Shown: positions 1-64,000 of the stretch, in pieces
Layout of the letters: every line of letters starts with the position of its first letter
How positions within the stretch are numbered: position 1 is the stretch's first letter
Assembly (NCBI GenBank): GCA_028702395.1
Contig: JAQVOV010000001.1
Coordinates: 3,990-67,989 of the forward strand
Direction: 5' to 3'
DNA length: 64,000 bases
DNA from: Candidatus Omnitrophota bacterium
Lineage (GTDB): Bacteria > Omnitrophota > Gorgyraeia > JABMRN01
Translations under genes and position numbers: made by a program
The notes under the pieces: generated by a model
The model's database searches: none
The model's input: the letters and a program-made list of their open reading frames with translations, nothing else
Told to the model about the DNA's origin: nothing

Positions 1-1189
1 ATATATATTTTTGTTCTATTTTAAAGGATATTATAATGATAACAACAAAAAATATTATATTTCAGCTGCTTTTTTCACAGCATGTGCAGTTTTGACCAAA
101 GGGCCTGTAGGGTTTATCTTGCCGGCTTTTATAATCTTTTTATTTTTAATATTAACAAAAGATTGGAAAGCGATATTTAAATATTCATGGCTCGAAGGGG
201 CTGTTATCTTTTGTCTAGTTGCATTACCTTGGTTCATTGTTATGACAAAAGTTTATGGCCAGGACTTCACAGGACATTTTTTTGGATTTCAGAATGTTAC
301 CAGATTCCTACAGCCAGAACATAAGGGAAGTGATATAATTTTTTATTATGTTCCTATTGTGATAGTAGGGTTTTTACCTTGGATATTATTTCTGCCCTAT
401 GCCGTTACTGAGTTAGTGAAAAAAGATAAGCAGAATATTAAAAAGCATTTAATGCTTGTTTTATGGATAGGTGTATTCTTTGTGTTTTTCTCCATATCAA
501 AAACAAAGTTACCGACATACATTTTCCCTCTTTTTCCTGCTCTGGCAATATTAACAGGAAGGTTTCTTGATATCGTGTGGGAAAACAAAATTATGTCTAA
601 AACGGAAAAAAGCATAGGCATGCTTTTGCCATTATCATTTTTTATTGCAACAATAGTCGGATATTTTTTGGCAAAGCACAAATATCCTTTAATGAGTTCT
701 GCAATTATATTTAGCGGAGTAGTTCTTTGTTTTAGCACCCTCTTTTGTATGATACAAGGGCTTAAAAACCAAAAAAAAGGATTTTATTTAGGGATAGTTT
801 GTTCTATGATACTAGCAATAATGTTATTAAATAGTGTTTTGGCAAAGCCTATTGGTTTGTATGAATCTTCGAAATATTTTGTTGAAAAAGCAAATGAGCT
901 GAAATTGCCGGATGAAGTTTTGGGAGGAGAAGATGACAATAGAAGAGGGATCGCTTTTTATGCAGATATAGAAAATGTTCCTGATCTGCATGATCAAAAT
1001 ATTCTTAATAAGTTCATACTATCTGAAAAAAGAAATTGGGGAATAATGAAAACAAAAAACCTGGATTTCCTATATGAATATTATAAAGATTTTAAACCAA
1101 CATACATTGTTTATAAAATGGGAAAAAAGGTCCTTTTCACGAACAAGAAGCCGGATCAAGATGTTCCGTATATAGTTAAGGGGAGTTAA
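1..1189 (+). CDS. ArnT/PMT-family (GT39/GT83-like) polytopic membrane glycosyltransferase, likely 5'-truncated by the window edge
   Basis: Long open frame from the window start. Many hydrophobic TM segments with short loops and a C-terminal soluble domain, the architecture of undecaprenyl-/dolichyl-phosphate sugar transferases. Followed by GT2 and deacetylase genes. Confidence 0.55.
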   Translation, partial: YIFLFYFKGYYNDNNKKYYISAAFFTACAVLTKGPVGFILPAFIIFLFLILTKDWKAIFKYSWLEGAVIFCLVALPWFIVMTKVYGQDFTGHFFGFQNVTRFLQPEHKGSDIIFYYVPIVIVGFLPWILFLPYAVTELVKKDKQNIKKHLMLVLWIGVFFVFFSISKTKLPTYIFPLFPALAILTGRFLDIVWENKIMSKTEKSIGMLLPLSFFIATIVGYFLAKHKYPLMSSAIIFSGVVLCFSTLFCMIQGLKNQKKGFYLGIVCSMILAIMLLNSVLAKPIGLYESSKYFVEKANELKLPDEVLGGEDDNRRGIAFYADIENVPDLHDQNILNKFILSEKRNWGIMKTKNLDFLYEYYKDFKPTYIVYKMGKKVLFTNKKPDQDVPYIVKGS

Positions 1190-1386
1190 TAGGAGTTCGA
1201 AACCAGAAAACAGAAGCCAGAAGCCAGAAGCCAGAAGCCAGAGAACTCTTAATACGTTTTTATCTTTAAATCAATTAATACTGGTCACTGGTCACTGGTC
1301 ACTGGTCACTGGTCACTGGTCACTGGTCACTGGTCACTGGTCACTGGTCACTGGTCACTGGTCACTAAACGATATAAGGGAGTGAA

Positions 1387-2103
1387 ATGAAAGAATACAG
1401 TATATCATTCGTGCTGCCTATGTATAACGAAGTTGCAGGCATAGCCGACACAATAGAAGAAGTCAGGATCATAGCAAAAGCATTAACAGATAATTATGAG
1501 ATAATTATTTCTGATGATGCCAGCACAGATGGTTCTTATTCAAAAGCAATGGAATATGCAAAAAAAGATGCTAATATAAAAGTGATAAAAGTTCCCAAAA
1601 ACACAAAATTCGGAGGAGCTTTAGCCAATGGATTGATAAATGCGCAAAAGGAGATCATTATTTATACAGATTCGGATCTTCCTATAAGTCTATTGGATAT
1701 AAAAAGATCTCTGCCTATGATAGAAGGTGCAGATATTGTTTCTGCTGCAAGCATTGTTCATAAAGGAGAAACGATGAAAAGGAAGATAATTTCATTTGGA
1801 TACAATGCTCTTTTAAGGATGTTTTTCGGTATGAAATTAAAAGATGTAAATTCAGGGTATAAAATTTTCAGAAAAACTGCAATTGAAGGGATGAGCTTTT
1901 TATCAAAGAGTCCTTTTATTGATGCTGAGATCTTTGTAAAAGTTTTAAGAAATGGCGGAAAGATAGTACAATACCCAATCGTGTTCAGGAACAGACGAGC
2001 AGGGGAATCAAGTATCGCCAGAATGCCTATTATAATACAAACATATTTGGATATGATGAAGTTCAGAGTTTGGTTGACTGGTAAGCCGGTAAAAAAGAGT
2101 TAA
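1387..2103 (+). CDS. Family-2 glycosyltransferase (dolichol/undecaprenyl-phosphate sugar synthase, ArnC/DPM1-like)
   Basis: N-terminus has SFVLPMYNE...IISDDASTDGS and DSDL motifs typical of GT2 polyprenyl-phosphate glycosyltransferases. SD-like GGGAG lies 8 nt upstream. Confidence 0.75.
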   Translation: MKEYSISFVLPMYNEVAGIADTIEEVRIIAKALTDNYEIIISDDASTDGSYSKAMEYAKKDANIKVIKVPKNTKFGGALANGLINAQKEIIIYTDSDLPISLLDIKRSLPMIEGADIVSAASIVHKGETMKRKIISFGYNALLRMFFGMKLKDVNSGYKIFRKTAIEGMSFLSKSPFIDAEIFVKVLRNGGKIVQYPIVFRNRRAGESSIARMPIIIQTYLDMMKFRVWLTGKPVKKS

Positions 2104-2230
2104 TATTCGGTTAGTGATTAGTGACTAGTGATTAGTAATTAGAATAAATTGATCTTAAGATAAAAATCCTATAGACTTTTCTAGTCACTTATCACTAGTC
2201 ACTAGTTACTATATCTTATAAAGGGAGAAA

Positions 2231-3046
2231 ATGAATAAATATCTGATAATAAACGCTGATGATTACGGGTTTTCAGAAAAAACAAATCAGGGTATTATTG
2301 AAGCTTATACAAAAGGGGTTGTGTCTGATCTAAGCATTATGGCTGTTGGGGTTGCTTTTGAAGACGGTATCACTAGGCTAAAAGAAAACAGTATTACAAC
2401 AGCTGGGATACATGTTTGTCTTACGTCTGATGATCTAAAGCCTTTTAGGATGGAATATTTTCCAAAGAACTGTTTTCATCTGTTTCGAGATATTGTTTCA
2501 GGGAAGATCAAAAAGCAGAAAATATATGCCGAGATCAAGGCTCAAGTTAAAAAAGCAAAAGAGCAAGGACTGAGCATTTCTCACATGGATTCCCATGAAC
2601 ATGTTCATATGTTCTTCCCTATTACGGATATTTTTATAAAAATAGCAGAGGAAGAGAATATTCCTTATATAAGATATCCCAATGAAAAGATAAGGGCTGC
2701 ATTCATAAAAGAACCGGTAAATTTTATTAGAAGTTTTATACTGAAAACTATGTGTCTTTTTTCAAAAAAGAAAATAAAAAGAAGGATATCAGGGGAATTT
2801 TTTGGGCATTTTCATTCGGGAAGATTGACAAAAAAAGATGTACAAAGGTTTTTAAAAGAAACAGAAAAAGGAGCGAGTGAAATAGGATGTCACCCGGGAT
2901 CTGAAGATAAAGATCCACAACAAAGAGACCAATGGCGCAAAAACGGCCAAAACGAGCTGAATATCTTCACGGACAAAGAAGTTATTGAACAAATAAAGAC
3001 CCTTCATATAAAAACAATTTCCTTTAAAGACTTGGGAACATTGTAA
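2231..3046 (+). CDS. YdjC/ChbG-family carbohydrate deacetylase
   Basis: N-terminal LIINADDYGFS motif and His-rich motifs (HMDSHEHVH) characteristic of YdjC-like deacetylases. Confidence 0.7.
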   Translation: MNKYLIINADDYGFSEKTNQGIIEAYTKGVVSDLSIMAVGVAFEDGITRLKENSITTAGIHVCLTSDDLKPFRMEYFPKNCFHLFRDIVSGKIKKQKIYAEIKAQVKKAKEQGLSISHMDSHEHVHMFFPITDIFIKIAEEENIPYIRYPNEKIRAAFIKEPVNFIRSFILKTMCLFSKKKIKRRISGEFFGHFHSGRLTKKDVQRFLKETEKGASEIGCHPGSEDKDPQQRDQWRKNGQNELNIFTDKEVIEQIKTLHIKTISFKDLGTL

Positions 3047-3092
3047 AATACAATTATTGGACATACTCCTTTGTTTATGATAAAATCAAGTC

Positions 3093-3557
3093 ATGACAAA
3101 CAAAAAAGAAGATAATCTTATAGTTACTAACAGAAAAGCTCGAAGGGATTATATAATAACAGAGACCTTTGAAGCGGGAATAATGCTCACAGGTACGGAA
3201 ATAAAATCCTTAAGAGCTAAAAAAGCCAGCCTAAGTGATAGCTTTGCAAGAGTTGTCAAAGGAGAGATCTTTTTGTATAACTTCCATATAGGGGCATATG
3301 AATTTGGTAATATTCATAATGTAGATCCTCTAAGAGAACGAAAACTGCTTTTACACAAAAAACAGATCCAGAAAATATTCGAAAAAAATCAAACCAAAGG
3401 TATGGCAATTGTTCCTTTGAAAGTATATCTTAAAAGAGGACTTGCGAAAGTTGAAATAGCTCTTGGCCAGGGAAAAAAGTTATACGATAAAAGAGAAACC
3501 ATAAAAAAACGACAGGCTAAAAGGGAAATAGACAGAGAAATGCGTAATAAAAAGTAG
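3093..3557 (+). CDS. smpB: SsrA-binding protein SmpB
   Basis: Full-length similarity pattern to SmpB (TNRKARRDYIITETFEAGIMLTGTEIKSLR...). Basic C-terminal tail. A tmRNA is found elsewhere in the window. Confidence 0.9.
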   Translation: MTNKKEDNLIVTNRKARRDYIITETFEAGIMLTGTEIKSLRAKKASLSDSFARVVKGEIFLYNFHIGAYEFGNIHNVDPLRERKLLLHKKQIQKIFEKNQTKGMAIVPLKVYLKRGLAKVEIALGQGKKLYDKRETIKKRQAKREIDREMRNKK

Positions 3558-3559
3558 TT

Positions 3560-4237
3560 TTAGGTAAGTGCTTCAACCGCAAATCTATACATTTTAAAAG
3601 CTTCTTCGATCTTACCTTCATTATAAAAAGTGTCTCCTGATTGTATGAGAAAACGAGCTTTAGAGATCTTCTCTTCAATATTTCTTGATTGTTCTTCTGT
3701 TAGAAAAGGCTCAACAATTTCCTTGGTTTTTTTAGTTTCAAGGGGTGATCTTTTTCCTTTAAGAGAATTTTCTTTTGCTAACAATATGGCTATACGCTTT
3801 TTAGCAAAATTTTTAACATTATTGGAAGAAGTGGTATTGACAATTGAATTATACATTTCATTGGCTTCCTTTATCTTTCCTTGTTCTTCAAGAGCTCGTG
3901 CTTGATTGATAGGTGTTGTTAATTCGCTCACATTAATATCTGTAGAGGGTAGAGGCATCTTCTGCTCGTAAGAGGCAGCAACAGATAGAGAATCAGATGC
4001 TTGTGTATTTAGCGTATCAAGAGAGTCAATTTTTTTTAAGATGAAAGATGTTATTTGAGGATTATCAGAAAGCTCTGCAAGTTCTGTATAATATTTTTTT
4101 GCTTGTACATAATCGCCTTGTCGCTCTGCACTTTTTGCTGCTGCAAAAAGATCTTTTTTGCTTATATTGCCACCATATGAGTTTAGAGAGATAAGAAAAA
4201 AAGAAAGATATATAAAAAAAACAGCGACTCTTTTCAT
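3560..4237 (-). CDS. Secreted TPR-like repeat protein (hypothetical)
   Basis: N-terminal signal peptide (MKRVAVFFIYLSFFLISLNSYG). TPR-like helical repeats at both ends. Confidence 0.4.
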   Translation of the reverse strand: MKRVAVFFIYLSFFLISLNSYGGNISKKDLFAAAKSAERQGDYVQAKKYYTELAELSDNPQITSFILKKIDSLDTLNTQASDSLSVAASYEQKMPLPSTDINVSELTTPINQARALEEQGKIKEANEMYNSIVNTTSSNNVKNFAKKRIAILLAKENSLKGKRSPLETKKTKEIVEPFLTEEQSRNIEEKISKARFLIQSGDTFYNEGKIEEAFKMYRFAVEALT

Positions 4238-4240
4238 TTG

Positions 4241-5140
4241 TTATCCTTGGGATAATTCTGTTATTCGTTTTTGGACATAGTCAACATCTTCAGCATTGGA
4301 AGACAGTTCTATATATTTTTTGTAATATGCCAAGGCACTGGACGTGTTCTCAAGAACCTGATCATTAATTATTGCCAAGTTATAATAAGCGTTAGCATCT
4401 TTAGGGGAAAGAACGGAGATTTGCGTGAAGTAATCTATAGCTTTTTCGAAAAGCATATTTTCTATTGATAATAAAGCCAATTGATATAAAAAGTCTATTT
4501 TTTGTTTATCAAGTTCTTTCTGAATAACTGTTCCTTGAGAGGATACTGCTTGTTCTTTAGATAGAAGTTGTTCTTTTAGAGTGTTTTGTTCATTGTTCAA
4601 AGAAGAAATTTTTTCTTGAAGATCAGCAATTTGTTTTTTTAACGTTTCAACATAATGGGAATGGTCTTTGAAAACATCATAATAAGAGATCTGTGTATTT
4701 GCTAATTCTTTTACTTGTTTGGCGTATTCCTCTAATTTCTGATCAGGTATTTTTTGTATCTGTACTTGAGCAACAGGTTGTTGTTCGTCTGTAGATGAAA
4801 GCGTTTTATCTTTTTCGTTTATTATTTGTTGTTTAGCAGCAATATCCTGTTTGGCTTGTTCTAAAAGTTGTTGTGTTTGTGCTAACTGTTTTTCCAGTTC
4901 ATTTGTTTTTTCAGTTAAAGCAGTGAACTGTGAAGAAAGCTCACTGTTCTGTGATGACATTTCTGTGATCTTTTTTTCAAGCAAAGGGGACATTGAAGTT
5001 TGCTGGGTTTTTGATGATGACAGCTGTGTGTTTGCGCTGCTAAAAAGAAAAATATTGAAAGATAATGAAAATAACAGTAAAACTACCAGGATAATTGTAG
5101 CAGAATTCCCCGAAGGATTATTTAAATATTTATATATCAC
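4241..5140 (-). CDS. Membrane-anchored coiled-coil plus C-terminal TPR protein (CpoB/YbgF-like architecture)
   Basis: N-terminal hydrophobic anchor, long Q/E/K-rich coiled coil, C-terminal TPR (ANAYYNLAII...ALAYYKKYIEL). Confidence 0.4.
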   Translation of the reverse strand: MIYKYLNNPSGNSATIILVVLLLFSLSFNIFLFSSANTQLSSSKTQQTSMSPLLEKKITEMSSQNSELSSQFTALTEKTNELEKQLAQTQQLLEQAKQDIAAKQQIINEKDKTLSSTDEQQPVAQVQIQKIPDQKLEEYAKQVKELANTQISYYDVFKDHSHYVETLKKQIADLQEKISSLNNEQNTLKEQLLSKEQAVSSQGTVIQKELDKQKIDFLYQLALLSIENMLFEKAIDYFTQISVLSPKDANAYYNLAIINDQVLENTSSALAYYKKYIELSSNAEDVDYVQKRITELSQG

Positions 5141-5603
5141 AATTCCCCCTTAAAATAATATAATAAATAATAACATAAACTTGTGTAACCTTCAAGGGAA
5201 AAGTTTTTAGAGTACTGAGCATAAAGGGAATTTAAGGAAAAAGTAAAAAGCCTGCCTGCCGGCAGGCAGGGTAAAAGGAAAAAGGGAGGAACGTTCTGAA
5301 ATAGGTTGTGCAAAACGAGCCACGAGCTCTGAGCTAAAGGAACGTTCTAAGAGCCAGTGAGATATAACTGTTTTACAAAGAAAAGTGCAAAAAAGGCAAA
5401 AATCCTAATATTAAGATTTCACAATGGCAAAAACAATAAAACCTAGCTTTTTTATTTTAAGGATGGTAAACAGGGTTCTTTACAATGGTTGCAGGGATAT
5501 TACAAATATGTTACAGTTCTGTTACATGTCCAGAGGAAAAAGATGTTATAATTGAATTGACAAAACAGGAAATTTTGGTAATATAATAAAGAAGAGGTAA
5601 ATC

Positions 5604-5948
5604 ATGATAGATACAACTTATGAAAGAAGAGCATATAAAAGGATAAACAAGGGTTTTTCAGCTATTCTGCAGCCAGAACAATTAGGCGGTTTTCAGGATA
5701 TGATAACCTTAAGGGATCTAAGCTGCGGCGGAGCCAGTTTTTTTTCTTCCAGCAAACTAGCTCAAGGAGCTATTGCTAATATGAAAATAACTCTTATACC
5801 AAACAAACCTTCCGTAGAATGTAGAGCACGAGTTTTAAGATCAGGCGTTGAAAGAAGCAGAGAACTTTTTCCAACAGCTGTTCAATTCATTGATATAGAT
5901 GCTGCCCAAAAGTCTAGAATAGAAGATCTCATTGAATCTTTGAGCTAA
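5604..5948 (+). CDS. PilZ-domain protein (c-di-GMP receptor-like)
   Basis: RRAYKR...(RxxxR) followed by DLSCGGASF (D-x-S-x-GG) PilZ signature. Confidence 0.6.
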   Translation: MIDTTYERRAYKRINKGFSAILQPEQLGGFQDMITLRDLSCGGASFFSSSKLAQGAIANMKITLIPNKPSVECRARVLRSGVERSRELFPTAVQFIDIDAAQKSRIEDLIESLS

Positions 5949-6437
5949 GCCTTTCCACACCGTATAACTTTTCATGACGATCCTCCGCACAATAGATTTG
6001 ATATGGCTTAGAAGTCAGAGGTCAGAAGGGGCAGTTATCATTAAAAACACTGCTTATGAAAAAGATCCCTCGTAAGCGAAACACAGGTGTTTCGTAATTA
6101 CTCGGGATTGATTAAAGAACTTTTTTTATTCAAAAAAGCCTATTATTCAAAGAGGTGATCCCTCGGAAGGAAAAAGCAGTGCTTTTCCCATCTCCTAGGG
6201 ATTAATTAAAGAACTTTTTTATTAAAAAAAGTTCTTCTTAATTAAAAAAACAAGTGATACAATAAAACCATAGAAGGTTTCCCTGCTGTGTTCGCGATCG
6301 AGGTTTTGATATTTTAGCCTATACTAAAATATTGGGAGCCTAACTCTAGCGTTCTCGAGGGATCGTTAGGAGGGCACCCCCCTTAATCTAAAGGGACTAT
6401 AATATTTGATCTCTAACGGCATAAGCAGGGTTTTTTA

Positions 6438-6467
6438 AAAAGGTGAGCAACAGCTCACCTTTTTTAG
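6438..6467 (+). terminator. Rho-independent terminator-like hairpin (GGTGAGCAACAGCTCACC + T-run)
   Basis: Perfect 7-bp GC-containing stem followed by TTTTTT. Lies just upstream of the IR element preceding rarA. Confidence 0.5.
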
Positions 6468-6660
6468 AGACCAGTGACCAGAGACCAGAATAAATTGATT
6501 TAAAGATAAAAGATACAAAGATACAAAGATAAGAAGTTTTTAAAAGGTATAAAGATTTAATAGAAATTCGTAATTTAATCTTAGGATGAATGTTTTAAAG
6601 ATAACCGGGATACAAAATGTTCTGGTTTCTGGTCTCTGGTATCTGGTTTCTAAACGCTAT
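6463..6660. repeat. Type-A inverted-repeat element (heptad GACCAGA/TCTGGTC arms around a TTGATTTAAAGATAAAAGATA core) in the rarA 5' region
   Basis: Left arm gaccagtgaccagagaccagaa, right arm ttctggtttctggtctctggtatctggtttc. Ends ...aaacgctatgaacggagttag ATG. Homologous elements at 2101, 31188, 35037, 47375. Confidence 0.8.
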
Positions 6661-6672
6661 GAACGGAGTTAG

Positions 6673-7980
6673 ATGGACCTCTTCTTACATCAATACACCT
6701 CAGAGAACGAACCATTAGCATCTCGCATTAGACCGATTGCACTGGACGGTGTTTTTGGACAGGAACATATTTTGTCTCAAGGCAAGCTTTTGAGAAGAGC
6801 CATAGAATCAGACAAGATATCTTCAGTTATTTTTTATGGTCCTCCGGGATGCGGAAAAACTACTCTGGCTAGAGTTATTTGCCAGATGACAGAGTCAAAT
6901 TATGTGCAATTGAATGCTGTAAAGAACAATGTAACAGATATACGAAAAGTCATTAGCCAAGCTGAAAAAAAATTTGCTATTGATAAGAAAAAAACAATAG
7001 TTGTCATTGATGAAATACATAGGTTCAATAAAGCTCAACAGGATGCTTTAATGGAGGATGTTGAGAAAGGAAATCCTATCTTAATAGGGACAACAACAGA
7101 AAACCCATTTTTTTCTGTTAATTCTGCACTTTTGTCTAGATCTCAGATCTTTGAGTTTAAACCCCTTTCAAAAGAAAATATAAAAGACATTTTAAAAACA
7201 GCAGTAAAGGATGACGTCAATGGTCTTGGGAAGATGAAAATAAAGATCACAGAAGAGGCCTTGGAGCACCTTTGCCAAAAGTGCGAAGGAGATGCCAGAA
7301 TAGCTTTAAGTGCTTTGGAATTAGGGGCTTTAACTACACAACCAAATAGTAAAGGTATTATTGTTTTTGATCAACATGTTGCACAGGAATCCATACAAAA
7401 AAAGATAGTTTTATATGATAAGGACGGTGACGGTCATTATGATACAGCAAGTGCTTTTATTAAAAGCATGAGAGGGTCAGACCCTGACGCAGCTTTATAT
7501 TGGCTGGCAAAAATGATAGTTGCCGGAGAAGATGTGAAATTTGTTGCAAGGCGTATTGTTATATGCGCATCTGAAGATGTTGGTAATGCGGATCCTCATG
7601 CTTTGATAATAGCAAATGCAGCCTGTCAATCTGCTGAAAGGGTAGGTTTTCCTGAAGCAAGGATAATTTTAGCACAAGCCTGTGTTTATGTTGCATGTGC
7701 TCCGAAATCAAATGCAGTTTATCTGGCAATTGATTCAGCTATAGAAGATGTGAACAATAACATTATCCAAAAAGTCCCAAAACATTTAAAAGATACTCAT
7801 TATAAAGGAGCCAAAGAAATGGGACACGGTAAAGATTATAAATATGCACATGATTATGAGAATCATTATGTTAAACAAGAATATATGCCTGAAAAAAAAC
7901 AATATTATTTTCCGACAAATATGGGATATGAAAAAAAGATCAAGGAATGGATAGAAAGGTTGAAAAAAGAGAATGGTTAA
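6673..7980 (+). CDS. rarA: Recombination factor RarA/MgsA (AAA+ ATPase)
   Basis: Walker A FYGPPGCGKTTLARVI, Walker B VVIDEIHRFNK, and the C-terminal MgsA helical domain. Confidence 0.9.
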   Translation: MDLFLHQYTSENEPLASRIRPIALDGVFGQEHILSQGKLLRRAIESDKISSVIFYGPPGCGKTTLARVICQMTESNYVQLNAVKNNVTDIRKVISQAEKKFAIDKKKTIVVIDEIHRFNKAQQDALMEDVEKGNPILIGTTTENPFFSVNSALLSRSQIFEFKPLSKENIKDILKTAVKDDVNGLGKMKIKITEEALEHLCQKCEGDARIALSALELGALTTQPNSKGIIVFDQHVAQESIQKKIVLYDKDGDGHYDTASAFIKSMRGSDPDAALYWLAKMIVAGEDVKFVARRIVICASEDVGNADPHALIIANAACQSAERVGFPEARIILAQACVYVACAPKSNAVYLAIDSAIEDVNNNIIQKVPKHLKDTHYKGAKEMGHGKDYKYAHDYENHYVKQEYMPEKKQYYFPTNMGYEKKIKEWIERLKKENG

Positions 7981-8965
7981 AGCTATAGGATTATTCAGCG
8001 GAGGGCTTGATAGTATTCTTGCATGTAAATTAATAATGGAGCAGGGCATAAAGGTGAAAGGACTTGCTTTTCTTATGGATTTTGCATCTAGAGATACTGA
8101 TGGATTTAAGGAAAGACTTAAAAAAACAGCCAAGCAGATAAACCTTGAACTGGATATCATCGATGTTTCCGAAGAATTTTTAGAGCTAATACGAAATCCA
8201 GTGCATGGTTTCGGGAAAAATCTGAACCCTTGTATAGATTGCAAGACTTTTTTTCTTACAAAAGCAAAAGAGATAATGGATAAAGAAGGCTATGATCTTA
8301 TTTTTACAGGAGAAGTTATCGGTCAACGGCCAATGTCTCAGAGAAAAGAAGCGCTTAATATAATAAGTAATAGCTCCGGATTAAAGGGTACATTGCTTAG
8401 GCCTCTTTCTGCAAAAATATTACCTGAAACAGCAGCAGAACAAAAAGGGTTAGTGGACAGGTCAAAGCTTCTTGATCTCAATGGACGTTCAAGAAAGCCT
8501 CAAATGGCTTTAGCTCAAAAGTATGGGATCAAAATTTATGGAACTCCTGCAGGAGGGTGTCTCTTAACAGATCCTATTTTTGCAAAAAGATTATTGGATA
8601 TTATAGAGCATGATTCATTAGATAAGGAAAGTATAAAACTATTAAAATTTGGAAGACATTTCCGGTTAGATGCAAAAACCAAGGTCATTGTAGGCAGGGA
8701 CGAAAAAGAAAATGATATTATAGAAGAACAAGTACAAGAAAATGATCTGCTTTTCGAAGGTGATGATTTTTCAAGCCCGATCGGATTACTTAGAGGCAAT
8801 ATTACACAGGAAAATATAAAAAAAGCAGCGGAATTAGTTGTTTCACATACAAGGGAGAGTGCCAAGGAAAAAGTCAAAGTGATATTTTGGCCTAAAGAAG
8901 GGTTTGTTGATGTCCTGGATGTTTCTGCAGCTAGTCCAAAAGAAAGAGAAACCCTAAGAATATAA
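7973..8965 (+). CDS. PP-loop ATPase, MnmA/ThiI-like tRNA thiolase family protein
   Basis: PP-loop SGGLDS at the N-terminus. NPCIDCK...FTGEV region resembles MnmA NPxxxCN...ATGHY. Exact family not resolvable by eye. Confidence 0.5.
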   Translation: MVKAIGLFSGGLDSILACKLIMEQGIKVKGLAFLMDFASRDTDGFKERLKKTAKQINLELDIIDVSEEFLELIRNPVHGFGKNLNPCIDCKTFFLTKAKEIMDKEGYDLIFTGEVIGQRPMSQRKEALNIISNSSGLKGTLLRPLSAKILPETAAEQKGLVDRSKLLDLNGRSRKPQMALAQKYGIKIYGTPAGGCLLTDPIFAKRLLDIIEHDSLDKESIKLLKFGRHFRLDAKTKVIVGRDEKENDIIEEQVQENDLLFEGDDFSSPIGLLRGNITQENIKKAAELVVSHTRESAKEKVKVIFWPKEGFVDVLDVSAASPKERETLRI

Positions 8966-9155
8966 AGACTGAATAAACTTTAATGGCTAACGACAAAAGA
9001 TCTCACCAAAAAACAAAAGAAAAGGAAAAATTCATTCTCCTAATGCGATCATAAAAAGATTGCATAAAGGTGTGAAAAGTGATAGGCTATTGGCTGAAGC
9101 TAACTATTTTTTGCTAAAAAGCAACCGGCTATAGCGAAAAAAAGGAGAAGACAAC

Positions 9156-9383
9156 ATGGTGAAAAAATATGTAAGCCCCACAATGAAAGCAGTCGAACTT
9201 GAACCAAAGCAAGCAATAATACAAGTTTGTGTAATTGGCGGAGTATATATGAGAAATGTTCCTCTTGCCCCTATTTGTTTTCCGGCAGGAACAGACATGA
9301 CAGGAATATGTTCTGTTTCAGTAAAAGGACAAGAAACAGGGAGCGTATCTCTTTCCCCTGTTGGTGAACTGCCAGGATCATAA
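9156..9383 (+). CDS. Small Cys-containing peptide, paralog P1 of a 7-member family (leader-peptide precursor-like)
   Basis: AAGGAG SD 8 nt upstream. N-terminus MVKKYVSPTMKAVELEPKQAIIQVCVIGG matches the family consensus. Two core Cys, VKGQ motif, C-terminus ...PGS. Confidence 0.5.
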   Translation: MVKKYVSPTMKAVELEPKQAIIQVCVIGGVYMRNVPLAPICFPAGTDMTGICSVSVKGQETGSVSLSPVGELPGS

Positions 9384-9398
9384 TCGGCAGTAGGGGCA

Positions 9399-9665
9399 AT
9401 GAATTGCCCCTACAAAAAAACAAAGGTAAAAATGCATAATTGTTCACAATGCCCTAAAAAACATTCTTGCGATAGCGAGTTAAACACAAAAGATACTTTA
9501 AAAGCTATCCTAAAAATTTTCATTATGCCTTTTTTTTTGTTTTTAATAGGTATTACCATAGGCGTTGCACTGTTCTCTAAAAACGAGTTTCGCTATTTAA
9601 TAGGGTTTATGTTAGGGTTTATGTTAATTGTTCTTAATTTTGTAGTTATAAGGCAACCGAAATGA
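9399..9665 (+). CDS. Small membrane protein with Cys-rich N-terminus (C-x10-C-x2-C-x4-C) and two TM helices
   Basis: Sequence features only. Resembles RseC-like small redox membrane proteins in architecture. Confidence 0.3.
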   Translation: MNCPYKKTKVKMHNCSQCPKKHSCDSELNTKDTLKAILKIFIMPFFLFLIGITIGVALFSKNEFRYLIGFMLGFMLIVLNFVVIRQPK

Positions 9666-9845
9666 GTATTGAGTAGTATGTCTGTGCGTCATGAGTATTG
9701 CGTCATGGGTAATGTGTCTGAGTGTCTTGTGTCCGCCTGCAGGCGAGACAGGTTTGCTGTGGAATTCTAAAATGTAGTTTTCCTCAAAAGACGCAGTACT
9801 CATTACACACTACTCATGACACACAGACACATTACCCATGACCCA
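9663..9845. repeat. Inverted-repeat element of GTCATGA/GTGTCT-type heptads in the ccdA 5' region
   Basis: Left arm gtcatgagtattgcgtcatgggtaatgtgtctg. Right arm cagacacattacccatgacccatgacac, ending 10 nt before GGAGG-ATG. Confidence 0.75.
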
Positions 9846-9865
9846 TGACACGTTTGGAGGTTAAC

Positions 9866-10552
9866 ATGACAGAGAATGTTTCTGTTTTCATGGCTTTTGG
9901 AGCAGGGCTTGTTTCTTTTTTTAGCCCGTGTGTTTTTCCTTTGATACCGGCCTTTTTATCGTATTTAACAGGCATCTCTTTTTCTAGCATTGAGAACATT
10001 TCTTTGGAAGAGAAAAAGGAAATAAGACGAAAAACAATAAACCATACCTTATGGTTTATTGGGGGATTTACAGTTGTTTTTGTTTTGCTTGGTCTAACTT
10101 CCAGTTTTGTAGGAAAATTCTTTTTACAATATCAAAAGGTATTCCTTAAGATGGGCGCGGTCTTAATAATTTTCTTAGGCCTGTTCGTTATGGGATTATT
10201 AAAAATACCTGCAATGGCTAAACATGCACAAATTGATTATCGCAAGAAAAGAATAAGCTATATTGGTTCCTGCTTAGTTGGAATGAGCTTTGCCTTTGCA
10301 TGGACCCCATGCGTAGGGCCTATTCTGGCTTCAGTTTTAATATATGCAAGTTCTGCTGCCAGCATGCAAAAAGGAGCTTTTCTTTTGGCTGTATTTTCAT
10401 TGGGAATGGGAATTCCTTTTTTAATAGCAGCAATTTTCATAAACTCTTTTTTGTTGATTTTTTCAAAAATAAAGAGGATAATAAAATATGTAAATATATT
10501 ATGCGGGATAGGGTTGGTTGTTTTTGGTATTTTAATATTAATAGGGAGGTAA
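9866..10552 (+). CDS. ccdA: Cytochrome c biogenesis/thiol-disulfide transporter CcdA (DsbD transmembrane domain family)
   Basis: SPCVFPLIP and WTPCVGPIL Cys motifs in TM1/TM4. GGAGG SD 5 nt upstream of the ATG at 9866. Confidence 0.75.
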   Translation: MTENVSVFMAFGAGLVSFFSPCVFPLIPAFLSYLTGISFSSIENISLEEKKEIRRKTINHTLWFIGGFTVVFVLLGLTSSFVGKFFLQYQKVFLKMGAVLIIFLGLFVMGLLKIPAMAKHAQIDYRKKRISYIGSCLVGMSFAFAWTPCVGPILASVLIYASSAASMQKGAFLLAVFSLGMGIPFLIAAIFINSFLLIFSKIKRIIKYVNILCGIGLVVFGILILIGR

Positions 10553-10555
10553 ATA

Positions 10556-11034
10556 TGAAAAAAATATGGGGGTTTTGTTTATTGTTCTTTTTTATAGTGA
10601 GCATGTGTACTGCATTATATGCTCAGCCTCAGCAGGCTCATGATTTTGTGATAAAAGATATTTCCGGAAATGATATCAAATTATCAGATCATAAAGGGAA
10701 AGTGATATTTCTTAACTTTTTTGCTACTTGGTGTCCTCCATGCAGAATGGAAATGCCTGATTTTAATGATATTGCAAAAGCCTATCCGGATGATGTAGCT
10801 GTAATTGCCATAAACGTTGATAATGAACCGGAATTAAATATCAGAGAGTTCGTTAATGAACAAGGACTTGTTTTTCCTGTATGTGTAGACACACAGGGAT
10901 TATCCCAATTATATGGACCTATACGTGCTATTCCTGTTACTATTGTGATAGACAAGGATTTTTTAATAGCAGAAAGATATGTTGGTGCAAGGTCAAGAGA
11001 TGTATTCGAGGAAGACATAAAAAGGTTGCAATAA
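10556..11034 (+). CDS. TlpA/ResA-like periplasmic thiol:disulfide oxidoreductase
   Basis: Signal peptide, WCPPC active site, thioredoxin fold. The longer upstream ORF in the track overlaps ccdA in another frame and is rejected. Confidence 0.75.
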
Positions 11035-11035
11035 A

Positions 11036-11668
11036 ATGAAAAAAATCATTTGCTTGATCCTGTGTTTTGTTTTTTATTGTACGATATGTTTTTCCGATGG
11101 GCTTAAAAAAGCACCTGGGTTTTCATTAAGGAAAGTTTCTTTTGGAGATACTTCTTCAGTATCTCTTGATGAGTATAAGCAAAATATCGTTCTATTGGTT
11201 TTTTTTGCAAGATGGAACATTCCTTCAGTTAATCAAATACCTGTTATAGAAGGTGTTGCGGATAGTTATCAGGAAGTTATTGCCTTAGGGATAAACTCAT
11301 CTTTAGATGCAGACAATAATTTAACCAGATTTGAAAATCAGATGAGTGCAAATTTCCCTTTCCTTGCTTCAGACGGAGTTGTTACTCAAAAGTATGGTGT
11401 TGGTCAAAATTTGCCTGTAGTTGTTCTTATAACAGCAGATAGCCAGGAAATATACAAGAAATATACAGGGCCGGTTTCTTATCAAAAGCTTAAACAAGAT
11501 ATAGATAAACTTTTAGCAGAAGAAAAAGCGAAAAGGGAGGAAGAAAAATTAAAAGAAAAGCTAAAAGAAACACAAGAAGATTCAAAAGAAACCAGTAATG
11601 AAACCAAGACAGAGCATGAAATTATCTATAATACCGTGCAAGACACAGAGGAAACGCAAAGCCCTTAA
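11036..11668 (+). CDS. Thioredoxin-fold lipoprotein-like protein lacking CxxC, with acidic/Lys-rich C-terminal tail
   Basis: TlpA-like fold positions but ARWNIPS replaces CxxC. Signal peptide with Cys. Confidence 0.4.
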   Translation: MKKIICLILCFVFYCTICFSDGLKKAPGFSLRKVSFGDTSSVSLDEYKQNIVLLVFFARWNIPSVNQIPVIEGVADSYQEVIALGINSSLDADNNLTRFENQMSANFPFLASDGVVTQKYGVGQNLPVVVLITADSQEIYKKYTGPVSYQKLKQDIDKLLAEEKAKREEEKLKEKLKETQEDSKETSNETKTEHEIIYNTVQDTEETQSP

Positions 11669-11681
11669 AAGATAGGAAATA

Positions 11682-12287
11682 ATGGTAATAACTAAACAAA
11701 AACAGATCGAAAAAATAAAGCAGTTTCTTAAGCCTAAAGAGAGAATTTTTATTATTGGATGCGGGGAATGTGCAACTGTTTGTGCTACTGGCGGAGAACC
11801 TGAAATTTTAAAAATGAAAAAGCTCTTAGAGCAAGAGGAGTTCAGCATAACAGGATTTGCAATTCCTGATGCTCCTTGTAATGCAGTACAAATAAGAAAG
11901 GTTTTAAGGGAAAACAAGCAAATATTGGCTGGTTCGGATTCTATACTTGTTCTTGCATGCGGATTAGGTGCACAATCTATAAAAGATAATATGGTACAGG
12001 ATCTTGCTATACATATCGGGTGTGATACTCTTGGGATGGGACAAACAGCCAAAAATAACGAGTTTCCTCAAACTTGTGTAGGATGTGGAGATTGCATTTT
12101 AGAACTCACAGATACTATATGTCCTGTGGCTAATTGTGCGAAAAGCTTGATGAATGGGCCTTGTGGAGGCCAAAATAAAGGTAAATGTGAAATAAACAAG
12201 GAAAAAGACTGTGCTTGGATCAAAATATATGAGTCTTTAAAAAAGAAAGATAGTGTATATTTATTAAAAGAAATACGATATTCTTAA
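11682..12287 (+). CDS. Cys-rich metal-binding protein (possibly MTHFR C-terminal-like/Fe-S domain), folate-neighbourhood
   Basis: Multiple CxxC/CGxC motifs. Lies upstream of a 5-formyl-THF cyclo-ligase gene. Confidence 0.3.
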   Translation: MVITKQKQIEKIKQFLKPKERIFIIGCGECATVCATGGEPEILKMKKLLEQEEFSITGFAIPDAPCNAVQIRKVLRENKQILAGSDSILVLACGLGAQSIKDNMVQDLAIHIGCDTLGMGQTAKNNEFPQTCVGCGDCILELTDTICPVANCAKSLMNGPCGGQNKGKCEINKEKDCAWIKIYESLKKKDSVYLLKEIRYS

Positions 12288-12425
12288 GGAAAAAGCAGAT
12301 CTGTTTAACTAGTTGTACTGGTTGCACTGGTTAAAGGAACCTTCCAAATATGGTTTAGAAAAAAGGGATGTTTTTAAAATAAAAGATAGCATAAATAGTC
12401 TTTTATAGTATAATAAATAGGAAAT

Positions 12426-12983
12426 ATGCAAATGCGTAAGCAAGAATTAAGAAAGGAGATTCTTGACAGGTTGAAAAAACAGCCTGAAGATTCTAAAATA
12501 ACTAAAGAAAATGCAATAAGAGACAAATTTTTATCTTCAGAAGAGTTTTTGAATAACCGTGTTATTATGTTCTATGTTTCAATGGCAGAAGAAGTTGATA
12601 CATGGACTATGATCAAAGAGGCTATAGACGCAGGTAAAACAGTAGCAGTTCCTTACAACCTGAAAGAAACTAATGATATGGTTCCTGTTAAGATAAGGGA
12701 CCTGAAAAAAGATCTGGAAAAGGGTAGCTATGGGATATATCAACCAAAAAACAAGGATGACAACAAAGTCCCTTTAAAAGATATTGAGCTTGTAATTGTT
12801 CCGGGAGTGGCTTTTGATACGAATAAGAATAGACTTGGCAGAGGAAAAGGATATTACGATAAATTCTTAAAAAAATTGCCTAAAAAAACAGTCACTATCG
12901 GATTATGTTTTGACTTTCAGATTGTAAAAAACCTGCCTGTAGATCATTTTGATCTGCCTGTTGATAAAATCATAACAAATTAA
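12426..12983 (+). CDS. 5-formyltetrahydrofolate cyclo-ligase
   Basis: Typical length. C-terminal GVAFD...RLGRGKGYYD motif. Confidence 0.8.
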   Translation: MQMRKQELRKEILDRLKKQPEDSKITKENAIRDKFLSSEEFLNNRVIMFYVSMAEEVDTWTMIKEAIDAGKTVAVPYNLKETNDMVPVKIRDLKKDLEKGSYGIYQPKNKDDNKVPLKDIELVIVPGVAFDTNKNRLGRGKGYYDKFLKKLPKKTVTIGLCFDFQIVKNLPVDHFDLPVDKIITN

Positions 12984-13028
12984 TACGGTTTTCATTTGTC
13001 TTTTAGTATGCTTAACGGAGGGATAATC

Positions 13029-14597
13029 ATGGAAACGATCAGTATCGCACATATCGGATTGGCCATAATAGGCGCATCGTTCTTTTTTGCTATAGGTTAT
13101 GTTTTAAGGAAATATACAGCAAAAGTGAAAATAAAAAAAGCAGAAGAAAGATCCAAACATATTGTTGAGGAAGCTCGTAAAGAAGCAGAAGCACGTAAAA
13201 GGGAATCTCAATTGGAAGCAAAAGATCTGCTTCTAAAGATGAGAACAGAATTTGAGAATGAGTCAAAAGGAAGAAAGCAAGAAGTTGCTATGATGGAAAA
13301 AAGACTTATTCAAAAGGAAGAGAATATTGATAGAAAAGTTGATCTTATAGATAAAAAGGAAAGGGATCTTGAGAACAGGAAAAAAGGTTTAGCAGAAAAG
13401 GAAAAGACTCTGACTGATAAAGAAAAAGAAATGGAAAGACTTCTTTTTGAGGAGAAGGAGAAACTGCAGAAAATTTCAGGGATGTCCAGAGATGAAGCCA
13501 GGCGAATTCTTTTACAAAGAATGGAAGAGGAAGTTAATAGGGAAGCAGCTGCTATGATACGCAAGACACAGGAAGAAGCAAAAGAAAAAGCAGATAAAGA
13601 AGCAAGAAAAATAATAGGGCTGGCAATTCAAAAATGTGCAGCTGATCACACGACTGAAACGACAGTAAGTGTTGTGAACCTTCCATCAGATGATATGAAA
13701 GGGCGTATTATCGGCAGAGAAGGAAGAAATATCAGGGCACTTGAAATGGCAACAGGAATAGATGTTATTATTGATGATACGCCTGAAGCAGTTATTCTTT
13801 CAGGATTTGATATGATGAGAAGAGAAGTTGCAAGAATTACACTGGAAAGACTTATTGAAGATGGAAGGATCCATCCCGGCAGGATCGAAGAGATCGCAGA
13901 AAAAGTAAAAGCTGAACTGGAACAAAGTATTAAAGATGAAGGGGAAAAAACCCTTTTTGATCTTGGGATACATGGCGTTCATCCTGAGCTTGTTAGGTTA
14001 GTGGGAAGATTGAAGTATAGAACAAGTTATGGGCAAAATATATTACAGCATTCAAAAGAAACTGCATGGCTAATGGGCACAATGGCAGGGGAATTAAGAT
14101 TAGATCCTGTTCTTGCAAAGAGAATGGGTATTTTGCATGATATAGGTAAAGCTGTAACGCATGAAATAGAAGGTCCTCATGCTAAACTTGGGGCAGACCT
14201 TGCAAAGAAATATAAAGAAAGTGAATCTGTTATACATGCTATAGAGGCACATCATAATGATATTGAACCGAAAACTCTTTTGGCAGTACTTGTACAAGCA
14301 GCAGATGCTATTAGCGCTACAAGGCCTGGAGCAAGAAGAGAGTCTTTAGAAACATATGTTAAAAGATTGGAAAAACTTGAAGGTATAGCTGATTCTTTTG
14401 CAGGAGTGGATAAATCATATGCTATACAGGCAGGAAGAGAAATACGTATAATTGTTTTTCCTGAGCAGATAGATGATGCGCATGCAACAGTGCTTGCCAG
14501 AGATATAAAGAAGAGCATAGAAGAAGGAATGGATTATCCTGGACAAATAAAAGTAACTGTTATTAGAGAAACTCGAGCGATCGAGTATGCAAAATAA
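13029..14597 (+). CDS. rny: Ribonuclease Y
   Basis: N-terminal TM, long coiled coil, KH domain (GRIIGREGRNIRALE), HD domain (HSKETA...HDIGK). GGAGGG SD before the ATG at 13029. Confidence 0.9.
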   Translation: METISIAHIGLAIIGASFFFAIGYVLRKYTAKVKIKKAEERSKHIVEEARKEAEARKRESQLEAKDLLLKMRTEFENESKGRKQEVAMMEKRLIQKEENIDRKVDLIDKKERDLENRKKGLAEKEKTLTDKEKEMERLLFEEKEKLQKISGMSRDEARRILLQRMEEEVNREAAAMIRKTQEEAKEKADKEARKIIGLAIQKCAADHTTETTVSVVNLPSDDMKGRIIGREGRNIRALEMATGIDVIIDDTPEAVILSGFDMMRREVARITLERLIEDGRIHPGRIEEIAEKVKAELEQSIKDEGEKTLFDLGIHGVHPELVRLVGRLKYRTSYGQNILQHSKETAWLMGTMAGELRLDPVLAKRMGILHDIGKAVTHEIEGPHAKLGADLAKKYKESESVIHAIEAHHNDIEPKTLLAVLVQAADAISATRPGARRESLETYVKRLEKLEGIADSFAGVDKSYAIQAGREIRIIVFPEQIDDAHATVLARDIKKSIEEGMDYPGQIKVTVIRETRAIEYAK

Positions 14598-14621
14598 CAG
14601 ATAAAAAGATAGTGTTTTGGT

Positions 14622-14657
14622 AAAAGCCCCTGATTAAGCTGGGGCTTTTATTTTTAT
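14622..14657 (+). terminator. Rho-independent terminator after rny
   Basis: aaaagcccc-tgattaagct-ggggctttt hairpin followed by a T-run. Confidence 0.7.
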
Positions 14658-14844
14658 TGCGAAAATAATGAAAAAATGATACATTGGATTGACTGTGATA
14701 GGGCTTTAAAGTAAAAAGTAAAAAGGTAAAAGGAAAAAGTGTGGAAGGTCCTAGACAGAGGTTTTTAATAAGATTCCACAATGACAACAGATTTTTTCCT
14801 TTTTACTTTTGCCTTTTTCCTTGAACACGGATAATGGGAGAATT

Positions 14845-15624
14845 ATGAAGATCTTAATGATAGGCGACATTGTCGGCAAACCAGGCAGAGATGCGATAAA
14901 GCATATGCTTTCAGGGTTAATTGAAAAAAGCAACATTGATTTTGTTGTTGCCAATGGCGAAAATGCTGCAGGTGGAAGCGGATTAACCCCTGTTATTTGC
15001 GATGAGCTTTTTTCATATGGAATAGATGTTTTAACTTCAGGGGATCATATTTGGAAAAAAAGAGATATATATGATTATATGGATATGTCTTCAAGTGTTT
15101 TAAGACCTTTGAATTATCCGGACAATAATCCAGGCAAAGGTTATACGGTAAAGCAAACTAAAAAAGGTGTTTCCGTAGGAGTAATCAATATTATCGGAAG
15201 GGTTTTTATGAACCCTGCAGATAATCCTTTTGAAAAAATATTAGAAGTCATTAAAGAATTAAGCGGATCAGTTAAAGTCATTGTTGTAGATTTTCATGCT
15301 GAAGCTACAAGCGAAAAAATTGCAATGGGATATTTTTTAGATGGTAAGGTTTCAGCAATAATTGGTACGCATACACATGTTCAAACCGCAGATGAAACTA
15401 TCCTGGAACAGCAAACCGCATATATTACAGATATTGGAATGACCGGGCCTTTCAGCGGAGTTATCGGACGCAATAAAAACGCTATTTTGGAGAGATTTAT
15501 CACTCAAATGCCTACGAGATTTGAAATGGCTGAAAATGATGTTCGTATAAACGGTGTTCTTATTGATGTAGATGAAAAAACAGGTAAAGCAAGAACAATA
15601 GAGAGAATAAATAAAAAATTATAG
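14845..15624 (+). CDS. ymdB: YmdB-like metallophosphoesterase (2',3'-cyclic nucleotide phosphodiesterase family)
   Basis: MKILMIGDIVGKPGR...GENAAGG...GDH motifs. Conserved rny-ymdB neighbourhood. Confidence 0.8.
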   Translation: MKILMIGDIVGKPGRDAIKHMLSGLIEKSNIDFVVANGENAAGGSGLTPVICDELFSYGIDVLTSGDHIWKKRDIYDYMDMSSSVLRPLNYPDNNPGKGYTVKQTKKGVSVGVINIIGRVFMNPADNPFEKILEVIKELSGSVKVIVVDFHAEATSEKIAMGYFLDGKVSAIIGTHTHVQTADETILEQQTAYITDIGMTGPFSGVIGRNKNAILERFITQMPTRFEMAENDVRINGVLIDVDEKTGKARTIERINKKL

Positions 15625-15660
15625 TTCTTGTGTAAGGATATAAGGAAAGCATCATAAAAC

Positions 15661-16794
15661 ATGTCCGAACAAAAACATATATATACAGTATCAGAACTTA
15701 CAAAAGATATACGAAAGATAATAGAAAATAACTTCCCGTATTTATGGCTTGAGGGAGAGATCTCTAATTTCAAAAGACACTCTTCAGGGCATCTTTATCT
15801 TAATTTAAAGGACAAAGATGCTATCATACAAGCTGTAATGTTCAAAGGGTCTGCAGATAAATTACAGTTTAAACCTGAGGACGGGCTTAAAATTACTTGT
15901 TCAGGAAAGATCAGCGTTTATGATCAAAGAGGACAGTATCAGATCTATATCAGTTCAATGGAGCCTCAGGGATTAGGGAGTTTACAGCTTGCGTTTGAAC
16001 AGCTGAAAGAAAAATTAAAAAAAGAAGGATTGTTTGACAGCTCAAGAAAAAGGCCTATCCCTTTTTTGCCTGCAAAAATAGGAGTGATAACATCGCCTAC
16101 AGGAGCAGCTATAAGGGATATTCTTAATGTCTTAAGACGACGGTTTTCAAACGCAGAAATAATTTTAAATCCTGTTAAAGTGCAGGGCAATGAAGCAAAG
16201 AATGAAATAGTACAGGCTATAGAACTTTTCAATAAAAGAGATAAAATAGATGTAATGATAGTCGCACGAGGCGGAGGAAGCTTGGAAGATCTTTGGGCTT
16301 TTAATGAAGAAATAGTTGCAAGAGCGATCGCAAATTCCAGGATACCTGTTATAAGCGCTGTTGGTCATGAAATAGATTGGACAATAGCAGATTTTGTTGC
16401 TGATTTCAGGGCGCCAACACCTTCTGCTGCAGCAGAACTTGTTCTGCCGGAAAAAGAAGAACTGCTTAACAGAATAAGTGTTGCTAAGCAAAGACTGAAA
16501 AATGCATTGCAATCAACGGTAATACAATATGAACAAAGATTAGATGAATTAAAAGAAGCGCTTCTTTTTAGACAGGAAAATTTTATCAGAAAAACAAAAC
16601 AATGTCTTGATAACCTTATTGGAAAACTTGAAGTCTTAAGTCCATTGTCAACGATCAAAAGAGGATATAGTATAACAAAGGCAGATAACACAGGTAAAGT
16701 TTTAAAGGATATAAAAAAAATAAAAAAAGGTGATATTATAAGAACGCGTCTTATCAATGGAGAAATAGTCAGTATTGTTGATAAGATCATATAG
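15661..16794 (+). CDS. xseA: Exodeoxyribonuclease VII large subunit
   Basis: N-terminal OB fold, catalytic core (GVITSPTGAAIRD...ARGGGS). Confidence 0.9.
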   Translation: MSEQKHIYTVSELTKDIRKIIENNFPYLWLEGEISNFKRHSSGHLYLNLKDKDAIIQAVMFKGSADKLQFKPEDGLKITCSGKISVYDQRGQYQIYISSMEPQGLGSLQLAFEQLKEKLKKEGLFDSSRKRPIPFLPAKIGVITSPTGAAIRDILNVLRRRFSNAEIILNPVKVQGNEAKNEIVQAIELFNKRDKIDVMIVARGGGSLEDLWAFNEEIVARAIANSRIPVISAVGHEIDWTIADFVADFRAPTPSAAAELVLPEKEELLNRISVAKQRLKNALQSTVIQYEQRLDELKEALLFRQENFIRKTKQCLDNLIGKLEVLSPLSTIKRGYSITKADNTGKVLKDIKKIKKGDIIRTRLINGEIVSIVDKII

Positions 16795-16987
16795 AGTTAC
16801 GCGCTGCGAGCTGCGAGCTGCGCGCAACGCGCGAGAGGAATGTCCTGAACGAGGTTTTGTAGGGGCGTATTGCCCGCCTGCCGGACGGGCAGGCAATACG
16901 CCCCTACCATTCATAAAATTGATCTGAGAACGATCATTAAGCTCGTGGCTCGCTGCGCGAAGCGCGAGGCTCAAATAAGGAGGCTTT
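16795..16987. repeat. Mosaic REP-like element (GC-rich arms GCGCTGCGAGCTGCGAGCTGCGCGC / nested palindrome GTAGGGGCGTATTGCCCGCCTGCCGGACGGGCAGGCAATACGCCCCTAC) inserted between xseA and xseB
   Basis: Terminal GC-rich arms are reverse complements. Central 49-bp nested palindrome at 16859..16907. Confidence 0.8.
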
Positions 16988-17284
16988 ATGGAAAAAGTGA
17001 ATTTTGAAAAAGCTCTGGAAAAACTTGAAAAGGTCGTTTCAGATCTTGAAAAAGGAGATGTTTCATTGGAAGATTCTCTGAGGTTTTATGAACAAGGTGT
17101 TAATCTTGCTGATTTTTGTCAAAAAGAAATTGAAAAAGCAAAAAAGAAAGTAGAGATACTTGTTAAACACGATGATGGAAGTGTTTCTCTGGAACCTTTT
17201 GATGAAAATGAGCATAAAGATGATGTTGTCACGTCCAGAAAAATAAAACCTAAGAAAAAGGAAGGGCCGTCTTTGTTTGAATAA
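16988..17284 (+). CDS. xseB: Exodeoxyribonuclease VII small subunit
   Basis: Helical ~80-aa core (LEKLEKVVSDLEKGDVSLEDSLRFYEQG) plus Lys-rich tail. Confidence 0.85.
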   Translation: MEKVNFEKALEKLEKVVSDLEKGDVSLEDSLRFYEQGVNLADFCQKEIEKAKKKVEILVKHDDGSVSLEPFDENEHKDDVVTSRKIKPKKKEGPSLFE

Positions 17285-17290
17285 AATACC

Positions 17291-18079
17291 ATGAATAAAT
17301 ATAAAAAGATCATAGACAAAAATATAGAAAAATATTTAAATGAATTTGAAGATAGAAAAAATCCTTTGTTCAAAGCTATGTATTATTCTCTTTTTCCAGG
17401 AGGCAAAAGAATAAGACCGGTTTTAGCTTTAGAAACGTGTAAGATGTGCGGGGAGAGTTTTTCTAAAGCAATGCCAGGGGCATGTGCAGTTGAAGTGATA
17501 CATAATTTCTCATTGGTACACGATGACCTGCCATGTATGGACAATGATGATTATAGAAGAGGGAAATTAACCGTACACAAGAAATTCGGGACTGCTAATG
17601 CTGTTTTAGCAGGAGATGCACTGTTAATATTTGCTTTTGCGTTATTAAAAAATATAAAAGACAAAATTGTTATGTCCAGAACATTAGGGCAAATGACGTT
17701 GTGCTCAGGCTCTTTCGGAATGATAGGCGGACAAGCTTATGATGTTAAATATGAAGGCAAAAAAAAGACAGAAGGATTAAGGAAAAAGATAAATTATTTG
17801 AAAACAGCAGAACTTTTCATTCTTTCTGTTCAAGTTGGAGCAATAGCAGCAAAGGCAGATCAAGAACAATTTAAACATATTTCAGAATATGGGAGAGCTT
17901 TTGGCGAAGCATTCCAAATAAGAGATGATATACAGGATAATGAATATGCTGACAAAGAAAAAACAAGACAGATGAAATGTCTTGATAAATATATAATGCG
18001 AGCAAAACAAACACTTGATATTTTCGGTAAAAAGGCGGATAATTTAAAAGCTTTGGTAGAAAAACTCAAAGAAGTATAA
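17291..18079 (+). CDS. ispA: Polyprenyl (farnesyl/geranylgeranyl) diphosphate synthase
   Basis: First DDxxD motif (VHDDLPCMDNDDYRRGK) and second (IRDDIQD). xseB-ispA-dxs synteny. Confidence 0.85.
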   Translation: MNKYKKIIDKNIEKYLNEFEDRKNPLFKAMYYSLFPGGKRIRPVLALETCKMCGESFSKAMPGACAVEVIHNFSLVHDDLPCMDNDDYRRGKLTVHKKFGTANAVLAGDALLIFAFALLKNIKDKIVMSRTLGQMTLCSGSFGMIGGQAYDVKYEGKKKTEGLRKKINYLKTAELFILSVQVGAIAAKADQEQFKHISEYGRAFGEAFQIRDDIQDNEYADKEKTRQMKCLDKYIMRAKQTLDIFGKKADNLKALVEKLKEV

Positions 18080-18094
18080 CAGGAGAAAATAAAA

Positions 18095-19969
18095 ATGGGA
18101 TATCTTGAAAATATAAAAATACCGGAAGATATAAAAGGATTTTCTGTTTCACAATTACAGGAGCTTTCACAGGAAATAAGAAAACGGATCGTAGAAGTCA
18201 CCTCGCGAACAGGTGGACATGTTGCTGCAAGCTTAGGAGCTACTGACATAGCAATAGCCCTGCATTATGTTTTAGATACTCCTAAAGATAAGATCTTATG
18301 GGATGTCGGACATCAGGCATATGCTCATAAGATACTTACAGGCCGTAATGATGCTTTTGAAACATTAAGACAGCTTGGAGGAATAAGCGGTTTTCCAAAT
18401 CACGAGGAAAGTGAATACGATACGTTTACAGTTGGTCATAGTTCTACTGCTATTTCACAAGCATTGGGACTGGCTTGTGCAAGAGATATTAAAAAAGAAG
18501 ATTATAAGATAGTAGCGGTTGTAGGAGATGCTTCTTTGTCAAACGGCATGAGTTTAGAAGCATTAAATGATGCAGGGCATAAAAGCAAAGATATAACGAT
18601 CATTTTAAATGATAACAAACATTCAATTTCAAGATCAGTTGGAGCTATTAGCCGATACCTTAATAGGGTGATGACAAATCCTGCCTATAATAAAGCCAAA
18701 GACGAGATACAGGCTTTTGTCAAACGTATACCGAAAGTAGGCGACAAAGCATTAAATGCTGCAAAAAAACTAGAAGAATCGATCAAGAACATGATGGTGC
18801 CAGGAGCTCTTTTTGAAGAACTTGAAGTAAGATATTTTGGCCCTATAGACGGTCATAATATGGAAACACTTGTAAATACTTTAAAAAATGTTTGTAGTTT
18901 TAAAGGACCTAAAATAATACATGTCATTACTCAAAAAGGAAAAGGATACGGGCATGCAGAAAATGATCCAAGTTTTTTTCATGGACTTTCAGCTTTTGAT
19001 ATTGAGACAGGAGAACCTGTAAAGGAAGATGAAAGGGCAATGGGTAATTTTTCAGATGTTTTTGGAAGGAAATTACTGGAAATGGCTAAGGGAAATGAAA
19101 ATATTGTTGCAGTAACTGCAGCTATGACAGATGGAACAGGGTTAACTAATTTTGCTAAGGAAATGCCTGAAAGGTTTTTTGATGTTGGTATAGCAGAAGG
19201 ACATGCTGTAACATTCTCTGCAGCAATGGCAAAAGGAGGGTGTATCCCTTTTGTTGCTATCTACTCTACCTTTCTTCAAAGAGGATATGATCAGCTTATA
19301 CATGATGTAGCTTTACAGAATTTGCCTGTTATTTTTTGTTTGGATAGAGCAGGAGTAGTTGGGCAAGATGGGCCAACACATCATGGGATCTTTGACATGG
19401 CTTATTTAAGACATATTCCAAATTTCACTATAATGAGCCCAAGGGACGGGTTTGAAATGGAAAAGATGATGGATTTTGCCGTTACGCTTAAAAAACCAGT
19501 TGCTATAAGATACCCGCGAGGAGAAGCCGTTGGTCATTTGCCTGCGTCTACTTTTAAAGAAATTGAATATGGAAAAGCAGAAATTTTAAGAGAGGGCAAA
19601 GACCTTGCCATATTTGCAATAGGATATATGGTCCAAAAGGCTATCAAGATCGCAGACCTTTTATCTGAAAAAGGAATAGAAGCATATATAATAAATGCCA
19701 GGTTTTGTAAACCATTAGATAGTTCTATGATAGAATATATGGCTGAAAAAACCTCAAAATTCCTTACTCTTGAAAATGGTGTTATTGAAGGAGGGTTTGG
19801 AAGTGCTGTTTTGGAATTCATTGAACGGGAAAATATCAAGAATATAAATGTTAAAAGAATTGGGTGGCCTGACATGTTCATAGAACATGGTAAAACAAGG
19901 GAATTGTTCACTAAATATCATATGACAGCAGAACAGATCACCGAGAACGTGTTGAGGGAGATGTTCTAG
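18095..19969 (+). CDS. dxs: 1-deoxy-D-xylulose-5-phosphate synthase
   Basis: TPP-binding GDAS...NDN motif. Length 624 aa. Transketolase-like domains. Confidence 0.95.
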   Translation: MGYLENIKIPEDIKGFSVSQLQELSQEIRKRIVEVTSRTGGHVAASLGATDIAIALHYVLDTPKDKILWDVGHQAYAHKILTGRNDAFETLRQLGGISGFPNHEESEYDTFTVGHSSTAISQALGLACARDIKKEDYKIVAVVGDASLSNGMSLEALNDAGHKSKDITIILNDNKHSISRSVGAISRYLNRVMTNPAYNKAKDEIQAFVKRIPKVGDKALNAAKKLEESIKNMMVPGALFEELEVRYFGPIDGHNMETLVNTLKNVCSFKGPKIIHVITQKGKGYGHAENDPSFFHGLSAFDIETGEPVKEDERAMGNFSDVFGRKLLEMAKGNENIVAVTAAMTDGTGLTNFAKEMPERFFDVGIAEGHAVTFSAAMAKGGCIPFVAIYSTFLQRGYDQLIHDVALQNLPVIFCLDRAGVVGQDGPTHHGIFDMAYLRHIPNFTIMSPRDGFEMEKMMDFAVTLKKPVAIRYPRGEAVGHLPASTFKEIEYGKAEILREGKDLAIFAIGYMVQKAIKIADLLSEKGIEAYIINARFCKPLDSSMIEYMAEKTSKFLTLENGVIEGGFGSAVLEFIERENIKNINVKRIGWPDMFIEHGKTRELFTKYHMTAEQITENVLREMF

Positions 19970-20035
19970 CAGGGTTGAGAAGGCTTTAAGATAAAAAATA
20001 AAAGAATAAAGATAAAAGGGTGGAAGGTTCTTGAC

Positions 20036-20205
20036 GAGGTTATTGTAGGGGCGTAATGCAATACGCCCCTACAAATAAAAAAAGACTCCACAATGAAAAC
20101 AGATTTTTTATCCGCCAAAATTTTGCAAAATTTTGGCGGGATCTCGCCACTAAAAAAAAGTGGCGGACTTTTTACTTTTGCCTTTTTACTTTGGTAAAAT
20201 AAGGA
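20036..20205. repeat. Mosaic repeat: 30-bp palindrome TGTAGGGGCGTAATGCAATACGCCCCTACA plus 'ccacaatgaaaacagattttttatccgccaaaattttgcaaaattttggcgg...cgccactaaaaaaaagtggcg' module
   Basis: Perfect palindrome at 20044..20073. Near-identical module copies at 61057..61200, 62995..63120, 34145..34240, 14700..14820. Confidence 0.85.
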
Positions 20206-20212
20206 AACAAAA

Positions 20213-21502
20213 ATGAGTAATGTAAGAGTAAGATTCGCACCTTCGCCTACAGGGTTTTTACATTTAGGAAGTGCTAGAACAGCGCTTTTTAATTGGTTAT
20301 ATGCCAGACGTGTAGGAGGGACTTTTGTTTTAAGAATAGAGGATACTGATAATCAGCGTTCAAAAAAAGAGTTCCTTGATGAGATATTAAAAGATCTAAA
20401 ATGGATGGGACTTGATTGGGACGAAGGGCCTTTTTTTCAGTCAGAAAGAAGCAGCCTTTATATGCCGCATGCAGAAAAACTTTTAGAAAAAGGGCTTGCG
20501 TATAAAGATGGGGAAGCAATAATTTTCAAAGTAGCAGATGATCAGATCATAGAGGTCGAGGATCTTATACACGGAAAAATAATTTTCAATACAAAGGAGA
20601 TCAAAGATCAAGTTCTGATAAAATCAGACGGCTCTCCTGCTTATAATTTTTGTTGTGTTATTGATGACAATGATATGGGTATCACTCACATTGTACGAGG
20701 AGATGATCATTTGTCAAATACTCCAAAACAGATATTGTTCTATAAAGCCCTTGGATTCAATGTTCCTAAATTTGCACATATGCCTTTAATGATGGGAAAA
20801 GACGGCACAAAACTTTCCAAACGTCATGGAGGCGTGGCAGTTTTTGAATATAAACAGGAAGGTTTTTTGCCTGAAGCTTTAGCAAATTATCTTATGCTTT
20901 TAGGATGGATGCCAAAAGACGGAAAAGAGATACTCGCGCTAGATGAAGCTGTAAAACAATTTGATATCAGTGATATCAATAATGTGCAGGCAAAGTTTGA
21001 TGTAGATAAACTTAAATGGATAAATGGGGAGTATATACGACAAAAAAAAGCAGAAGAATTGAGAGCGCCTATTATGCAGAAAATGGAAGAAGAAGGGTAT
21101 AGAAAAGAAAATATTGACAAAGAGTATCTTTTAAGGATAATAGAGCTTTACAAGGAAAGGTTCAGGACTTTTTCAGAGTTTTTAACACTTACAACATGTT
21201 TCTTTAAAGATGATTATGTGATGGATGAAAAGGCTTTTCAGAAGAACCTTTCTAAAGAAGAATCGAAAAAGTGTTTGGCAGAATTTGCAAAAGCATTAAA
21301 AGAAGTTAAAGAATTCACTTCTAAAAATATAGAAGAGTGCTGTCGAGAGCTTTCCGAAAGAACAGAGATCAAAGCAGCACAATTTATTCATCCTACGAGA
21401 ACAGCTGTAAGTGGAATGCTAGGGGGAGCAGGGCTTTTTGAAATGATGGAGGTTTTAGGCAAAGACAAAGTTATCGCAAGGATGGAGAAGTGGAGTATTT
21501 AG
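20213..21502 (+). CDS. gltX: Glutamyl-tRNA synthetase (catalytic core; short C-terminus)
   Basis: HIGH-type motif (PSPTGFLHLGSARTA) and KMSKS-like (KLSKRHG). Confidence 0.85.
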   Translation: MSNVRVRFAPSPTGFLHLGSARTALFNWLYARRVGGTFVLRIEDTDNQRSKKEFLDEILKDLKWMGLDWDEGPFFQSERSSLYMPHAEKLLEKGLAYKDGEAIIFKVADDQIIEVEDLIHGKIIFNTKEIKDQVLIKSDGSPAYNFCCVIDDNDMGITHIVRGDDHLSNTPKQILFYKALGFNVPKFAHMPLMMGKDGTKLSKRHGGVAVFEYKQEGFLPEALANYLMLLGWMPKDGKEILALDEAVKQFDISDINNVQAKFDVDKLKWINGEYIRQKKAEELRAPIMQKMEEEGYRKENIDKEYLLRIIELYKERFRTFSEFLTLTTCFFKDDYVMDEKAFQKNLSKEESKKCLAEFAKALKEVKEFTSKNIEECCRELSERTEIKAAQFIHPTRTAVSGMLGGAGLFEMMEVLGKDKVIARMEKWSI

Positions 21503-21520
21503 AGAAGACGGATAGCACTC

Positions 21521-22045
21521 TTAAGATAAAAGAATAAAGATAAAAGATAAAAGGGTGGAATGTCCTGAGAGAAGTTTTGTAGGGGCGTATTGCAATACGC
21601 CCCTACTATCCAAAGTTTTCAGGAAGATCCTTAATCTCGTAGCCCGCTGCGCGTGGCGCGAAGCAGGTTTCCAATGAAGCTTTTGTAAATGAAAAAGACG
21701 TTCGAAGAAGAGAAAAGTATTTCAAGACAACTAAAGGAAAAAGAACGTTACGGTTAATGTTAAAAGAGACCTTAGAGAAGACGAATATCTCTCTCTTAAG
21801 ATAAAAGAATAAAGATAAAAGATAAAAGGGTGGAACGTCCCGAGAGAAGTTTTGTAGGGGCGTATTGCAATACGCCCCTACTATCCAAAGATTTCAGGAA
21901 GATCCTTAATCTCGTAGCCCGCTGCGCGTGGCGCGAAGCAGGTTTCCAATGAAGCTTTTGTAAATGAAAAAGACGTTCGAAGAAGAGAAAAGTATTTCAA
22001 GACAACTAAAGGAAAAAGAACGTTACGGTTAATGTTAAAAGAGAC
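21521..22045. repeat. Tandem duplication of a ~275-bp composite repeat unit (K-module + 30-bp palindrome + GC arm + ~100-bp tail)
   Basis: Two near-identical copies, 21521..21772 and 21797..22044, each containing gtaggggcgtattgcaatacgcccctac. Confidence 0.85.
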
Positions 22046-22149
22046 TATGTGTCGTGGGTAATGTGCCATGAGGTAGCTGTGGAAAACTAAACAGTAAAGA
22101 TTTCCATAAAAGACACAAGACGCAGTACACATAACACAATAACACATTC

Positions 22150-22223
22150 TGCCCGATGGTGTAATGGTAGCACAGGTGATTCTGGTTCATCTAGTCTAGG
22201 TTCGAGTCCTAGTTGGGCAACCA
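22150..22223 (+). tRNA. tRNA-Gln (anticodon CTG), ends CCA
   Basis: Acceptor stem TGCCCGA/TTGGGCA (one G-U). D-arm TGTAATGGTAGCACA. Anticodon stem GGTGA/TCATC with loop TTCTGGT. T-arm CTAGG-TTCGAGT-CCTAG. Discriminator A followed by CCA. Confidence 0.7.
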
Positions 22224-22227
22224 AATG

Positions 22228-22260
22228 AAAAACCCCCTTAAATAGGGGGTTTTTCATTTG
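22228..22260 (+). terminator. Rho-independent terminator after tRNA-Gln
   Basis: aaaaaccccc-ttaaata-gggggttttt hairpin. Confidence 0.7.
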
Positions 22261-22382
22261 GTTGCTGAGGAAAAATTCGACAAACGGGAGGATTGAAGAA
22301 CTTTCAAAGCGCTTTCAAATAAAAGTAAAAAGATATCTTTTTACTTGATAAAGTTAAAATATAAAGTAAAATTATAAACATA

Positions 22383-22631
22383 ATGACAAGAAAAAATAAA
22401 AAATATTTTAGACCTAAAGTGAAGTGTATACCATTATCTCAAGAGCAAGCTACTTTACAAGTCTGTCGTATTGGAGGAGCTTATTTTGGTTTTACAGATG
22501 CATTTCCAAGCTGGTGTTTTGGTGTTGGCACAACTCAACCAAGAGTATATGAGTGCGATGTAACGGTTAAAGGGCAATCTTTTGCTACTGATAGGGGGAA
22601 TCCAAATTCAGCGGATACGCAGCCTTCCTAA
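22383..22631 (+). CDS. Small Cys-containing peptide, paralog P2 (leader-peptide precursor-like)
   Basis: ...KVKCIPLSQEQATLQVCRIGGAYF... matches the family consensus. WC and EC core Cys, VTVKGQ motif, C-terminus ...QPS. Lies ~160 bp downstream of tRNA-Gln. Confidence 0.5.
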   Translation: MTRKNKKYFRPKVKCIPLSQEQATLQVCRIGGAYFGFTDAFPSWCFGVGTTQPRVYECDVTVKGQSFATDRGNPNSADTQPS

Positions 22632-22676
22632 AAAAAGCCTTCTATTTCATAAGTCACTTTACAAAATAGCTGTTTA

Positions 22677-23990
22677 TTATTTAGGAATAACTTTTGTTTT
22701 ATCCAGAAAATCAGCAAAAAGAGCTGCTTTTACTAAGGCACCTGCTTCATTTACATGTCTTCCATCACTCCAAAGATCAGGTTTTTTCGGCATTATTTTT
22801 TCAAAATCAAAAACAGGGATATTCTTCATCTTCCCAACAGCTTTTACAACATCATTGTTTTGTTTTATAGCTTCTTTATAATGGTCAAAACTCATATAAT
22901 CGGCAAAATATGGAGAATAGGCCCAAGTAGATAATATGGTTATTATGCCGTATTCTCTGTCTATTGCTATCATATTGCGTAAATTATGCTCAAAGTATTT
23001 TGGATAATTCCTTTTTGCTATTTCCAGGAAATGATCTTTGTAGCGATTGCTCCAATAATTACTGTAAGCAGCAATAGCATATGGAGATTGTATCAGGCTT
23101 TCTTGGTTTACTTGTTTAGAGAATCCTAAACGTCTTGAGAGAGTACGCAAAAAAGTGCTTTGTTCCCACCATTTAGGTTTTGGATATTCCCATTGCTTTC
23201 TTCGTCCGGAATTATCTAAAGAATAATTATTTGGGTTTACAAATCTAGCATGTGCATCATTTACCCCGTGGTATATAATTACCATATCAGGAGATAGGTC
23301 CAATACTCTAAATTCCAGGTTGATCAAAGATTCCCAAGAATTATATCCCGGGACCCCTGCATTTATTACTTGTACATTGGCGTAACCATATTTCTTTTTT
23401 AGTATTTGTTCTAAAAGATATGGAAATGTCTTTGTATCATCTTTTACTTGTTCCGTGTAAACAGTAGAACCCCCTAGAATAGCAATTCTAAAAACACCTT
23501 CTGGTTTTTTTATGGAAAACTCTTCCCCCCTATATCCTAAAGAGTTATGGGAAGTTAACCCGTTTTTATAGTTCGGAGATGGATAATAATTCAAGTAATG
23601 ATGAGGCTGCCATCTTAACATGTTTTTAGGGATTTCTTGTATAAGCGCGTAGTTTTTGTAGGTGTCTTCACTAGCCAATGCGTATAACCAAATTCTACAT
23701 AAGAGCTCAAGAATGGCCAACAATGAAAATATGCCTATAGCCATAGCATAGATATTTTTGTTAGATGGACGGATAATAAGTAAAAAAACACTGCCGATAA
23801 GTAATGATATTTGAAAGATCAATAAGGATGAATTGGCTGAAAAAAAAGGAATAGGCGATAAAGGGGCTACTCCAATATGGAAAAACAATTTGTTGAGAAA
23901 TATGCCGTAAAAAAATAGAATAATAGATATTGGTAAAAAGACAAATTTTTCTTTAGTAATGAATTTTTTTATAAAAGGTAACATAAGCAA
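22677..23990 (-). CDS. Membrane-anchored SGNH/GDSL-family hydrolase (polysaccharide/peptidoglycan O-acyl modification-type)
   Basis: Four or five N-terminal TM helices. GGSTVY (GDS-like) block, GVNDAH block. Confidence 0.5.
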   Translation of the reverse strand: MLMLPFIKKFITKEKFVFLPISIILFFYGIFLNKLFFHIGVAPLSPIPFFSANSSLLIFQISLLIGSVFLLIIRPSNKNIYAMAIGIFSLLAILELLCRIWLYALASEDTYKNYALIQEIPKNMLRWQPHHYLNYYPSPNYKNGLTSHNSLGYRGEEFSIKKPEGVFRIAILGGSTVYTEQVKDDTKTFPYLLEQILKKKYGYANVQVINAGVPGYNSWESLINLEFRVLDLSPDMVIIYHGVNDAHARFVNPNNYSLDNSGRRKQWEYPKPKWWEQSTFLRTLSRRLGFSKQVNQESLIQSPYAIAAYSNYWSNRYKDHFLEIAKRNYPKYFEHNLRNMIAIDREYGIITILSTWAYSPYFADYMSFDHYKEAIKQNNDVVKAVGKMKNIPVFDFEKIMPKKPDLWSDGRHVNEAGALVKAALFADFLDKTKVIPK

Positions 23991-24455
23991 AATATTATAA
24001 AGGAGAGGGTCTAATTTGTAAACAAAGAAATTTAAAACACGGAAAAATGTTTGACTGGTTGGTAATTGGCAAAGCGCATATTGCTAATCGCCAATCGCAA
24101 ATTGCCTATCGTAAAGCCTGAAAAAAAATAGCCACGAGCTCCGAGCTGCGTGCCGCGAGCTAGAGGAAAGGGTCTAAATGAGGTTTTACGATTTGCGCCT
24201 TGCGATTAGCGCTTTGCCAATCACCAATCTTTTTGGGCGGTCGGGACGACCGCCCCTACAAAACATCGTTCATGACGTTTTTTTAGCTCGTCGCTCGCGG
24301 CGCGTAGCTCGTAGCACAAATCCAGTTTTCCACAGCAGACACAGTACTCATGACACAATGACTCATTACTCAGTACCCCTGACAGGTTCTTTATTTGCTT
24401 ATTGTATACCAATATGCTATAATTAGCAGATAATACAAAAGGTATTAACTATTTT

Positions 24456-25331
24456 ATGAAAAAATATTATAAAAGTTTGTTTATAGGATGTTTTTTAGCA
24501 GTTTTTTTTCTGTTATCCTATTGTTTTTCTCAGGAAGATAACACCACAGAATTGCCAGAAGAAAGAGAAGCAACAGTTTTTAGCGTAACAGGAGATGCTA
24601 AAGTTGTTCCTATGGGAAGTTCTATAGGTGTGCAATGTAAACAAGGAATGACAATAAAAGAAGGAGACTGGATAAAAACAGGACCTGGAGGATTTGTCAC
24701 TCTTGCCTTTGATGATAAGGCGGAGAATGTCATTAAGGTGCAAGAGAACAGCTTGGTCATAATGAAGATGGATGGTTATTTTAAAATACAGCTTTTAGAA
24801 GGAAAAATGAACGCTATACTGGAAAACGTTGAAAAAGGAGAGGTTTTCAGGGCTTTAACACCGTCAGTTGTCACTGAGGCTACAAATAGCGGATGGGTTG
24901 TCAGTAGTGAAGGTAATTATACGACAGTTGTTGTTGCAGATGGCGAAGCATATGTCTGCGGTCTGAATAAAGATGGAAGTGTGAAAAAAGATAAATTTAA
25001 AATAGAAGAAGGATTCGGAAGAACAACAAAATTGTATGAAAACCCTGGTGAAATGGTCAAAACCCCTGAAAGTGTTCTTCAATGGTTCCAGGATCAGGTA
25101 GTTGAACATCATTTGGATAAAGTTATCTCAAAAAAAGCAGCAGAACAAAAAACGGAAACACCTGATGTCAAAAAAACCGAAGAAGACCAAAAAAAGCAAA
25201 CAGTTAAGAGTTTCAGCACAACAGCAGCTCTTAAAGGAAAAAATGTGGCAATTATTGATGGACAGGAAGTTGATCTTTTAGAATATTTATATAAAACCAG
25301 GTTGGCAAAAGACGAAGAAAATACAGAATAA
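24456..25331 (+). CDS. Secreted FecR-domain-like protein with Lys/Glu-rich C-terminus
   Basis: Signal peptide. The beta-rich region VFSVTGDAKVV...GDWIKTGPGGFVTL resembles the FecR fold. Confidence 0.4.
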   Translation: MKKYYKSLFIGCFLAVFFLLSYCFSQEDNTTELPEEREATVFSVTGDAKVVPMGSSIGVQCKQGMTIKEGDWIKTGPGGFVTLAFDDKAENVIKVQENSLVIMKMDGYFKIQLLEGKMNAILENVEKGEVFRALTPSVVTEATNSGWVVSSEGNYTTVVVADGEAYVCGLNKDGSVKKDKFKIEEGFGRTTKLYENPGEMVKTPESVLQWFQDQVVEHHLDKVISKKAAEQKTETPDVKKTEEDQKKQTVKSFSTTAALKGKNVAIIDGQEVDLLEYLYKTRLAKDEENTE

Positions 25332-25341
25332 GGAAGGTATT

Positions 25342-26727
25342 ATGTCCAGAAAAAGCATTAAAGTAAAACTTTTTTTTATAACGATAAGCATTTTAGTTGT
25401 AGCTGTAATTTTGACAGCTAGTATTAATATCCTCAGGTTTAAAGCTATGTATATAGAGGCATTGCTCGAACGTGCAAGAGCTGATGCCAATGATATGAAA
25501 CAAGGTATTTCCCAAGGATTGAACTATTTTTCGTTGAACAATTTTTCTGACATGACAACTTTTTTAAAGAAGCATCTCAATGAAAAATTCAACTATGCTT
25601 TTGTTGCAGATAATGATAACAAAATACTTTATCATACAGATCCTGCACAAAAAGAAAAACAGTTACAAAAAATCATCTATAAAGATGTTGTTTTTGATGA
25701 TAAAACAAATAGCCATATTGTTTCAACAGGAGAATTTTATGAGACAGTTTTACCATTAATAAAGGATTTCACGGTTGTGGGAACTGTTCACATCGGCATA
25801 GAAAAGAAAATAGTGGATGATAAAGTCAAAGAAATGATATTTCAGACAGTATTGATACTAGGTTTTTTTATTTTTCTGGCAGTCTTGATAATGTACTTAT
25901 TTTTAAAGAGGAATATCACAGATCCAATAGGGAGATTGGAAAGAAAGACCATTAATATCAGTAAAAGCCTGAACTTACCTGTATATGATGAAAAAAGAAA
26001 AGGTGATGAAATTGAGGAGTTCTCTAATTCTTTCGATAAAATGACAGAAGAAATAGAGGCAAAGACTTTAGCATTGGAAGAGGATATAGAAAGAAGAAAA
26101 ATAGTAGAACAAAAACTAAAAGAAAGTTATGAAGAACTTGAAGTAGCTTTTGAAGGAAGCATAAAGGCTATTGCAACAGCTGTTGAAAGCAGAGATCCAT
26201 ATACAGCAGGGCATCAGCAAGGGGTTGCAAGTCTTGCAGTTGCTATAGCAAAAAAAATGGGGTTTAAAGAAAAACATATCAGACAGATATATTTTGCGGC
26301 AATGAGCCATGATATAGGTAAAATAGGGGTGCCAATATCAATATTAACAAAGAAAGAAAAGCTTACAGATGAAGATTTTGCGATCATAAAAAAACATCCG
26401 CAAACAGGATATGAGATCTTGGCAAAAGTGGATTTTCATTGGCCTTTAGCAGAGATCGTAAGACAGCATCACGAAAGGATCAACGGCAAAGGATATCCTC
26501 AAGGGTTAACAGGAGATCAGATGCTTCTAGAGGCAAAAATAATTGCAGTAGCAGATGTCATGGAAGCTATTTCAAAAGCCCGGCCATATAGGGAAGCGCT
26601 GGGAAATGATGTGGCTTTGGCAGAAATAAAAAAATTCCGTGGAGAACAGTTTGACCCGGATGTTGTTGATGCGTGTGTAGAGCTTTTTGAAAAAGAGAAC
26701 TTTGAATTTGATAACAGGAAAAAATAA
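25342..26727 (+). CDS. Membrane sensor HD-GYP phosphodiesterase (c-di-GMP)
   Basis: TM-periplasmic-TM-HAMP-like N-terminus. HD (HDIGKIGVP) and GYP (HHERINGKGYPQGL) motifs. Confidence 0.8.
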   Translation: MSRKSIKVKLFFITISILVVAVILTASINILRFKAMYIEALLERARADANDMKQGISQGLNYFSLNNFSDMTTFLKKHLNEKFNYAFVADNDNKILYHTDPAQKEKQLQKIIYKDVVFDDKTNSHIVSTGEFYETVLPLIKDFTVVGTVHIGIEKKIVDDKVKEMIFQTVLILGFFIFLAVLIMYLFLKRNITDPIGRLERKTINISKSLNLPVYDEKRKGDEIEEFSNSFDKMTEEIEAKTLALEEDIERRKIVEQKLKESYEELEVAFEGSIKAIATAVESRDPYTAGHQQGVASLAVAIAKKMGFKEKHIRQIYFAAMSHDIGKIGVPISILTKKEKLTDEDFAIIKKHPQTGYEILAKVDFHWPLAEIVRQHHERINGKGYPQGLTGDQMLLEAKIIAVADVMEAISKARPYREALGNDVALAEIKKFRGEQFDPDVVDACVELFEKENFEFDNRKK

Positions 26728-26749
26728 GGATATTGGTATTACAATAATC

Positions 26750-27259
26750 ATGGAAAAAAAGTTTTGTATTCAATGCGGTTTGCAGCTGCAGAAAAAAGCG
26801 ATCGATGGACGTGAACGGTTCTTTTGTTCAAAATGTTCTTGGATATTCTATAAAAATCCTTTGCCGGTTGCAGTAGCTATTTGTTACAATGAAGAGGGGC
26901 AATTGCTTATCATACAAAGAGGCATTGAACCTAATAAAGGAAAATGGTCTTTGCCTGGAGGGTTTCTTGAACAAGGAGAAACCCCTGAACAGGGATGTTT
27001 GCGAGAGTTGTACGAGGAAACTGGTGTTAGCGGACATATCAGATCTAATATAGGCACAGGATATTCTCAAAGCGAATTATATGGTTCTATAATATTTCTT
27101 TATTATTCTGTTATGGCAAAAGACATTAACATTGTTATTTCAAATGAAGTTATGCAGGCAGAATTTGTTCATAGAACTGATATAAAAAGGATACATTCTG
27201 ATATGCATAAAAAATTCATCAGCATTTTCTATGATACAGAGTTAAAGGGGAGAGAGTGA
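26750..27259 (+). CDS. NUDIX hydrolase with N-terminal zinc ribbon
   Basis: CIQCG...CSKCS zinc ribbon. NUDIX box GGFLEQGETPEQGCLRELYEETGV. Confidence 0.7.
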   Translation: MEKKFCIQCGLQLQKKAIDGRERFFCSKCSWIFYKNPLPVAVAICYNEEGQLLIIQRGIEPNKGKWSLPGGFLEQGETPEQGCLRELYEETGVSGHIRSNIGTGYSQSELYGSIIFLYYSVMAKDINIVISNEVMQAEFVHRTDIKRIHSDMHKKFISIFYDTELKGRE

Positions 27260-28476
27260 AAAAGCCTGAACTTTTGGCTCCTGCAGGGGATTGGAGCAGT
27301 TTAAAAACAGCTATTCAATATGGTGCAGATGCAGTATATTTTGGCATAAAGCAGATGAACATGCGCTATAACGCAGACAATTTTGAATATTTAGAGCTTC
27401 CTAAAATAATGAAACTTTTGCATGAAAATAACATAAAAGGCTATCTTGCATTAAACGTTATCTTTTATGACGACGAACTGAATAAAATAAGAAAAATAAT
27501 TGAAAAAGCTAAAAGTTCAGGAGTTGATGCTGTTATTTTATGGGATATGGCTGCTTTAAAAATAGCAAAAGAGTATGATCTTGATATTCACATATCAACA
27601 CAAGCGAGTGTTGCAAATATTGAAGCAGTGAAAATGTATTGGCAAATTGGTGCAAAAAGAATAGTGCTTGCCAGAGAATGTTCATTAAGCAGTATTAAAA
27701 ATATCGTTCAACAAATGAAAAAGGAAAAAATAAACTGCCAAATAGAGACATTTGTTCATGGAGCAATGTGCGTAAGCTTGTCAGGCAGATGTTTTTTATC
27801 GCACGATGCTTTTAATTTATCGGCCAACAGAGGTCAATGTATACAGCCATGTAGAAGGGAATATTTAATAACCGATATACAAGAAGAGGATAAGAAATAT
27901 ATTATTGGACAAGATTATGTTATGAGCGCAAAAGATCTATGTACGATCGATTTTATAGATAAGATCATAAAAACAGGGATACATTCTTTTAAGATAGAAG
28001 GCAGGATGCGTCCTCCGGAATATGTGAGAGAAGTTGTCAGGTCATATAGAGAAGCTATTGATGCTTTTTTTGATAATAGCTTAGATAAAGATAAAAAGGA
28101 AAAAATAAAACAACGCTTGGCAAAAGCGTATAACAGAGGTTTTACAGATGGGTTTTATTTTGAAAAGCCTAAAGATATCGGAGCAAGAATAGGAACAAGC
28201 AAAAATGAAAAAATATTTTCAGGAGAAGTGAAAAAGTATTATAATAGAATAGGAGTTGCAGAGGTCAAGATAAAGAACTGCAGTATAAAACAAGGAGATG
28301 ATCTCCTTTTTTACGGGAAAAATACTCCGGCTGATATTGTGAAAGCGGATGAGATGCAAATGGAGCACAAAAAAATAAAAAAAGCAGAAAAAGGTGATCT
28401 TGTTGCGATAAAAGTTCCGTTTAAAGTTAGGCGAAATGATAAAGTTTTTTTGTACAATTTAAAAAAAGAAGGTTAA
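27256..28476 (+). CDS. Peptidase U32 family protein
   Basis: MKKPELLAPAGD...ADAVYFG N-terminus and conserved Cys cluster typical of U32. Confidence 0.8.
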   Translation: MKKPELLAPAGDWSSLKTAIQYGADAVYFGIKQMNMRYNADNFEYLELPKIMKLLHENNIKGYLALNVIFYDDELNKIRKIIEKAKSSGVDAVILWDMAALKIAKEYDLDIHISTQASVANIEAVKMYWQIGAKRIVLARECSLSSIKNIVQQMKKEKINCQIETFVHGAMCVSLSGRCFLSHDAFNLSANRGQCIQPCRREYLITDIQEEDKKYIIGQDYVMSAKDLCTIDFIDKIIKTGIHSFKIEGRMRPPEYVREVVRSYREAIDAFFDNSLDKDKKEKIKQRLAKAYNRGFTDGFYFEKPKDIGARIGTSKNEKIFSGEVKKYYNRIGVAEVKIKNCSIKQGDDLLFYGKNTPADIVKADEMQMEHKKIKKAEKGDLVAIKVPFKVRRNDKVFLYNLKKEG

Positions 28477-29399
28477 TGATGGATGATAAAGAGGTTTTCA
28501 GGAATATTATTGATAAAAATCCAGATGCTATTTTAATGGTAAATAAAAAAGGAATAGTCAGTTTTGTCAATCCTGAAGCAGAGCGGATGTTTGGAAGGAC
28601 AACTGAAGAGTTCATAGGTAATTTTTTTGGATACCCTTTAGAAGTAGGCAAAACCGGAGAGATAAGTATATTAAGTTCTATGAAAGGATTGCGTACAGCA
28701 GAAATGCAGGTTGTAGAGCTTATGTGGCATCACGAAGATTTTTATTTGGTCACTCTGCGTGATATTACAGGACATAATATAGTTAAAAAACAGCTTGAAA
28801 AAAGCACAGAAAAACTTAAAACTATTTTTAGACAAACAGTAAAAGCACTTGTGTCAGCTGCAGAAAAACGGGATCCTTATACAGCAGGGCATCAGCAAAA
28901 GGTAGCAAAACTCGCATGTACAATAGCAGATCGAATGGACCTGCCTGAAAACCAGAAAGAGGCTGTTGGTATTTCCAGTATTTTGCACGATATTGGAAAG
29001 ATATATGTGCCGGATGCTATTTTAAATAAAATAGGAGGCCTTAGCGATGCTGATTTTGATGCAATTAAAACGCACCCTCAATTCAGTTATGATATTGTCA
29101 AGGAAATAGATTTCCCATGGCCTATTGCAAATATTGTAATACAGCATCATGAAAGATTGGATGGTTCAGGCTATCCTATGAGTTTACGTGATGAAAATAT
29201 TTTGTTGGAAGCTAAGATCATAGGCGTTGCAGATGTTGTTGAAGCAATGTCAGCAGATAGACCATATAGAGTTTCTTTGGGAATAGATAAAGCTCTGGAA
29301 GAGATCGTGAATAACAAGAACAAATTATATGACCCTATAGTAGTGGATATTTGCGTTAAGCTTTTTATGCACGAGAACTTTTCGTTTACGCAAAATTAA
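28476..29399 (+). CDS. PAS-domain HD-GYP phosphodiesterase
   Basis: N-terminal PAS. HD (HDIGKIYVP) and GYP (HHERLDGSGYPMSL) motifs. Confidence 0.75.
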   Translation: MMDDKEVFRNIIDKNPDAILMVNKKGIVSFVNPEAERMFGRTTEEFIGNFFGYPLEVGKTGEISILSSMKGLRTAEMQVVELMWHHEDFYLVTLRDITGHNIVKKQLEKSTEKLKTIFRQTVKALVSAAEKRDPYTAGHQQKVAKLACTIADRMDLPENQKEAVGISSILHDIGKIYVPDAILNKIGGLSDADFDAIKTHPQFSYDIVKEIDFPWPIANIVIQHHERLDGSGYPMSLRDENILLEAKIIGVADVVEAMSADRPYRVSLGIDKALEEIVNNKNKLYDPIVVDICVKLFMHENFSFTQN

Positions 29400-29558
29400 A
29401 ATCATTTTAGGTTAATTAAGAGTTAAGGTGCTTGGGAGGAAATTAAAATCTGGGACAGACACCATTTTCTCCGGAGTTATAGAACGAGAAAAAAGTGTCA
29501 GTCCCGATTTTAATTTCCCCTTGCATATAAATATATATTATGTTAATATCTTTTTATT

Positions 29559-29585
29559 AGCCCTTATTCGAATAGGGGTTTTTTC
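29559..29585 (+). terminator. Leader terminator/attenuator hairpin upstream of gcvT
   Basis: cccttattcgaatagggg + TTTTTT immediately before the gcvT start. Sits in a ~190-nt structured leader. Confidence 0.5.
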
Positions 29586-29587
29586 AT

Positions 29588-39184: not shown

Positions 39185-39430
39185 CTAGCTTGGTGCTGCT
39201 GATTGAGCAAGATCTCCTCCAATCATCCTCATAGGGGAGTTACCCCCTGCTGCGCCTTTTGGAGTAAGTTGACATTCCATAGCAGGTGTTCCTGTTATAT
39301 TACCACAGAAGTTTACTCTCAGTGTTGTCTGATAGTATAAATATAGACCTCCAATTGCACAAATTGCTAAGATGGATTGTTCTGGGTGAAGTTGTATTGC
39401 TTTTATTTTCGGCTGTATATATTTTCTCAT
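39185..39430 (-). CDS. Small Cys-containing peptide, paralog P3 (leader-peptide precursor-like)
   Basis: MRKYIQPKIKAIQLHPEQSILAICAIGGLY... matches the family consensus. FC and EC core Cys, TPKG motif, C-terminus ...APS. Tandem with P4. Confidence 0.5.
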   Translation of the reverse strand: MRKYIQPKIKAIQLHPEQSILAICAIGGLYLYYQTTLRVNFCGNITGTPAMECQLTPKGAAGGNSPMRMIGGDLAQSAAPS

Positions 39431-39583
39431 TTTTCCTAACTTTCTAAATATTAAGTGTAGCATTTTTTACTTAGCAATGCAAGAAGAAAGGGATAATTTA
39501 AAAAGAAACTTATTAAGTATCATTATATTGTATAGAACCTTTTGATACTTGTCAATTAAAAATGAAATGTAATATAGAGGGGT

Positions 39584-39814
39584 TTAGCTTGGTGGCATGC
39601 TATTGGAGACAGACGTCATCATATCCATGTTTACATTTATTCCGTCTCCACCTTTTGGGGTAAAATTGCAAAGAGGACCATCTCCCGAAAACTGTCCACA
39701 CCAAGCAGAGATGGATCTGCTTACATACAAACCACCAACCTTACAAACTTGTAGAAGTGCTTGTTTTTGGTCAAGTTCAATAGAGTTTATTTTTGGCGCT
39801 GTGTATTGTTTCAT
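39584..39814 (-). CDS. Small Cys-containing peptide, paralog P4 (leader-peptide precursor-like)
   Basis: MKQYTAPKINSIELDQKQALLQVCKVGGLY... matches the family consensus. WC and LC core Cys, TPKG motif, C-terminus ...PPS. Confidence 0.5.
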   Translation of the reverse strand: MKQYTAPKINSIELDQKQALLQVCKVGGLYVSRSISAWCGQFSGDGPLCNFTPKGGDGINVNMDMMTSVSNSMPPS

Positions 39815-40150
39815 AAATAAAGTATATCAGGAGGCAAGTAAAAAGGCAAAAGGAAAAAGCAAAAAATAGTTTAACTAGTTGTTACTTGGCAAAGCGCATA
39901 TCGCGAATCGCATATCGTAAAGGGTGGGGATTTTTGCCACGAGCTGCGCGCTGCGCGCAACGCGCTAGTTGAACGTACTGAATAGGGATGAGATGCGTGT
40001 TAGAGACCAGAGACAAGAAGCAAGAGAACTATATATACGGCTTATCTTTAAATCAATTAATACTGGTCACTGGTCACTGGTCACTGGTCACTGGTCACTG
40101 GTCATTTGTTTCATATGGACTCATTGTTCCTGTTAAGCTATAATGAACCT

Positions 40151-40858
40151 ATGAACATGATATTACTTTTCCAAGAAGATTTTATTGAGCAGAACAAGGT
40201 TGTTCTTAATGACAGACGTCATAAACATATTATAGACATTCTTAGATCAAGTGTTGGACAAAAACTTTCTGTTGGATTATTGAACAATAAAATAGGGACA
40301 GGCGTTATTGTTAAGCAGACAAAAGCAGAAACAACTCTTGAAGTTATTTTAGAAAAACCTCCTGCTAAAAAATTGCCGTTAACACTCATTCTTTGCTTAT
40401 GTCGTCCTCCTGTTTTAAGACGTGTTATATATACTTGTACAATATTAGGGGTAGAAGAGCTCCATATAATAAATTCTTCCAGAGTAGAAAAAAGTTTTTG
40501 GCAATCTCATTCCTTAGAAAAACAGGAACTTGATAAAGAAATGTACCTTGGACTTGAACAATCTATAGATACTGTTTGTCCTTTAATAAATATTGAACAT
40601 TCATTCAATAAATTTACAGATGAAAAGCTAGCAAATATCATTAAAAACAAAAAAGCAATAATTGTTGATCCTGCAGCAAAAAAAACATGTCCATACAATG
40701 TTTCAGAAAGTGCTGTTATTGCAATAGGTCCTGAAGGAGGATTTCTTGTTCCTGAGGTAAAGGCATTTAAAAAACTTGGATTTAAAGATCGTAATCTTGG
40801 TTCAAGGATACAAAGAGTGGAAACCGTCATACCGTACGTAGTAGGTAGAATGTTTTGA
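40151..40858 (+). CDS. rsmE: 16S rRNA m3U1498 methyltransferase RsmE family
   Basis: C-terminal IGPEGGF...LG.RIQRVET motif. Start uncertain (40106/40151/40157). Confidence 0.7.
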   Translation: MNMILLFQEDFIEQNKVVLNDRRHKHIIDILRSSVGQKLSVGLLNNKIGTGVIVKQTKAETTLEVILEKPPAKKLPLTLILCLCRPPVLRRVIYTCTILGVEELHIINSSRVEKSFWQSHSLEKQELDKEMYLGLEQSIDTVCPLINIEHSFNKFTDEKLANIIKNKKAIIVDPAAKKTCPYNVSESAVIAIGPEGGFLVPEVKAFKKLGFKDRNLGSRIQRVETVIPYVVGRMF

Positions 40859-41323
40859 TCATTCTCCTAAAGAACCAAATATCAATGCTAAAAAGAAAAG
40901 AATTGCACCCAAAAGCAGAAAATACGCCTGGATAGTAAAACCAAACAGTACCATAACAATGAACACTAATAGCAAAAATAGAAAAGCGAAAAAAGCCTGT
41001 TTTCGTATGGCACGGGCAACTGCTGATTCTTCTTTTCTTATTTCGTGAAAAATTATCTTGGTTTTTTTCTTAGGAACAAAGGTTTCCAAATACAGGATAT
41101 CAGCTCTCACGCTATTGGCAAAATCAGCTTTATCATATAAACCCTCAGTTTTAAAGGCATTTCTATCTGTATTATCAAGAAAAGAGGAATGACGCAAAAA
41201 AGCCAATCTTTGGTCTTCAGGTAATTTTTCTGAGAACTCAAAATGGTTTAAACCTTTATGTTCAAGGTTTTCAAGCCATTTTTTCTGTTTATCGTTTAAT
41301 TTTGACACTTTTTTGGTGAACAT
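40859..41323 (-). CDS. Hypothetical protein with two C-terminal TM helices
   Basis: ORF only. Hydrophobic C-terminus. Confidence 0.3.
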   Translation of the reverse strand: MFTKKVSKLNDKQKKWLENLEHKGLNHFEFSEKLPEDQRLAFLRHSSFLDNTDRNAFKTEGLYDKADFANSVRADILYLETFVPKKKTKIIFHEIRKEESAVARAIRKQAFFAFLFLLLVFIVMVLFGFTIQAYFLLLGAILFFLALIFGSLGE

Positions 41324-41483
41324 AATAACTAACTATACATCCTTTTTTTGTTTGTGTCAAGACCTATGAGGATTGGTTAACGGATATGAAGAACCTTGCT
41401 GGTATATTTTTGGTACACTTGACTTTCCATGTCGGTGTGATACAATTCACACAAGCGATACAACAAATAAAGAAAAGGGTTAT

Positions 41484-41948
41484 ATGGATAATGCAAAAAA
41501 AGAATTGTTAGAAGAAGCTATACAGGTAGAGATAAACATGGCGAAACTGTATCTTTTTTTTAGGGATAATTTCACAAAAGATAAGGATTTTTGGGGTAAA
41601 ATAGCTGAAGAAGAGGCAGGACATGCAGCGCTACTAAATTTGGCGAAGGATTTTTTTGATAAATACCCAAAAAACATACTTTATGACAATATAAACGCTC
41701 TTAAAGCAGTAAATAAGAAAATAAAAAGTATTATAACAAACTATACAATAAAAAAACCTTCAGAAAAAGAAGCGTATGAACAGGCTTTTAGGCTGGAAAA
41801 CAGTGCATATGAACTGCATTATGAAAATCTTTTGGAAAGCAGCTCTAATGAAGAAGCTATCAAGACTTTTCAGAAATTGAACGAAGATGATAAGAACCAT
41901 GCTAACAGGATAAGGGAGTTGATCGATAAAAACAGTATAAACAGATAG
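41484..41948 (+). CDS. Ferritin-like/rubrerythrin-like helical protein (hypothetical)
   Basis: Ferritin-like diiron-type pairs E..H (EEEAGHAALL; ELHYENLLE). Start chosen at the internal ATG 41484. Confidence 0.4.
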   Translation: MDNAKKELLEEAIQVEINMAKLYLFFRDNFTKDKDFWGKIAEEEAGHAALLNLAKDFFDKYPKNILYDNINALKAVNKKIKSIITNYTIKKPSEKEAYEQAFRLENSAYELHYENLLESSSNEEAIKTFQKLNEDDKNHANRIRELIDKNSINR

Positions 41949-42040
41949 CTGAAGCGTTAAAATTCAGTTTATCTTGCATATTCTCGTCTAATGTGATATA
42001 ATTAATTAGTCAAAAAAGCATATAGATCATTGAAACTTTT

Positions 42041-42429
42041 GGGGGTGTCCGGAATCGACTTAGACATTACAGGCTTTAAGTTGCATGTAGCGGATGTCAG
42101 TTGGCCGCTTAAAATAACTGGCAAAAACACAAACGCAAAATACGATTCAGTAGCCGAAGCAGAAGCAATTCTAGCTGAGGATGCGTTACAAGTTCCTCAA
42201 TTTGAAGGAACTGGTTCTCTAGTAAGCGCTTTGGCTTATTAATAGGACTTAATCTAACAAAGACGATTAATAGTGTTGCTGTAGCATTGTTGATCGAAAG
42301 ATTACAGCTGCTTGTACATATATCCTGTTTGCCGGAGATATGTGCAAAAAGACAAATAACAAACTAAACATGTAGATACTTTTAGTTTGATGTCCGAGGA
42401 CCGGGGTTCGAGTCCCCGCACCTCCACCA
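42041..42429 (+). ncRNA. ssrA: tmRNA (ssrA), ~389 nt
   Basis: 5' GGGGGUGUCCGGAAUCGAC pairs with the 3' end ...CACCUCC-A-CCA, including the G3:U70 Ala identity pair. 3' T-arm GGACCGGGGUUCGAGUCCCCG matches tmRNA. Internal reading frame ends ...SALAY with double stop UAA-UAG (42240..42245). smpB is present at 3093. Confidence 0.85.
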
Positions 42430-42502
42430 TATTGCATTAAAAAGAGAAGCAAACGCTTCTCTCTTTTTGTTTATGATCATTTATCGAACAAACGGGGCGA
42501 AA

Positions 42503-42685
42503 AATATAATTTCCACAATACAAAAACGAGGTCTGTCCCTAGTTCTAGTTAAACTCAATAGTGGACAGACCTCGTTTTTATAGCTTGCCTCGGGACACAC
42601 ATAGGAGAGTAATTTAACCATTGGTTATGTGTGTCCCGAGAACTCTGGGTTACCTGAGAACCTGATCCTATAGAACCAGGTTCTC
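42503..42685 (+). repeat. Three-hairpin structured repeat, copy A (upstream of P5)
   Basis: Hairpins gaggtctgtcc...ggacagacctc, ctcgggacacacata...tatgtgtgtcccgag, gagaacctg...caggttctc. ~90% identical to the copy at 43594..43790. Confidence 0.8.
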
Positions 42686-42858
42686 CATAGCTAAAACAGA
42701 GGAAAAGCCACAAGGCAAAAAAGAAAAAGTGACAAATTTAAGACCTGAACCTATGGAACCAAGTTCTTGACACCATGGTGTCTGCCCAAAAGTTGCCCAT
42801 TTAAATTCAAAACAATAAAAAACTTGAGAGAGTGTGTAGTTTATGGTATATTTATTTT

Positions 42859-43065
42859 ATGAAAAAATATATTAAGCCAAGAATAAACGCCATAGACCTT
42901 GATCCTGATCAGGCGATCCTTGCGGTGTGTCAAGTTGCCGGCGCTTATTTTTTGTTTAATGGATGTTTTAGTTCTGGAACCGGTGTTGCATGTCCCTCGG
43001 AGATCAGAGGAGTTGCCAATCAAGTAGATGTTTTAGGCAGAACAAACGATGCTATCCCTTCATAA
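42859..43065 (+). CDS. Small Cys-containing peptide, paralog P5 (leader-peptide precursor-like)
   Basis: MKKYIKPRINAIDLDPDQAILAVCQVAGAYF... matches the family consensus. GC and AC core Cys, C-terminus ...IPS. The ATG at 42859 is preferred over the upstream GTG. Confidence 0.55.
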   Translation: MKKYIKPRINAIDLDPDQAILAVCQVAGAYFLFNGCFSSGTGVACPSEIRGVANQVDVLGRTNDAIPS

Positions 43066-43319
43066 TCAATCGCTTTATATACAGCATCTCTTGTAACACC
43101 GCCCATCCCTACAGTAACCTGTTTGAACCTTGGTTTTTGGAATCAAATTTTTTAGATTTTAAGAATATCGGACTAAGTTAATTCTCTGCCCATTTAAAGT
43201 CAAAATAGTTAAAATAAGGAAAAAAATTTCAAAACAGAATAAAACATAAACCTTTTTGTTTTATCACCATTTCATTTAACCAAATTTGCTTTTAAAAAAA
43301 GATATGATATACTTAAAGC

Positions 43320-43547
43320 ATGAAAAAATATCAAAGCATGAAAATAAAGAAAGTAAAGCTTAATTCTGACCAGGCAATAATGCAAGTGTGTGCTATCGCG
43401 GGTTCAGGATGGTACTTTAATCCAGGTCCTGTACAATGGTGCAATGCAGGTACAACTGATAATATTGGAGCATTCTGTACAAGTGGAGTAAAAGGAAATC
43501 AGACATATTCGAGAGGACCGGGTCAACAACATACAATACCAAGTTAA
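43320..43547 (+). CDS. Small Cys-containing peptide, paralog P6 (leader-peptide precursor-like)
   Basis: MKKYQSMKIKKVKLNSDQAIMQVCAIAGSGWYF... matches the family consensus. WC and FC core Cys, VKGNQ motif, C-terminus ...IPS. Confidence 0.55.
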   Translation: MKKYQSMKIKKVKLNSDQAIMQVCAIAGSGWYFNPGPVQWCNAGTTDNIGAFCTSGVKGNQTYSRGPGQQHTIPS

Positions 43548-43593
43548 ATTCTTTTAAGAAATTCTAAACTTCCAATTGCAGGCGAAAATCTTG

Positions 43594-43790
43594 AAATATA
43601 ATTTCCACAATACAAAAACGAGGTCTGTCCCTAGTTCTAGTTAAACTCAGCAGTGGATAGACCTCGTTTTATAGCTTGTCTCGGGACACACATAGGGGAG
43701 AATTTTAAACATTGGTTATGTGTGTCCCGAGAACTCTGGGTTACCTGAGAACCTGGTCCTATAGAACCAGGTTCTCAGGTTTTTTCTTTT
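43594..43790 (+). repeat. Three-hairpin structured repeat, copy B (between P6 and the radical SAM gene), ending in a terminator-like T-run
   Basis: Same three hairpins as copy A. Stem 1 carries a C-to-T change that keeps pairing only as a G-U wobble (RNA-level). Hairpin 3 is followed by ggttttttctttt. Confidence 0.8.
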
Positions 43791-43865
43791 CATGAAAAAC
43801 GCGAAAATAAAGAATTTATTGCAAAGGCTATACGTGCATGGTATAATCCAAAATAGAGGTGAACT

Positions 43866-45434
43866 ATGCTAATTGCATCAAAAAAACGACACAGAATGAG
43901 ACTTGTTATTCCTGCTTTTCCTGCATTTAATATTTATTCGTATTCGTCACAACGTACAACTGCACTTGGACCGGTTTGCATTGCTACAACAGTCAATCAA
44001 ATGGAAAACTGGGACGCTGAAGTCATTGATGAGAATAATCTTCGTTTATATGGACCTAAAAGTAAGACAGGTGGTGCAGACCATGAGTTTTTACACGTTA
44101 TCAGACCTGCTGATATTGTTGGATTTTATGGGGGATTGACAAGTACCATTCCCAGACTTTATGAACTTGCAAAGTTTTACAAGAAAAGAGGAGTTATTAC
44201 TATTGCAGGAGGACAACACTTTGTTGGTGAGAATATAAAAGAAGCTTTGTATTCTGATATTGATTATGTTGTTATAGGTGAAGGAGAGGAAACGATCAGA
44301 GAACTTATAGAAGGGTTAGAAGGAAAAAGAAACATAGATGAAATAAAAGGTATTGCGTACATAAAAAATGGAAACATTATTCAGACTCCAACAAGAGAAC
44401 CTATAACTGACTTTGAGAAATTACCTTTACCTGATTTTTCATTGGTCAGGTATGCTAGAATAGAAAATTATCCGGTTGAAAGAATAAGAGGATGCGGAAT
44501 GAACTGCGAGTTCTGTACTGTCAAAGGAAGTCCAAGATGTGCCTCTGTTGAAAGATTATTTGAGAGGATAAGTTTTTTGGTTGAAACAAGAGCAGCCAAA
44601 AGATTTTTCATCATAGATGATCTTTTTGGACAGCAAAGAGAAGAAACTATAAGGTTCTGTTATATGCTTCGTGATTATCAGAAAAGGATACACAAAAGAT
44701 TGGATGTGGGTGTTCAGATAAGATTAGATAAGGCTAAGGATACAGAGATGCTTTCTGCAATGCGCCAGGCAGGTATTAACTTTGTAGCTATTGGTTTTGA
44801 ATCTCCTATCAGGGAAGAGTTAAAAGCAATGAACAAACATCTGAACCCTGAAGAAATGATAGCACTCACAAGTATTTTTAGAAAATTCGGATTTCTTATA
44901 CATGGTATGTTCATTTTTGGATATCCTGTTCAAGAAGGGGTTAATTTCAAAATGCCTATAAAGGAACGTATTAAACAGTATAAGGATTTTATCAGAAAAT
45001 GTAAGATAGACACAATACAGATCCTGTTACCAGGGCCTTTGCCTGGTACTGAATTCAGAGAAAGACTTAAAAAGAAAAACAGGCTGTATCCTCTTAAAGA
45101 TATTGGCTGGGAATATTATGACGGAAGTTTTCCGCTTTTTGAACCTGACGAACCTTTGACTGCTGAAGAACTTCAAAAAGCACAAAAAGAGATCATGGGA
45201 AATTTTTACCAATTCAAATACATGTTCATGATAGCATTTAACATTTTCTCTTTTCCCTCAATAATATTTTTTTTAAATAACATCAAAGTTGGCTGGAGAC
45301 GGTGGTATAGACCATGGCGAAATGATCTTGTCCGTTTTGGTGGCTGGATGACTATGAGAAAATGGACAACAGAATTCAAGAAAAACACTTTTCAAGAGAA
45401 ATTGAACAAGGCCAAAGAGTGTATAAGGAAATAA
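43866..45434 (+). CDS. B12-binding (class B) radical SAM enzyme
   Basis: N-terminal cobalamin-binding Rossmann-like domain (...VGFYGG...ITIAGGQH...VVIGEGE). Radical SAM core with CGMNCEFC (CxxxCxxC). Hydrophobic C-terminal segment. Confidence 0.8.
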   Translation: MLIASKKRHRMRLVIPAFPAFNIYSYSSQRTTALGPVCIATTVNQMENWDAEVIDENNLRLYGPKSKTGGADHEFLHVIRPADIVGFYGGLTSTIPRLYELAKFYKKRGVITIAGGQHFVGENIKEALYSDIDYVVIGEGEETIRELIEGLEGKRNIDEIKGIAYIKNGNIIQTPTREPITDFEKLPLPDFSLVRYARIENYPVERIRGCGMNCEFCTVKGSPRCASVERLFERISFLVETRAAKRFFIIDDLFGQQREETIRFCYMLRDYQKRIHKRLDVGVQIRLDKAKDTEMLSAMRQAGINFVAIGFESPIREELKAMNKHLNPEEMIALTSIFRKFGFLIHGMFIFGYPVQEGVNFKMPIKERIKQYKDFIRKCKIDTIQILLPGPLPGTEFRERLKKKNRLYPLKDIGWEYYDGSFPLFEPDEPLTAEELQKAQKEIMGNFYQFKYMFMIAFNIFSFPSIIFFLNNIKVGWRRWYRPWRNDLVRFGGWMTMRKWTTEFKKNTFQEKLNKAKECIRK

Positions 45435-45579
45435 AATTCCTTATCTGCTAAAAAAATTTTATATATTATCCTCCCGTTAGAAGCCTTTGATTGACCATGA
45501 ATTGCTAATGTGCTACAATCCATTTATAAAACTATTTTGAAATCGACCAATACACTTATCTTTAAAAAAACGAGAGACT

Positions 45580-46515
45580 ATGACAAAAAAAATAATATTA
45601 TGCATTATCTTTAGTTTATATGCTGCCAATTGTTTTTCCATAGAATATGATGTGAATGAATTGTTAGGCTCCTTATATAAACAAGCCCAAACAGCTATAG
45701 AAAAAGGTGATCAAGGTGAGTCGGATTTCTTTTTAGCAAGGTACTTGGGATTAGTTACAACAGAAAATACCACTAAAAACTATACTGACCTTTATCCTTT
45801 ATTTGACACACATAAGCAGTTAAATGCTTTTACTGTTATTAACGGAGAATTCCAAAAAGAATTTATAGATTGGTTCATATTCGCAGGATATTCTATGTGG
45901 GCAGGACAAACTATTATACAAACAAAAGATGGCGCTTTAGAGGTTACCAATAATTTGAATGATAATTTCTATGTAGGGGTATTTGGGTATCCTTACTTGG
46001 AAAAAGGGAGTATTGTAGGAGGAACATCTAATAGCGGTGAAGTTGTTGTTATGACTTTAATGAGAAAACCTTTTTTAGTTTTAGGAAAGATCAAGGAGAA
46101 AGAGAATCCTTTGGATAATGCAAGCGATTTTCCAATAGAAGTAAGAACAGTCATACAATATATATGGCAGCCGGAATTCTATGATATTGATAAAGATGGG
46201 GAAGATGAAATTTTTATCAGATACAATAAATCTTGGGCTACAGGATTTTCGCAAGTATTGGATATTTATAAAATAAAAGAAGATGACTTGATCTTATGGG
46301 AGAGATTTGAGGGGTTAGCAGAAGGGATAGCTATGAGGGCAGGAGATAAAATTATTGTAGGAGAAGGTTTTTCTGATACAGGTAATGGCCATATGGGTTA
46401 TGAAAAAACACACATTGAAGAATTTGAATATAAAGAGGATAAATGGATAAGGACTAAAGCGTCTGATCAACCGCATATATTATTAAATGAAGAATGGAAA
46501 ACCTTTTATTTGTAG
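45580..46515 (+). CDS. Secreted hypothetical protein (signal peptide; no recognisable domain)
   Basis: MTKKIILCIIFSLYAANCFS signal. Lies between the rSAM gene and paralog P7. Confidence 0.4.
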   Translation: MTKKIILCIIFSLYAANCFSIEYDVNELLGSLYKQAQTAIEKGDQGESDFFLARYLGLVTTENTTKNYTDLYPLFDTHKQLNAFTVINGEFQKEFIDWFIFAGYSMWAGQTIIQTKDGALEVTNNLNDNFYVGVFGYPYLEKGSIVGGTSNSGEVVVMTLMRKPFLVLGKIKEKENPLDNASDFPIEVRTVIQYIWQPEFYDIDKDGEDEIFIRYNKSWATGFSQVLDIYKIKEDDLILWERFEGLAEGIAMRAGDKIIVGEGFSDTGNGHMGYEKTHIEEFEYKEDKWIRTKASDQPHILLNEEWKTFYL

Positions 46516-46647
46516 CTAAAAATTGTCTCTTTTTTATTCTTTTGACTATGGATAAAGGGATTCTAAGATTCCCAAAGATTTATTTTATAGATAAGAATGT
46601 TTTTTTACAAGTAGAAATTTTGTGAAAATAATATACAATATATACGT

Positions 46648-46869
46648 ATGAAAAAGTACATTATCCCAAAAATAAGAGCAATTAAACTTGATCAAAAACA
46701 AGCTGTATTAGAAGTTTGTCAACTTGCAGGAGCTTATTTTGTATCAGCAGGACCGCCTTCGGATTGGTGTATGCGTTCAGGTGCAGGCGTTAATTGCGTT
46801 ATAAGCGTAAAAGGCCAGGCAAACCCCGTAGAAATAGCTTGGACACAAAGAGGCGCTCAACCTTCATAA
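46648..46869 (+). CDS. Small Cys-containing peptide, paralog P7 (leader-peptide precursor-like)
   Basis: MKKYIIPKIRAIKLDQKQAVLEVCQLAGAYF... matches the family consensus. WC and NC core Cys, ISVKGQ motif, C-terminus ...QPS. Confidence 0.55.
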   Translation: MKKYIIPKIRAIKLDQKQAVLEVCQLAGAYFVSAGPPSDWCMRSGAGVNCVISVKGQANPVEIAWTQRGAQPS

Positions 46870-47049
46870 AACAATCCAGAGTAGCAACTTCACCTTCATC
46901 ACTTTGGGACCACTTCTATACGTAAACTCGGACCACTTCTACACAGACTGCGGACCAGGTCTAATCTGTAAAAATAAGTTATGGCGATATGAATTGACTC
47001 TCCCTATATGTATAGTATAATAATATAATACACAACTTGAGGAGAAAAA

Positions 47050-47370
47050 ATGGTTTTTTCGGAAAAACTAAAAAAACAGTTTAAGGATCTTATTTCAAGT
47101 CGTAGTGGTCTTTATTTCAAAGACTATGACCTACAAACTTTAGAAAAAACAGTTGTTCTTAGAACACAACAGCGTAGATGCGAGTCTTTCGAAGAGTACT
47201 ATTCATACTTGATTGCTTCCAAAGAAAAAGAATCTGAATTTCGAGAAATAATCAATCTTTTAACTATACAGCATACATGTTTCTTCAGAAATGAACCGCA
47301 ATTTAAAGTTCTAAAAGAAAAAGTTCTTCCAGAGATATTATTAGATACGATCGAAAGGTTGATAGGGTAA
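47050..47370 (+). CDS. CheR N-terminal (all-alpha) domain-only protein; likely a remnant of a chemotaxis methyltransferase
   Basis: HTCFFRNEPQFKVLKEKVLPEI resembles the CheR N-domain. Only 106 aa, with no SAM-MTase domain. An IR element follows immediately. Confidence 0.4.
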   Translation: MVFSEKLKKQFKDLISSRSGLYFKDYDLQTLEKTVVLRTQQRRCESFEEYYSYLIASKEKESEFREIINLLTIQHTCFFRNEPQFKVLKEKVLPEILLDTIERLIG

Positions 47371-47374
47371 CAAG

Positions 47375-47605
47375 GAGTTTGAGACTAGAGACCAGAAACC
47401 AGCGGCCAGAAACCAGGGACCAGAGATAATTGATTTAAAGATAAAAGATAAAAGATACAAAGAAACAAAGATACAAAGGTTTTAAAAGATATAAAAAGTT
47501 AATAGGAGGTTATGATTAGAGTCTAGGATAAATGTTTTAAAGAATACCGGTTACAAACCGTCCTGGTTTCTGGTACATGGTCACTGATTTCTAAATGCTA
47601 TAAAG
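47375..47605. repeat. Type-A IR element (GACCAGA-type arms) upstream of a response-regulator gene
   Basis: gagactagagaccagaaaccagcggccagaaaccagggaccagag...ttgatttaaagataaaagataaaagatac...cctggtttctggtacatggtcactgatttctaaatgctataaaggagataaatATG. Confidence 0.8.
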
Positions 47606-47614
47606 GAGATAAAT

Positions 47615-47989
47615 ATGGCAAAAAAAGTATTGTATATTGAGGATTCACCTACTGATGCCGTTCTTATAAAAGAGCTTTTAGAAAAGGCAGGATTAGATGT
47701 TACGATAGCAAAAACAGGAAAGGAAGGAATAGAAAAAGCCAAAGAGATCAAGCCTGACCTTGTTCTGCTGGATTGTATATTGCCTGATATAAGCGGATTT
47801 GATGTTTGTTCAAAAATTCGTAAAGATGGCAGCCTTCATAAGACATTGATCATAATGATAACTATAAAAGATAGCTTGGATGAGATATCAAAAGCTTTTA
47901 TATTGGGCGCAGATGATTATGTAATAAAACCGTCTATGCCTGAATTTTTAGTAAGAAAGATAAAATTGTATTTAAATGAAAAAAGGTAA
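47615..47989 (+). CDS. Single-domain response regulator (CheY-like receiver)
   Basis: EDSPTD...LDCILPD...KPS receiver motifs. Confidence 0.8.
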   Translation: MAKKVLYIEDSPTDAVLIKELLEKAGLDVTIAKTGKEGIEKAKEIKPDLVLLDCILPDISGFDVCSKIRKDGSLHKTLIIMITIKDSLDEISKAFILGADDYVIKPSMPEFLVRKIKLYLNEKR

Positions 47990-47996
47990 GGGTTAT

Positions 47997-48178
47997 TGCA
48001 AAAACAATAAGTGTTTTAATAATTGATGATTCCTGTTTAATACGGGAGCTTGTGATGGCGCTTTTAACAGCAGATAATGATATTTAAGGCATAGCAACTG
48101 CAGAGAATGGGAAAGAAGGATTAGCAAAGGTAGAACCATATGATGAAATAGAGAGGTTGTTAAGCGAGTGAGTGATGA
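47997..48178 (+). pseudogene. CheB/CheY-like receiver gene fragment (no start codon, in-frame TAA, truncated by repeats)
   Basis: Translation AKTISVLIIDDSCLIRELVMALLTADNDI*GIATAENGKEGLAKVEPYDEI resembles the CheB N-terminus (VLxVDDSxxxRxxLxxxLxxDPDIEVVGTAxNG). It runs into the repeat block. Confidence 0.45.
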
Positions 48179-48730
48179 GGCTGTGCGTCATGAGTAGTGT
48201 GTCTTGAGTCTGCTGTGGAAGACTAAATGTTAGCCACGAGCTACGCGCAGCGAGCCACGAGCTTGTGGAACGTACTTAGTAGAGCTTGATATGGGTTGGT
48301 GATAATGAAGGGGTGATAGGGAATAATTTTAGTTTTACTGGTTGAGCTAGTTGTACTGGTTGGAGATTGGCAAAGCGCATATCGTAAAGTGTGGGGAATT
48401 TAGCCACAAGCTTCGAGCTGCGCGCTGCGCGTGAACGTCCTGAGAGAAGTTTTTGTAGTGGCAGACCTATGTTTCTGCCCTAAAAGTAAAAAGAAAATCG
48501 CGAAAGCGCATATCGCATATCGTAGTGTAAGGTACTAAATTGATTCACAAGCTATGAGCTTCGTGCTACGCGCTAGTTGAACGTACTGAATAGGGATGAG
48601 AGGCGTGTTAGAAACCAGAGATTAGAGACCAGAGAACTTTGGACCGCTTACAGCAGCAGTCCAGAGATTGATATAATGAAAGTATGCCGGATAATATGAA
48701 GATGTTCTGAAAAAAAATAAGGATAATGCT

Positions 48731-49603
48731 ATGCTCAAGAATAAAAAAAACATTACACAGATACAGAATGATGGGCAAGAGCTTAAAAAAATAAAAGAAG
48801 AGCTGGAAATACAGACTTGGGCAATGAAAAAAACAAATGAAGCAATAAAGCTTCTATATAAAGAACTAGAGCAGAAGAATGAAAAATTAAAAGAACTAAA
48901 TAAATTAAAATCCGAATTTGTTTCAATTGTATCTCATGAATTCCGCACACCTCTTTCTTGTATAAAAGAAAGTATAAACATTACACTAGATGGAACACTA
49001 GGCGACCTTAATCAAGAACAGAAAGAGTTCTTGATTGCAGCAAAAGAGAATATAGACAGATTATCACGGCTTATCAATGATGTTCTTGATTATCAGAAAG
49101 TAGAAGCAGGAAAGATGGAATATTTTATTGCAGAACATGATCTGAACATGGTTGTTAAAGATGCTTGCAGGATAATTCAGCCTTTAGCGGACAAAAAGGG
49201 ATTGACCCTTAACTTTCAAGCTAATGAGCATGGGTGTAGAATGAAATTAGATAAAGATAAGATCATTCAAGTTCTTCTTAATTTGATCAATAATGCCATT
49301 AAATTCACTGAAAGAGGAAATGTAGATATTGTAGTTAAAGATGAACAGGACAATTTCCATATTCTAGTTAAGGATACAGGTATAGGTATTGCAAAAGAGG
49401 ATATCCCAAGATTGTTTGAAAGTTTTGAGCAGGTCGGCAAAGGCAAAAAAACAGGCGGAACCGGTTTAGGATTAGCTATTTCCAAAAAGATCATTGAGGC
49501 GCATAATGGAAAGATCTGGGTAGAGTCTGAACAAGGACAAGGTACAACCTTTCATTTTACTTTGCCTAAAAAGCACAATAGAGGTAAATACGACTTAAGG
49601 TGA
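48731..49603 (+). CDS. Cytoplasmic histidine kinase (coiled coil + HisKA + HATPase_c)
   Basis: H-box SHEFRTPL. N, G1 and G2 boxes (NNAIKFT, DTGIGI, GGTGLGL). Confidence 0.8.
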   Translation: MLKNKKNITQIQNDGQELKKIKEELEIQTWAMKKTNEAIKLLYKELEQKNEKLKELNKLKSEFVSIVSHEFRTPLSCIKESINITLDGTLGDLNQEQKEFLIAAKENIDRLSRLINDVLDYQKVEAGKMEYFIAEHDLNMVVKDACRIIQPLADKKGLTLNFQANEHGCRMKLDKDKIIQVLLNLINNAIKFTERGNVDIVVKDEQDNFHILVKDTGIGIAKEDIPRLFESFEQVGKGKKTGGTGLGLAISKKIIEAHNGKIWVESEQGQGTTFHFTLPKKHNRGKYDLR

Positions 49604-49652
49604 AATTTTAAAATATATCTTTAAAAATATTTTTATCTGAAAGGAAAAAAAT

Positions 49653-50045
49653 ATGGCAAAAATCAAAAAAAATAAGGTGCTTATAATCGAAGATGAATCA
49701 GATATGGTCAAAATATTGAACAAAAGGTTTTCCCAGAATGAATTTGATGTTCTGGTTTCATCCGAAGGGTCTCAAGGAGTATCTATTGCACAAAATAACA
49801 AGCCTGACATAATTGTATTGGACCTGATGCTGCCTACTGGGGATGGGTTAGAAGTTTTAGAATCTCTTAACGGATTGCCAGAAACAAAAGATATTCCTGT
49901 AATAGTTGTTACAGGTAATAAAGATGAAAGGTATAAAAAGCAGGTTATAGACAAAGGTGTTGCAGCATATCTTGAAAAACCATATAGTTTTGAAACGTTA
50001 ATGGACATTATCAATAATATTTTCAAAAATAAAAAAGGAATATAA
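49653..50045 (+). CDS. Single-domain response regulator
   Basis: LIIEDE...LDLMLP...TGN...YLEKP motifs. Confidence 0.8.
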   Translation: MAKIKKNKVLIIEDESDMVKILNKRFSQNEFDVLVSSEGSQGVSIAQNNKPDIIVLDLMLPTGDGLEVLESLNGLPETKDIPVIVVTGNKDERYKKQVIDKGVAAYLEKPYSFETLMDIINNIFKNKKGI

Positions 50046-50046
50046 A

Positions 50047-52200
50047 ATGTCACAGCTTATAAATGCTTTATTAAAAGAAAATCTTATAACAGCAGAACAG
50101 CTCGAAGATGCTAAGGATAAGCAAATGGGAGAGAAAAAACCTATACACGAAGTATTATGCGAAATGGGTTTTGTCAAAGAAGAAGATGTTCTCAATATCT
50201 TATCAAAGGTTTTCGGGTTTCAATTGCTCGACATAAAAAAAGAGAAAATAGATCCTTCCGTCGTGAAAATGATACCTTATGATAAAGCTAAAAAATGGGG
50301 GGTTTTCCCTTTGCGTAAAGAAAATGAAAAAATAGTTGTAGCTATGAGCGACCCATTGGATGTTATAACTATAGATGAGATACGGATAATGGTAAATGCA
50401 GAAGTTAAACCTATTTTAGCTACAAAAAAAGACATAGCTAATTTGTGCGAAACACACTATCAGATGGATGAAGCAATTTACGATATTATAAAGAACATAG
50501 TTGAAGATACTACTATAAAGATCGTTGAAGAGAAAAAAGTTTCCGAAGAGTTTTTTGATGTTTCACAAATAAAAGGAGATGCTTCTCCTATAATACGATT
50601 GGTCCGTTTGATAATAGGGGATGCTATTAAAGGAAATGCCAGTGATATTCATATAGAGCCATATCAAAATTTTTTCGGAGTTCGTTACAGGATAGATGGA
50701 TATTTAAAAAAAGTAATGAAAGTACCAAGTAAACTTTTCCCTCAGGTTGTTGCCAGCATTAAAGTATTGGCAAGACTTGATATTGCCGAACATCAGAAAG
50801 CACAAGATGGGCGTGCTCAAGCAGTAGTTAAAGATCATAGTATAGATCTTAGGATCTCAATAGTCCCAGTTATTCATGGAGAGAAAGTTGTTATCAGATT
50901 GCTGGACAAAGCAACTGCACAGGTTGAATTATCAAAGCTGGGGATGGATCAAAAAGATCTGAAGGATTTCAAAGAAACCATTGCTTTGCCGCAAGGCATG
51001 ATACTTGTAACAGGACCTACCGGATCAGGAAAAACCACAACTCTTTATGCAGCATTAAATACCATTAAGAACGAAAAAGTGAATATAATAACGATCGAAG
51101 ATCCTATAGAATATCTTATGGACGGGATCACTCAGATACAGCTTAACCCTGCGAAAAATGTAACTTTTGTTACAGCTCTAAGGAATGTATTGAGACAGGA
51201 CCCTAACATTATTTTAATTGGGGAGATAAGGGATAACGAAACTGCAGACATAGCTTTCAGAGCTTCTATGACAAGGCATTTGGTTTTTTCTGCTATTCAT
51301 ACTAATAATTCAATAGCATCTATTTCAAGACTCAGAAATATAGGGTTGGAACCGTATATAATTAGTTCTTCTTTAAGTATGATAGTTGCACAAAGACTTG
51401 TTAGGGTGAACTGCCCTCATTGCAAGGAAAGTTATCAGCCGGAAGACAATCTTGTAGGGAAATTCCATTCTCTTATAGAAGCTTTTAAGATAACTGATTT
51501 TTTTAGAGGTAAAGGATGTCAAATGTGCGGATATAGCGGTTATTCAGGAAGAATAGCTATTTACGAGGTCTTAAAAATAGATGAAGAAATAAAGGAGCTT
51601 ATTAATTCAAATGCTTCTGAAGGAGAAATTTTGGTGCAAGCAAAAAAGAACGGGTTTAAGACTCTGGCTGAAAATGGCATGTTAAAAATATCCCAAGGGA
51701 TAACTACTTTAGAGGAAGTAAACAATGTACTTGAAGCTGCCGAAGAAAGAACGCCCCATGAAATAAAAAAAGGAAACCTAGTTGAAATAGAGGAAATATT
51801 CGAAGAAAATAAAAAAAATGATGATAAAAAAACAAAGATATTAACAGTTGATGATGAACCGGATATACTCAAGATCTTAAATAAAAGGCTTACAAATGCG
51901 GGATATGAAGTCATTCAAGCAAAAAACGGGAAACAGGCTATTGAAAGTGCTTTCAAGGAAAGACCGGATCTTATTATTATGGACATTATGATGCCTGAAA
52001 TGGATGGGATCGAAGCAACAAAAAGGATAAGGGCACAGCTGCAGACAGCAGCTATTCCTATAATAATGTTAACTGCTAAAAAGGATAAACAAAGTGAGCT
52101 AAAAGGTATAGATGTGGGAGCAGATGATTATATTACCAAGCCTTTTGATAATGAAAAGCTAATTGCTAGGATAGAAATGCTTTTAAGGAGAAGTCGTTAA
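50047..52200 (+). CDS. GspE/PilB-family secretion/pilus-assembly ATPase with N-terminal T2SSE_N domain and C-terminal receiver (REC) domain fusion
   Basis: T2SSE_N (MSQLINALLKENLITAEQLEDA...). Walker A GPTGSGKTT. Tetracysteine CPHC...CQMC. C-terminal KILTVDDEPD...IMDIMMP...MLTAK...YITKPF receiver. Confidence 0.85.
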   Translation: MSQLINALLKENLITAEQLEDAKDKQMGEKKPIHEVLCEMGFVKEEDVLNILSKVFGFQLLDIKKEKIDPSVVKMIPYDKAKKWGVFPLRKENEKIVVAMSDPLDVITIDEIRIMVNAEVKPILATKKDIANLCETHYQMDEAIYDIIKNIVEDTTIKIVEEKKVSEEFFDVSQIKGDASPIIRLVRLIIGDAIKGNASDIHIEPYQNFFGVRYRIDGYLKKVMKVPSKLFPQVVASIKVLARLDIAEHQKAQDGRAQAVVKDHSIDLRISIVPVIHGEKVVIRLLDKATAQVELSKLGMDQKDLKDFKETIALPQGMILVTGPTGSGKTTTLYAALNTIKNEKVNIITIEDPIEYLMDGITQIQLNPAKNVTFVTALRNVLRQDPNIILIGEIRDNETADIAFRASMTRHLVFSAIHTNNSIASISRLRNIGLEPYIISSSLSMIVAQRLVRVNCPHCKESYQPEDNLVGKFHSLIEAFKITDFFRGKGCQMCGYSGYSGRIAIYEVLKIDEEIKELINSNASEGEILVQAKKNGFKTLAENGMLKISQGITTLEEVNNVLEAAEERTPHEIKKGNLVEIEEIFEENKKNDDKKTKILTVDDEPDILKILNKRLTNAGYEVIQAKNGKQAIESAFKERPDLIIMDIMMPEMDGIEATKRIRAQLQTAAIPIIMLTAKKDKQSELKGIDVGADDYITKPFDNEKLIARIEMLLRRSR

Positions 52201-52255
52201 GGGTATCTATAAAGAAAATACAGATATAAAAAATAGCTTAAAACAGCATTAAATA

Positions 52256-55200
52256 ATGTTTGCTGCAGCAATGCTGAAAAGTAGAGCTTGGATCCCTTAT
52301 CAAAACTATAATGGAGGTTTTGTGAAAAGTAAAAAACCAAAGGGAAGATCCTTTAACATTGAGAAAAAAACAGTTCTAGGAGTTTTGGTTATACTGCTTA
52401 TTGGAGTTTTAGGGATATACTGGACTATATATAAAACAAATAAACAGATGCAAAAAGACTTTAGTGCAAACACTCATTTAATAGCAAATGTTCTAGATGT
52501 AAAGAAGATCCAGTCTCTTACCGGAACAACAGAAGATCTGTATAAACCTCAATATAAAGAACTTAAAGAAAAGTTCAAAGATGTTTGCGCTACCCATCCT
52601 GAATATAGGTTTCTTTATTTAATGGGCCGCAGGGGAGACGGAAAAGTGTTTTTCTTTTTAGACAGTGAATCTGCCGGATCAGAAAACGAATCTCCTCCAG
52701 GTCAGATATATAAAGAACTCTCCCCTGATCTGATGAAAGTATTCTACGAAAAGACACCTATTATAAAAGGACCCAATATAGATAGATGGGGAACATGGAT
52801 ATCATCATTTGTCCCCATAATCGATAACAAAACGAATTCTTTAGTTGCAGTTATAGGTTTGGACATTGATTATAACTTATGGAAAAAAGAAATAGGTGCT
52901 CAGGTCTTTTTGCCTATTGGATTGGTTATATCATTAATGATACTTATGATCTCAAGCCTTGTTGCAAACCAGAAAACGAACCATGTTTTGGCGAAGCCTG
53001 TTCAGAGACTTTTATTGGTGCCTTTAGCAATTGTGTTGTTCATGTTAGTTGGAGGGTTCAGCCTTATTTTGATAAGAACTCAACAGCAAAACATGCAGAG
53101 ATCTGCACAACAATTGATGGAGAATATCAGTTTAAAACTTAGCGAAATGATAAAAGAGAAAATAGATGCAATGGAGGTTATTCAAGAAGTTATTCTGAAT
53201 GATGAAAATGTACTTGATCAGTTGAAGTCCAAAGATATAGATTCCCTGCTAAGAGAGTATTCTCCGGTATTCGAAAAAATAAAAGACAACTATGCTATAA
53301 CACATTTTTATTTCCATGGGCCTGATAGGATCAATCTGCTAAGACTCCATAAGCCTGAAAAAAAGGGCGACCTTATTGATAGAACAACTATTGTTGAAGC
53401 GGAAAGAACAGGGAGAACATTTTCAGGGATAGAACTTGGACCTTTAGGAACTTTTACTTTAAGGGTCGTAAAACCCATATATTACGATGAAATACTTATA
53501 GGCTATCTGGAACTTGGGAAAGAAATAGAGGATATTATAAGTAATCTGCATAAAGATAAGAATGTTGAAGTCGAGATTTTCATAATGAAAGATATATTGG
53601 ATAAGACTCTTTGGGAACAGGGAATGAGCATGCTTGGAAGAAAATTCGACTGGGATAGATATCCTGATAAGGTAAGTATATATTCTTCTTTGAACAGTTT
53701 TTCTTTGGATCTTGATAATTATATCAGTAAAAAAAGTAAGGGAAATGTACAAGCATCGAAAGATATCAAGATAAACGGAAAAACATGTAAAGCTATGACC
53801 TTGTTTCTTAAAGATGTTTCCGGCAGTGAAGTTGGTGAAATGATAGTATTGCTAGATGTCTCTTCTATGCATAAAACATTTAGGCATGTTCTTTTTTTAA
53901 CGATATCAATAGCAATAGTTCTTTTATCATCTTTAATAGGGTTTCTATATGTTATGCTGAAACGTACGGAACAAAGTATTCATTTCCAACAGGCAAAATT
54001 GGTCGGGAGTGAGGCCCGTTTAAATGCAACTCTTCATTCAATCGGTGATGCTGTAATAAGTACAGATGTCAATGGTCATGTTGAAGATATGAATGTTGTG
54101 GCAGAACATTTAACAGGATGGACATTGTTGGAGGCTTTAGGCAAAAAAATTGAGGATATTTTTCAGATTGTTAACGGCAGCACAAAAAAAATTGTAGACA
54201 ATCCCATTAAAGAGGTTTTAGAAACGAAAAAGACAGTTATGCTTTTAGACCATACTATACTTATTTCCCGTACGGGAGCAGAGTATCATATATCAGATAG
54301 TGCAGCACCAATTCATAATAATCAGGATACTGTTATTGGAGCTGTTCTGGTGTTTCGGGATGCAAGTAAAGAATATCAGATGAGAAAAGAGATCGAAGAG
54401 GGCTTTGAAAGGTTCAATCAGCTTGCCCAGCAAAGCAAAAAAGTCACATGGGAAGTGAATGCAGATGGAGTTTACACATATGTCAGTCCTATTATGGAAT
54501 GGGTATCGGGTTATAGACCTGATGAGCTGGTAGGAAAAAAACATTTCTATGATCTGTGTCCTAAAAGCGGAAGTAAAAAATGTAAAATGGAAGTCTTAAA
54601 ATATTTTGAAAGAAAAGAATCTTTTGTTAAAATGGAAAGACAGGTTGAATGCAAAGAAGATAAAATTATTTGGGTAGAGACTGATGGTATGCCTGTTTTT
54701 GGCGTTAACGGAGAATTATCAGGATACAGGGGATCTGACTCTGATATAACTGAAAGGAAAAAAGCAGAACAAGAATTGAAAGATAGCGAAGATAACTATC
54801 GCAATTTGTTTGAAAGTTCCATGGATGCAATAATGGTAATTAATGCCGGTAATGACAACCGTTATATAAAAGGGAATAAGCAAGCTATTAAGATGTTCAA
54901 TTGTAAAGATGAAAAAGAATTTCTTTCTTTTTCCCCGATCACGTTTTCTCCCAAGCTGCAACCTGACGGGAGGGAATCTTCAGACAAGGCCAGGGAAATG
55001 ATAAGAACAGCCATTGAAAAAGGGAGTCATTTTTTTGAATGGACACATAAGCGTGTTACAGGAGAAGAATTCCCTGCTAGTGTTTTACTTTCAAGAGTGG
55101 AAACAAAAGGGCAGATTTTTGTATTGGCAACACTTCGAGATCTTACTGAACGTAAGAAAATAGAAAAAGTTCTTCAGCAAAACATAGATAGATTTCAAGG

Positions 55201-56275
55201 GATAGCTGACAGCATGGCTGATTGGATATGGGAGGTAGATTCAAAGATGAAGTATACATATTGTTCCAGCAAGGTCATAAATGTGCTTGGCTACTCCTTT
55301 GAGGAAATACTCGGGAAGTCGCCTTTGGATTTTATTGTACCTGAGGAACGTGAAAGTGCGCTAAAACTTTTTAAAGAGAGTGCTTCTCAAAAAAAGCAGA
55401 TAAAGAACTTTGAACAGTGGAATCTTACTAAGGATGGAAAGCGTGTATGTTTGTCGACAAGCGGTGTTCCTGTTGTAGATGAGAACGGGGAGTTAATTGG
55501 ATATAGAGGGGTTGACGCTGACATTACAGAGAGAAAAAGAGCTGAACAGGAAGTTAAAAGGGCGATGGCAATAAAAAATGAATTCACATCAATGGTCTCA
55601 CATGAACTACGTACCCCGCTTGCAGTCATAATGGAAGGCATCAAAATAGTTTCTGATGGTTCATGCGGAGCGATAAACGATGAGCAAAAAGATTATTTGA
55701 ACACTGCAGAAAGAAATGTAGAAAGACTTGGCCGTTTGATAAATGATGTTTTGGATATCCAGAAAATGGAAGCAGGTATGCAGGAATTCAATATGAAAAA
55801 GGATGATATTAACAGCTGTATCAGTTTTCTCAAAAGCGCTATGGAGCCAGTAGCAAAAAAACTTGGATTAACGCTGGAATTAAATTTGAATAAAGAGATA
55901 CCGCAAATAATGTTTGATAAAGATAAGATAGAACAAGTTTTGACAAATCTTCTTAATAATGCCATGAAGTTCACTGAAAAAGGAAAGATCAGTATTATAA
56001 CAGGAACTGAAAGCAATTGTGTTAAAGTTTCGGTAAAAGATACAGGGCCTGGCATAAAAAAAGAGGACACAGGAAAGATCTTTGATAAATTTGAACAACT
56101 TTTAACCGGTAATGAGAGAAAACCAGGAGGAACAGGGTTAGGATTGGCAATATGTAAAGAGATCATTCTTCAGCATGGAGGAAAGATCTGGGCAGAATCT
56201 GAAATAGGTAAAGGGTCTACTATTTCATTTTTATTACCAATAAAGGAAAGAAGGATGGTGCATCATGAAAAATAA
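52256..56275 (+). CDS. Large membrane sensor histidine kinase (periplasmic sensor + TM + multiple PAS/PAC + HisKA + HATPase_c)
   Basis: Two TM segments flank a ~180-aa extracytoplasmic region. At least 4 PAS-like blocks. H-box SHELRTPL, N/G boxes (NNAMKFT, DTGPGI, GGTGLGL). Confidence 0.8.
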   Translation: MFAAAMLKSRAWIPYQNYNGGFVKSKKPKGRSFNIEKKTVLGVLVILLIGVLGIYWTIYKTNKQMQKDFSANTHLIANVLDVKKIQSLTGTTEDLYKPQYKELKEKFKDVCATHPEYRFLYLMGRRGDGKVFFFLDSESAGSENESPPGQIYKELSPDLMKVFYEKTPIIKGPNIDRWGTWISSFVPIIDNKTNSLVAVIGLDIDYNLWKKEIGAQVFLPIGLVISLMILMISSLVANQKTNHVLAKPVQRLLLVPLAIVLFMLVGGFSLILIRTQQQNMQRSAQQLMENISLKLSEMIKEKIDAMEVIQEVILNDENVLDQLKSKDIDSLLREYSPVFEKIKDNYAITHFYFHGPDRINLLRLHKPEKKGDLIDRTTIVEAERTGRTFSGIELGPLGTFTLRVVKPIYYDEILIGYLELGKEIEDIISNLHKDKNVEVEIFIMKDILDKTLWEQGMSMLGRKFDWDRYPDKVSIYSSLNSFSLDLDNYISKKSKGNVQASKDIKINGKTCKAMTLFLKDVSGSEVGEMIVLLDVSSMHKTFRHVLFLTISIAIVLLSSLIGFLYVMLKRTEQSIHFQQAKLVGSEARLNATLHSIGDAVISTDVNGHVEDMNVVAEHLTGWTLLEALGKKIEDIFQIVNGSTKKIVDNPIKEVLETKKTVMLLDHTILISRTGAEYHISDSAAPIHNNQDTVIGAVLVFRDASKEYQMRKEIEEGFERFNQLAQQSKKVTWEVNADGVYTYVSPIMEWVSGYRPDELVGKKHFYDLCPKSGSKKCKMEVLKYFERKESFVKMERQVECKEDKIIWVETDGMPVFGVNGELSGYRGSDSDITERKKAEQELKDSEDNYRNLFESSMDAIMVINAGNDNRYIKGNKQAIKMFNCKDEKEFLSFSPITFSPKLQPDGRESSDKAREMIRTAIEKGSHFFEWTHKRVTGEEFPASVLLSRVETKGQIFVLATLRDLTERKKIEKVLQQNIDRFQGIADSMADWIWEVDSKMKYTYCSSKVINVLGYSFEEILGKSPLDFIVPEERESALKLFKESASQKKQIKNFEQWNLTKDGKRVCLSTSGVPVVDENGELIGYRGVDADITERKRAEQEVKRAMAIKNEFTSMVSHELRTPLAVIMEGIKIVSDGSCGAINDEQKDYLNTAERNVERLGRLINDVLDIQKMEAGMQEFNMKKDDINSCISFLKSAMEPVAKKLGLTLELNLNKEIPQIMFDKDKIEQVLTNLLNNAMKFTEKGKISIITGTESNCVKVSVKDTGPGIKKEDTGKIFDKFEQLLTGNERKPGGTGLGLAICKEIILQHGGKIWAESEIGKGSTISFLLPIKERRMVHHEK

Positions 56276-56639
56276 GATCCTTGTTGTTGATGATGAATTG
56301 GATCTGCGTAAGCTTGTTGCAGCAAGATTATCAAAGGCCGGATATGATGTCATTGAAGCCAGTAACGGACAAGAAGGTTTGGATCTTATGAAAAAAGAAA
56401 ATCCTGATATGGTTCTTTTAGACCTTTTAATGCCTGTTATGGATGGATATGCAGTTTGCCGCACAGCAAAAAAAGATGAGACTATAAAAAATATTCCCAT
56501 AATATTATTCGCAGCAAAATTAGCCTCTAAAACCATAGATAAAGAAGTAAAAGAGTTAGGAGCTATAGATTTTATAGGAAAACCATTTGAGGCAAAAGAA
56601 CTTTTGGAAAAGATCGAGAAGGTGTTAAGCGCGAGGTAG
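56265..56639 (+). CDS. Single-domain response regulator (overlaps the HK stop)
   Basis: VVDDELD...LLDLLMP...AAK...FIGKPF motifs. Confidence 0.8.
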   Translation: MKNKILVVDDELDLRKLVAARLSKAGYDVIEASNGQEGLDLMKKENPDMVLLDLLMPVMDGYAVCRTAKKDETIKNIPIILFAAKLASKTIDKEVKELGAIDFIGKPFEAKELLEKIEKVLSAR

Positions 56640-56689
56640 GCTAAGCCACGTGCAACGAGCTAGTGTAACGTACTGAATAGAGTTATAAG

Positions 56690-56815
56690 GGGTTAGTTAT
56701 TAGTGTGTGTTATTAGTGTGAGTAAACGAAGATGCCTAATAGAATTGATTTTAAAACCGTGTTTAGGAGGATCTTTCACACACACTCACACAAATAACTC
56801 ACACTAAATCATATA
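56690..56815. repeat. Inverted-repeat element of GTGTGAG/TTATTAG-type heptads upstream of the tandem-REC gene
   Basis: ttattagtgtgtgttattagtgtgagt ... cacacacactcacacaaataactcacactaa. Ends ~15 nt before GGGAGAAAAA-ATG. Confidence 0.75.
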
Positions 56816-56829
56816 AAACGGGAGAAAAA

Positions 56830-57612
56830 ATGCCAAAAAAACGAACAATTCTTGTCGTGGATGATGAAAAGGATTTTGTAAAGGTCTTGAAAGGGCGTCT
56901 TGAAAAAAAAGGGTATAAAGTAATAGTTGCTTATAATGGAAAAGAGGGTTTGGAAATATTGAAAGACAATAGCCCTGATCTGATAGTTTTGGATATTAAC
57001 ATGCCTGTTATGGGCGGAATAGAATTTTATAACCATATTTGTGATGAAAAAGCTATTTCAATGTATCCAGTACTTGTATTAACTGCGCGTGGCGAGTTAA
57101 AGGATATTTTTAAAGAGATGAACGCAGATGGGTTTATAGCCAAACCATTCAATATAGAAAAATTATACAAAGAAATAAATGTTATTATGCGTAAAAGATA
57201 TGGAAGTGATAGTAGACGTTTAAGATCAAATATTCCAAAAGAAGTTCTTATTGTTGATGATAATAATGAAGTTTTCAACAAAATAGCAGTAGCTTTTTTA
57301 AACGCCGGATACATTGTGCATGCATCTAATAATGGAATGTCTACAATAGAAAAAATAAATGAACATATTCCTGATCTGCTGGTTATCAGATTGGAATTAT
57401 CCGATATGCGCGGAGATGTTATAGTTTCTAAGCTTAGGAAAATGCCAAAAACTGCGGATCTTCCGGTCGTGTTGTACTCCCCTGAAATGGCAGGAGGTAA
57501 TCCTGTAATAGAAGGCATCATATGCGCGAAAACACGAGTAGAGAAAATAGTAGAAACAGATAAACCACAGGAGCTCTTGCGGGCAGCAGCTGATACCTTG
57601 GGAATAACCTAA
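56830..57612 (+). CDS. Response regulator with two tandem receiver domains
   Basis: REC1 (VVDDEKD...LDINMP...LTAR...AKPF). REC2 (IVDDNNE...LVIRLEL...). Confidence 0.7.
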   Translation: MPKKRTILVVDDEKDFVKVLKGRLEKKGYKVIVAYNGKEGLEILKDNSPDLIVLDINMPVMGGIEFYNHICDEKAISMYPVLVLTARGELKDIFKEMNADGFIAKPFNIEKLYKEINVIMRKRYGSDSRRLRSNIPKEVLIVDDNNEVFNKIAVAFLNAGYIVHASNNGMSTIEKINEHIPDLLVIRLELSDMRGDVIVSKLRKMPKTADLPVVLYSPEMAGGNPVIEGIICAKTRVEKIVETDKPQELLRAAADTLGIT

Positions 57613-57622
57613 AAGGAGTTAA

Positions 57623-58003
57623 ATGATGGAAGTAAAAAAAGTATTGATCGTAGAAGATAATTTTGAGATCATCAAAGTTCTCAAAAAAAGATTGGAGGAC
57701 AATGATTTTTCTGTTGATGTGGCAGAAGGGGGATATGCTGTTCTTGGTTTTTTGAAAGAGGAGAACGGACCGGATGTGGTTATTTTAGATATAATGATAC
57801 CGGAGCGCAACGGAATGGAACTTATATGTTCAATAAAAAACAAATGGGCGAACACGAAAATATTTATTTTTTCTGCACATGATGAATATAAAAGGAAAAT
57901 GCATCTTTACAAGGAATATGTTTGTGCTTTTTTCTCTAAAGTAGATGGGATCGAAAATCTTATAGAAGCTATAAAAGATGAATTGGCAAAGCAAACAGGC
58001 TAA
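57623..58003 (+). CDS. Single-domain response regulator
   Basis: IVEDNFE...LDIMIPE...FSAHD receiver motifs. Confidence 0.7.
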   Translation: MMEVKKVLIVEDNFEIIKVLKKRLEDNDFSVDVAEGGYAVLGFLKEENGPDVVILDIMIPERNGMELICSIKNKWANTKIFIFSAHDEYKRKMHLYKEYVCAFFSKVDGIENLIEAIKDELAKQTG

Positions 58004-58071
58004 GAGGTCATTATAGAGTGTCAATAGACAACAGTGCAGGTTCTATTATTTGACAGGGAAAGGCAGGTTAT

Positions 58072-64000: not shown

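Follow-up and report, generated by a model that had tools for sequence, protein, structure and literature searches.

Heptad-array palindromes with their own Shine-Dalgarno ends in the intergenic spacers of an Omnitrophota genome

Omnitrophota are abundant, mostly uncultured, ultra-small bacteria, and to our knowledge nothing is known of their genome regulation. In other bacteria, Correia elements (CREE/NEMIS) are intergenic units of 100-250 nt that are bounded by inverted repeats and often directly precede a gene. They are co-transcribed, can supply promoters, form hairpins that are cut by RNase III and show presence/absence polymorphism between relatives. Repeats with a 7-nt unit have been described in several settings. 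The 7-bp STRR hairpins lie between hupS and hupL, where roles in transcript stability or translational coupling were suggested (PMC2670836), and long simple-sequence repeats (LSSRs) of heptanucleotides are attributed to Mrazek 2007 in the account given in PMC4679880. Direct heptamer repeats of the TAACTGA type are found upstream of start codons in Beggiatoaceae, cyanobacteria and Bacteroidetes (PMC4679880). In Haemophilus influenzae, the (ATCTTTC)n tract of hmw contributes to a 5'UTR hairpin whose processing by RNase III sets expression, and changes in repeat number need the hairpin (PMC12721329). GTAG-tagged palindromes of REP type are a further class (PMC3733652, PMC2817692).

We analysed a 64,000-nt stretch of the genome of a Candidatus Omnitrophota bacterium (contig JAQVOV010000001.1, positions 3,990 to 67,989; the window), in which an initial annotation had described five similar inverted-repeat elements, called Type A. 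These elements have a stop-containing left end and carry a Shine-Dalgarno sequence (SD) at their right end:

2096..2230, plus strand: Type A element upstream of ydjC, the copy originally flagged; left terminus AGAGTTAATATTCGG, which includes the TAA stop (2101-2103) of the upstream GT2 gene; left arm of TAGTGAy heptads (2111-2144); core AATAAATTGATCTTAAGATAAAAATCCTATAGACTTT (2145-2178); right arm of CTAGTCA-type heptads (2179-2211); right terminus with the SD GGGAG (2223-2227), then the ydjC ATG at 2231
6463..6672, plus strand: long Type A element with the 6S RNA terminator on one side and rarA/mgsA on the other; GAGACCA/TCTGGTC arms; after the core come AAAGATAC 8-mers and a nested terminus junction
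31175..31311, plus strand: Type A element from the gcvH stop to the gcvPA ATG; core start at 31227; right terminus CTAAATGCTATAAAGG
35033..35206, plus strand: long Type A element at the lplA-lipA junction; core degenerate (AATTGATTTAAAGAAAA)
47371..47614, plus strand: long Type A element flanked by a CheR_N-only ORF and a response-regulator gene; GAGACCA-type arms with 3 variable positions per heptad

The shared architecture proposed for these elements, a left heptad arm, a core, an inverted right arm, an SD and an ATG, was recovered at all five coordinates (2101, 6463, 31188, 35037 and 47375). The arms pair at 75-89% over 28-42 nt; the elements are AT-rich, are built of 7-nt arrays and have no GTAG tag. 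The core contains a conserved 17 nt, AATTGATYTWAAGAWAA, and is the best-conserved part of the element (93%), while the right arms are 86% and the left arms 76% alike among copies. The core sequence AATTGATTTAAAGATAA occurs in 10 copies at up to three mismatches, six of them exact, against 2.5 expected, and none of 100 shuffles reached 10. The SD-bearing right end has the consensus CTAAAyGCTATAAAsGGAG. It had been called invariant; it is conserved, but the variants TCTTATAAAGGGAG, CGCTATGAACGGAG, TGCTATAAAGGATA, GGCTATAAACGGAG and TGCTATAAAGGAGA occur.

The proposal that the element delivers the SD was borne out. The 16-nt right terminus is present in 11 copies against 2.05 expected, solely at gene starts that are preceded by heptad elements, and is absent at the other ~39 starts. 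In relatives, the ancestral gcvPA SD lies within the 3' end of the upstream gene, gcvH, together with a TAATG overlap. The element SD was outside the hairpin in 10 of 12 predicted folds.

The function of the core is less readily assigned. The initial annotation placed TTGATC-N16-TATAGA, read as a plausible sigma70 promoter, in all five cores. We found this arrangement in 2101 (spacer 15) and 31188 (spacer 16), and not in 6463, 35037 or 47375, and the promoter reading itself found little to sustain it, as the hexamers reach 8/12 in two of the five elements. If the elements were portable expression cassettes, the core would act as a sigma-70 promoter, preceded by left heptads that serve as an UP-like or upstream activator array and followed by right heptads that form the 5'UTR; the terminus would provide the SD, and each downstream gene would gain its own transcription start. 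The conservation gradient fits such a cassette, with the core at the top and the right arms, which would be transcribed, above the left, as does the SD borne by the element; heptad arrays upstream of a -35 hexamer are also known at ctxAB. The best hexamer pair, TTGATY-N17-TAGAsT, recurs at its 17-nt spacing in 2101, in two copies from other loci (L023 and L024) and in three of the four inverted cores described below, yet it scores 8/12 where the canonical promoters of other window genes score 10-11/12, and it is missing in three of the five Type A elements. No -10-like hexamer stands at promoter spacing in 6463, 35037 or 47375, and in 31188 the hexamers are 18 nt apart and the -10 ends in A. 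A promoter scanner found promoter-like sites to be no commoner than in shuffles and called none of the five Type A elements, the sole core called being an inverted one at 40056-40028 (TTGATT-17-TATAGT). Within the core, conservation is as high in the spacer as in the hexamers, which a simple promoter would not predict. Moreover, four well-preserved cores aim away from genes, either antisense to upstream genes or into an insertion sequence (IS), and most copies are within operons for which five relatives need no internal promoter. We consider the cassette unlikely. The 6463 and L024 elements directly follow strong intrinsic terminators, so some promoter activity is possible there, and a weak contribution of the conserved core to transcription in some copies is conceivable, if doubtful. 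Three other readings were set aside: the right-terminal TATAAA as a -10 with a heptad as the -35 (spacing 15 nt or worse), a right-arm sigma-54 promoter (the GG/GC spacing is lacking) and an IHF site in the core (by eye, the consensus does not fit).

Four further cores, missed by the initial annotation, lie on the minus strand (1260, 36584, 38901 and 40042). They have a GAAGCCA/AGAAGCA array on one side and a perfect array of ACTGGTC (x12 or x6) or CTAGTCA (x15.6 or x18.6) on the other:

1182..1386, no strand assigned: inverted-core composite with termini in plus orientation like those of Type A, GGAGTTAATAGG ... CTAAACGATATAAGGGAG-ATG; GAAGCCA x6; minus-strand core 1243-1279; perfect ACTGGTC x12.4 at 1280-1366
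36495..36750, no strand assigned: inverted-core composite where lipA and a GNAT gene converge, with no gene start after it; AGAAGCA x5; minus-strand core about 36566-36604; perfect CTAGTCA x15.6 at 36605-36713
38830..39051, no strand assigned: inverted-core composite downstream of an IS110-family element, with no gene start after it; minus-strand core about 38886-38921; perfect CTAGTCA x18.6 at 38922-39051
39975..40105, no strand assigned: inverted-core composite; minus-strand core about 40028-40061; ACTGGTC x6.1 at 40062-40104; the gene downstream has its own TGGACT-17-TATAAT site at 40116-40144

Five plus-strand and four minus-strand cores, within termini and arm types of one orientation, are what an inverton-like switch would produce, in which the roughly 38-nt core inverts between inverted heptad arrays and turns a weak promoter ON (towards the gene) or OFF. 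One inverted copy also precedes a glycosyltransferase gene, a gene class that is often phase-variable. However, the two orientations are found at different loci and never at the same locus, and three alternative assemblies agree with the window in the orientation of the core. In the inverted copies, complementarity between the arms reaches only about 4-5 of 7 positions per heptad. No invertase gene was found among the about 40 window ORFs scanned against Pfam, where the only recombinase is the IS110 transposase within its own IS, and the promoter that would be switched is itself putative. Such a switch is very unlikely.

The nested heptad palindromes of the window form a far larger set, of which Type A is one subfamily. 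Period-7 arrays number 44, against about 2.5 (0-6) across 20 dinucleotide shuffles, and nested heptad palindromes occupy roughly 24 of 39 spacers, or ~60% of the larger ones, with dozens of unrelated heptad sequences coexisting in this one window. Three heptad inverted repeats outside Type A (9663, 30693 and 56690) stop just before GGAG(G)-ATG, as the initial annotation had indicated. The main members and their context are:

9662..9846, plus strand: heptad/14-mer palindrome of ATGAGTA/GACACAT type, with 58-nt arms that are 78% complementary; precedes the GGAGG-ATG of ccdA
16795..16987, plus strand: xseA-xseB spacer element with GAGCTGC-type heptad arms around a GTAG-tagged palindrome
30692..30802, plus strand: gcvT-gcvH spacer element, a GTTATCT/ACAGATA heptad palindrome
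34088..34233, plus strand: gcvPB-lplA spacer element with AAAGGAA/TTTTTAC heptad arms; interior with a GGTGGAAGGTCC module and the GTAG-tagged palindrome GTAGGGGCGTATTGCAATACGCCCCTAC; end GGTATAAAGGAATCAA-ATG
37395..38682, plus strand: IS110-family insertion sequence; transposase 37463-38533; terminal inverted repeats ATGGTAACCAGTTG / CAACTGGTTACCAT
56680..56829, plus strand: heptad/13-mer palindrome before the tandem-REC gene; left terminus AGAGTTATAAGG, centre AATTGATTTTAAAA, end CATATAAAACGGGAG

The IS110-family element is context, outside Type A, and is inserted between the GTAG and the GGGC of a palindrome module. At 24059-24315 the arm sets are interleaved and not nested, so a simple hairpin does not fit them.

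Most copies do not lie in a 5'UTR setting, as had been supposed, but between the cistrons of conserved operons (gcv-lpl-lip, xseA-xseB and rny-ymdB). In five related MAGs (L045, L047, L048, L049 and L050), the gcvT-H-PA-PB-lplA-lipA operon is compact, with overlapping stops and starts and junctions of -32 to +66 nt. The same junctions in the window measure 111, 137, -10, 162 and 174 nt, and every enlarged spacer, at four of the five junctions, is a heptad palindrome; the xseA-xseB and rny-ymdB junctions are likewise occupied by elements. The relatives thus provide the empty sites that a comparison of orthologous junctions was meant to look for. Because the gcv-lpl-lip junctions are compact in the relatives and element-filled here, the elements are derived insertions inside the operon that supply a new SD. 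Integron attC sites were rejected, as the genes on either side belong to core metabolism and keep a conserved order.

The suggestion that the elements recombine is supported by these absences and by a comparison between strains. In a strain that is 99% identical (L017), the gcvT-gcvH spacer is replaced whole by an unrelated GAGCTGC-type heptad palindrome; the swap takes in the last gcvT codons and stops just before GGAGGATAACATG. The 31175..31311 element is 100% identical in this second strain. Among the relatives, L049 has an insertion of about 320 nt that L048 lacks. Purifying selection was considered for the element that is 100% conserved in L032 and was rejected: the identical tract takes in coding DNA upstream and stops 22 nt into ydjC, and, as it reaches beyond the element, it points to a recombination or strain-merge boundary and gives no evidence of constraint.

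An assembly artefact or chance low-complexity sequence would account for the fact that short-read contigs break inside the elements, and the lengths of the perfect arrays do rest on short-read assembly. For the elements themselves this reading is effectively refuted by four independent assemblies from three samples (L016, L017, L032 and L051) that reproduce them base for base, and by the very large enrichment over shuffles. The perfect arrays could be mis-sized by short-read assembly.

Heptad arrays are also abundant in the relatives. Period-7 arrays per 10 kb number 6.9 in the window, 5.8 in L047, 4.9 in L045 and 4.2 in L049, compared with 0 in three of four unrelated control loci and 2.5 in a Nitrospinae locus (L005). 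The related genomes carry their own stop-to-SD heptad palindromes, and an identical 28-nt array, variant pattern included, is common to two genera whose genes are 73% identical. In protein searches, the closest relatives have 68% identity in GcvH and 50% in LplA; exact-protein look-ups of the flanking genes at 1387-2100 and 47615-47986 gave no match. The core was found in this lineage only. A scan of 185,579 species genomes returned chance or coding matches only (Prochlorococcus; a Nitrospinae gvp gene) and did not find it outside the lineage, and a scan of metagenomes found four true loci only, all in Ga0172381. Three single-match loci in viral contigs were taken as chance, as one of them shares its contig with a coding match from the metagenome scan. 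An nhmmer search of the core profile against five related loci and a BLAST search against phages gave no match, and BLAST against plasmids found only heptad arrays in Bernardetia.

Collectively, these results lead us to a best explanation, held at about even confidence, in which a class of palindromic spacer elements built of heptanucleotide arrays occurs across this Omnitrophota clade and Type A is one of its subfamilies, specific to this species. Judged from the sequence comparisons, the elements are derived insertions that fill whole junctions, from stop codon to SD, in ancestrally compact, translationally coupled operons, and their turnover is fast, with whole-spacer replacement between 99%-identical strains and perfect arrays of 6-19 copies. 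The arrays would arise and lengthen by 7-nt replication slippage; template switching or ectopic recombination among elements with common termini and cores would mirror and spread them, and they would afterwards decay through GC-to-AT transitions. The element would be co-transcribed with its operon, which is not assured for the two copies that follow intrinsic terminators. The 28-58-nt arms could then pair into a long imperfect hairpin, with the insert looped out and the upstream stop placed near the unpaired element SD, so that the downstream cistron would still be translated. The hairpin may double as a processing site of RNase III/RNase Y type or as a stability site, and the elements would persist as neutral for expression, without each being a regulator. 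The greater conservation of the core (93%) relative to the arms hints at a function outside this spacer-hairpin model.

We looked for selection on arm pairing and saw none. Mismatches in the arms comprise 19 G·U, 21 A·C and 49 others, with no G·U bias, and none of the 32 pairs predicted by RNAalifold from four paralogous copies is compensatory. In minimum free energy, the plus strand gave the better fold for 9 of 12 elements and the minus strand for 31188 and 35037. Searches of Rfam at gathering and E-value thresholds gave no bacterial family, only sub-threshold look-alikes of miRNA hairpins.

Arms without pairing covariation are what would be expected if the heptad arrays were sites for a sequence-specific DNA- or RNA-binding protein, for example a translational regulator upstream of the SD, with the inverted layout reflecting two-sided binding and not a hairpin. 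The TAACTGA repeats have been proposed as sites of such a protein (precedents in PMC4679880 and bioRxiv 10.1101/2022.06.06.494920). The heptad logo here, [T/A][G/A]A[C/T][T/C]AG, would suit this model, as the final AG is invariant and the A at position 3 nearly so while the other positions vary, chiefly by transitions toward A/T, and so would the 28-nt array that two genera share with its variant pattern. The dozens of unrelated heptads in the window, however, would require either numerous binders or a single one of very loose specificity, arrays are also found between convergent genes with no start codon near (36605, 38922), and no candidate protein was identified; we regard this model as improbable. 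A bolder possibility goes beyond the spacer elements that we favour. The clade might actively rewrite its intercistronic spacers, with a putative dedicated mechanism that makes and mirrors whole stop-to-SD units of 7-nt arrays, inverts them around the core and exchanges them among loci and strains, as a programmable "punctuation" or phase-variation layer over operon expression and not as passive junk DNA. We give this proposal little credence.

For the spacer elements as we read them, the main point is that a lineage has filled ~60% of its larger spacers, including ancestrally overlapping housekeeping junctions, with palindromes carrying their own translation signals. With many loci, clean empty sites and strain-level swaps, it could inform the role and spread of heptanucleotide repeats of the STRR, TAACTGA and hmw types. 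In practical terms, the elements interrupt short-read assemblies of these MAGs and displace the gene starts that are called in them. If regulatory or actively rewritten, they would be a new mode of operon control; if merely tolerated, they would be an example of selfish DNA that invades coupled gene junctions by carrying its own SD.

Similar to the STRR and heptanucleotide LSSR sequences, the elements are tandem 7-nt intergenic units far above chance, with hairpin-capable sets between operon cistrons, and one window unit, CTGGTCA, is one base from TTGGTCA, which we take to be the STRR2 unit. Contrary to STRR, the host is an omnitrophote and not a cyanobacterium (GcvH 100% identical to P0001), and the units are TGACTAG, TGACCAG, GAAGCCA and others, not STRR1-3. 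The arrays here are also arranged as inverted shells, one inside another, that enclose conserved cores and have defined stop and SD termini; the cores lie in either orientation, and entire spacers have been exchanged from strain to strain. The TAACTGA repeats likewise form heptad arrays that point to a nearby start codon, with a patchy phylogenetic distribution, and the (TTAGTGA)n of the Bernardetia plasmid is the unit of the Type A arms. They are, however, direct only and usually have no canonical RBS, whereas inverted pairs, a core and a strong SD are found here, and the TAACTGA unit is absent, the nearest being GATAACA at 30763. As at hmw, a heptameric repeat lies upstream of a gene and makes up one side of a long RNA hairpin, here a predicted one; hmw is a single phase-variable locus with a G-rich tract as its second arm, compared with dozens of loci here, including housekeeping operons.

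The REP and BIME sequences of proteobacteria resemble these elements as high-copy extragenic palindromes that form mosaics, lie between operon genes and are targets of IS110-family elements. Nested GTAGGGGCG...CGCCCCTAC modules in other window spacers are GTAG-tagged palindromes, one of which has the IS110-family element inside it. Type A differs in lacking a GTAG or CGTC tag and in its AT-rich 7-nt arrays, and REPs supply no SD; no RAYT (Y1 transposase) gene was found among the about 40 window ORFs scanned against Pfam. Similar to Correia elements and MITEs, the elements have terminal inverted repeats, of 28-58 nt and 75-89% complementary, but these arms are variable heptad arrays and not fixed terminal repeats, and the elements span exactly from stop to SD. 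By eye, the flanks of nine copies have no consistent direct repeat as a target-site duplication, only TTAA/TAAA-like ends that are part of the termini, and the window holds no linked transposase or parent IS with matching ends, its only IS being of the IS110 family with unrelated ends. Taken together, Type A is best read as a variant of STRR, REP/BIME or Correia-like intergenic elements, in the form of self-contained intercistronic spacers with probable hairpins.

The repeat observation is real and highly non-random, and the five named Type A elements (2101, 6463, 31188, 35037 and 47375) share one architecture, as the initial annotation had proposed. At 2101-2230 the order is a TAA stop, TTAGTGA-type heptads, AATAAATTGATCTTAAGATAAAAATCCTATAGACTTT, CTAGTCA-type heptads and CTATATCTTATAAAGGGAGAAA-ATG, and the same parts occur in the same order at the other four sites. 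An inverted-repeat finder recovered arms of 28-42 nt with 75-89% complementarity in all five elements. The right terminus, described earlier as invariant, is conserved rather than fixed: individual copies differ from the motif CTAAAyGCTATAAAsGGAG at 0-3 positions. The core 17-mer AATTGATTTAAAGATAA has six exact copies in the window and 10 matches at ≤3 mismatches versus 2.5 expected, a count reached in none of 100 shuffles. Of these 10 matches, nine are true cores; the plus strand has five (Type A), and the other four lie on the minus strand in composite elements (1260, 36584, 38901 and 40042) absent from the initial list. These inverted cores are flanked by a GAAGCCA/AGAAGCA array and a perfect array of either ACTGGTC (×12.4, ×6.1) or CTAGTCA (×15.6, ×18.6). 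The (CTAGTCA)n arrays at 36605-36713 and 38922-39051 are self-complementary at six of seven positions because ACTAGT is a palindrome; therefore, Type A left and right arms of the CTAGTCA type are mutually direct and inverted repeats.

When an inverted composite was compared with Type A by BLAST, the core and adjoining array aligned in reverse orientation (93% over 43 nt), and the remaining array and both termini on the same strand, so the core takes both orientations while the termini and arm types keep one arrangement. This arrangement would accord with an inverton-like switch, in which the core is invertible between the heptad arms. However, the opposite orientations were seen only at separate loci, the core lies as in the window in all alternative assemblies, and there is no invertase among the scanned window ORFs, leaving the switch as a minor rival.

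The window derives from a Candidatus Omnitrophica MAG whose GcvH is 100% identical to the database entry P0001 (second-best match 68%); it is 35% GC with nearly all genes on the plus strand. TRF identified 44 period-7 arrays versus 0-6 in dinucleotide shuffles. Heptad modules occupy ~24 of 39 spacers of at least 40 nt (~7.5 kb; spacers judged by reading). Some pair a purine-rich array on the left with its complement on the right (AAAGGAA/TTTCCTT, CGCATAT, GAGCTGC and ATGAGTA types), while further kinds are GGTGGAAnGTCC and GTAG-tagged palindromes such as GTAGGGGCGTATTGCAATACGCCCCTAC. The heptad palindromes at 9663, 30693 and 56690, noted earlier as inverted repeats of other heptads ending shortly before a GGAGG-ATG, all answer to that description. 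Modules are nested in onion-shell fashion and at times interleaved; Type A therefore belongs to a mosaic repeat system as one of its subfamilies. Two tandem copies of a 275-bp unit, 97% identical, lie between gltX and a tRNA gene (21499-22045), each copy containing AAGATAA heptads, a GGTGGAA module and a GTAG palindrome. An IS110-family IS at 37395-38682 (DEDD_Tnp_IS110 and Transposase_20 domains; 14-nt terminal inverted repeats ATGGTAACCAGTTG / CAACTGGTTACCAT) lies precisely within a GTAG|GGGC palindrome module, of which there is an uninterrupted copy at 36292-36345; IS110 elements are known to favor REP sequences, and this insertion matches that preference.

The gene names assigned earlier were confirmed by Pfam, which places gcvT, gcvH, gcvPA, gcvPB, lplA and lipA consecutively in the window. 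The junctions of this block are as follows.

gcvT-H-PA-PB-lplA-lipA junctions, five related Omnitrophota MAG loci (L045, L047, L048, L049, L050): -32 to +66 nt, mostly ATGA or TAATG overlaps
gcvT-H-PA-PB-lplA-lipA junctions, window: 111, 137, -10, 162 and 174 nt

All enlarged spacers in the window block are heptad palindromes, two of them Type A, and the compact junctions of the relatives, an empty-site comparison, identify the elements as insertions. The conserved pairs xseA-xseB and rny-ymdB are likewise separated by heptad elements. By these junctions the usual setting is intercistronic and not promoter-proximal, so the earlier placement in 5'UTRs was mistaken. The proposal that the unit delivers an SD fared better. 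In the relatives the gcvPA SD (AAGGAG) lies inside the final codons of gcvH; the window homologue, AAGGGG, still codes the GcvH end but is ~150 nt from the gcvPA ATG, and therefore the working SD must be in the right terminus of the element. The right-terminus motif is confined to gene starts with heptad elements upstream.

The gcvPA gene, whose protein is intact in relatives (443-445 aa), is broken at 31960-32000: TAG TAA occurs in frame at 31972-31977, and close to an A5G4 run the reading continues in a different frame. Candidate explanations are a sequencing error, a pseudogene and programmed frameshifting. A CheR_N-only ORF of 106 aa (47050-47370) ends at a Type A element, and a decayed response-regulator fragment (47990-48150) lies 3' of the intact regulator gene, which together suggest gene erosion around elements. 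A 6S RNA gene with a canonical terminator (6277-6466; Rfam 65.5 bits) is directly upstream of the Type A element preceding rarA; tmRNA (42041-42429) and smpB (3093-3557) are also within the window. Four paralogous small Cys-containing ORFs, at 9156-9383 (+), 22383 onward (+), 39185-39463 (-) and about 39600-39822 (-), have the common motif P.IK...L.P.Q.i...C.IGG.Y and zero Pfam matches; the plus-strand ORF listed at 39597-39869 seems to run antisense to one of the four.

Comparison across assemblies bore out the cassette-like behavior. The JGI contig L017, from a different sample, matches the window at 99% identity and has element 31188 unchanged, and its gcvT-gcvH spacer is swapped, from within the final gcvT codons to the SD, for an unrelated GAGCTGC-type heptad palindrome. 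A second assembly (L032) has the 2101 element in the corresponding position and, over the 1933-3742 comparison, is 100% identical to the window across 1933-2253 and ~80-85% beyond, the full identity ending 22 nt inside ydjC; this drop is either a recombination boundary adjoining the element or a strain-chimeric contig. Three additional Type A copies were found at other loci (L023, L024, L025). Between L048 and L049, which are 80-82% identical, a ~320-nt heptad-bearing insertion is present only in L049. An identical 28-nt heptad array, AGCTCATAGCTGATAGCTCATGGCTCAT, occurs at non-orthologous loci in L047 (14-41) and L049 (8466-8493), Omnitrophota MAGs of different genera with coding DNA only 73% identical, which points to inter-lineage transfer or strong constraint. 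Contigs also break inside elements in short-read assemblies. The arm heptad logo of Type A is [T/A][G/A]A[C/T][T/C]AG, varying mostly by G/A or C/T, and perfect arrays are built from the GC-richest units (TGACCAG, TGACTAG); this pattern fits young arrays decaying toward AT. In L045, heptad arrays at 9937-9968 and 13188-13218 are ~91% reverse-complementary (ATTGCAGATTACAAATTGCATAT and reverse complement ATTGCAGATTCCAGATTGCATAT) and lie in separate spacers bracketing a 3.2-kb gcvH-gcvPA-gcvPB block.

A long imperfect hairpin was predicted for every folded element, with the SD unpaired in 10 of 12. Arm mismatches comprised 19 G·U, 21 A·C and 49 others, RNAalifold found zero compensatory pairs across four paralogous copies, and the fold was better on the plus strand in only 9 of 12 elements. 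An Rfam search of the elements returned nothing beyond sub-threshold look-alikes of miRNA hairpins. The arm pairing does not look to be under selection; thus, the hairpin follows physically from the array inversion and is not a demonstrably selected RNA structure.

The TTGATC...TATAGA pair, put forward initially as a promoter common to the cores, is present in 2101 and 31188 and absent from the other three named elements. The best candidate, TTGATY-N17-TAGAsT, occurs in 2101, L023, L024 and three of four inverted cores, is off by one base in 31188, and was not found in 6463, 35037 or 47375. That the core is a promoter active in some Type A copies seems rather unlikely to us. Conservation is highest in the core (93%), ahead of the right arms (86%) and the left arms (76%), and both 6463 (after 6S RNA) and L024 directly follow strong terminator hairpins (z-scores -8.0 and -4.9). 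However, the candidate scores 8/12, whereas several other window genes have canonical promoters at 10-11/12. Promoter-like sites were no more frequent in real sequence than in shuffles, and the scanner called none of the five Type A cores, the sole core called being the inverted one at 40056. Transcription starting at the four inverted cores, moreover, would run antisense to upstream genes or enter the IS.

On the best-supported account, these repeats form a lineage-specific family of palindromic spacer elements built from heptad arrays. Such elements would have invaded gene junctions and may be tolerated because they supply stop and SD signals and the insert folds out of the way. RNA-processing or promoter effects would be secondary and are putative.

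Neisseria Correia elements are among the nearest precedents. No published description of such heptad spacer elements in Omnitrophota was found. Further near precedents are cyanobacterial STRR heptamers, forming hairpins of unknown function between hupS and hupL (PMC2670836), and the heptanucleotide LSSRs and TAACTGA repeats that precede start codons (PMC4679880). To these can be added the (ATCTTTC)n repeat of hmw, whose hairpin in the 5'UTR is an RNase III substrate (PMC12721329), and REP/BIME mosaics containing GTAG-tagged palindromes (PMC3733652, PMC2817692). Type A shares only generic features with STRRs and LSSRs; it lacks the target-site duplication and, within the window, the parent IS that define a MITE, and the GTAG tag that defines a REP. 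On a Bernardetia sp. plasmid (NZ_CP147018.1), (TTAGTGA)n arrays, with the unit of the Type A arms, occur in 16 places, including a perfect array (471375-471420) directly against an inositol monophosphatase start codon; the TTAGTGA heptad therefore recurs across phyla.

Follow-up and report, generated by a model that had tools for sequence, protein, structure and literature searches.

The window analysed here, by which we mean the whole 64-kb stretch of DNA, belongs to a Candidatus Omnitrophica MAG with the locus tags PHQ52_ and carries seven short open reading frames (ORFs) of 68-82 amino acids, which belong to a single family and are arranged as follows:

9156-9383, + strand: P1, 75 aa, PHQ52_00080, with the Shine-Dalgarno sequence AAGGAG and the C-terminus PGS
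22383-22631, + strand: P2, 82 aa, PHQ52_00155, with a tRNA-Gln 160 nt upstream
39185-39430, - strand: P3, 81 aa, PHQ52_00230, of the core subtype 'TPKGAAGG', which is present in other metagenomes too
39584-39814, - strand: P4, 76 aa, PHQ52_00235
42859-43065, + strand: P5, 68 aa, with a tmRNA 430 nt upstream
43320-43547, + strand: P6, 75 aa, PHQ52_00265
46648-46869, + strand: P7, 73 aa, PHQ52_00280

An HMM built from the seven sequences and run against the six-frame translation recovers exactly these ORFs, with E values between 1e-27 and 2e-33, the next-best match having an E value of 1.2; this gap places the family far beyond chance and leaves no eighth copy in the window, so that the seven-copy paralog family put forward in the original prediction is found complete, each ORF lying where it had been placed. 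The start of P3 at the ATG at 39430 is backed by the family alignment and by the NCBI gene call (81 aa, P0001); the mechanical ORF extends to 39463. For P5, an alternative upstream start (GTG at 42832) lacks family support and was rejected. The N-terminal motif and the terminal serine are as originally described, P1 ending in PGS and the other six copies in PS. The spacing of the two core cysteines, given previously as 5-10 residues, has to be corrected to 8-12 residues for the seven copies of the window and 8-16 across the family as a whole. Also, the surroundings are indeed of the housekeeping type that had been claimed, as they comprise gltX, tRNA-Gln, the glycine cleavage system, lipoate genes, RNase Y, dxs, xseA, tmRNA and 6S RNA.

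The proposed expansion turned out to be larger than seven members, the genome-wide count amounting to at least 27 paralogs in the MAG. One family absent from databases thus makes up approximately 1.5% of the genes of this uncultured Omnitrophica genome, an estimate based on the highest locus tag seen (08355) and on the assumption that tags step by 5. An exhaustive profile search of metagenomes yielded 321 cluster representatives, nearly all of 68-84 aa, and a scan of JGI metagenomes only 4 loci; a degenerate leader pattern had 16 matches among the GTDB species-representative genomes, all of them attributable to chance according to the HMM. The IMG/VR viral scan returned zero relatives, and therefore nothing indicates a phage origin. 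Scans against Pfam, NCBIfam, PHROG and PADLOC and a profile search of the PDB gave no match to the family, and no paper describing it was found among those on RiPPs, bacteriocins, precursor peptides or leaderless mRNAs in Omnitrophota. The family is uncatalogued, and the small genes are real members of it.

The nature of the conservation was analysed at the codon level. Within the N-terminal module, nucleotide identity is 0.64, 0.76 and 0.47 at codon positions 1, 2 and 3, and different codons encode 45% of the identical residues; amino-acid identity is 0.50 in frame versus 0.33 and 0.30 out of frame. The original prediction had considered that shared repeat DNA would be conserved equally in all three frames, and the observed in-frame excess, together with the most variable third codon position, identifies a protein-coding family and not repeat DNA. 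Conservation is concentrated, as had been anticipated, in the N-terminal module and at the very C-terminus, with divergence in the core (core identity 0.28 versus 0.21 for shuffled cores). The paralogs are divergent to the point of saturation, and the diversifying selection suggested by the original prediction is a possible cause of this pattern. It might be argued that the ORFs are not genes at all, but spurious frames in dispersed repeat DNA, or else the variable region of a diversity-generating retroelement, given that the copies are scattered through intergenic space and that the genome has many short repeats. However, apart from the codon usage just described, frame length and stop position are kept across hundreds of sequences, a second, template-like match to the core DNA is lacking in the window for all seven copies, the genes annotated there showed no reverse transcriptase, and the cores differ by indels, a kind of change that does not arise from retroelement mutagenesis. 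The codon-position pattern and the lack of a template repeat in the window refute this reading, whose probability we consider almost negligible.

A -10 box is found 6-8 nt before the ATG in 17 out of 25 family genes versus 6 out of 51 control genes (Fisher p=1e-6), and from this arrangement most copies look like leaderless mRNAs. The signals identified in the window are:

39821-39849, - strand: promoter-like site of P4, TTGCCT-17-TG-TATACT, ending 6 nt before the ATG in a leaderless arrangement
42824-42852, + strand: promoter-like site of P5, TTGAGA-17-TG-TATATT, ending 6 nt before the ATG in a leaderless arrangement
43305-43313, + strand: extended -10 box of P6, TGATATACT, ending 6 nt before the ATG
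46634-46639, + strand: -10 box of P7, TACAAT, 8 nt before the ATG
43743-43780, + strand: terminator-like hairpin with a 15 bp stem and a T-run, between P6 and a B12-radical-SAM gene

Each gene is usually a small transcription unit by itself, driven by a strong and often extended -10 promoter. The family also provides a clean natural set of leaderless genes whose promoters follow the consensus, in a phylum whose expression signals are unstudied.

The N-terminal module comprises approximately 31 residues, is lysine-rich (net charge about +2.7) and near-invariant, with the consensus MKKY-x2-P-K-I-K-A-[VI]-x-L-D-P-x-Q-A-I-L-Q-V-C-x-[VI]-G-G-x-Y-[FLM]. Among 157 sequences, conservation reaches 99% for Y, 95% for P, 98% for L, 98% for Q, 100% for C and 90% for G. 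The last conserved glycine (C+4) is the one that is Gly in 90% of the cases, while one residue earlier (C+3) Gly accounts for only 66%, ahead of A (11%), S (8%) and, after these, D or N; relative to a putative cleavage after the conserved Gly, hydrophobic residues occupy positions -3, -6, -8, -9 and -15. The conservation persists 3 residues beyond the 'GG', and each peptide has three near-invariant cysteines, an odd number, one of which is within the module. The layout corresponds to a Y-x-x-P-x-I strand and a D-P-capped helix QAILQVC, followed by G-G-x-Y. AlphaFold2, run with a 150-sequence alignment, yields a helix at residues 16-26, a weak hairpin and a disordered tail (mean pLDDT 57), a predicted picture which is typical of precursor peptides rather than of a globular domain. 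Known export signals were considered and rejected: a Sec signal peptide, as 3-4 charged residues (K, D, E) precede the Cys and there is no uninterrupted h-region; a lipoprotein lipobox [LVI][ASTVI][GAS]C, as positions -1 and -2 are V and Q; and a type IV or Flp pilin, as the hydrophobic helix of ~20 residues with Glu at +5, which in pilins comes after a short basic leader ending in Gly, is lacking and the Gly is followed by x-Y-[FLM] and then polar residues. Indeed, the maximal 15-residue Kyte-Doolittle mean averages 1.3, which means that no hydrophobic segment of the Sec or lipoprotein type exists and that export, if any, needs a dedicated route.

The variable part is of approximately 47 residues, rich in G, S and T (44% G+S+T+A) and of near-zero net charge, and is built on the scaffold C-x8-14-C-x3-[VP]-[KR]-G with a C-terminus P/G/A-Ser, the distance from the second Cys to the C-terminus being constant at 22-26 residues. 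Core identity is decoupled from leader identity, as it stays at ~0.28 in every leader-identity bin. A tandem pair at locus L003 is a mosaic, with 100% DNA identity that starts ~45 nt before the ATG and ends near codon 19, the sequences beyond being unrelated: promoter and leader can be fully identical with the cores unrelated. Core subtypes are kept between different metagenomes, one example being TPKGG[AP]GG with core identity of up to 62%, and this preservation of subtypes indicates that the cores are functional and do not merely drift.

Comparison with known peptide systems situates these features. Prochlorosins (ProcA; marine cyanobacteria, Nif11-type leaders) come from dispersed precursor genes in which the leader is conserved, the core hypervariable and the evolution of one independent of the other. 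The family shares with them the many precursor genes per genome, located away from enzyme genes, the conserved leader, the hypervariable Cys/Ser/Thr core and its independent evolution. However, its leader is of only ~28-31 aa, has no Nif11 or nitrile-hydratase-alpha (NHLP) match in Pfam or NCBIfam and contains an invariant Cys, its core, at ~47 aa, is longer and combines a fixed scaffold of two Cys with a conserved Ser at the C-terminus, and, unlike for ProcA, we know of no LanM or other enzyme acting on it. In lasso leaders, a YxxPxL recognition motif is bound by the RRE. A Y-x-x-P-x-[IL] motif is near-invariant at the right spacing in the family (Y 99%, P 95%, I 86%, I/V 93%) and P6 has a faint, sub-threshold match to the burhizin leader model (E=0.13), but Thr at -2 and the conserved acidic residue at core positions 7-9 are lacking, the variable part of ~47 aa exceeds the 15-25 aa of lasso cores, and no lasso B (RRE/protease) or C (cyclase) maturation genes are found in the L003, L020, L030 and L031 loci; this similarity at the sequence level may be taken as a lead only. 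The likeness to conotoxins, in which a conserved N-terminal targeting or pro-region precedes a hypervariable mature part with a conserved Cys framework, and which likewise form a large multigene repertoire, is an evolutionary analogy only, as these are eukaryotic, Sec-dependent and without sequence relation to the family.

Taken together, the seven genes belong to a lineage-specific multigene family, whose ~75-aa products are most likely precursor peptides and may be secreted or modified. We tentatively favour, at a little under an even chance, that these are exported peptides processed in trans, analogous to prochlorosins and class II microcins without being members of either. The N-terminal module would act as a recognition or export leader, read by one shared machinery which we presume to be encoded elsewhere in the genome, much as the dispersed procA genes with one ProcM or class II microcins with one exporter. 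The leader would be cut off near the conserved Gly and the variable module exported, its two cysteines possibly closing a ring through a disulfide or thioether, and diversification would proceed by duplication and recombination that keep promoter plus leader and swap or re-diverge the core. Against precursors stand the 'GG', which breaks the canonical double-glycine rules and matches no leader model, the invariant Cys inside the leader and the conservation past the putative cleavage site, both unusual for leaders, and the fixed tail length and conserved C-terminus, which could equally be expected of a small protein that folds and is not cleaved.

Gene neighbourhoods were inspected for a processing machinery. 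No conserved exporter, protease, RRE protein or modifying enzyme was found near the copies in the window and in L003, L020, L022, L025, L027, L030 and L031, nor was a C39/ABC, RRE or lanthipeptide gene found near any copy, and gene neighbours differ from locus to locus. P1 adjoins a CcdA/DsbD-thioredoxin cluster, PilD lies near the L020 copies, a PilB-like ATPase follows P7, and PMT_2 glycosyltransferases or tRNA/tmRNA adjacency occur as well; each of these is seen at one or two loci only and was treated as coincidental. A more specific proposal is that P5, P6, the B12-binding radical SAM gene (43866-45434), the gene of a 311-aa protein and P7 form a RiPP cluster, in which the peptides are substrates of the enzyme. 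P5 and P6 are located directly upstream of this class-B radical SAM gene and P7 directly downstream, and the enzyme has sub-threshold matches to RiPP C-methyltransferase models (e.g. TIGR03975, 61 bits versus a cutoff of 282). However, it is a phylum-wide core gene with 2449 homologs at E<=1e-30, the best being ~70% identical, the family is absent within 10 kb of its orthologs in two further Omnitrophota contigs, no radical SAM gene is near the copies in L003, L020, L030 and L031, a strong terminator and a separate promoter stand between P6 and this gene, and 20 or more paralogs are located elsewhere in the genome. Linkage in cis is thus largely refuted, the gene being an incidental neighbour, and we hold the proposal to be very improbable.

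The double-glycine character attributed to the leader in the original prediction leads to another explanation, namely that the peptides are canonical bacteriocins or class II microcins that depend on a C39-peptidase ABC transporter for cleavage and export. The leader of ~28 aa does end in x-[VI]-G-G, there is no Sec signal, and the small peptides are Gly/Ser-rich with one potential disulfide, as in microcin V-type peptides, whose Gly-rich core has one disulfide; in class IIb microcins the C-terminal Ser carries a modification, and the family has a conserved terminal Ser. C39/PCAT leaders have an essentially invariant Gly at -2 and G/A/S at -1, within an LSxxELxxIxGG register with an acidic residue at -8. 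In the family the glycine preference is the reverse, the hydrophobic residues are out of register (-3, -6, -8 and -9 instead of -4, -7 and -12), conservation runs past the 'GG', and the leader and bacteriocin models of Pfam and NCBIfam give no match at E<=1 to 5, so that this attribution is not supported. C39 domains do exist in Omnitrophota (bioRxiv 10.1101/2023.11.21.568195). However, no C39-peptidase ABC transporter is encoded in the 64 kb of the window or in the +/-10 kb around the copies of L003, L020, L030 and L031, a PCAT, accessory or immunity gene adjoins none of the more than 30 copies examined, and the copy number per genome is far higher than for class II microcins. No immunity-like partner genes were seen near the copies, which argues against a bacteriocin role specifically, and 27 unlinked toxins without linked immunity genes would be implausible in one genome. 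We thus regard canonical double-glycine bacteriocins as quite unlikely.

A further scenario is that the products are uncleaved small proteins, residing inside the cell or at the envelope, whose N-terminal module is the working part, a strand-helix for partner binding or oligomerisation with a possibly redox- or metal-active Cys, and whose variable tail is a tolerant, length-constrained appendage tuning specificity. This would account for the conservation through and past the 'GG', for the odd number of cysteines with one in the N-terminal module, for the constant distance from the second Cys to the C-terminus, for the absence of export or processing genes nearby and for genes scattered among housekeeping operons with strong, constitutive-looking promoters; the location of P1 beside the CcdA/DsbD-thioredoxin cluster is in line with it. 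On the other hand, the Gly/Ser/Thr-rich, uncharged and hypervariable composition and a repertoire of at least 27 paralogs are unusual for intracellular regulators, AlphaFold2 gives no confident fold despite a deep alignment, the mosaic evolution of leader and core is typical of exported polymorphic peptides, and neighbouring genes vary at every locus. We judge it to be rather unlikely; if the products are intracellular, the family is still a large, unexplained expansion of small proteins.

With respect to exported precursors, a conserved leader followed by a hypervariable core is the signature of fast-diversifying exported peptides such as prochlorosins, microcins and conotoxins. Omnitrophota are ultra-small cells with suspected host-dependent or predatory lifestyles, and for this reason the peptide repertoire could be a main interface with other microbes, as well as a source of new peptide chemistry. 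In its boldest form, which we consider unlikely as a whole, the proposal would be of a new ribosomal peptide class in Omnitrophota, in which a Cys-containing 31-residue leader is read in trans by an unrecognised maturation or export system, giving at least 27 hypervariable ring-closed peptides per cell from leaderless mRNAs, diversified by leader-anchored recombination and possibly serving cell-cell interaction by nano-sized, probably host-dependent or predatory bacteria. At locus L022, two differently built Cys-rich peptides carry a similar leader-like module, VKLxPEQxVLSCC.

All seven small genes of the original prediction were found in the window at the positions where it had placed them, as follows:

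9156-9383 (+), family gene P1
22383-22631 (+), family gene P2
39185-39430 (-), family gene P3
39584-39814 (-), family gene P4
42859-43065 (+), family gene P5
43320-43547 (+), family gene P6
46648-46869 (+), family gene P7

Their products can be aligned end to end, with 11 invariant columns (M1, Y, L, Q, three Cys, three Gly and the terminal Ser). When an HMM of the seven was searched, with every filter disabled, against the six-frame translation of the window, it recovered exactly these seven copies (E 1e-27 to 2e-33); no eighth member was found in the window, the best further match having E=1.2. The P3 frame is open as far as 39463, the start at 39430 being that indicated by the family and by the NCBI gene call. 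The spacing between the core cysteines is 8-12 residues in the window copies and not 5-10, as first described. When the seven copies are compared pairwise over the 27 codons of their conserved module, the average nucleotide identity is 0.64 for the first codon position, 0.76 for the second and 0.47 for the third, different codons are used in 45% of the codon pairs specifying the same residue, and translated identity is 0.50 in frame versus 0.33 and 0.30 in the other two frames. Conservation is thus that of a protein and not that of shared repeat DNA, and P1-P7 are a protein family. The DNA of the conserved N-terminal module, or leader, cross-matches among the window copies at only about 70-75%, and that of the variable core has no other match anywhere in the window.

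The window proteins are identical to hypothetical proteins (locus tags PHQ52_) of a 'Candidatus Omnitrophica bacterium' MAG, the window lying on one of its contigs, 73.5 kb long; in this MAG, word-indexed searches yielded 26 distinct family locus tags; with P5, this amounts to at least 27 paralogs, spread over many contigs, so that the expansion proposed from the window extends to the genome. When 1.84 billion cluster representatives were searched exhaustively with HMMER, 321 proteins reached E<=1e-3 and 172 reached E<=1e-10, nearly all of them of 68-84 aa; the matches with an organism name are all Omnitrophica, and a small number of ENA, JGI and Logan metagenomes supplied the remainder. Scanning the species-representative genomes of GTDB with a pattern yielded chance matches only, there were zero family matches in IMG/VR viral sequences or in Pfam, NCBIfam, PADLOC, PHROG and PDB, and a literature search found no description of the family, which is real, uncatalogued and strongly expanded.

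With the sequences anchored at the invariant first Cys, the leader consensus reads M-K-K-Y(99%)-I-x-P(95)-K-I(86)-K-A-[VI](98)-x-L(98)-D-P-x-Q(98)-A(92)-[IV]-L(87)-Q-V-C(100)-x-[VI]-G(66)-G(90)-x-Y(75)-[FLM]. This module is Lys-rich, of about 31 aa and a net charge of about +2.7, and the variable part that follows (about 47 aa, 44% G+S+T+A) is about neutral. The latter has a fixed scaffold, with its first Cys 7-14 residues past the Gly, the second 8-14 further on, [VP]-[KR]-G four residues past the second Cys, and then 22-26 residues more, ending in [P/G/A]-S. Among 159 retrieved sequences, 155 end in Ser (116 of these in Pro-Ser) and 127 have exactly three Cys. No 15-residue stretch in the family is sufficiently hydrophobic for a Sec, lipoprotein or pilin signal. 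The AlphaFold2 model, built on 150 aligned sequences, has a mean pLDDT of 57; a helix spans residues 16-26, a weak hairpin follows at 29-43, and the tail is disordered.

The gene content of the window is housekeeping, and seven further loci beyond it present the family as follows:

L003, five family genes in tandem, adjoining serS
L020, family genes flanked by leuA and aroE
L022, family genes flanked by miaA and hflX
L025, family genes amid flavodoxin genes
L027, family genes around a DEAD helicase gene
L030, family genes past the rplQ end of the ribosomal operon
L031, family genes close to pheST

Across the window and these loci there is no recurrent neighbour gene, and no ABC/C39, RRE, LanM-like or SPASM gene adjoins any copy. 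Beside P6 lies a B12-binding radical SAM gene (43866-45434), whose product has 2449 homologs at E<=1e-30 and about 70% identity to the best-scoring ones, the named ones being Omnitrophota MAGs; it has no NCBIfam equivalog, the best being HpnJ at 98 bits versus a cutoff of 578. It is a conserved, phylum-wide core gene, no family member lies within 10 kb of its orthologs on two other contigs, and a strong terminator separates it from P6, its own promoter being predicted from sequence; we therefore regard this adjacency as incidental. Between this gene and P7, 45580-46515 encodes a 311-aa protein whose N-terminus resembles a signal sequence and which has zero matches in Pfam, NCBIfam, PADLOC and PHROGs. 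The RNA genes of the window are 6S RNA (6277-6435), tRNA-Gln(CTG) (22150-22223), closely followed 3' by P2, and tmRNA (42041-42429; tag end ALAY according to ARAGORN), closely followed by P5.

In one tandem pair at L003 the DNA matches at 100% over a stretch that starts about 45 nt 5' of the ATG and reaches about codon 19, past which the sequences are unrelated. Moreover, in a comparison of 12,246 pairs the cores share an identity of about 0.28 whatever the leader-identity class, versus 0.21 +/- 0.05 for shuffled cores. Together these observations point to separate evolution of a promoter-leader unit and the core; certain core subtypes reappear across metagenomes at up to 62% identity, which suggests that cores are kept once formed. 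Between hflX and clpB at L022 there are also two divergent Cys-rich peptides (10193-10393, 66 aa, and 10460-10639, 59 aa), both ending in SS, which carry the VKLxPEQxVLSCC part of a leader-like module on another, shorter type of core containing five Cys. At L003, three genes of the tandem array of five are followed 3' by the conserved inverted repeat CGGGACAyACCTAAGAGTGGyATATAACTwGTGATTAGGTGTGTCCCG (about 8620-8680, 9100-9170 and 10270-10340), which is probably either a terminator or a REP-like unit that was copied along with the genes.

The expression signals, which are new in this analysis, mostly point to a leaderless type. Of 25 family genes taken from the window and related loci, 17 have a -10 hexamer ending 6-8 nt 5' of the ATG, with a TG extension in 12 of these 17 and a consensus -35 before several, and only 5 of the 25 have a Shine-Dalgarno sequence; among 51 other window genes the corresponding counts are 6 and 28 (Fisher p=1.2e-6). 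Most copies, unlike P1 and P3 with their Shine-Dalgarno-type starts, would accordingly be leaderless and each form a self-contained transcription unit. Runs rich in GT or GC dinucleotides, among them GTGTGTGTAGTGTGTG and GCGCGCGCGC, fill the -35/spacer region 5' of the extended -10 in several family genes (window 42780-42850; L020 about 9450-9490; L025 about 190-225; L027 about 4470-4500), and could be simple-sequence tracts tuning promoter strength.

In a poorly known phylum we find an expanded family with unusual expression and evolutionary features. The original prediction described it correctly as seven ORFs of a coding family; its double-glycine bacteriocin label was not supported. Its broader proposal, a diversified peptide that is secreted or modified, is still the best explanation available. 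The charged, non-hydrophobic, invariant N-terminal module and the hypervariable scaffolded Gly/Ser/Thr/Cys core, together with many unlinked paralogs, mosaic leader/core evolution and no stable predicted fold, make up a combination characteristic of precursor families for exported peptides that are handled in trans. They lead us to read this family, tentatively, as putative precursors of that kind, whose peptides may be cleaved, modified and exported. The main rival, a small protein that stays uncleaved and works through its conserved N-terminal module, draws on the Cys inside the leader, the conservation continuing beyond 'GG' and the fixed tail length; we consider it rather unlikely. For putative exported precursors, the nearest analogue in function would be the prochlorosins, and in peptide chemistry the class II microcins. 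The family belongs to neither, since it failed the tests for the double-glycine rules, for Nif11/NHLP homology and for the core rules of lasso peptides.

The window also contains a repeat element with a conserved head, ATCAATTWAT, followed by perfect arrays of (CTGGTCA)n or (CTAGTCA)n with up to 18.6 copies, which occurs six times versus 0 expected:

1270-1366, heptamer element
6475-6499 (-), heptamer element
31209-31233 (-), heptamer element
36594-36713, heptamer element
38911-39051, heptamer element
40052-40104, heptamer element

The two longest CTAGTCA arrays flank a GNAT gene and an IS110-family transposase (36757-38533); the arrays resemble cyanobacterial STRR heptamers. Between gltX and tRNA-Gln (21499-22045) a 275-bp unit is present twice at 97% identity and contains a GTAGGGGC...GCCCCTAC palindrome, a kind also seen 3' of P1 (about 9390-9415) and upstream of a family gene at L030. 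The gene for glycine-cleavage P-protein subunit 1 (31312-32648) is broken into two ORFs (31312-31974 and 32058-32648); since the second frame stays open upstream as far as 31881 or beyond, a frameshift lies somewhere in the 31881-31974 overlap, which includes a T7 run, and is either an assembly error or real. Finally, 47615-58003 is a dense signalling cluster with six receiver-domain genes, a histidine kinase, a 1339-aa multi-PAS histidine kinase and a PilB/GspE-type ATPase (50047-52200) with an N-terminal MshEN and a C-terminal receiver domain.

Follow-up and report, generated by a model that had tools for sequence, protein, structure and literature searches.

The locus considered here raises the question of whether a 184-nt, three-hairpin element, present once on either side of two small peptide genes in a Candidatus Omnitrophota genome, is a regulator dedicated to these genes or a repeat that has no particular tie to them. 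The earlier note on this DNA leaned towards the first answer: a cis-regulatory RNA, processing site or sRNA specific to the locus. In the 64-kb stretch of DNA that we analysed (the window), copy A (42502-42685, plus strand; repeat search, fold and alignment) and copy B (43594-43790, plus strand) form direct repeats; the repeated part of copy B ends at 43776, and its complete third hairpin and T-run reach 43790. The copies do flank the peptide genes P5 and P6 and share the start AAATATAATTTCCACAATACAAAAACGAGG, just as had been noted, and the alignment, with 8 substitutions and 1 indel per 184 nt, puts their identity at ~95%, not at the ~90% given before. Because of the 1-nt indel, the repeat search reports two matches, one of 77 nt (96% identity) and one of 110 nt (95%), and upstream of the two starts a weak similarity continues for ~8 nt further (GGCGAAAA) across a 6-nt indel. 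Both copies contain a leader followed by the hairpins H1, H2 and H3, in this order. The right boundary of the repeat falls within H3 of copy A, and this sharp boundary points to copying at the DNA level from a source resembling copy B.

The duplication is genuine and no assembly artefact, because Logan contigs (assemblies of public runs) link copy-specific variants to unique flanks, one of them (L020) corresponding to 42635-43623 and another (L001) to 43748-47509. The contigs come from the same organism, match parts of the window letter for letter, and break within the stretches that are identical between A and B. Repeat, pattern and covariance-model searches found no third copy within the 64-kb window; many further intergenic repeat families, of multi-hairpin and of heptamer type, fill the same genome. 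Directly upstream of copy A lies the tmRNA (ssrA) gene (42041-42429, plus strand; ARAGORN; Rfam RF00023, 171 bits, full length), which has an intrinsic terminator of its own, an 8-bp stem followed by CTTTTTGTTT (42443-42472, plus strand; terminator scan). Its 3' end is separated from the start of copy A by 73 nt.

Three strong hairpins are indeed found in each copy. H1 has arms of 16-20 bp: in copy A (42519-42582, plus strand) it forms an inverted repeat with 20-nt arms that are 95% complementary, and in copy B (43611-43670, plus strand) an inverted repeat with one G·U pair and a T4 tail, both recovered by folding. An A-tract on one side of the stem and a T-tract on the other recur in all three copies (A, B and L017, a related element described below), with T4-T6 after the stem. 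H1 of copy A looks like a bidirectional terminator, since A5 and T5 flank its stem on the 5' and 3' side, respectively; the 24-nt loop of H1 exceeds the limits of the terminator scanner. H2 comprises 15 perfect bp in copy A (42589-42640, plus strand; inverted repeat; covariance model R1, 88.8 bits) and 16 perfect bp in copy B (43679-43732, plus strand; inverted repeat; R1, 88.3 bits), each with a 22-nt loop, and neither copy of H2 is followed by the T-run of a terminator. H3 of copy B (43743-43790, plus strand; terminator scan and fold) is a perfect stem of 15 bp, 8 of them G-C, around an 8-nt loop; the hairpin itself spans 43743-43780 and runs into TTTTTTCTTTT. Its counterpart in copy A (42656-42685, plus strand; inverted repeat, 87% complementary) is truncated to 11 bp with one A·C mismatch and lacks both the outer 4 bp and the T-run, and thereby the make-up of a terminator; on the plus strand it folds with -13.1 kcal/mol, compared to -27.4 kcal/mol for copy B. 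RNA folding, a check that the earlier note had called for, gave minimum free energies of -76.7 (A) and -87.5 kcal/mol (B), far more stable than shuffled sequence (-45 and -48), with z-scores of -7.2 and -9.0 and none of 200 shuffles folding as well. A degenerate, H3-like relic (AGACCTGAACCTATGGAACCAAGTTCTT; 42742-42769, plus strand) can also be read from the sequence; it is ~75% similar as judged by eye and is absent from L019, a close relative with ~95% DNA identity, where the alignment has a 36-nt gap.

How the copies differ bears on what has been conserved. Of nine differences between A and B (substitutions or edge changes), six fall in loops, which together make up 54 nucleotides (Fisher p = 0.02); the stems are maintained while the loops drift, and on this point the alignment confirms what had been observed before. 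Across all copies, three double compensatory pair changes (two in H1, one in H2) kept pairing perfect at ~15% divergence, which is the sort of covariation that the earlier note had made a test of its reading; with 3-5 sequences it does not reach significance, so that the test speaks clearly neither for nor against that reading. It is here that a neutral explanation has to be weighed, in which the pair is a functionless leftover of a segmental duplication, in intergenic DNA prone to repeats, and the hairpins are merely inherited. The truncation of copy A within H3, the missing T-run, the insignificant covariation statistics and an A/B divergence of 4-5%, similar to that of non-coding DNA from L019, would all suit such a remnant. 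Substitutions that avoid stems and compensatory changes that restore them argue against it, as does H3 of copy B, which sits just where a terminator between two transcription units, each with its own promoter, would be expected, and we regard this explanation as very unlikely.

Do the stems then serve an RNA? The C/T difference in the H1 stem is real, with G-C in copy A and G·U in copy B, and together with a second plus-strand G·U change (H2 unit 3 of L017) it would fit the idea that P5/P6-rSAM is served by a structured RNA element (cis-regulatory RNA, processing site or sRNA) under selection as RNA on the plus strand. Preserved stems with variable loops can be cited for the same idea, although this pattern is the opposite of that usual for ligand- or protein-binding RNAs. 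A second stem difference was overlooked at first: at one position of H3, copy A carries an A where copy B has a G, and this A leaves an A·C mismatch on the plus strand and a G·U pair only on the minus strand. The strand evidence cancels, as the H1 G·U of copy B is offset by the H3 A·C of copy A. Fold energies do not show a plus-strand advantage either (plus versus minus: A, -73.9 versus -85.0; B, -84.7 versus -85.3; L017, -132.7 versus -132.5); for copy A, the minus strand is favoured by 11 kcal/mol. The claim of selection on RNA instead of DNA is thus not upheld. Two further candidates on either strand were rejected. A minus-strand ORF (MVKL...), seen in the window and in L003 (the same related locus), is shifted out of frame in copy B by a 1-nt indel, has no ribosome-binding site and loses its ATG in one L017 unit. 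The TATAAT of the leader has no acceptable -35 box, and the promoter scan gives no call there, leaving the putative regulatory RNA without a called sigma-70-like promoter at the leader. Special conservation of the leader was likewise dismissed, a 22-nt identical run being unremarkable at 15% divergence.

The neighbouring genes provide a second view on dedicated regulation. P5 (MDD4201883; 42859-43065, plus strand) and P6 (MDD4201884; 43320-43547, plus strand) encode small Cys-containing peptides of 68 and 75 aa, respectively, and are followed by the rSAM gene for a B12-binding radical SAM protein (MDD4201885; 43866-45434, plus strand). The promoter scan places a P5 promoter at 42824-42852 (plus strand; TTGAGA, 17-nt spacer, TATATT, TG before it), and the P5 mRNA is probably leaderless, because the -10 box ends 6 nt ahead of the ATG. 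For P6, we read a probable promoter from the sequence at 43285-43313 (plus strand; TTTGCT, 17-nt spacer, extended -10 TGaTATACT), with the ATG lying 6 nt past it and a direct repeat showing the same box before P5; the scan missed this promoter, as its -35 box matches at just 3/6 positions. The rSAM gene has an independent promoter at 43819-43847 (plus strand; TTGCAA, 17-nt spacer, TATAAT, TG before it; 10/12 matches in the promoter scan). H3 of copy B with its TTTTTTCTTTT tail, a G+C-rich stem-loop followed by a T-run, is the strongest terminator call in the region (15 pairs, 8 G-C), and it is predicted to act as an intrinsic terminator that would end the P6 (or P5-P6) transcript ahead of the rSAM promoter. 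The T-run after copy B is real and the terminator scan calls the site; an attenuator between P6 and rSAM, the other option raised before, does not agree with an rSAM promoter located downstream of this terminator.

A regulatory RNA could still be argued from the orientation of A and B, which is that of the tmRNA, P5, P6 and rSAM genes, and from the position of copy B, with its terminator features, between P6 and rSAM; its possible role would be that of a leaky attenuator setting the peptide:enzyme ratio. The separate rSAM promoter speaks against this role, and so do the homologs of the enzyme. These are at most 73% identical and reside in different neighbourhoods, so that their non-coding DNA cannot be compared, and no P5/P6-like peptide gene is annotated beside the homologs of ~70% identity. 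A word-indexed search for P6 homologs returned only P6 itself. The motif CTGCCCATTTAAANTCAAAA is found only at 42793 and 43186, with 0.09 occurrences expected by chance. Its instance upstream of P5 (TTGCCCATTTAAATTCAAAA; 42793-42812, plus strand) is perfectly conserved in L019, and that upstream of P6 (CTGCCCATTTAAAGTCAAAA; 43186-43205, plus strand) is disrupted there by a 15-nt insertion and substitutions. The shared motif ahead of P5 and P6 is real, as reported earlier, but a conserved regulatory role is not borne out given that the P6-side copy is broken in L019. The resemblance of the 5' end of L019 to the DNA that follows copy B was considered, too, and is not significant. Together with the A·C mismatch in H3, these observations make a dedicated regulatory RNA distinctly unlikely in our judgement.

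The most informative comparison comes from another Omnitrophota contig. Searching metagenomes with H2 returned a real relative, the element locus L003/L017, which is 84-85% identical to the window copies over 138 nt (leader, H1 and H2) and sits downstream of tRNA-Arg and tRNA-His genes. In L017, the leader and H1 are followed by three tandem units of H2 plus half of H1 (period 96, 2.9 copies, 86% matches), and H3 is lacking. This array runs convergent to a HEPN gene and overwrites its last codons. It is an insertion, since it begins exactly where the HEPN protein P0121 (...EILSFSGHT) departs from its orthologs P0122 (...EILKLNN) and L022 (...EILKLKKT), and no array is present downstream of the ortholog in L022. 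P0122, from an NCBI Omnitrophica assembly, probably belongs to the same MAG as the window, because the protein accessions neighbour each other. An element that was thought to be specific to its locus thereby recurs among unrelated neighbours and with its modules put together in another way, which also weakens the case for a regulator of P5/P6-rSAM. The two loci also agree in that a stable-RNA gene, for tmRNA in the window and for tRNA-His in L017, precedes the leader end and points the same way.

The relative lends weight to a further alternative, namely a non-autonomous mobile element or recombination substrate akin to REP/RAYT, IS200/IS605 or MITEs, whose hairpins would be recognised, as single strands or cruciforms, by a transposase or recombinase. 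Terminator activity would then be incidental, and RecA acting on the 184-nt repeats could delete or amplify the 1.09-kb segment with P5 and P6. Genes for tRNAs and tmRNA are classic hotspots of mobile DNA, and both loci lie downstream of such genes; the L017 copy is an insertion that took the place of the final HEPN codons, and the number of modules differs between copies. In addition, the palindromes are strand-symmetric with both arms maintained by compensatory change, assemblies break at the element, and the genome is rich in repeats. Among the scanned ORFs, which cover part of the window, the only transposase is of the IS110 family (37463-38533), itself a point in favour of mobility, and no RAYT, TnpA, integrase or IntI gene was seen, which counts against it. 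So do the very low copy number and the absence of terminal inverted repeats and target-site duplications at either copy: the ends (AAATATAATTTCC... and ...CCAGGTTCTC) are not mutual inverted copies, as those of a MITE would be, and the flanks share no duplicated target. An att-type island at the tmRNA gene was rejected, as the window contains no second tmRNA 3' end to mark an att site and no integrase was seen among the scanned ORFs. On balance, a mobile origin seems to us unlikely.

Collections beyond the window yielded little. The Rfam scan suggested earlier was run against Rfam 15; no family reached its gathering threshold, nor did any match qualify at E <= 10, the best sub-threshold match being L20_leader (30.2 bits versus 58.7). 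All sub-threshold matches are generic hairpin matches only, another argument against a regulatory RNA. The H2 palindrome had 0 matches in species-representative genomes. Degenerate patterns for H1 and for H2 had 0 in viral contigs, and blastn against plasmid and phage databases gave no match to the element, both of which are unfavourable to a mobile origin. Several candidates were set aside on inspection. The 9 matches to the 20-nt leader in species-representative genomes come from unrelated taxa, lie mostly within coding DNA without H1 downstream, and are attributed to chance. L002 and L004, which the metagenome search with H2 also returned, carry a different 25-bp hairpin that merely shares a 12-mer with H2 and is unrelated. 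The leader motif CCACAATGAAAAC is barely above chance as a link to another repeat family (8 matches versus 4.2 expected).

Among described systems, the BOX elements of Streptococcus pneumoniae (boxA-boxB(n)-boxC) provide the closest parallel in layout: a modular intergenic repeat of hairpin-forming modules, able to influence the expression of its neighbours, with fixed terminal modules and a variable internal number, here H2 once per window copy and three times in L017. This is a likeness of architecture only, as there is no sequence similarity, the phylum is different, boxA/boxC-type terminal modules are not seen, and pneumococcal genomes hold >100 copies compared to the very few here. REP/BIME elements (REPIN; Enterobacteria, Pseudomonas) act as terminator-like or mRNA-stabilising 3' hairpins. 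Similar to them, the element consists of intergenic palindromes in composite mosaics at the 3' ends of genes, strand-symmetric and with structure kept across copies; its stems are longer (15-20 bp), its loops large (22-24 nt), and a conserved GTAG-type head is lacking. REP/REPIN sequences also number tens to hundreds per genome and have a cognate RAYT (an IS200/IS605-like Y1 transposase); here, 2 copies lie in the 64 kb covered and one related locus elsewhere, and the scanned window ORFs gave only the IS110-family enzyme. Intrinsic terminators share the stem and T-run of H3 in copy B and the A-tract/T-tract stem of H1; a 184-nt composite of three hairpins, in which H2 and H3 of copy A have no T-run, far exceeds what termination needs. 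Correia (NEMIS) and ERIC elements are likewise non-coding hairpin repeats of ~100-200 nt, whose insertion close to genes changes how transcripts are terminated and processed, yet they have terminal inverted repeats and target-site duplications of their own (TA for Correia), neither of which is present here.

Three more distant comparisons do not apply. Integron attC sites have R''/R' core sites (RYYYAAC ... GTTRRRY) at both ends of one imperfect hairpin, with IntI nearby; by eye, GTTAAAC occurs only within the H1 loop, a match in the H2 loop differs between copies, and the scanned window ORFs include no tyrosine recombinase. IS110 bridge RNAs contain two internal-loop domains and directly flank their recombinase gene, as opposed to three hairpins located 4 kb from the IS110-family gene with housekeeping genes in between. 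ToxI-like repeats of type III toxin-antitoxin systems are co-transcribed from immediately upstream of the toxin, whereas the L017 array is downstream of the HEPN gene, overlaps its 3' end, has its leader facing the other way, and is missing from HEPN orthologs.

We consider it slightly more probable than its opposite that A and B arose when a palindromic, modular intergenic repeat of BOX/BIME-like type was duplicated locally, and that this repeat doubles as a terminator and insulator and is not a regulator dedicated to this locus. The pair would be a recent local duplication or a gene-converted pair, and the composite leader-H1-H2-H3 would belong to a small family of modular hairpin repeats in the Omnitrophota lineage that occurs at unrelated loci, too, and whose modules can be recombined or amplified. 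Its effect would be generic and structure-dependent: terminator, insulator and mRNA-stabiliser activities are all proposed by analogy with intrinsic terminators and with REP, BIME and BOX elements. H1 and the complete H3/T-run of copy B would stop transcription of P6 (or P5-P6) short of the rSAM gene with its own promoter, and the long perfect stems would shield the 3' end of the mRNA from 3'-to-5' exonucleases, like REP and BIME. Copy A, between the tmRNA terminator and the P5 promoter, could at most serve as a back-up insulator against read-through from tmRNA and may be functionless.

Several observations sit uneasily with this reading. The family consists of three elements from two or three genomes, with one extra locus, and it could be mainly a local feature, because the window has two adjacent copies in 64 kb compared to 5-24 copies of each of its other repeat families. 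H2, the most perfect hairpin and the unit amplified in L017, is not explained by termination, and a leader end that follows a stable-RNA gene at both loci is unexpected for a purely randomly dispersed repeat. A more far-reaching idea, which we hold to be distinctly improbable, is that leader-H1-H2(n)-H3 is a lineage-specific, self-propagating Omnitrophota cassette that prefers sites downstream of tRNA/tmRNA genes. H2, with its 16-bp stem and semi-conserved 22-nt loop (GGRGnnTAnTTTAAnCATTGRT), would be its functional unit, perhaps as a small RNA released by processing or as the hairpin recognised by a system for single-stranded DNA transposition or recombination; the 184-nt direct repeats might let the P5-P6 segment loop out or amplify.

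If A and B are indeed copies of a palindromic intergenic repeat doubling as a terminator, they would be ordinary genome furniture, and at the same time a previously undescribed repeat from a poorly studied, uncultured phylum. Such an outcome would caution against reading P5/P6-rSAM as an operon for a RiPP, that is, a ribosomally made, post-translationally modified peptide, equipped with a dedicated riboregulator. The element also accounts for the breaks at the A/B site in assemblies of this organism. A greater importance would follow only if H2 were a functional RNA or the recognition hairpin of a mobile system. The leader, H1 and H2 now provide a seed from which the hairpin repeats of Omnitrophota can be catalogued.

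The element is present as two direct repeats of ~184 nt on the plus strand, copy A (42502-42685) and copy B (43594-43776), which differ in the alignment by 8 substitutions and one 1-nt indel (~95% identity). In both copies, the leader AAATATAATTTCCACAATAC is followed by three hairpins, which bears out the hairpin-forming duplication at 42.5-43.8 kb described in the earlier note: H1 (42519-42582 in copy A and 43611-43670 in copy B), with its stem contained within A5...T5, H2 (42589-42640 and 43679-43732), with 15-16 perfect pairs and a 22-nt loop, and H3 (42656-42685 and 43743-43780). RNA folding against dinucleotide shuffles yielded z-scores of -7.2 for copy A and -9.0 for copy B, and 0/200 shuffles equalled either copy. 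A third copy was not detected in the 64-kb window by mismatch searches, word-7 blastn or an unfiltered H2 covariance model. The sequences of three Logan contigs from this organism are contained in the window, two of them exactly and the third with a single-base difference, and their ends fall within stretches that are identical in both copies. Two of these contigs (L020, 42635-43623, and L001, 43748-47509) connect the peptide gene P5 with the H3 variant of copy A, and the B12-binding radical SAM (rSAM) gene with that of copy B. The duplication is genuine and not an assembly artefact.

In copy B, H3 is complete, its 15 perfect pairs being followed by TTTTTTCTTTT, and it is the strongest terminator call of the region. 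The repeat in copy A stops within the 3' arm of H3, such that the 5' ACCT is kept without the pairing AGGT and without the T-run; H3 energy falls from -27.4 (copy B) to -13.1 kcal/mol (copy A). Given this cut in the 3' arm and the missing T-run, copy A appears to derive from a copy-B-like element by truncation.

The copies flank two small peptide genes, P5 (42859-43065, MDD4201883) and P6 (43320-43547, MDD4201884), and all features of this neighborhood lie on the plus strand. Copy A begins 40 nt past the predicted terminator (42443-42462) of a full-length tmRNA gene (42041-42429), and a degenerate H3-like relic (42742-42769) is located between copy A and P5. The motif TTGCCCATTTAAATTCAAAA lies upstream of the P5 promoter (42824-42852, TTGAGA-17-TATATT with TG; promoter scan), and a second motif copy precedes P6, with a probable extended -10 promoter between the two. 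Copy B starts 47 nt after the P6 stop codon and is followed by a good promoter (43819-43847, TTGCAA-17-TATAAT with TG; promoter scan) and the rSAM gene (43866-45434, MDD4201885), which has a ribosome-binding site and an ATG at 43866. The window belongs to an NCBI metagenome-assembled genome (MAG) with the name 'Candidatus Omnitrophica bacterium', in which P5, P6 and the rSAM protein are encoded by a contig of 73.5 kb. The P5/P6-type genes lack a Shine-Dalgarno sequence and carry an extended -10 (TGnTATATT or TGnTATACT) that ends 6 nt before the ATG (42824-42859, 43285-43320 and 46620-46648); their mRNAs are probably leaderless and begin with the A of the ATG. L019, closely related to the window organism (~95% DNA identity), retains P5 and the beginning of P6, and loses homology upstream of 42781. 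In this relative, the motif before P5 is identical and the one before P6 (43186-43205 in the window) carries three substitutions and is interrupted by a 15-nt insertion, which weakens the idea that regulation requires the motif.

P5 and P6 belong to a family of seven paralogs that is dispersed over the window rather than clustered at the rSAM gene, the other members lying at 9156-9383, 22383-22631 and 46648-46869 on the plus and at 39185-39463 and 39584-39814 on the minus strand. These proteins of 68-82 aa share the N-terminal motif (K/R)KYxxPK(I/V)xAIxLxxxQAxLxVCxxxG and 3-4 conserved Cys, and nearly all have PS at the C-terminus. None of the seven matched a Pfam or NCBIfam family, and P6 retrieved only itself from the protein database. 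Homologs of the rSAM protein, ~70% identical, number in the hundreds throughout Omnitrophota, and three neighborhoods (L014, L015 and L016) are unrelated, with a DEAD-box helicase, CorA, glycosyltransferases and LptFG; in the neighborhoods examined, no adjacent gene carried a P5/P6-like peptide annotation. The rSAM protein seems to be a housekeeping enzyme conserved in the phylum, and not a maturase dedicated to peptides, and, with rSAM homologs lacking annotated peptide neighbors and peptide paralogs scattered, the framing of the locus as a RiPP operon is doubtful.

The element matched no Rfam family, as the earlier note had asked to be checked, and no plasmid, phage or viral sequence; the H2 palindrome had 0 matches in 185,579 species-representative genomes, where the leader 20-mer gave chance matches only. 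JGI metagenomes contained one true relative (L003, Ga0163203_1057396), of which the ENA contig L017 is a longer version. In window orientation, L017 carries tRNA-Arg, tRNA-His, a terminator, ~260 nt of other sequence, the leader (22/22 nt matching), H1 and three tandem units. Each unit comprises H2 and the 3' half of H1 (period 96, 2.9 copies), H3 is not present in the array, and L017 matches the window copies at 84-85% identity over 138 nt. A convergent HEPN gene (P0121) has its 3' end overlapped by the array; its product ends in ...KAKEILSFSGHT, the last six codons lying within the first H2 unit. An ortholog with 89% identity (P0122, MDD4203313) ends in ...KAKEILKLNN; the protein accessions of its NCBI Omnitrophica assembly neighbor those of the window, which makes an origin in the window's MAG probable. 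A 72% identical ortholog on the 87-kb contig L022 ends in ...EILKLKKT and has no hairpin array downstream. Judged by these differing ends and the missing array, L017 carries an insertion or expansion at the HEPN locus and not a conserved HEPN partner. In this toxin-like gene, the final six codons together with the stop come from the array (486-820 in L017, corresponding to L003; …EILSFSGHT* vs …EILKLNN*), a C-terminus that by this comparison is remodelled by repeat insertion.

A relative at a tRNA/HEPN locus contradicts the view that the element is specific to the P5/P6-rSAM locus. The C/T difference in H1, which had been read as selection on RNA since it pairs only as G·U on the plus strand, is real; the RNA-specific selection is not supported. 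Missed previously, one position in the 5' arm of H3 is G in copy B and A in copy A; the copy-A base gives an A·C mismatch on the plus strand, and a G·U would form on the minus strand alone. Over all copies, two G·U pairs on the plus strand (H1 of copy B and H2 in unit 3 of L017) compare with one or two on the minus, and folding energies (plus/minus) are -73.9/-85.0 for copy A, -84.7/-85.3 for copy B and -132.7/-132.5 kcal/mol for the L017 array. With near-equal G·U counts and no plus-strand advantage in energy, the element shows no strand signal. A locus-specific riboregulator or sRNA is an improbable explanation. The preservation of stems next to variable loops held up, with 6/9 differences between copies A and B within 54 loop nucleotides (Fisher p = 0.02). 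Relative to L017, three pairs changed on both sides and kept pairing (H1 C-G to A-U, H1 G-C to C-G and H2 A-U to C-G); shuffle controls for such changes were not significant (58/500 and 99/500) with 3-5 sequences only. Maintenance of the hairpins themselves is supported, the compensatory changes being suggestive only. Stem conservation alongside free loops indicates a generic role of the hairpins (terminator, exonuclease block or DNA hairpin) and not a specific binding RNA. Pure neutral debris is improbable.

The main rival, that the hairpins are DNA-level substrates for a mobile or recombination system, draws on the insertion in L017, on strand symmetry and on the stable-RNA genes upstream of both loci, and is rather unlikely, as we saw no terminal inverted repeats, target duplication or att-type tmRNA fragment, and no cognate enzyme among the window ORFs scanned. 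By the same features, the element is neither a MITE nor a tmRNA-targeted att repeat; it also lacks what defines an attC site, an IS110 bridge RNA or a ToxI-like repeat. We likewise give little credence to a hairpin cassette targeting sites downstream of tRNA/tmRNA genes, or to a functional H2 RNA. The peptide-family gene at 22383 follows tRNA-Gln (22150-22223), so that the window has two cases of peptide genes located downstream of a stable-RNA gene; a 253-nt tandem duplication (21518-21770 and 21793-22045, 99% identity) lies just upstream of this tRNA. The window also encodes a 6S RNA (6277-6435; Rfam RF00013, 65.5 bits).

Other intergenic repeat families saturate the window. They include heptamer arrays of ACTAGTC, ACTGGTC and variants (1206-1389, 36516-36741, 38833-39072, 40002-40121 and many others), which are reminiscent of the short heptamers repeated in tandem in filamentous cyanobacteria, G+C-rich GCCACGAGCTGCGCGC blocks, GTAGGGGCGTATTGCAATACGCCCCTAC palindromes and composite multi-hairpin blocks (e.g. 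at 20.07, 61.09 and 62.98 kb), and several further families reach 5-24 copies per 64 kb. Composite repeats also bracket an IS110-family transposase gene (37463-38533; repeats 36449-36741 and 38786-39072) and the minus-strand peptide pair (39185-39814; repeats 38747-38843 and 39889-40025), being 88-95% identical and ~1.1-2.3 kb apart; direct repeats around this pair show the same pattern as at P5/P6 with different repeat families. A 106-aa ORF (47050-47370) comprises the CheR N-terminal domain and the first methyltransferase-domain residues only, is directly followed by repeat elements (47393-47604) and may be a gene truncated by repeat insertion.

In architecture, the element is comparable to pneumococcal BOX elements or enterobacterial BIMEs, and it can be likened to REP/BIME/BOX-type elements and intrinsic terminators while being by sequence a member of none; our literature search yielded no publication dealing with intergenic repeats in Omnitrophota. 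We consider it somewhat probable that we are dealing with a palindromic intergenic repeat of modular build that was copied locally, now brackets P5-P6 and has generic terminator-type activity. From its anatomy (A-tract, stem, T-tract), H1 would resemble a bidirectional terminator in all three copies. H3 of copy B with its T-run would end the P6 (or P5-P6) transcript before the separately promoted rSAM gene, and the long stems would shield the 3' end of the message; copy A would at most back up the tmRNA terminator as a redundant insulator. Given the saturation of the window with intergenic repeat families, multi-hairpin composites are the norm for this genome, and the element studied here is a low-copy example.

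What the first reader, a model, noticed from the sequence alone, without database searches (positions are those of the whole stretch)
42832..46869. Candidate new leader-peptide (RiPP/bacteriocin-like) locus: three paralogous Cys-peptide genes, a B12-radical SAM enzyme and a secreted protein, immediately downstream of the tmRNA gene
P5 (42859..43065), P6 (43320..43547) and P7 (46648..46869) encode 68-75 aa peptides with no Sec signal.
- N-terminus is near-identical (MKKYIxPKIxAIxLDxxQAILxVCxIAG) and ends in a double-glycine-like GG/AG.
- Core is hypervariable and Gly-rich, with exactly two conserved Cys, a (V/T)KG(Q/N) motif and a conserved terminal ...PS.

Between P6 and P7 lie a class B (cobalamin-binding) radical SAM enzyme (CGMNCEFC) and a secreted protein of unknown function.

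A conserved 'leader', variable Cys core and adjacent rSAM maturase is the classic architecture of RiPP precursors. B12-rSAMs install C-methylations or other radical chemistry in proteusins, bottromycins and thiopeptides. I do not recognise this leader as a named family (not NHLP, Nif11, SCIFF or lasso).

No PCAT/C39 exporter is in the window, so the cleavage and export machinery is unknown. The rSAM could also be unrelated housekeeping.
Basis: partly seen in the sequence, partly recalled or inferred. Interest (0 to 1): 0.85.

Follow-up and report, generated by a model that had tools for sequence, protein, structure and literature searches.

The report
Dispersed hypervariable Cys-peptide family in Omnitrophota
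The three small genes are real, but they belong to a family of at least 27 scattered copies per genome that look like leader-plus-variable-core precursor peptides, and the neighbouring radical SAM enzyme is a phylum-wide gene that lies next to them only in this genome.

Summary
P5, P6 and P7 exist as described, and the window holds four more paralogues (P1-P4). The source is a Candidatus Omnitrophica MAG (locus tags PHQ52_) with at least 27 copies on many contigs. An exhaustive profile search finds 321 cluster representatives. Almost all are 68-84 aa and share MKKYIxPKIKAIxLDPxQAILQVCx[VI]GGxY[FLM], two further Cys, [KR]G and a C-terminal PS. No Pfam, NCBIfam or PDB family matches.

The "locus" interpretation fails. 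The B12-rSAM has more than 100 orthologue clusters at 69-74% identity across Omnitrophota. Three orthologue neighbourhoods contain no peptide gene. In seven of eight peptide loci from other contigs or genomes there is no class B rSAM; the eighth (L001) is a copy of this window. A strong terminator and a separate promoter lie between P6 and the rSAM. The 311-aa protein is an orphan.

The peptide genes are stand-alone units at the ends of housekeeping operons, mostly with leaderless-type promoters. Best reading (confidence 0.5): a new multicopy family of leader-bearing precursor peptides. The N-terminus carries a YxxPx[I/V] motif like the one RREs bind, then an amphipathic helix and GG. The core is hypervariable with a two-Cys framework. 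Processing or export genes would lie elsewhere in the genome. Whether the peptides are modified (RiPP) or only disulfide-bonded is open.

The parts
9156..9383 (+). P1, family member (75 aa, PHQ52_00080). It has a Shine-Dalgarno sequence and lies upstream of CcdA/DsbD_TM and thioredoxin-fold genes.
22383..22631 (+). P2, family member (82 aa, PHQ52_00155), 160 nt downstream of tRNA-Gln.
39185..39430 (-). P3, family member (81 aa, PHQ52_00230).
39584..39814 (-). P4, family member (76 aa, PHQ52_00235). Promoter TTGCCT-17-TATACT at 39849-39821 ends 6 nt before the ATG (leaderless-type).
42859..43065 (+). P5, family member (68 aa). Promoter TTGAGA-17-TATATT at 42824-42852 ends 6 nt before the ATG.
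43320..43547 (+). P6, family member (75 aa, PHQ52_00265). TATACT ends 6 nt before the ATG.
46648..46869 (+). P7, family member (73 aa, PHQ52_00280), with its own promoter-like sites just upstream.
42498..42687 (+). Left copy of a ~190-nt direct repeat made of three hairpins, between the tmRNA terminator and P5.
43590..43790 (+). Right copy of the ~190-nt repeat. It ends in a 15-bp-stem terminator plus T-run (43743-43780) that separates P6 from the rSAM gene.
43866..45434 (+). Class B (B12-binding) radical SAM protein with a hydrophobic C-terminal segment. Judged NOT part of the peptide system: it is a neighbour by position only.
45580..46515 (+). Orphan 311-aa protein with a hydrophobic N-terminus. 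No family, no usable model, and no link to the peptides shown.

Best explanation
P5-P7, together with P1-P4, are members of an undescribed multigene family of ~75-aa peptides. The family is confined to a small clade of Omnitrophota, with at least 27 copies in this MAG.

Each gene is a stand-alone transcription unit inserted between housekeeping genes. Most have a sigma-70-type -10 box ending 6-8 nt before the ATG and no Shine-Dalgarno sequence (inferred leaderless mRNA).

The product is bipartite.
- Residues 1 to about 28-32 form a recognition (leader) segment under strong purifying selection. It has an extended YxxPx[I/V] stretch like the one RiPP recognition elements bind, then an amphipathic helix (DxxQAILQVC), then [VI]-[G/A/S]-G.
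- The rest is a G/S/T/A-rich segment, close to random in sequence. Only two Cys 9-17 residues apart, a [KR]G four residues after the second Cys and a C-terminal Pro-Ser are kept.

Inferred mechanism:
- A common partner encoded elsewhere in the genome binds the shared leader. Candidates are an RRE-containing maturase, a GG-specific peptidase-exporter, or both.
- The leader is removed at or near GG.
- The variable two-Cys core is released as a disulfide- or thioether-bridged peptide.
- The result would be a combinatorial library in the manner of prochlorosins, Nif11/NHLP peptides or class II microcins.

The adjacent B12-radical SAM enzyme and the 311-aa protein are not part of this system.

Shown: the family, its copy number, dispersal, conservation pattern and coding status, and the lack of a conserved rSAM linkage. 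Inferred: the leader function, the cleavage, the export and any modification.
For: Family and copy number:
- Seven copies in the window.
- 26 distinct PHQ52_ locus tags plus P5.
- 321 representatives in the exhaustive profile search, 172 of them at E<=1e-10.

Bipartite conservation:
- Y4, P7, L14, Q18, A19, C24, G28, C41, C50 and S73 are invariant or at least 90% conserved across 150 sequences.
- Leader pairwise identity is 49-55%. Core identity is 26-27%, against 21% for shuffled cores.
- Codon-position entropy is 0.73 / 0.49 / 1.21, so the N-terminus is conserved at the protein level.

Not a globular domain: AlphaFold2 on the 27-sequence alignment gives mean pLDDT 55 and pTM 0.19. There is no PDB hit at E<=10.

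Leader-like motifs:
- Y-x-x-P-x-[I/V] matches the [Y/W]xxPx[L/V/I/F/A] motif bound by RREs in lasso and LPP precursors. LPP precursors likewise have conserved N-termini and variable C-termini (PMC13381572).
- The G/A/S-G pair at the end of the conserved helix uses the same residue set as double-glycine leaders (the residue set is from established knowledge).

Core composition is typical of secreted peptides or RiPP cores: 44% G+T+S+A, about 11% charged residues, median net charge 0.

Stand-alone genes at the ends of housekeeping operons, in tandem arrays of 2-5.

Leaderless-type promoters in 11 of 15 peptide genes against 5 of 50 long genes.

rSAM exclusion.
Against: - No maturase, RRE (PqqD-like), C39/PCAT, LanM/LanB, YcaO or SPASM gene lies next to any copy in about 150 kb of peptide-bearing sequence (window plus L002, L003, L017-L019, L021, L027, L028). 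The leader function is therefore inferred from sequence pattern alone.
- The hydrophobic register before GG is -3, -6 and -9/-10. The canonical register for PCAT substrates is -4, -7 and -12.
- Conservation continues three residues past GG (x-[YFW]-[FLMI]), and the 'leader' contains an invariant Cys. Both are unusual for a discarded leader.
- The strictly conserved C-terminal Pro-Ser is unexplained.
- AlphaFold's failure on a shallow alignment of a small disulfide peptide does not prove disorder.
- The rest of the genome could not be examined.
Confidence: 0.5

Rival explanations
1. First reader's model. P5-P7, the class B radical SAM enzyme and the 311-aa secreted protein form one RiPP gene cluster. 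The B12-rSAM methylates or crosslinks the peptide cores.
For: - Three of the seven window copies lie within 1.3 kb of the rSAM gene.
- Class B rSAMs do modify RiPPs (NCBIfam TIGR03975, ApyD). Weak sub-threshold similarity to those models exists: 61 and 69 bits.
Against: - rSAM orthologues at 69-74% identity are found throughout Omnitrophota.
- Three orthologue loci lack any peptide and share no neighbour with the window.
- Seven of eight other peptide loci lack a class B rSAM; the eighth is a copy of this window.
- At least 20 further copies lie on other contigs of the same MAG.
- A terminator and a separate promoter lie between P6 and the rSAM.
- Scores are 61 against a cut-off of 282, and 69 against 750. 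The best hits are HpnJ, MCR Gln-methyltransferase and BchE.
- The rSAM has a hydrophobic C-terminal segment, which suggests a membrane-associated role.
Confidence: 0.06
2. The peptides are unmodified small structural or surface proteins. Examples would be subunits of an appendage or coat, or adhesins or effectors used by these host-dependent nanobacteria. The conserved N-terminus would be an assembly, docking or non-classical export handle that stays on the mature protein. The variable, disulfide-looped C-terminus would be the exposed part under diversifying selection.
For: - A conserved N-terminus plus a variable C-terminal disulfide loop is also the pilin design principle (established knowledge).
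- Conservation runs past the GG, and the conserved part contains an invariant Cys.
- There are many paralogues.
- The core is G/S/T/A/P/N-rich and contains aromatic residues.
- Type II/IV-type secretion and pilus genes are common in Omnitrophota.
Against: - There is no hydrophobic N-terminal helix, no G|F or G|xxxxEY prepilin motif, and no Sec or lipoprotein signal.
- No confident fold is predicted.
- No assembly genes are adjacent.
- No solved-structure relative exists.
Confidence: 0.2
3. The peptides are cytoplasmic small proteins, for example thiol/redox or metal-binding proteins using the three conserved Cys, or regulators. The conserved N-terminus would bind a common cellular partner.
For: - Three invariant Cys.
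- No export signal.
- Housekeeping neighbours, including flavodoxin/FMN-reductase-like genes in L028 and CcdA/thioredoxin-fold genes next to P1.
Against: - A near-random core across paralogues and 27 or more copies per genome are hard to reconcile with a conserved intracellular function.
- The low-charge, Gly/Ser/Thr-rich composition is atypical of cytoplasmic folded proteins.
- No fold is predicted.
Confidence: 0.12
4. The genes are cargo of, or are spread by, a repeat-mediated mobile or recombination process, and confer little on the cell. Their dispersal next to tRNA, tmRNA, IS110 and hairpin repeats would then reflect insertion hot spots and not function.
For: - P2 follows tRNA-Gln and P5-P6 follow the tmRNA.
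- P3 and P4 lie next to an IS110 transposase.
- P5-P6 are bracketed by a 190-nt direct repeat.
- The same hairpin type follows three copies in L002.
- One copy, together with a 214-aa membrane-protein gene, lies between miaA and hflX in L021. Those two genes are adjacent in L004.
Against: - Strong purifying selection on the N-terminus, the Cys framework and the C-terminus across 150 or more sequences shows the product is functional.
- Each copy has its own promoter.
- No integrase or transposase is consistently linked.
- Absent from viral contigs.
Confidence: 0.05

Closest known systems
Prochlorosin / Nif11- and NHLP-type precursor families (many dispersed precursors, one remote promiscuous maturase, GG cleavage)
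   Same: - Dozens of paralogous precursor-like genes are scattered through one genome.
- The N-terminus is strongly conserved and the C-terminus is hypervariable and Cys-containing.
- G-G/A-G ends the conserved part.
- No maturase lies next to most copies.
   Different: - The leader is unrelated: no NCBIfam Nif11 or NHLP hit. At ~28 aa it is much shorter than the ~65-80 aa of those leaders.
- The two-Cys spacing is fixed, and [KR]G and the C-terminal Pro-Ser are conserved.
- The leader contains an invariant Cys.
- No LanM or other maturase has been identified.
- The phylum is Omnitrophota.
RRE-dependent RiPP leaders with the [Y/W]xxPx[L/V/I/F/A] motif (lasso peptides; linear polyphosphorylated peptides, PMC13381572)
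   Same: - The near-invariant Y4-x-x-P7-x-[I/V]9 at the N-terminus fits the motif.
- As in LPP precursors, the N-terminus is conserved and the C-terminus is variable.
   Different: - No PqqD-like RRE, lasso B/C enzymes or LPP kinase genes were found near any copy.
- There is no penultimate Thr in the leader and no macrolactam acceptor pattern.
- NCBIfam gives only one stray sub-threshold lasso hit (burhizin, E 0.13, 1 of 27 members).
Double-glycine-leader bacteriocins / class II microcins exported by C39-peptidase ABC transporters (PCATs)
   Same: - A short N-terminal leader with an amphipathic helix ends in G/A/S-G.
- The mature part is Gly/Ser-rich, about 45 aa, with one potential disulfide.
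- The C-terminal Ser recalls class IIb microcins.
   Different: - The hydrophobic register is shifted by one (-3/-6 instead of -4/-7).
- No PCAT, membrane fusion protein or immunity gene is adjacent.
- 27 or more copies per genome is far beyond typical bacteriocin loci.
- Conservation extends past GG.
Class B (cobalamin) radical SAM RiPP methyltransferases (TIGR03975 rSAM_ocin_1, ApyD, PoyC-type)
   Same: The window's enzyme has the B12-binding domain, the radical SAM core and CX3CX2C.
   Different: - It scores 61 bits against a cut-off of 282, and 69 against 750.
- It belongs to a phylum-wide Omnitrophota orthogroup with no conserved peptide neighbour.
- It has a hydrophobic C-terminal segment.
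- Its closest models are HpnJ, MCR Gln C-methyltransferase and BchE, all far below cut-off.

Membership tests
RiPP gene cluster with a class B radical SAM maturase | The rSAM reaches the curated score of a RiPP-rSAM family (TIGR03975, ApyD NF050148). | tested here: not met
   61.3 bits against 281.85, and 69 bits against 750.
RiPP gene cluster with a class B radical SAM maturase | Maturase and precursor genes are co-located across genomes. | tested here: not met
   No peptide lies within +/-10 kb of three rSAM orthologues. Of eight peptide loci from other contigs or genomes, only L001, a copy of this window, has a class B rSAM.
RiPP gene cluster with a class B radical SAM maturase | Maturase and precursor share a phyletic distribution. 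| tested here: not met
   The rSAM has more than 100 clusters at 69-74% identity across Omnitrophota. The peptide family has 321 representatives at 27 or more copies per genome, and only one GTDB representative genome was hit. Genome-by-genome profiling was not possible.
RiPP gene cluster with a class B radical SAM maturase | Co-transcription, or at least no insulating signals between precursor and maturase. | tested here: not met
   A terminator at 43743-43780 with a T-run, and a separate promoter at 43819-43847. These are consensus scans, so the point is inferred.
RRE-dependent RiPP precursor (lasso / LPP-type leader) | The leader carries the [Y/W]xxPx[L/V/I/F/A] motif. | tested here: met
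   Y4 and P7 are at least 90% conserved and position 9 is mostly I/V, over 150 sequences. The motif definition comes from PMC13381572.
RRE-dependent RiPP precursor (lasso / LPP-type leader) | A PqqD-like RRE domain protein is encoded nearby or in the genome. | tested here: inconclusive
   None was found in the window or in the peptide loci by Pfam.
Lasso peptide precursor | Penultimate Thr in the leader, an N-terminal G/A/S/C core residue with a D/E at core position 7-9, and B and C enzymes. | tested here: not met
   No conserved Thr at -2 and no conserved acidic position. No Asn-synthase-like or transglutaminase-like neighbour. Only one sub-threshold NCBIfam lasso hit.
Double-glycine leader peptide (PCAT substrate) | G-G, G-A or G-S ends the leader. 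| tested here: met
   Position C+4 is G in 143 of 157 members, and C+3 is G/A/S in 139 of 157.
Double-glycine leader peptide (PCAT substrate) | Hydrophobic residues at -4, -7 and -12, and an acidic residue at -8. | tested here: inconclusive
   Hydrophobic residues lie at -3, -6, -8/-9 and -15. An amphipathic helix is plausible, but the register is shifted by one.
Double-glycine leader peptide (PCAT substrate) | A C39-peptidase ABC transporter is in the locus or the genome. | tested here: inconclusive
   None was found in the 64-kb window or in the other peptide loci. The whole genome could not be tested with these tools.
Nif11 / NHLP (prochlorosin-type) precursor families | The leader is homologous to Nif11 or the nitrile hydratase alpha subunit. 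| tested here: not met
   No NCBIfam or Pfam hit for 27 members, even at E<=10.
Nif11 / NHLP (prochlorosin-type) precursor families | Many dispersed paralogues with a conserved leader and a hypervariable core. | tested here: met
   At least 27 copies. Leader identity is 49-55% and core identity is 26-27%.
Type IV / Flp pilins | A short basic leader ending in Gly, followed by a ~20-residue hydrophobic helix (G|FTLxE or G|xxxxEY). | tested here: not met
   No hydrophobic N-terminal helix. The median best 12-residue hydropathy window is 1.5 and lies at residues ~19-32.
Sec or lipoprotein signal peptide | An N-terminal n-h-c signal, or a lipobox [LVI][ASTVI][GAS]C. | tested here: not met
   The first 18 residues are polar and charged, with D/E present. 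'LQVC' is not a lipobox.

The most novel reading that the evidence does not exclude
A small clade of ultra-small, probably host-dependent Omnitrophota runs a prochlorosin-like combinatorial peptide system. A single remote, promiscuous RRE-type maturase, exporter or both would recognise a new 28-aa YxxP...GG leader. It would convert at least 27 leaderless-mRNA-encoded, hypervariable two-Cys cores per genome into a library of bridged secreted peptides, used against or on host or prey cells. This would be a new RiPP or bacteriocin class in an uncultured phylum.
Probability: 0.3. Interest if true: 0.8.

Novelty: new member of a known kind. Interest (0 to 1): 0.55.

Why it matters
If these are leader-bearing precursors, they define a new leader family and a large substrate library in a phylum with no cultured RiPP chemistry. 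They would also give genome miners a handle for finding the still-unknown maturase or exporter: the leader profile, YxxPx[I/V]...QAILQVCx[VI]GG. For Omnitrophota biology, a family with 27 or more hypervariable, strongly promoted copies is a candidate for host or prey interaction factors. The negative result matters too. Adjacency to a radical SAM gene in one genome is not evidence of a RiPP cluster. This B12-rSAM is a conserved Omnitrophota gene of unknown, possibly membrane-associated, function and deserves study in its own right.

Tried and rejected
1. Pfam and NCBIfam on all seven peptides, and NCBIfam on 27 members at E<=10, gave only scattered chance hits. The PDB profile search gave nothing.
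2. Genome-contig scan with the leader alignment: 47 pattern matches, none confirmed. A designed degenerate DNA pattern found one real genome, Omnitrophota STF1_137, and five chance hits.
3. Metagenome-contig scan: it returned only a different 61-aa human-gut peptide that shares the N-terminal motif.
4. Viral-contig scan: nothing.
5. The look-up of encoding contigs for window proteins returned only a 3.8-kb Logan contig. The NCBI MAG itself is not indexed, so the other PHQ52 contigs could not be read.
6. Search for a recurrent partner gene, none of which recurs:
   - PMT_2 glycosyltransferases appear near both peptides and rSAM orthologues, but they are simply common in these genomes.
   - The HExxH membrane protein next to the L002 array has a sub-threshold Peptidase_M50B match (E 0.011) and no homologue elsewhere.
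   - A 115-aa plus 79-aa gene pair occurs only in L002 and L028.
7. The 717-aa ORF as a PCAT: rejected. It is an MshEN-T2SSE-REC ATPase.
8. The hairpin CGGGACA...TGTGTCCCG as a peptide-specific RNA element. It is unresolved:
   - It brackets P5-P6 and follows three L002 copies.
   - The genome is full of other intergenic hairpin repeats.
   - There is no Rfam match.
9. AlphaFold2 of the 311-aa protein from a single sequence gave pLDDT 36, which is unusable, so no fold search was run.
10. A DGR-type template/variable repeat pair: the only intra-window repeat among the peptide genes is the leader-coding segment itself (family D13).

Full report
**1. The observation**

P5 is 42859-43065, P6 is 43320-43547 and P7 is 46648-46869, all on the + strand. 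A tblastn and a profile-HMM scan of the six-frame translation find exactly seven paralogues in the 64-kb window, with E values of 1e-23 to 1e-26. The other four are P1 9156-9383+, P2 22383-22631+, P3 39185-39430- and P4 39584-39814-.

- a shared N-terminus, MKKYxxPKIxAIxLxxxQAILQVCx[IV]GG;
- a variable middle with two invariant Cys;
- a [VTI][KR]G motif;
- a terminal Pro-Ser.

ARAGORN and Rfam place the tmRNA at 42041-42429. The 522-aa enzyme at 43866-45434 has the B12-binding and radical SAM Pfam domains and a CX3CX2C motif. The 311-aa ORF at 45580-46515 has a hydrophobic N-terminus and no family match. I annotated essentially every ORF of 100 aa or more in the window with Pfam. There is no C39/PCAT transporter, LanM/LanB, YcaO, SPASM enzyme or PqqD-like RRE.

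**2. What the peptides are**

*Source and copy number.* The window comes from a Candidatus Omnitrophica MAG (locus tags PHQ52_). Two homology searches return 26 distinct PHQ52_ tags on many contigs. With P5 that makes at least 27 copies in one genome. One 1.8-kb contig of the same organism holds four copies in tandem.

*Family size.* An exhaustive HMMER search of 1.84 billion cluster representatives finds 321 members at E<=1e-3, 172 of them at E<=1e-10. Nearly all are 68-84 aa.

*Conservation pattern.*
- Across 150 sequences, Y4, P7, L14, Q18, A19, C24, G28, C41, C50 and S73 are invariant or at least 90% conserved.
- Of 151 members, 138 have exactly two Cys after the N-terminal one, spaced 9-17 residues apart.
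- 150 of 151 end in Ser, and 112 end in PS.
- Pairwise identity is 49-55% in the N-terminal segment and 26-27% in the remainder. Shuffled cores give 21%.
- Third codon positions are the most variable: entropy 1.21 against 0.73 and 0.49. The N-terminus is therefore conserved by selection on the protein, not on the DNA or RNA.

*No known relatives and no predicted fold.* No Pfam, NCBIfam or PDB family matches, even at permissive thresholds. AlphaFold2 with the family alignment predicts no fold (pLDDT 55, pTM 0.19). There is no N-terminal Sec-type hydrophobic region, no lipobox and no pilin-type helix.

*Literature.* I found no description of this family in the Omnitrophota papers held in the library.

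**3. Genomic setting**

The genes are stand-alone units between housekeeping genes.

In the window:
- P1 lies after a ThiI/NFACT-like gene and before CcdA and thioredoxin-fold genes.
- P2 lies 160 nt after tRNA-Gln.
- P3 and P4 lie between an IS110 transposase and rsmE.
- P5 and P6 lie after the tmRNA.
- P7 lies before a two-component and PilB-like signalling block.

In other contigs and genomes they follow:
- the rpoA-rplQ operon (L017);
- sites between a SpoU methylase and serS (L002, five in tandem);
- sites between leuA and aroE (L003);
- a site next to pheST (L018);
- sites among flavodoxin-like genes (L028);
- a site between miaA and hflX (L021), two genes that are adjacent in L004.

No neighbour recurs.

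Eleven of 15 copies examined have a -10-like TAnnnT ending 5-9 nt before the ATG and no Shine-Dalgarno sequence. Only 5 of 50 long genes show this arrangement. For P4 and P5 the promoter scan finds full -35/-10 pairs ending 6 nt before the ATG. I infer that most copies are expressed as leaderless mRNAs.

**4. The radical SAM link**

- *Breadth of the rSAM.* The 120 clusters listed for it all have 69-74% identity (one exact match aside) over 97-100% of the length. The named ones are nearly all Omnitrophota. That is the signature of a phylum-wide orthogroup.
- *Narrowness of the peptide family.* 321 representatives at 27 or more mostly unclusterable copies per genome implies tens of genomes. A degenerate DNA pattern covering about 25% of copies hit a single GTDB representative genome among 185,579.
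- *rSAM orthologue neighbourhoods.* Three of them (L004, L005, L006; +/-10 kb where the contig allows) share no gene with the window and contain no family member.
- *Peptide loci elsewhere.* No class B rSAM is found in any peptide locus other than L001, which is a copy of this window.
- *Transcription signals.* Within the window, a 15-bp-stem hairpin with a T-run (43743-43780) and a TTGCAA-17-TATAAT promoter (43819-43847) separate P6 from the rSAM gene.
- *Family scores.* The enzyme scores far below every curated RiPP-rSAM cut-off. Its weak best hits are HpnJ, the MCR glutamine C-methyltransferase and BchE.
- *Membrane segment.* It has a hydrophobic C-terminal segment.
- *The 311-aa protein.* Among all loci examined it occurs only in this organism. 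Its single-sequence model is unusable.

**5. Most likely mechanism**

The bipartite conservation, the absence of a predicted fold and the low-charge Gly/Ser/Thr/Ala-rich variable part fit a precursor with a recognition leader and a variable core. Two sequence features support this.

- The near-invariant Y4-x-x-P7-x-[I/V]9 fits the [Y/W]xxPx[L/V/I/F/A] motif. That motif binds as an added strand to RiPP recognition elements in lasso peptide pathways and in the recently described LPP pathways. LPP precursors also have conserved N-termini and variable C-termini (PMC13381572).
- The conserved segment ends in an amphipathic stretch followed by [VI]-[G/A/S]-G, the residue set of double-glycine leaders (established knowledge).

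I therefore propose the following. A partner encoded elsewhere binds the shared leader. The leader is removed near GG. The two-Cys core is released as a bridged peptide. This would work like the prochlorosin and Nif11/NHLP systems, where many dispersed precursors are served by one remote enzyme.

All of this step is inferred. The points against it are:
- the shifted hydrophobic register (-3/-6 instead of -4/-7);
- conservation three residues beyond GG;
- an invariant Cys inside the 'leader';
- the unexplained C-terminal Pro-Ser;
- the absence of any identified partner.

Confidence is 0.5 that the peptides are leader-bearing processed precursors, about 0.3 that they are true RiPPs, and about 0.9 that the adjacent rSAM is not their dedicated maturase.

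**6. Rivals**

- A local rSAM-dependent RiPP cluster: 0.06.
- Unprocessed small surface or structural proteins with a conserved assembly handle: 0.2.
- Cytoplasmic thiol or metal proteins: 0.12.
- Mere cargo of repeat-mediated insertion: 0.05.

The last has some basis. Copies lie next to tRNA, tmRNA and IS110, and P5-P6 are bracketed by a 190-nt three-hairpin direct repeat. The same hairpin type follows three copies in L002. However, the selection pattern shows the product is functional, so mobility can only be an addition.

**7. Comparison and novelty**

In how it would work, the closest known systems are the prochlorosin/Nif11/NHLP multicopy precursor families and double-glycine bacteriocins or microcins, with an RRE-type leader motif. 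In membership it belongs to none of them. The leader has no detectable homology to any curated family, and the defining accessory genes were not found (see the membership table).

I rate it a new member of a known kind: a leader-bearing multicopy precursor family. The proposed biosynthetic locus is not real as a unit.

Interest is 0.55. It is still substantial, because this is a large, undescribed, hypervariable peptide family in an uncultured, host-dependent phylum.

Noticed in passing
window 1206-1389, 36516-36741, 38833-39072, 40002-40171 (heptamer arrays); 12 copies of GATAAAAG..GGGTGGAAGGTCC; 10 copies of GCCACGAGCTGCGCGCTACGCGCAACGCG; hairpin GTAGGGGCGTATTGCAATACGCCCCTAC at 20043, 21579, 21854, 34144 and 61054: Intergenic regions are packed with several families of short modular repeats. 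These include ACTAGTC/ACTGGTC heptamer tandem arrays, A-rich 'GATAAAAG' modules, GC-rich modules and conserved hairpins. They occur in varying combinations between almost all operons.
   Followed up: partly
window 42498-42687 and 43590-43790; L002 8626-8673, 9135-9182, 10268-10315: A ~190-nt three-hairpin direct repeat brackets P5-P6. Its middle hairpin (CGGGACA...TGTGTCCCG, 14-bp stem) recurs 16-50 nt downstream of three peptide genes in another genome, with compensatory changes in the distal stem. There is no Rfam match. It could be a terminator, a stabiliser or a recombination site.
   Followed up: partly
window 39821-39849(-), 42824-42852, 43308-43313, 46612-46639; L002 and L003 peptide upstream regions: Most peptide genes have a -10 box ending 5-9 nt before the ATG and no Shine-Dalgarno sequence (11 of 15, against 5 of 50 long genes). 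This suggests leaderless mRNAs.
   Followed up: partly
L007-L016 (human-gut metagenome contigs), e.g. L008 10001-10186: A 61-aa peptide, MKKYIQPSIEVIKLQTEDAILTGSG..., shares the YxxPxI...AIL N-terminal motif (HMM E ~2e-6) but has a different, acidic, Trp/Ser-rich tail with no Cys. It follows a 779-aa protein with no Pfam domain, inside an island with a TOTE-type AEP-helicase-PLD protein and an integrase.
   Followed up: partly
L021 5838-6044: A divergent 68-aa relative, ...TRVKLSPEQAVLSCCDFG...SVSS (HMM E 2e-4), lies 2 kb from a canonical family member in Omnitrophota STF1_137. This hints at a wider superfamily sharing the KLxPEQAVLxxC segment.
   Followed up: no
L002 10767-11426(-): A 219-aa polytopic membrane protein with an HESIH motif and a sub-threshold Peptidase_M50B match (E 0.011) lies directly after the five-gene peptide array. 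No homologue is present in the window or in the other loci.
   Followed up: partly
L002 6742-7554(-) and L028 1951-2695(+): A conserved pair of small genes (115/107 aa and 79/78 aa, 64% and 88% identical) lies next to the peptide arrays in two genomes, in different orientations. Neither has a Pfam match.
   Followed up: partly
window 21518-21770 and 21793-22045: A 253-nt tandem duplication at 99% identity lies just upstream of tRNA-Gln (22150-22223).
   Followed up: no
window 31312-31974 and 32058-32648: The glycine cleavage P-protein subunit 1 (GcvPA) is split into two ORFs that cover Pfam GDC-P positions 2-195 and 248-427. This could be a frameshift, an insertion or an assembly error.
   Followed up: no
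window 50047-52200: A PilB/MshE-type ATPase (MshEN + T2SSE) is fused to a C-terminal response-regulator receiver domain. It is embedded in a block of histidine kinases and single-domain response regulators (47.6-58 kb).
   Followed up: no
window 6277-6435; 3093-3557; 37463-38533: A 6S RNA gene (Rfam, 65.5 bits); SmpB, about 39 kb away from the tmRNA gene; and an IS110-family transposase next to P3/P4.
   Followed up: no
window 43866-45434 and orthologues P0161-P0279: The B12-radical SAM protein is a strongly conserved Omnitrophota-wide orthogroup (about 70% identity) with no curated family, a hydrophobic C-terminal segment and no conserved gene neighbourhood. Its function is unknown. The closest solved relative is 9ccb (62 bits).
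   Followed up: partly

Follow-up and report, generated by a model that had tools for sequence, protein, structure and literature searches.

How signals reach PilB, the motor ATPase that extends type IV pili, is an active question, and the inputs under study (PilZ/FimX, c-di-GMP, EmvR, DrdR, PixG and PilG) all act in trans, through structural mechanisms that are largely unsolved in the field. In Xanthomonas, the phosphorylated form of the single-receiver (REC) protein EmvR attaches to PilB and reduces the ATPase activity of this motor, for which the Asp and Thr of EmvR are needed (PMC11973254), and the tandem-REC protein DrdR binds both PilB and PilT and raises the activity of each (PMC13507683). 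The Tax1 system of Synechocystis (PixL, PixG, PixH) and the Pil-Chp system of P. aeruginosa (ChpA, PilG, PilH) rely on a kinase that feeds at least two receivers, of which one acts on PilB and another serves as antagonist or sink (PMC11181946, PMC11656802); in Tax1, phospho-PixG binds PilB1 and PixH is the antagonist (PMC11181946). PilZ also binds PilB in trans and promotes its function (Xanthomonas, Pseudomonas FimX-PilZ-PilB; PMC11656802, PMC8389850). A sensory module can also be built into the motor, as in MshE of V. cholerae (5htl), a T2SSE ATPase that bears an MshEN domain at its N-terminus (PMC5013675). Two further arrangements, REC-MshEN-T2SSE (for instance Geobacter metallireducens Gmet_3473) and MshEN-T2SSE-cNMPbind, have been catalogued without functional study (PMC5013675).

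We analysed 64 kb of DNA from a Candidatus Omnitrophota bacterium (assembly GCA_028702395.1, contig JAQVOV010000001.1), the whole of which we call the window. An uninterrupted open reading frame on the plus strand, 50047-52200, encodes a 717-aa protein, PilB-REC, in which an MshEN/N1 domain is followed by a PilB-type T2SSE ATPase and then, across ~30 disordered linker residues, by a canonical REC. Pfam assigns MshEN to residues 56-142 (E 4.5e-18), T2SSE to residues 178-559 (E 4e-130, 434 bits) and Response_reg to residues 598-710 (E 5e-33, 114 bits against a gathering cutoff of 30.2). On the DNA, the N1/MshEN (GSPII) domain (residues 1-150) occupies 50047..50496, the N2 and C-terminal ATPase domains (residues 178-562) 50578..51732, the linker (residues 564-593) 51736..51825, and the receiver (residues 594-717) with the stop codon 51826..52200. 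An earlier note had described this ATPase-receiver fusion from the sequence, and the single reading frame with its three Pfam domains shows that it is real. The ATG is preceded by an AGGA Shine-Dalgarno sequence 7 nt upstream, and the TAA stop of a stand-alone REC gene ends 1 nt before it, the close junction that the note had pointed out.

The ATPase part resembles that of a pilus motor. The best structural relatives in a PDB search were full-length PilBs of type 4a pili (T4aP) from Geobacter metallireducens and sulfurreducens (5zfr, 5tsh, 6olj) and Myxococcus xanthus (3jc8), matched at E-values of 1e-132 to 1e-136 (1.2e-136 for 5zfr); together with Thermus PilF they are colinear with PilB-REC residues 3-562. 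The GspE match ranks behind them and its alignment begins only at residue 76. Like T4aP PilB, PilB-REC has N1/MshEN and the N2-CTD ATPase with Walker A (GPTGSGKT, 323-330), an Asp box (350-356), Walker B (389-396), a His box (409-420) and a tetracysteine (Cys456/459/491/494), the tetracysteine and N1 being the features that separate extension ATPases from PilT-type retraction ATPases. Unlike T4aP PilB, it adds a C-terminal receiver on the ~30-residue linker and has no pil genes alongside it in the window. The Walker motifs, both boxes and the four cysteines are kept in 97-98 of the 98 family members over which we counted residue conservation, the cysteines in all 98. An AF2 model of this part has pLDDT values mostly of 75-95, which fall to 57-61 in residues 351-380. 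PilB-REC scores below the NCBIfam equivalog cutoffs for both PilB (TIGR02538, 588.7 against 675.65) and GspE (TIGR02533, 543.1 against 630.25), and we therefore file it as PilB-like and as an equivalog of neither. On its sequence features, the best reading is an extension ATPase of the PilB class, with a predicted hexameric, pilin-polymerising activity.

The window copy departs from its relatives at one position of the His box, residue 410, which lies beside the first His and is Arg here and Gly in 97/98 relatives. With 4 deviations among 156 highly conserved columns (family median 2, maximum 14) this copy is no outlier, and pseudogene status is unsupported; G410R stays a caveat. Together with the decayed Che neighbours and the truncated kinase described below, this substitution means that the window copy of PilB-REC may be impaired.

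We then compared the N-terminal domain with the published criterion for c-di-GMP binding by MshEN, two tandem 24-residue motifs of the form RLGxx(L/V/I)(L/V/I)xxG(L/V/I)(L/V/I)xxxxLxxxLxxQ (PMC5013675). Aligned to N1 of 5zfr, PilB-REC has Q3-L4-I5 and P32-I33-H34 in place of the two R-L-G triads, and V55 stands for the Q of the second motif. Neither motif follows the consensus, the first reading Q-L-I with N at the Gly position and the second P-I-H and ending in V. The first has also lost R and G family-wide; in the second, P is found in 90/98 members, Q/H in 90/98 and V/I in 78/98. These changes in motif 2 (R to P, G to Q/H, Q to V/I) resemble those in XpsE that abolish binding, and the RLG motifs that PilB-REC has lost are present in Geobacter and Myxococcus PilB. 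Loss of c-di-GMP binding is thus a prediction from sequence for the PilB-REC family and, since the binding motif is lost family-wide, the receiver appears to replace the c-di-GMP input. PilB-REC differs in this from MshE, as both of its binding motifs are degenerate and its phosphorylation input would sit at the opposite end of the protein.

The receiver itself looks intact. Checked against CheY D12, D13, D57, T87 and K109, its key residues are D602, D603, D646, T676, Y695 and K698. The acidic pair, Asp, Thr and Lys are kept in 95-98 of the 98 relatives, and D646, T676 and K698 in 98/98, so that the phospho-acceptor, whose absence would have spoken against the fusion as a signalling protein, is present throughout. 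The closest NCBIfam and PDB receivers are of the PhoB, RpaB, YycF and PhoP types (OmpR/PhoB-like), and the family shows little or no variation in the alpha4-beta5-alpha5 region. The AF2 model gives the (beta-alpha)5 pattern at pLDDT ~78-93. The linker before it has pLDDT < 50 and is charged, variable in length and without conservation in the family alignment. Fused receivers share 55-70% identity with one another and at most 44% with neighbouring RECs, and this greater mutual closeness indicates a shared origin.

The three-domain architecture is common to ~100 protein clusters (90%-identity clusters from independent assemblies) at 48-58% identity, which supplies the homologous fusions that the note had suggested searching for. 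When the ~150 best-matching representatives of 50%-identity clusters are considered, at least 80 (by colinear profile match) to 95 (by domain scan) have it. The family is spread over Omnitrophota, Elusimicrobiota, Firestonebacteria, WOR-3 and one deltaproteobacterial MAG. The note had called the architecture uncommon: this holds across GspE/PilB ATPases overall, but the fusion defines a conserved family of large size, and a variant with REC at the N-terminus had already been catalogued (PMC5013675, Suppl. Table 4). In that REC-MshEN-T2SSE form the receiver lies ahead of the platform-binding N1, whereas in PilB-REC it is C-terminal (598-710), an arrangement absent from the catalogue of Wang et al. 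2016 (PMC5013675). Proteins with an N-terminal REC, such as P0206, were also among our matches and have a domain order opposite to that of PilB-REC. In our full-text literature search, we met no account of PilB/GspE with a REC at its C-terminus, which is not proof of absence. Two loci of Alloalcanivorax (L008, L016), considered as the fusion in a cultured organism, were rejected; there, REC-PAS-PilZ is a separate gene, followed by GspE and GspF. A genome contig search with the single PilB-REC protein gave generic REC matches through the MDIMMPEM pattern and no usable family loci.

In a neighbour-joining tree of ATPase cores, 94 of the 95 C-terminal-REC proteins fall on one side of a split, along with 21 others that are truncated, PilZ-tailed, pseudo-REC or, in three cases, N-terminal-REC proteins. 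The tree is compatible with one origin of the C-terminal fusion, read alongside core identities that overlap between the groups (40-59% vs 38-58%). Three of the sister proteins (P0152, P0155, P0218) carry PilZ fused where PilB-REC carries REC. By a Rosetta-stone argument, this would make the C-terminal face of PilB a general docking site for regulators. In the characterised systems PilZ acts on PilB in trans, and PilB-REC has a fused domain of another family, REC.

The genes around PilB-REC, all on the plus strand, are rich in signalling functions. At 47050..47370, a 106-aa ORF (Pfam CheR_N, E 2e-06) is what is left of a CheR-TPR methyltransferase of ~500 residues, covering only the first ~97; by tblastn, residues 1-97 of the 502-residue CheR of the relative L088 match 47050-47340 at 52% identity. 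It is followed by an intact CheY-like single-domain receiver at 47615..47989 (Response_reg E 1.3e-24; E-D-D-T-Y-K present), the reciprocal best match of L088 CheY, the REC after CheA, at 56% identity. A CheB receiver fragment of ~43 aa at 48001..48129 is a pseudogene remnant interrupted by a visible stop codon, with residues 3-45 of the 348-residue L088 CheB matching by tblastn at 53% identity. There is no trace in the window of CheA, CheW or MCP beside this CheR fragment, intact CheY orthologue and CheB fragment. Judged by these matches, the window carries decayed remnants of a Che cluster like that of L088. Short tandem-repeat scars are seen in the region upstream of PilB-REC. Elsewhere in the window, the gene for glycine cleavage P subunit 1 is split. 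We also considered a genomic island at the tmRNA gene (42041-42429), and found no integrase nearby and a uniform G+C content.

Closer to PilB-REC, a sensor-less histidine kinase of 290 aa (48731..49603; Pfam HisKA and HATPase_c) is 45-55% identical to the kinase cores adjoining PilB-REC in relatives. Its residues 6-56 align to residues 432-482 of the L087 kinase, and it is probably, from this alignment, a deletion derivative of a Cache/PAS kinase. The stand-alone receiver directly upstream of PilB-REC, REC-A (49653..50045; Pfam E 2.2e-25), has canonical residues and is a conserved partner, whose orthogroup includes the RECs found upstream in L001, L002 and L087 (41-46% identity). Downstream lies a non-hybrid sensor histidine kinase of 1339 aa (52256..56275) with dCache_3, three PAS, HisKA and HATPase_c domains. 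Its stop is overlapped by 11 nt by REC-B (56265..56639; Pfam E 7.9e-26), a single-domain receiver with Thr87 changed to Ala that is 44-57% identical to the post-kinase RECs of L087, L002 and L004 and to L005_up. Next come a tandem REC (56830..57612; two Pfam stretches), whose N-terminal receiver is canonical and whose C-terminal half is a pseudo-receiver (Asp57 to Arg and Lys109 to Glu against CheY), and a single-domain receiver with E-D-D-S-F-K (57623..58003; Pfam E 4e-21). Pfam bears out the inventory of the note: two kinases, five more receiver proteins including a dual REC, and a cluster in the window without a DNA-binding domain. Its multi-step phosphorelay is unsupported, because both window kinases are non-hybrid, with a REC in neither, and no Hpt domain is found among the cluster ORFs. 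A better fit is single-step transfer from one or two kinases to several receivers in competition. A promoter and terminator scan gave no enrichment over shuffles and no plus-strand terminator-like site at 48.7-58 kb.

This gene order recurs in relatives, where PilB-REC directly follows a single-domain REC and precedes a Cache/PAS histidine kinase, after which come more RECs. Kinase genes lie within 10 kb of PilB-REC in 13/13 loci, as a genomic association only, and a REC gene directly upstream in 11/13; the Cache/PAS kinase has the same position in L087, L002 and L001. All 12 relatives examined have kinase- and REC-rich surroundings, two of them (L001, L006) with a REC-HTH protein, and some relatives do carry hybrid kinases, Hpt or CheA. 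In L088, PilB-REC is followed by CheR, CheW, CheW, MCP, CheA, CheY, CheB and REC, and thus adjoins a complete Che cluster, a resemblance to Tax1 and Pil-Chp. Unlike these systems, PilB-REC has its output receiver inside the motor, with no PATAN adaptor, and in the window the Che core (CheA, CheW, MCP) is deleted while classical Cache/PAS kinases remain.

As the note had proposed, this locus is best read as one that acts on a type IV filament motor directly and post-translationally. We consider it reasonably probable that PilB-REC is the PilB-class extension motor of a type IV filament (a pilus, or perhaps a pseudopilus of T2SS-like kind), controlled in cis by phosphorylation of its tethered receiver. 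Phosphate would pass to Asp646 from the 1339-aa Cache/PAS kinase, perhaps also from the 290-aa kinase, and from CheA in some relatives. Through its alpha4-beta5-alpha5 face, the phosphorylated receiver would either pair with its counterpart on an adjacent protomer or dock on the ATPase, altering the activity of the hexamer or its engagement with the PilC/PilM platform, and pilus extension would be switched post-translationally, without transcription. The upstream REC-A, whose translation is coupled to that of PilB-REC, and the REC-B that follows the kinase would compete for the same phosphoryl groups, in the role of sink or antagonist that PixH and PilH have, and the receiver would stand in for the c-di-GMP input. 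We infer the kinase-receiver pairings, the sign of regulation and the filament identity in this genome, as well as the mode of docking or dimerisation, the last from similarity to PhoB-type receivers and from surface conservation.

By analogy, PilB-REC is most likely the fused counterpart of the trans-acting PilB regulators EmvR, DrdR and PixG. As with EmvR and DrdR, a receiver without DNA-binding output is linked to the PilB motor, and the window also has a tandem REC with a pseudo-receiver, although this half is N-terminal in DrdR and C-terminal in the window protein. Unlike them, the PilB-REC receiver is covalently fused to the motor and would act in cis at 1:1 stoichiometry, with six receivers per hexamer.

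The receiver could instead be a targeting module, phosphorylated or not, that leaves the ATPase chemistry unregulated and brings the motor to pilus bases or poles, or REC-A or a kinase to the motor, setting where extension happens and not its rate. A long disordered tether suits such reach-and-capture, phosphorylated PixG (Synechocystis; PMC11181946) and PilG (P. aeruginosa; PMC11656802) act largely through polar motor placement, and the FimX REC is required for placement even without a phospho-acceptor (PMC11656802). The sequence data fit recruitment and allosteric control equally. Nevertheless, EmvR and DrdR alter PilB ATPase activity directly, and spatial targeting may count less in Omnitrophota, which are mostly ultra-small cells (PMC10066038); we consider recruitment alone unlikely.

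PilB-REC could also be a paralogue with another role, as T4aP clusters, which lie separately in Omnitrophota genomes (PMC10066038), may hold their own PilB. A canonical PilB elsewhere would then build the pilus, and PilB-REC would be an ATPase co-opted into two-component or chemosensory signalling, where it would serve as a phosphate sink or signal according to its nucleotide state. Its conserved partners are indeed signalling genes rather than pilus genes: the 64-kb window has no PilC, pilin, PilMNOPQ or secretin genes, and pilus genes are absent within 10 kb of PilB-REC in 10/12 relatives. M. xanthus PilB, moreover, is documented to signal in EPS regulation (PMC5544727). Yet conservation like that of working motors extends to every catalytic motif, to the Zn-binding cysteines and to N1, the domain that touches the platform in other systems. 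In L004, PilB-REC occupies the pilB slot, directly before T2SSF/PilC and three prepilins whose leaders have the form G|F(T/S)L.E, and in L089 a prepilin lies two genes downstream. In other bacteria, pilB is often unlinked from other pil genes. We regard a purely signalling role as quite unlikely. That the fusion is an assembly or frameshift error, or the window copy a dying gene, is very improbable: the truncated CheR and CheB, the sensor-less kinase, the tandem-repeat scars, the split glycine cleavage gene and a G410R unique among 98 relatives would fit decay, and this copy may be functionally impaired, but its ORF is intact, with a Shine-Dalgarno sequence and translational coupling, its conserved-column deviations stay within the family range, and the uninterrupted architecture is repeated across hundreds of independent assemblies, by which an artefactual fusion is effectively excluded.

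PilB-REC is a natural covalent PilB-receiver fusion, in which regulator and motor are held close together at a set stoichiometry. Several uncultivated phyla have kept it, with all catalytic and phospho-acceptor residues intact, and it is tractable for cryo-EM and enzymology. A more speculative proposal, which we hold to be doubtful, gives the motor itself the part of response regulator in a tactic circuit complete in itself: six phosphorylated receivers would pair across hexamer protomers and lock or release the C2-symmetric rotary cycle, with REC-A and REC-B as phosphate sinks, in replacement of c-di-GMP. If true, this would be a cooperative, sub-second on/off switch of extension, the pilus counterpart of CheY on the flagellar switch, and ultra-small, host-dependent Omnitrophota would fire pili on ligands sensed by Cache/PAS kinases or MCPs. 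Altogether, the conserved fusion design suggests that the pilus motor is under the direct control of sensor kinases encoded next to it, rather than being regulated via gene expression. As type 4a pili of Omnitrophota are thought to serve attachment to hosts or prey, PilB-REC points to an environmentally gated, transcription-independent control of attachment.

The 717-residue product of the ORF at 50047..52200 (+), hereafter PilB-REC, is encoded without interruption from an ATG preceded by an AGGA Shine-Dalgarno sequence 7 nt upstream, and the TAA stop of the receiver gene REC-A (49653..50045) ends 1 base before this ATG. Pfam identified an MshEN domain (residues 56-142, E 4.5e-18), a T2SSE domain (178-559, E 4e-130) and a C-terminal Response_reg domain, or REC (598-710, E 5e-33, 114 bits, cutoff 30.2), and this single intact ORF bears out the ATPase-REC fusion that the earlier note had claimed. 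The ATPase carries a Walker A motif (GPTGSGKT, 323-330), Asp box, Walker B and His box as well as four cysteines (456, 459, 491, 494), and the receiver carries the complete quintet D602, D603, D646, T676 and K698. Residues 3-562 align full-length to T4aP PilB structures (5zfr, E 1.2e-136; 5tsh; 6olj; 3jc8); the alignment to GspE starts only at residue 76. We nevertheless term the protein PilB-like and not PilB, because it reaches the NCBIfam equivalog cutoff of neither PilB nor GspE. The best matches of the receiver in NCBIfam and the PDB were the receiver domains of PhoB, RpaB, YycF and PhoP, with PleD also high. Upon phosphorylation, OmpR/PhoB-class receivers form dimers via their alpha4-beta5-alpha5 face, and this region (E684, G691-Y695, K698-P699, R708, L712) is invariant in a set of 26 family sequences. 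An AlphaFold2 model computed from the family alignment (mean pLDDT 79.9) folds N1, ATPase and REC as distinct modules, predicts disorder between them at 162-178 and 564-593, and thus places the receiver on a flexible tether.

Domain searches also found homologous fusions. A Candidatus Omnitrophica MAG encodes a protein in NCBI that is identical to PilB-REC in sequence, and ~100 further 90%-identity clusters share the PF05157-PF00437-PF00072 architecture of PilB-REC while being 48-58% identical to it. These are mostly ~700 aa long (range 664-764 aa) and come mainly from Omnitrophota, with some annotated as Elusimicrobia or Firestonebacteria. Omnitrophota assemblies with a PilB-REC gene include GCA_014728045.1, GCA_018817585.1 and the 518-kb contig ERZ3460576. 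Since the MshEN-T2SSE-REC architecture recurs in so many proteins, a frameshift or assembly origin of the fusion is excluded. An exhaustive search of 1.84 billion 50%-identity representatives with a profile built from 26 family members returned a colinear match through the receiver for 80 of the best 150, and a domain scan of this best-150 set detected a C-terminal REC in 95 proteins; examples come from a WOR-3 bacterium (UniRef A0A350H7X6) and a deltaproteobacterial MAG. Variants include three RECs in tandem (P0122), insertion of a double zinc ribbon ahead of the REC (P0164, P0173, P0177, P0181, P0187 and P0189, with C-terminal tails of ~100-750 aa in the last four), degenerate pseudo-receivers (P0242, P0259) and the reversed order REC-MshEN-T2SSE (P0206). 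In three PilB-like ATPases, a PilZ domain replaces the C-terminal REC (P0152, P0155, P0218); as PilZ is a known PilB partner, its fusion there supports a role of the PilB C-terminus as a docking site for regulators.

We then aligned 98 full-length family members. The Walker A Lys, Asp box, Walker B Glu, both His-box histidines and the four cysteines are found in 97-98 of the 98 sequences, and receiver residues D603, D646, T676 and K698 in all of them (D602 in 95/98), so that the phospho-acceptor Asp asserted for the fused receiver, D646, is present both in PilB-REC and in every aligned relative. The window's copy has an Arg in the His box at codon 410 (AGG, 51274-51276), where 97/98 relatives have Gly, and A416 and I417 instead of the usual T and L. 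G410R could be a real motor-impairing variant or a sequencing error. Over 156 highly conserved columns, this copy shows 4 deviations (family median 2, maximum 14); judged on these residues it is not clearly decaying, and its activity should not be assumed.

Wang et al. (2016; PMC5013675) define c-di-GMP binding by MshEN domains through two RLGxx..G..L...L..Q motifs and show that XpsE no longer binds when residues at the R, G and Q positions are substituted. We set the motif register by phmmer alignment to Geobacter PilB, in which both RLG triads are present. The corresponding PilB-REC triads are Q3-L4-I5 and P32-I33-H34, and V55 occupies the terminal Gln position. Across the 98 members, Arg is not among the six most frequent residues at the Arg position of motif 1 (S, A, I, T, K and Q lead) and the first Gly position of this motif is I, L, T, F, V or A, while motif 2 reads P in 90/98, Q/H in 90/98 and V/I in 78/98. 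The family is thus predicted to have lost c-di-GMP binding. Despite this degenerate motif, the source genome uses c-di-GMP: the window encodes a stand-alone PilZ protein (5604-5948) and two HD-GYP-type (HD_5) proteins (25342-26727 and 28476-29399), of which one has an sCache_3_2 sensor and the other a PAS domain.

Pfam searches of essentially all ORFs and a prepilin-leader scan detected no platform, pilin, PilMNOPQ or secretin genes in the 64-kb window. At L004, a relative's locus, a T2SSF/PilC gene comes directly after that of the fused ATPase and is followed by three genes with textbook prepilin leaders (KG|FTLTE, RG|FSLAE, RG|FTLVE), the first of which also matches T2SSG. At another, L089, a prepilin gene (QG|FTFVE) lies two genes downstream of the PilB-REC gene. 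In at least two lineages, the family thus takes the position of pilB within genuine type IV filament operons. Seymour et al. (PMC10066038) report T4aP clusters in nearly all Omnitrophota and propose roles for them in host attachment; PilB-REC may be the sole PilB of its genome or a paralogue.

Around PilB-REC, Pfam recovered the neighborhood described in the earlier note, with two kinases, five receiver proteins and no DNA-binding domain in the cluster. The kinases are a 290-aa HisKA-HATPase protein (48731..49603) and a 1339-aa protein with dCache_3, three PAS, HisKA and HATPase domains (52256..56275); the receivers are encoded at 47615, 49653 (REC-A), 56265 (REC-B, whose start overlaps the stop of the 1339-aa kinase by 11 nt), 56830 and 57623. 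The fourth is a dual-REC protein (56830-57612) combining a canonical N-terminal receiver with a C-terminal pseudo-receiver (Asp57 replaced by Arg and Lys109 by Glu). With its N-terminal half, the fused REC and the four single-domain receivers, the cluster has six receivers predicted to be phosphorylatable. When the window was compared with 12 relatives' loci, a histidine kinase lay within 10 kb of the PilB-REC-type gene in 13/13 loci and a REC-domain gene directly upstream in 11/13, often 1-12 nt away. The REC-A orthogroup includes the upstream RECs of L001, L002 and L087, and that of REC-B has members at L087, L002, L004, L001 and a Firestonebacteria locus. The recurrent module runs in the order REC-A, PilB-REC, Cache/PAS kinase, REC-B and further RECs. 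In an all-against-all comparison of receivers, the fused RECs were 55-70% identical to one another and shared no more than 44% identity with any neighboring REC, which fits a common origin of the fused domains. Three loci that are otherwise unlike also have a radical SAM gene of ~520-540 aa within ~3-6 kb of PilB-REC (window 43866-45434 and L090 18247-19821, both B12-binding; L004 5312-6928, with DUF4070), which could be conserved synteny or coincidence.

One relative's locus, L088, has a complete chemosensory cluster, in the order PilB-REC, CheR-TPR, two CheW, MCP, CheA, CheY, CheB, another REC and a Cache/PAS kinase. Searching the window with the L088 Che proteins by tblastn revealed a decayed counterpart at 47050-48730. 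CheR is reduced to an N-terminal fragment (47050-47370; first 97/502 residues matched at 47050-47340, 52%), REC 47615 (47615-47989) is an intact orthologue (56%) of the CheY following CheA, and CheB persists as a 43-residue receiver fragment (48001-48129, 53%) ended by a stop; CheW, MCP and CheA left no trace in the window. Some 600 nt of non-coding DNA separate the CheB fragment from the sensor-less 290-aa kinase. The core of this kinase is 45-55% identical to relatives' sensor kinases, and its N-terminal ~55 residues match positions 432-482 of the L087 kinase, which suggests that it arose by deletion of the sensor. Given the Che remnants and this kinase, the source genome appears to have lost Che input and kept two-component input.

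The Che and kinase scars are flanked by tandem repeats of 7-14 nt. Repeats with units of 7-23 nt occur at 47381-47478, 48608-48635 and also 46907-46957, with units (GAGACCA)n and GACCAGAAACCAGC; (AAAGATAC)n; and a 23-nt unit GGACCACTTCTACAC... GAGACCA-type copies lie on both sides of the CheY gene and CheB fragment, and an imperfect 32-nt inverted repeat spans 47386-47417 / 47562-47593. All these repeats could be traces left by deletions, or they could represent a small repeat element.

Elsewhere in the window, glycine-cleavage P-protein subunit 1 is split into ORFs 31312-31974 and 32058-32648 with an 83-nt gap, covering Pfam GDC-P positions 2-195 and 248-427; the syntenic gene in L089 is one 445-aa ORF, and the split probably reflects gene disruption or misassembly. 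An IS110-family transposase (DEDD_Tnp_IS110 + Transposase_20, 37463-38533) lies between the glycine-cleavage/lipoate genes and a tmRNA (42041-42429, 171 bits) whose ARAGORN tag, ALAY, is unusually short, and the 38-40 kb stretch has the window's highest G+C (0.41) and few ORFs. The window also encodes SmpB (3093-3557), 6S RNA (6277-6435, 65.5 bits) and tRNA-Gln(CTG) (22150-22223).

The best explanation for these observations is that PilB-REC is a PilB-class extension motor controlled in cis by its phosphorylated receiver. Of the earlier interpretation, direct control of a filament motor is retained as the best reading, and the multi-step phosphorelay is unsupported, as the window contains neither an Hpt protein nor a hybrid kinase. 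The adjacent kinases would phosphorylate the fused receiver, which would then alter hexamer activity or platform engagement in cis, and REC-A and REC-B would act as competing sinks or antagonists. Each of these elements has an experimental precedent in trans. In Xanthomonas, the single-REC protein EmvR binds PilB and lowers its ATPase activity non-competitively, with Asp and Thr needed (PMC11973254), and the tandem-REC protein DrdR, one half of which is a pseudo-receiver, binds both PilB and PilT and stimulates their activity (PMC13507683). The window's dual-REC protein resembles DrdR with its halves reversed, the pseudo-receiver being C-terminal. PixG binds PilB1 only when phosphorylated and is antagonized by PixH (PMC11181946). 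An unfused analogue of receiver-linked motor control occurs in the cultured genus Alloalcanivorax (L008, L016), where genes for a CheB-like methylesterase and a REC-PAS-PilZ protein lie directly upstream of GspE and GspF in a gammaproteobacterial T2SS/MSHA-like cluster.

Receiver control of the PilB motor is therefore known, and what is new in PilB-REC is that this control is hard-wired by fusion. The architectures given by Wang et al. include REC-MshEN-T2SSE and MshEN-T2SSE-cNMPbind, with no entry for MshEN-T2SSE-REC (PMC5013675), and receiver-fused PilB is absent from a 2024 review of PilB control (PMC11656802). The family is widespread in uncultivated phyla, generically annotated in databases and apparently undescribed within the literature searched. 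Through it, receiver regulation of type IV pilus motors becomes directly accessible to structural and biochemical study.
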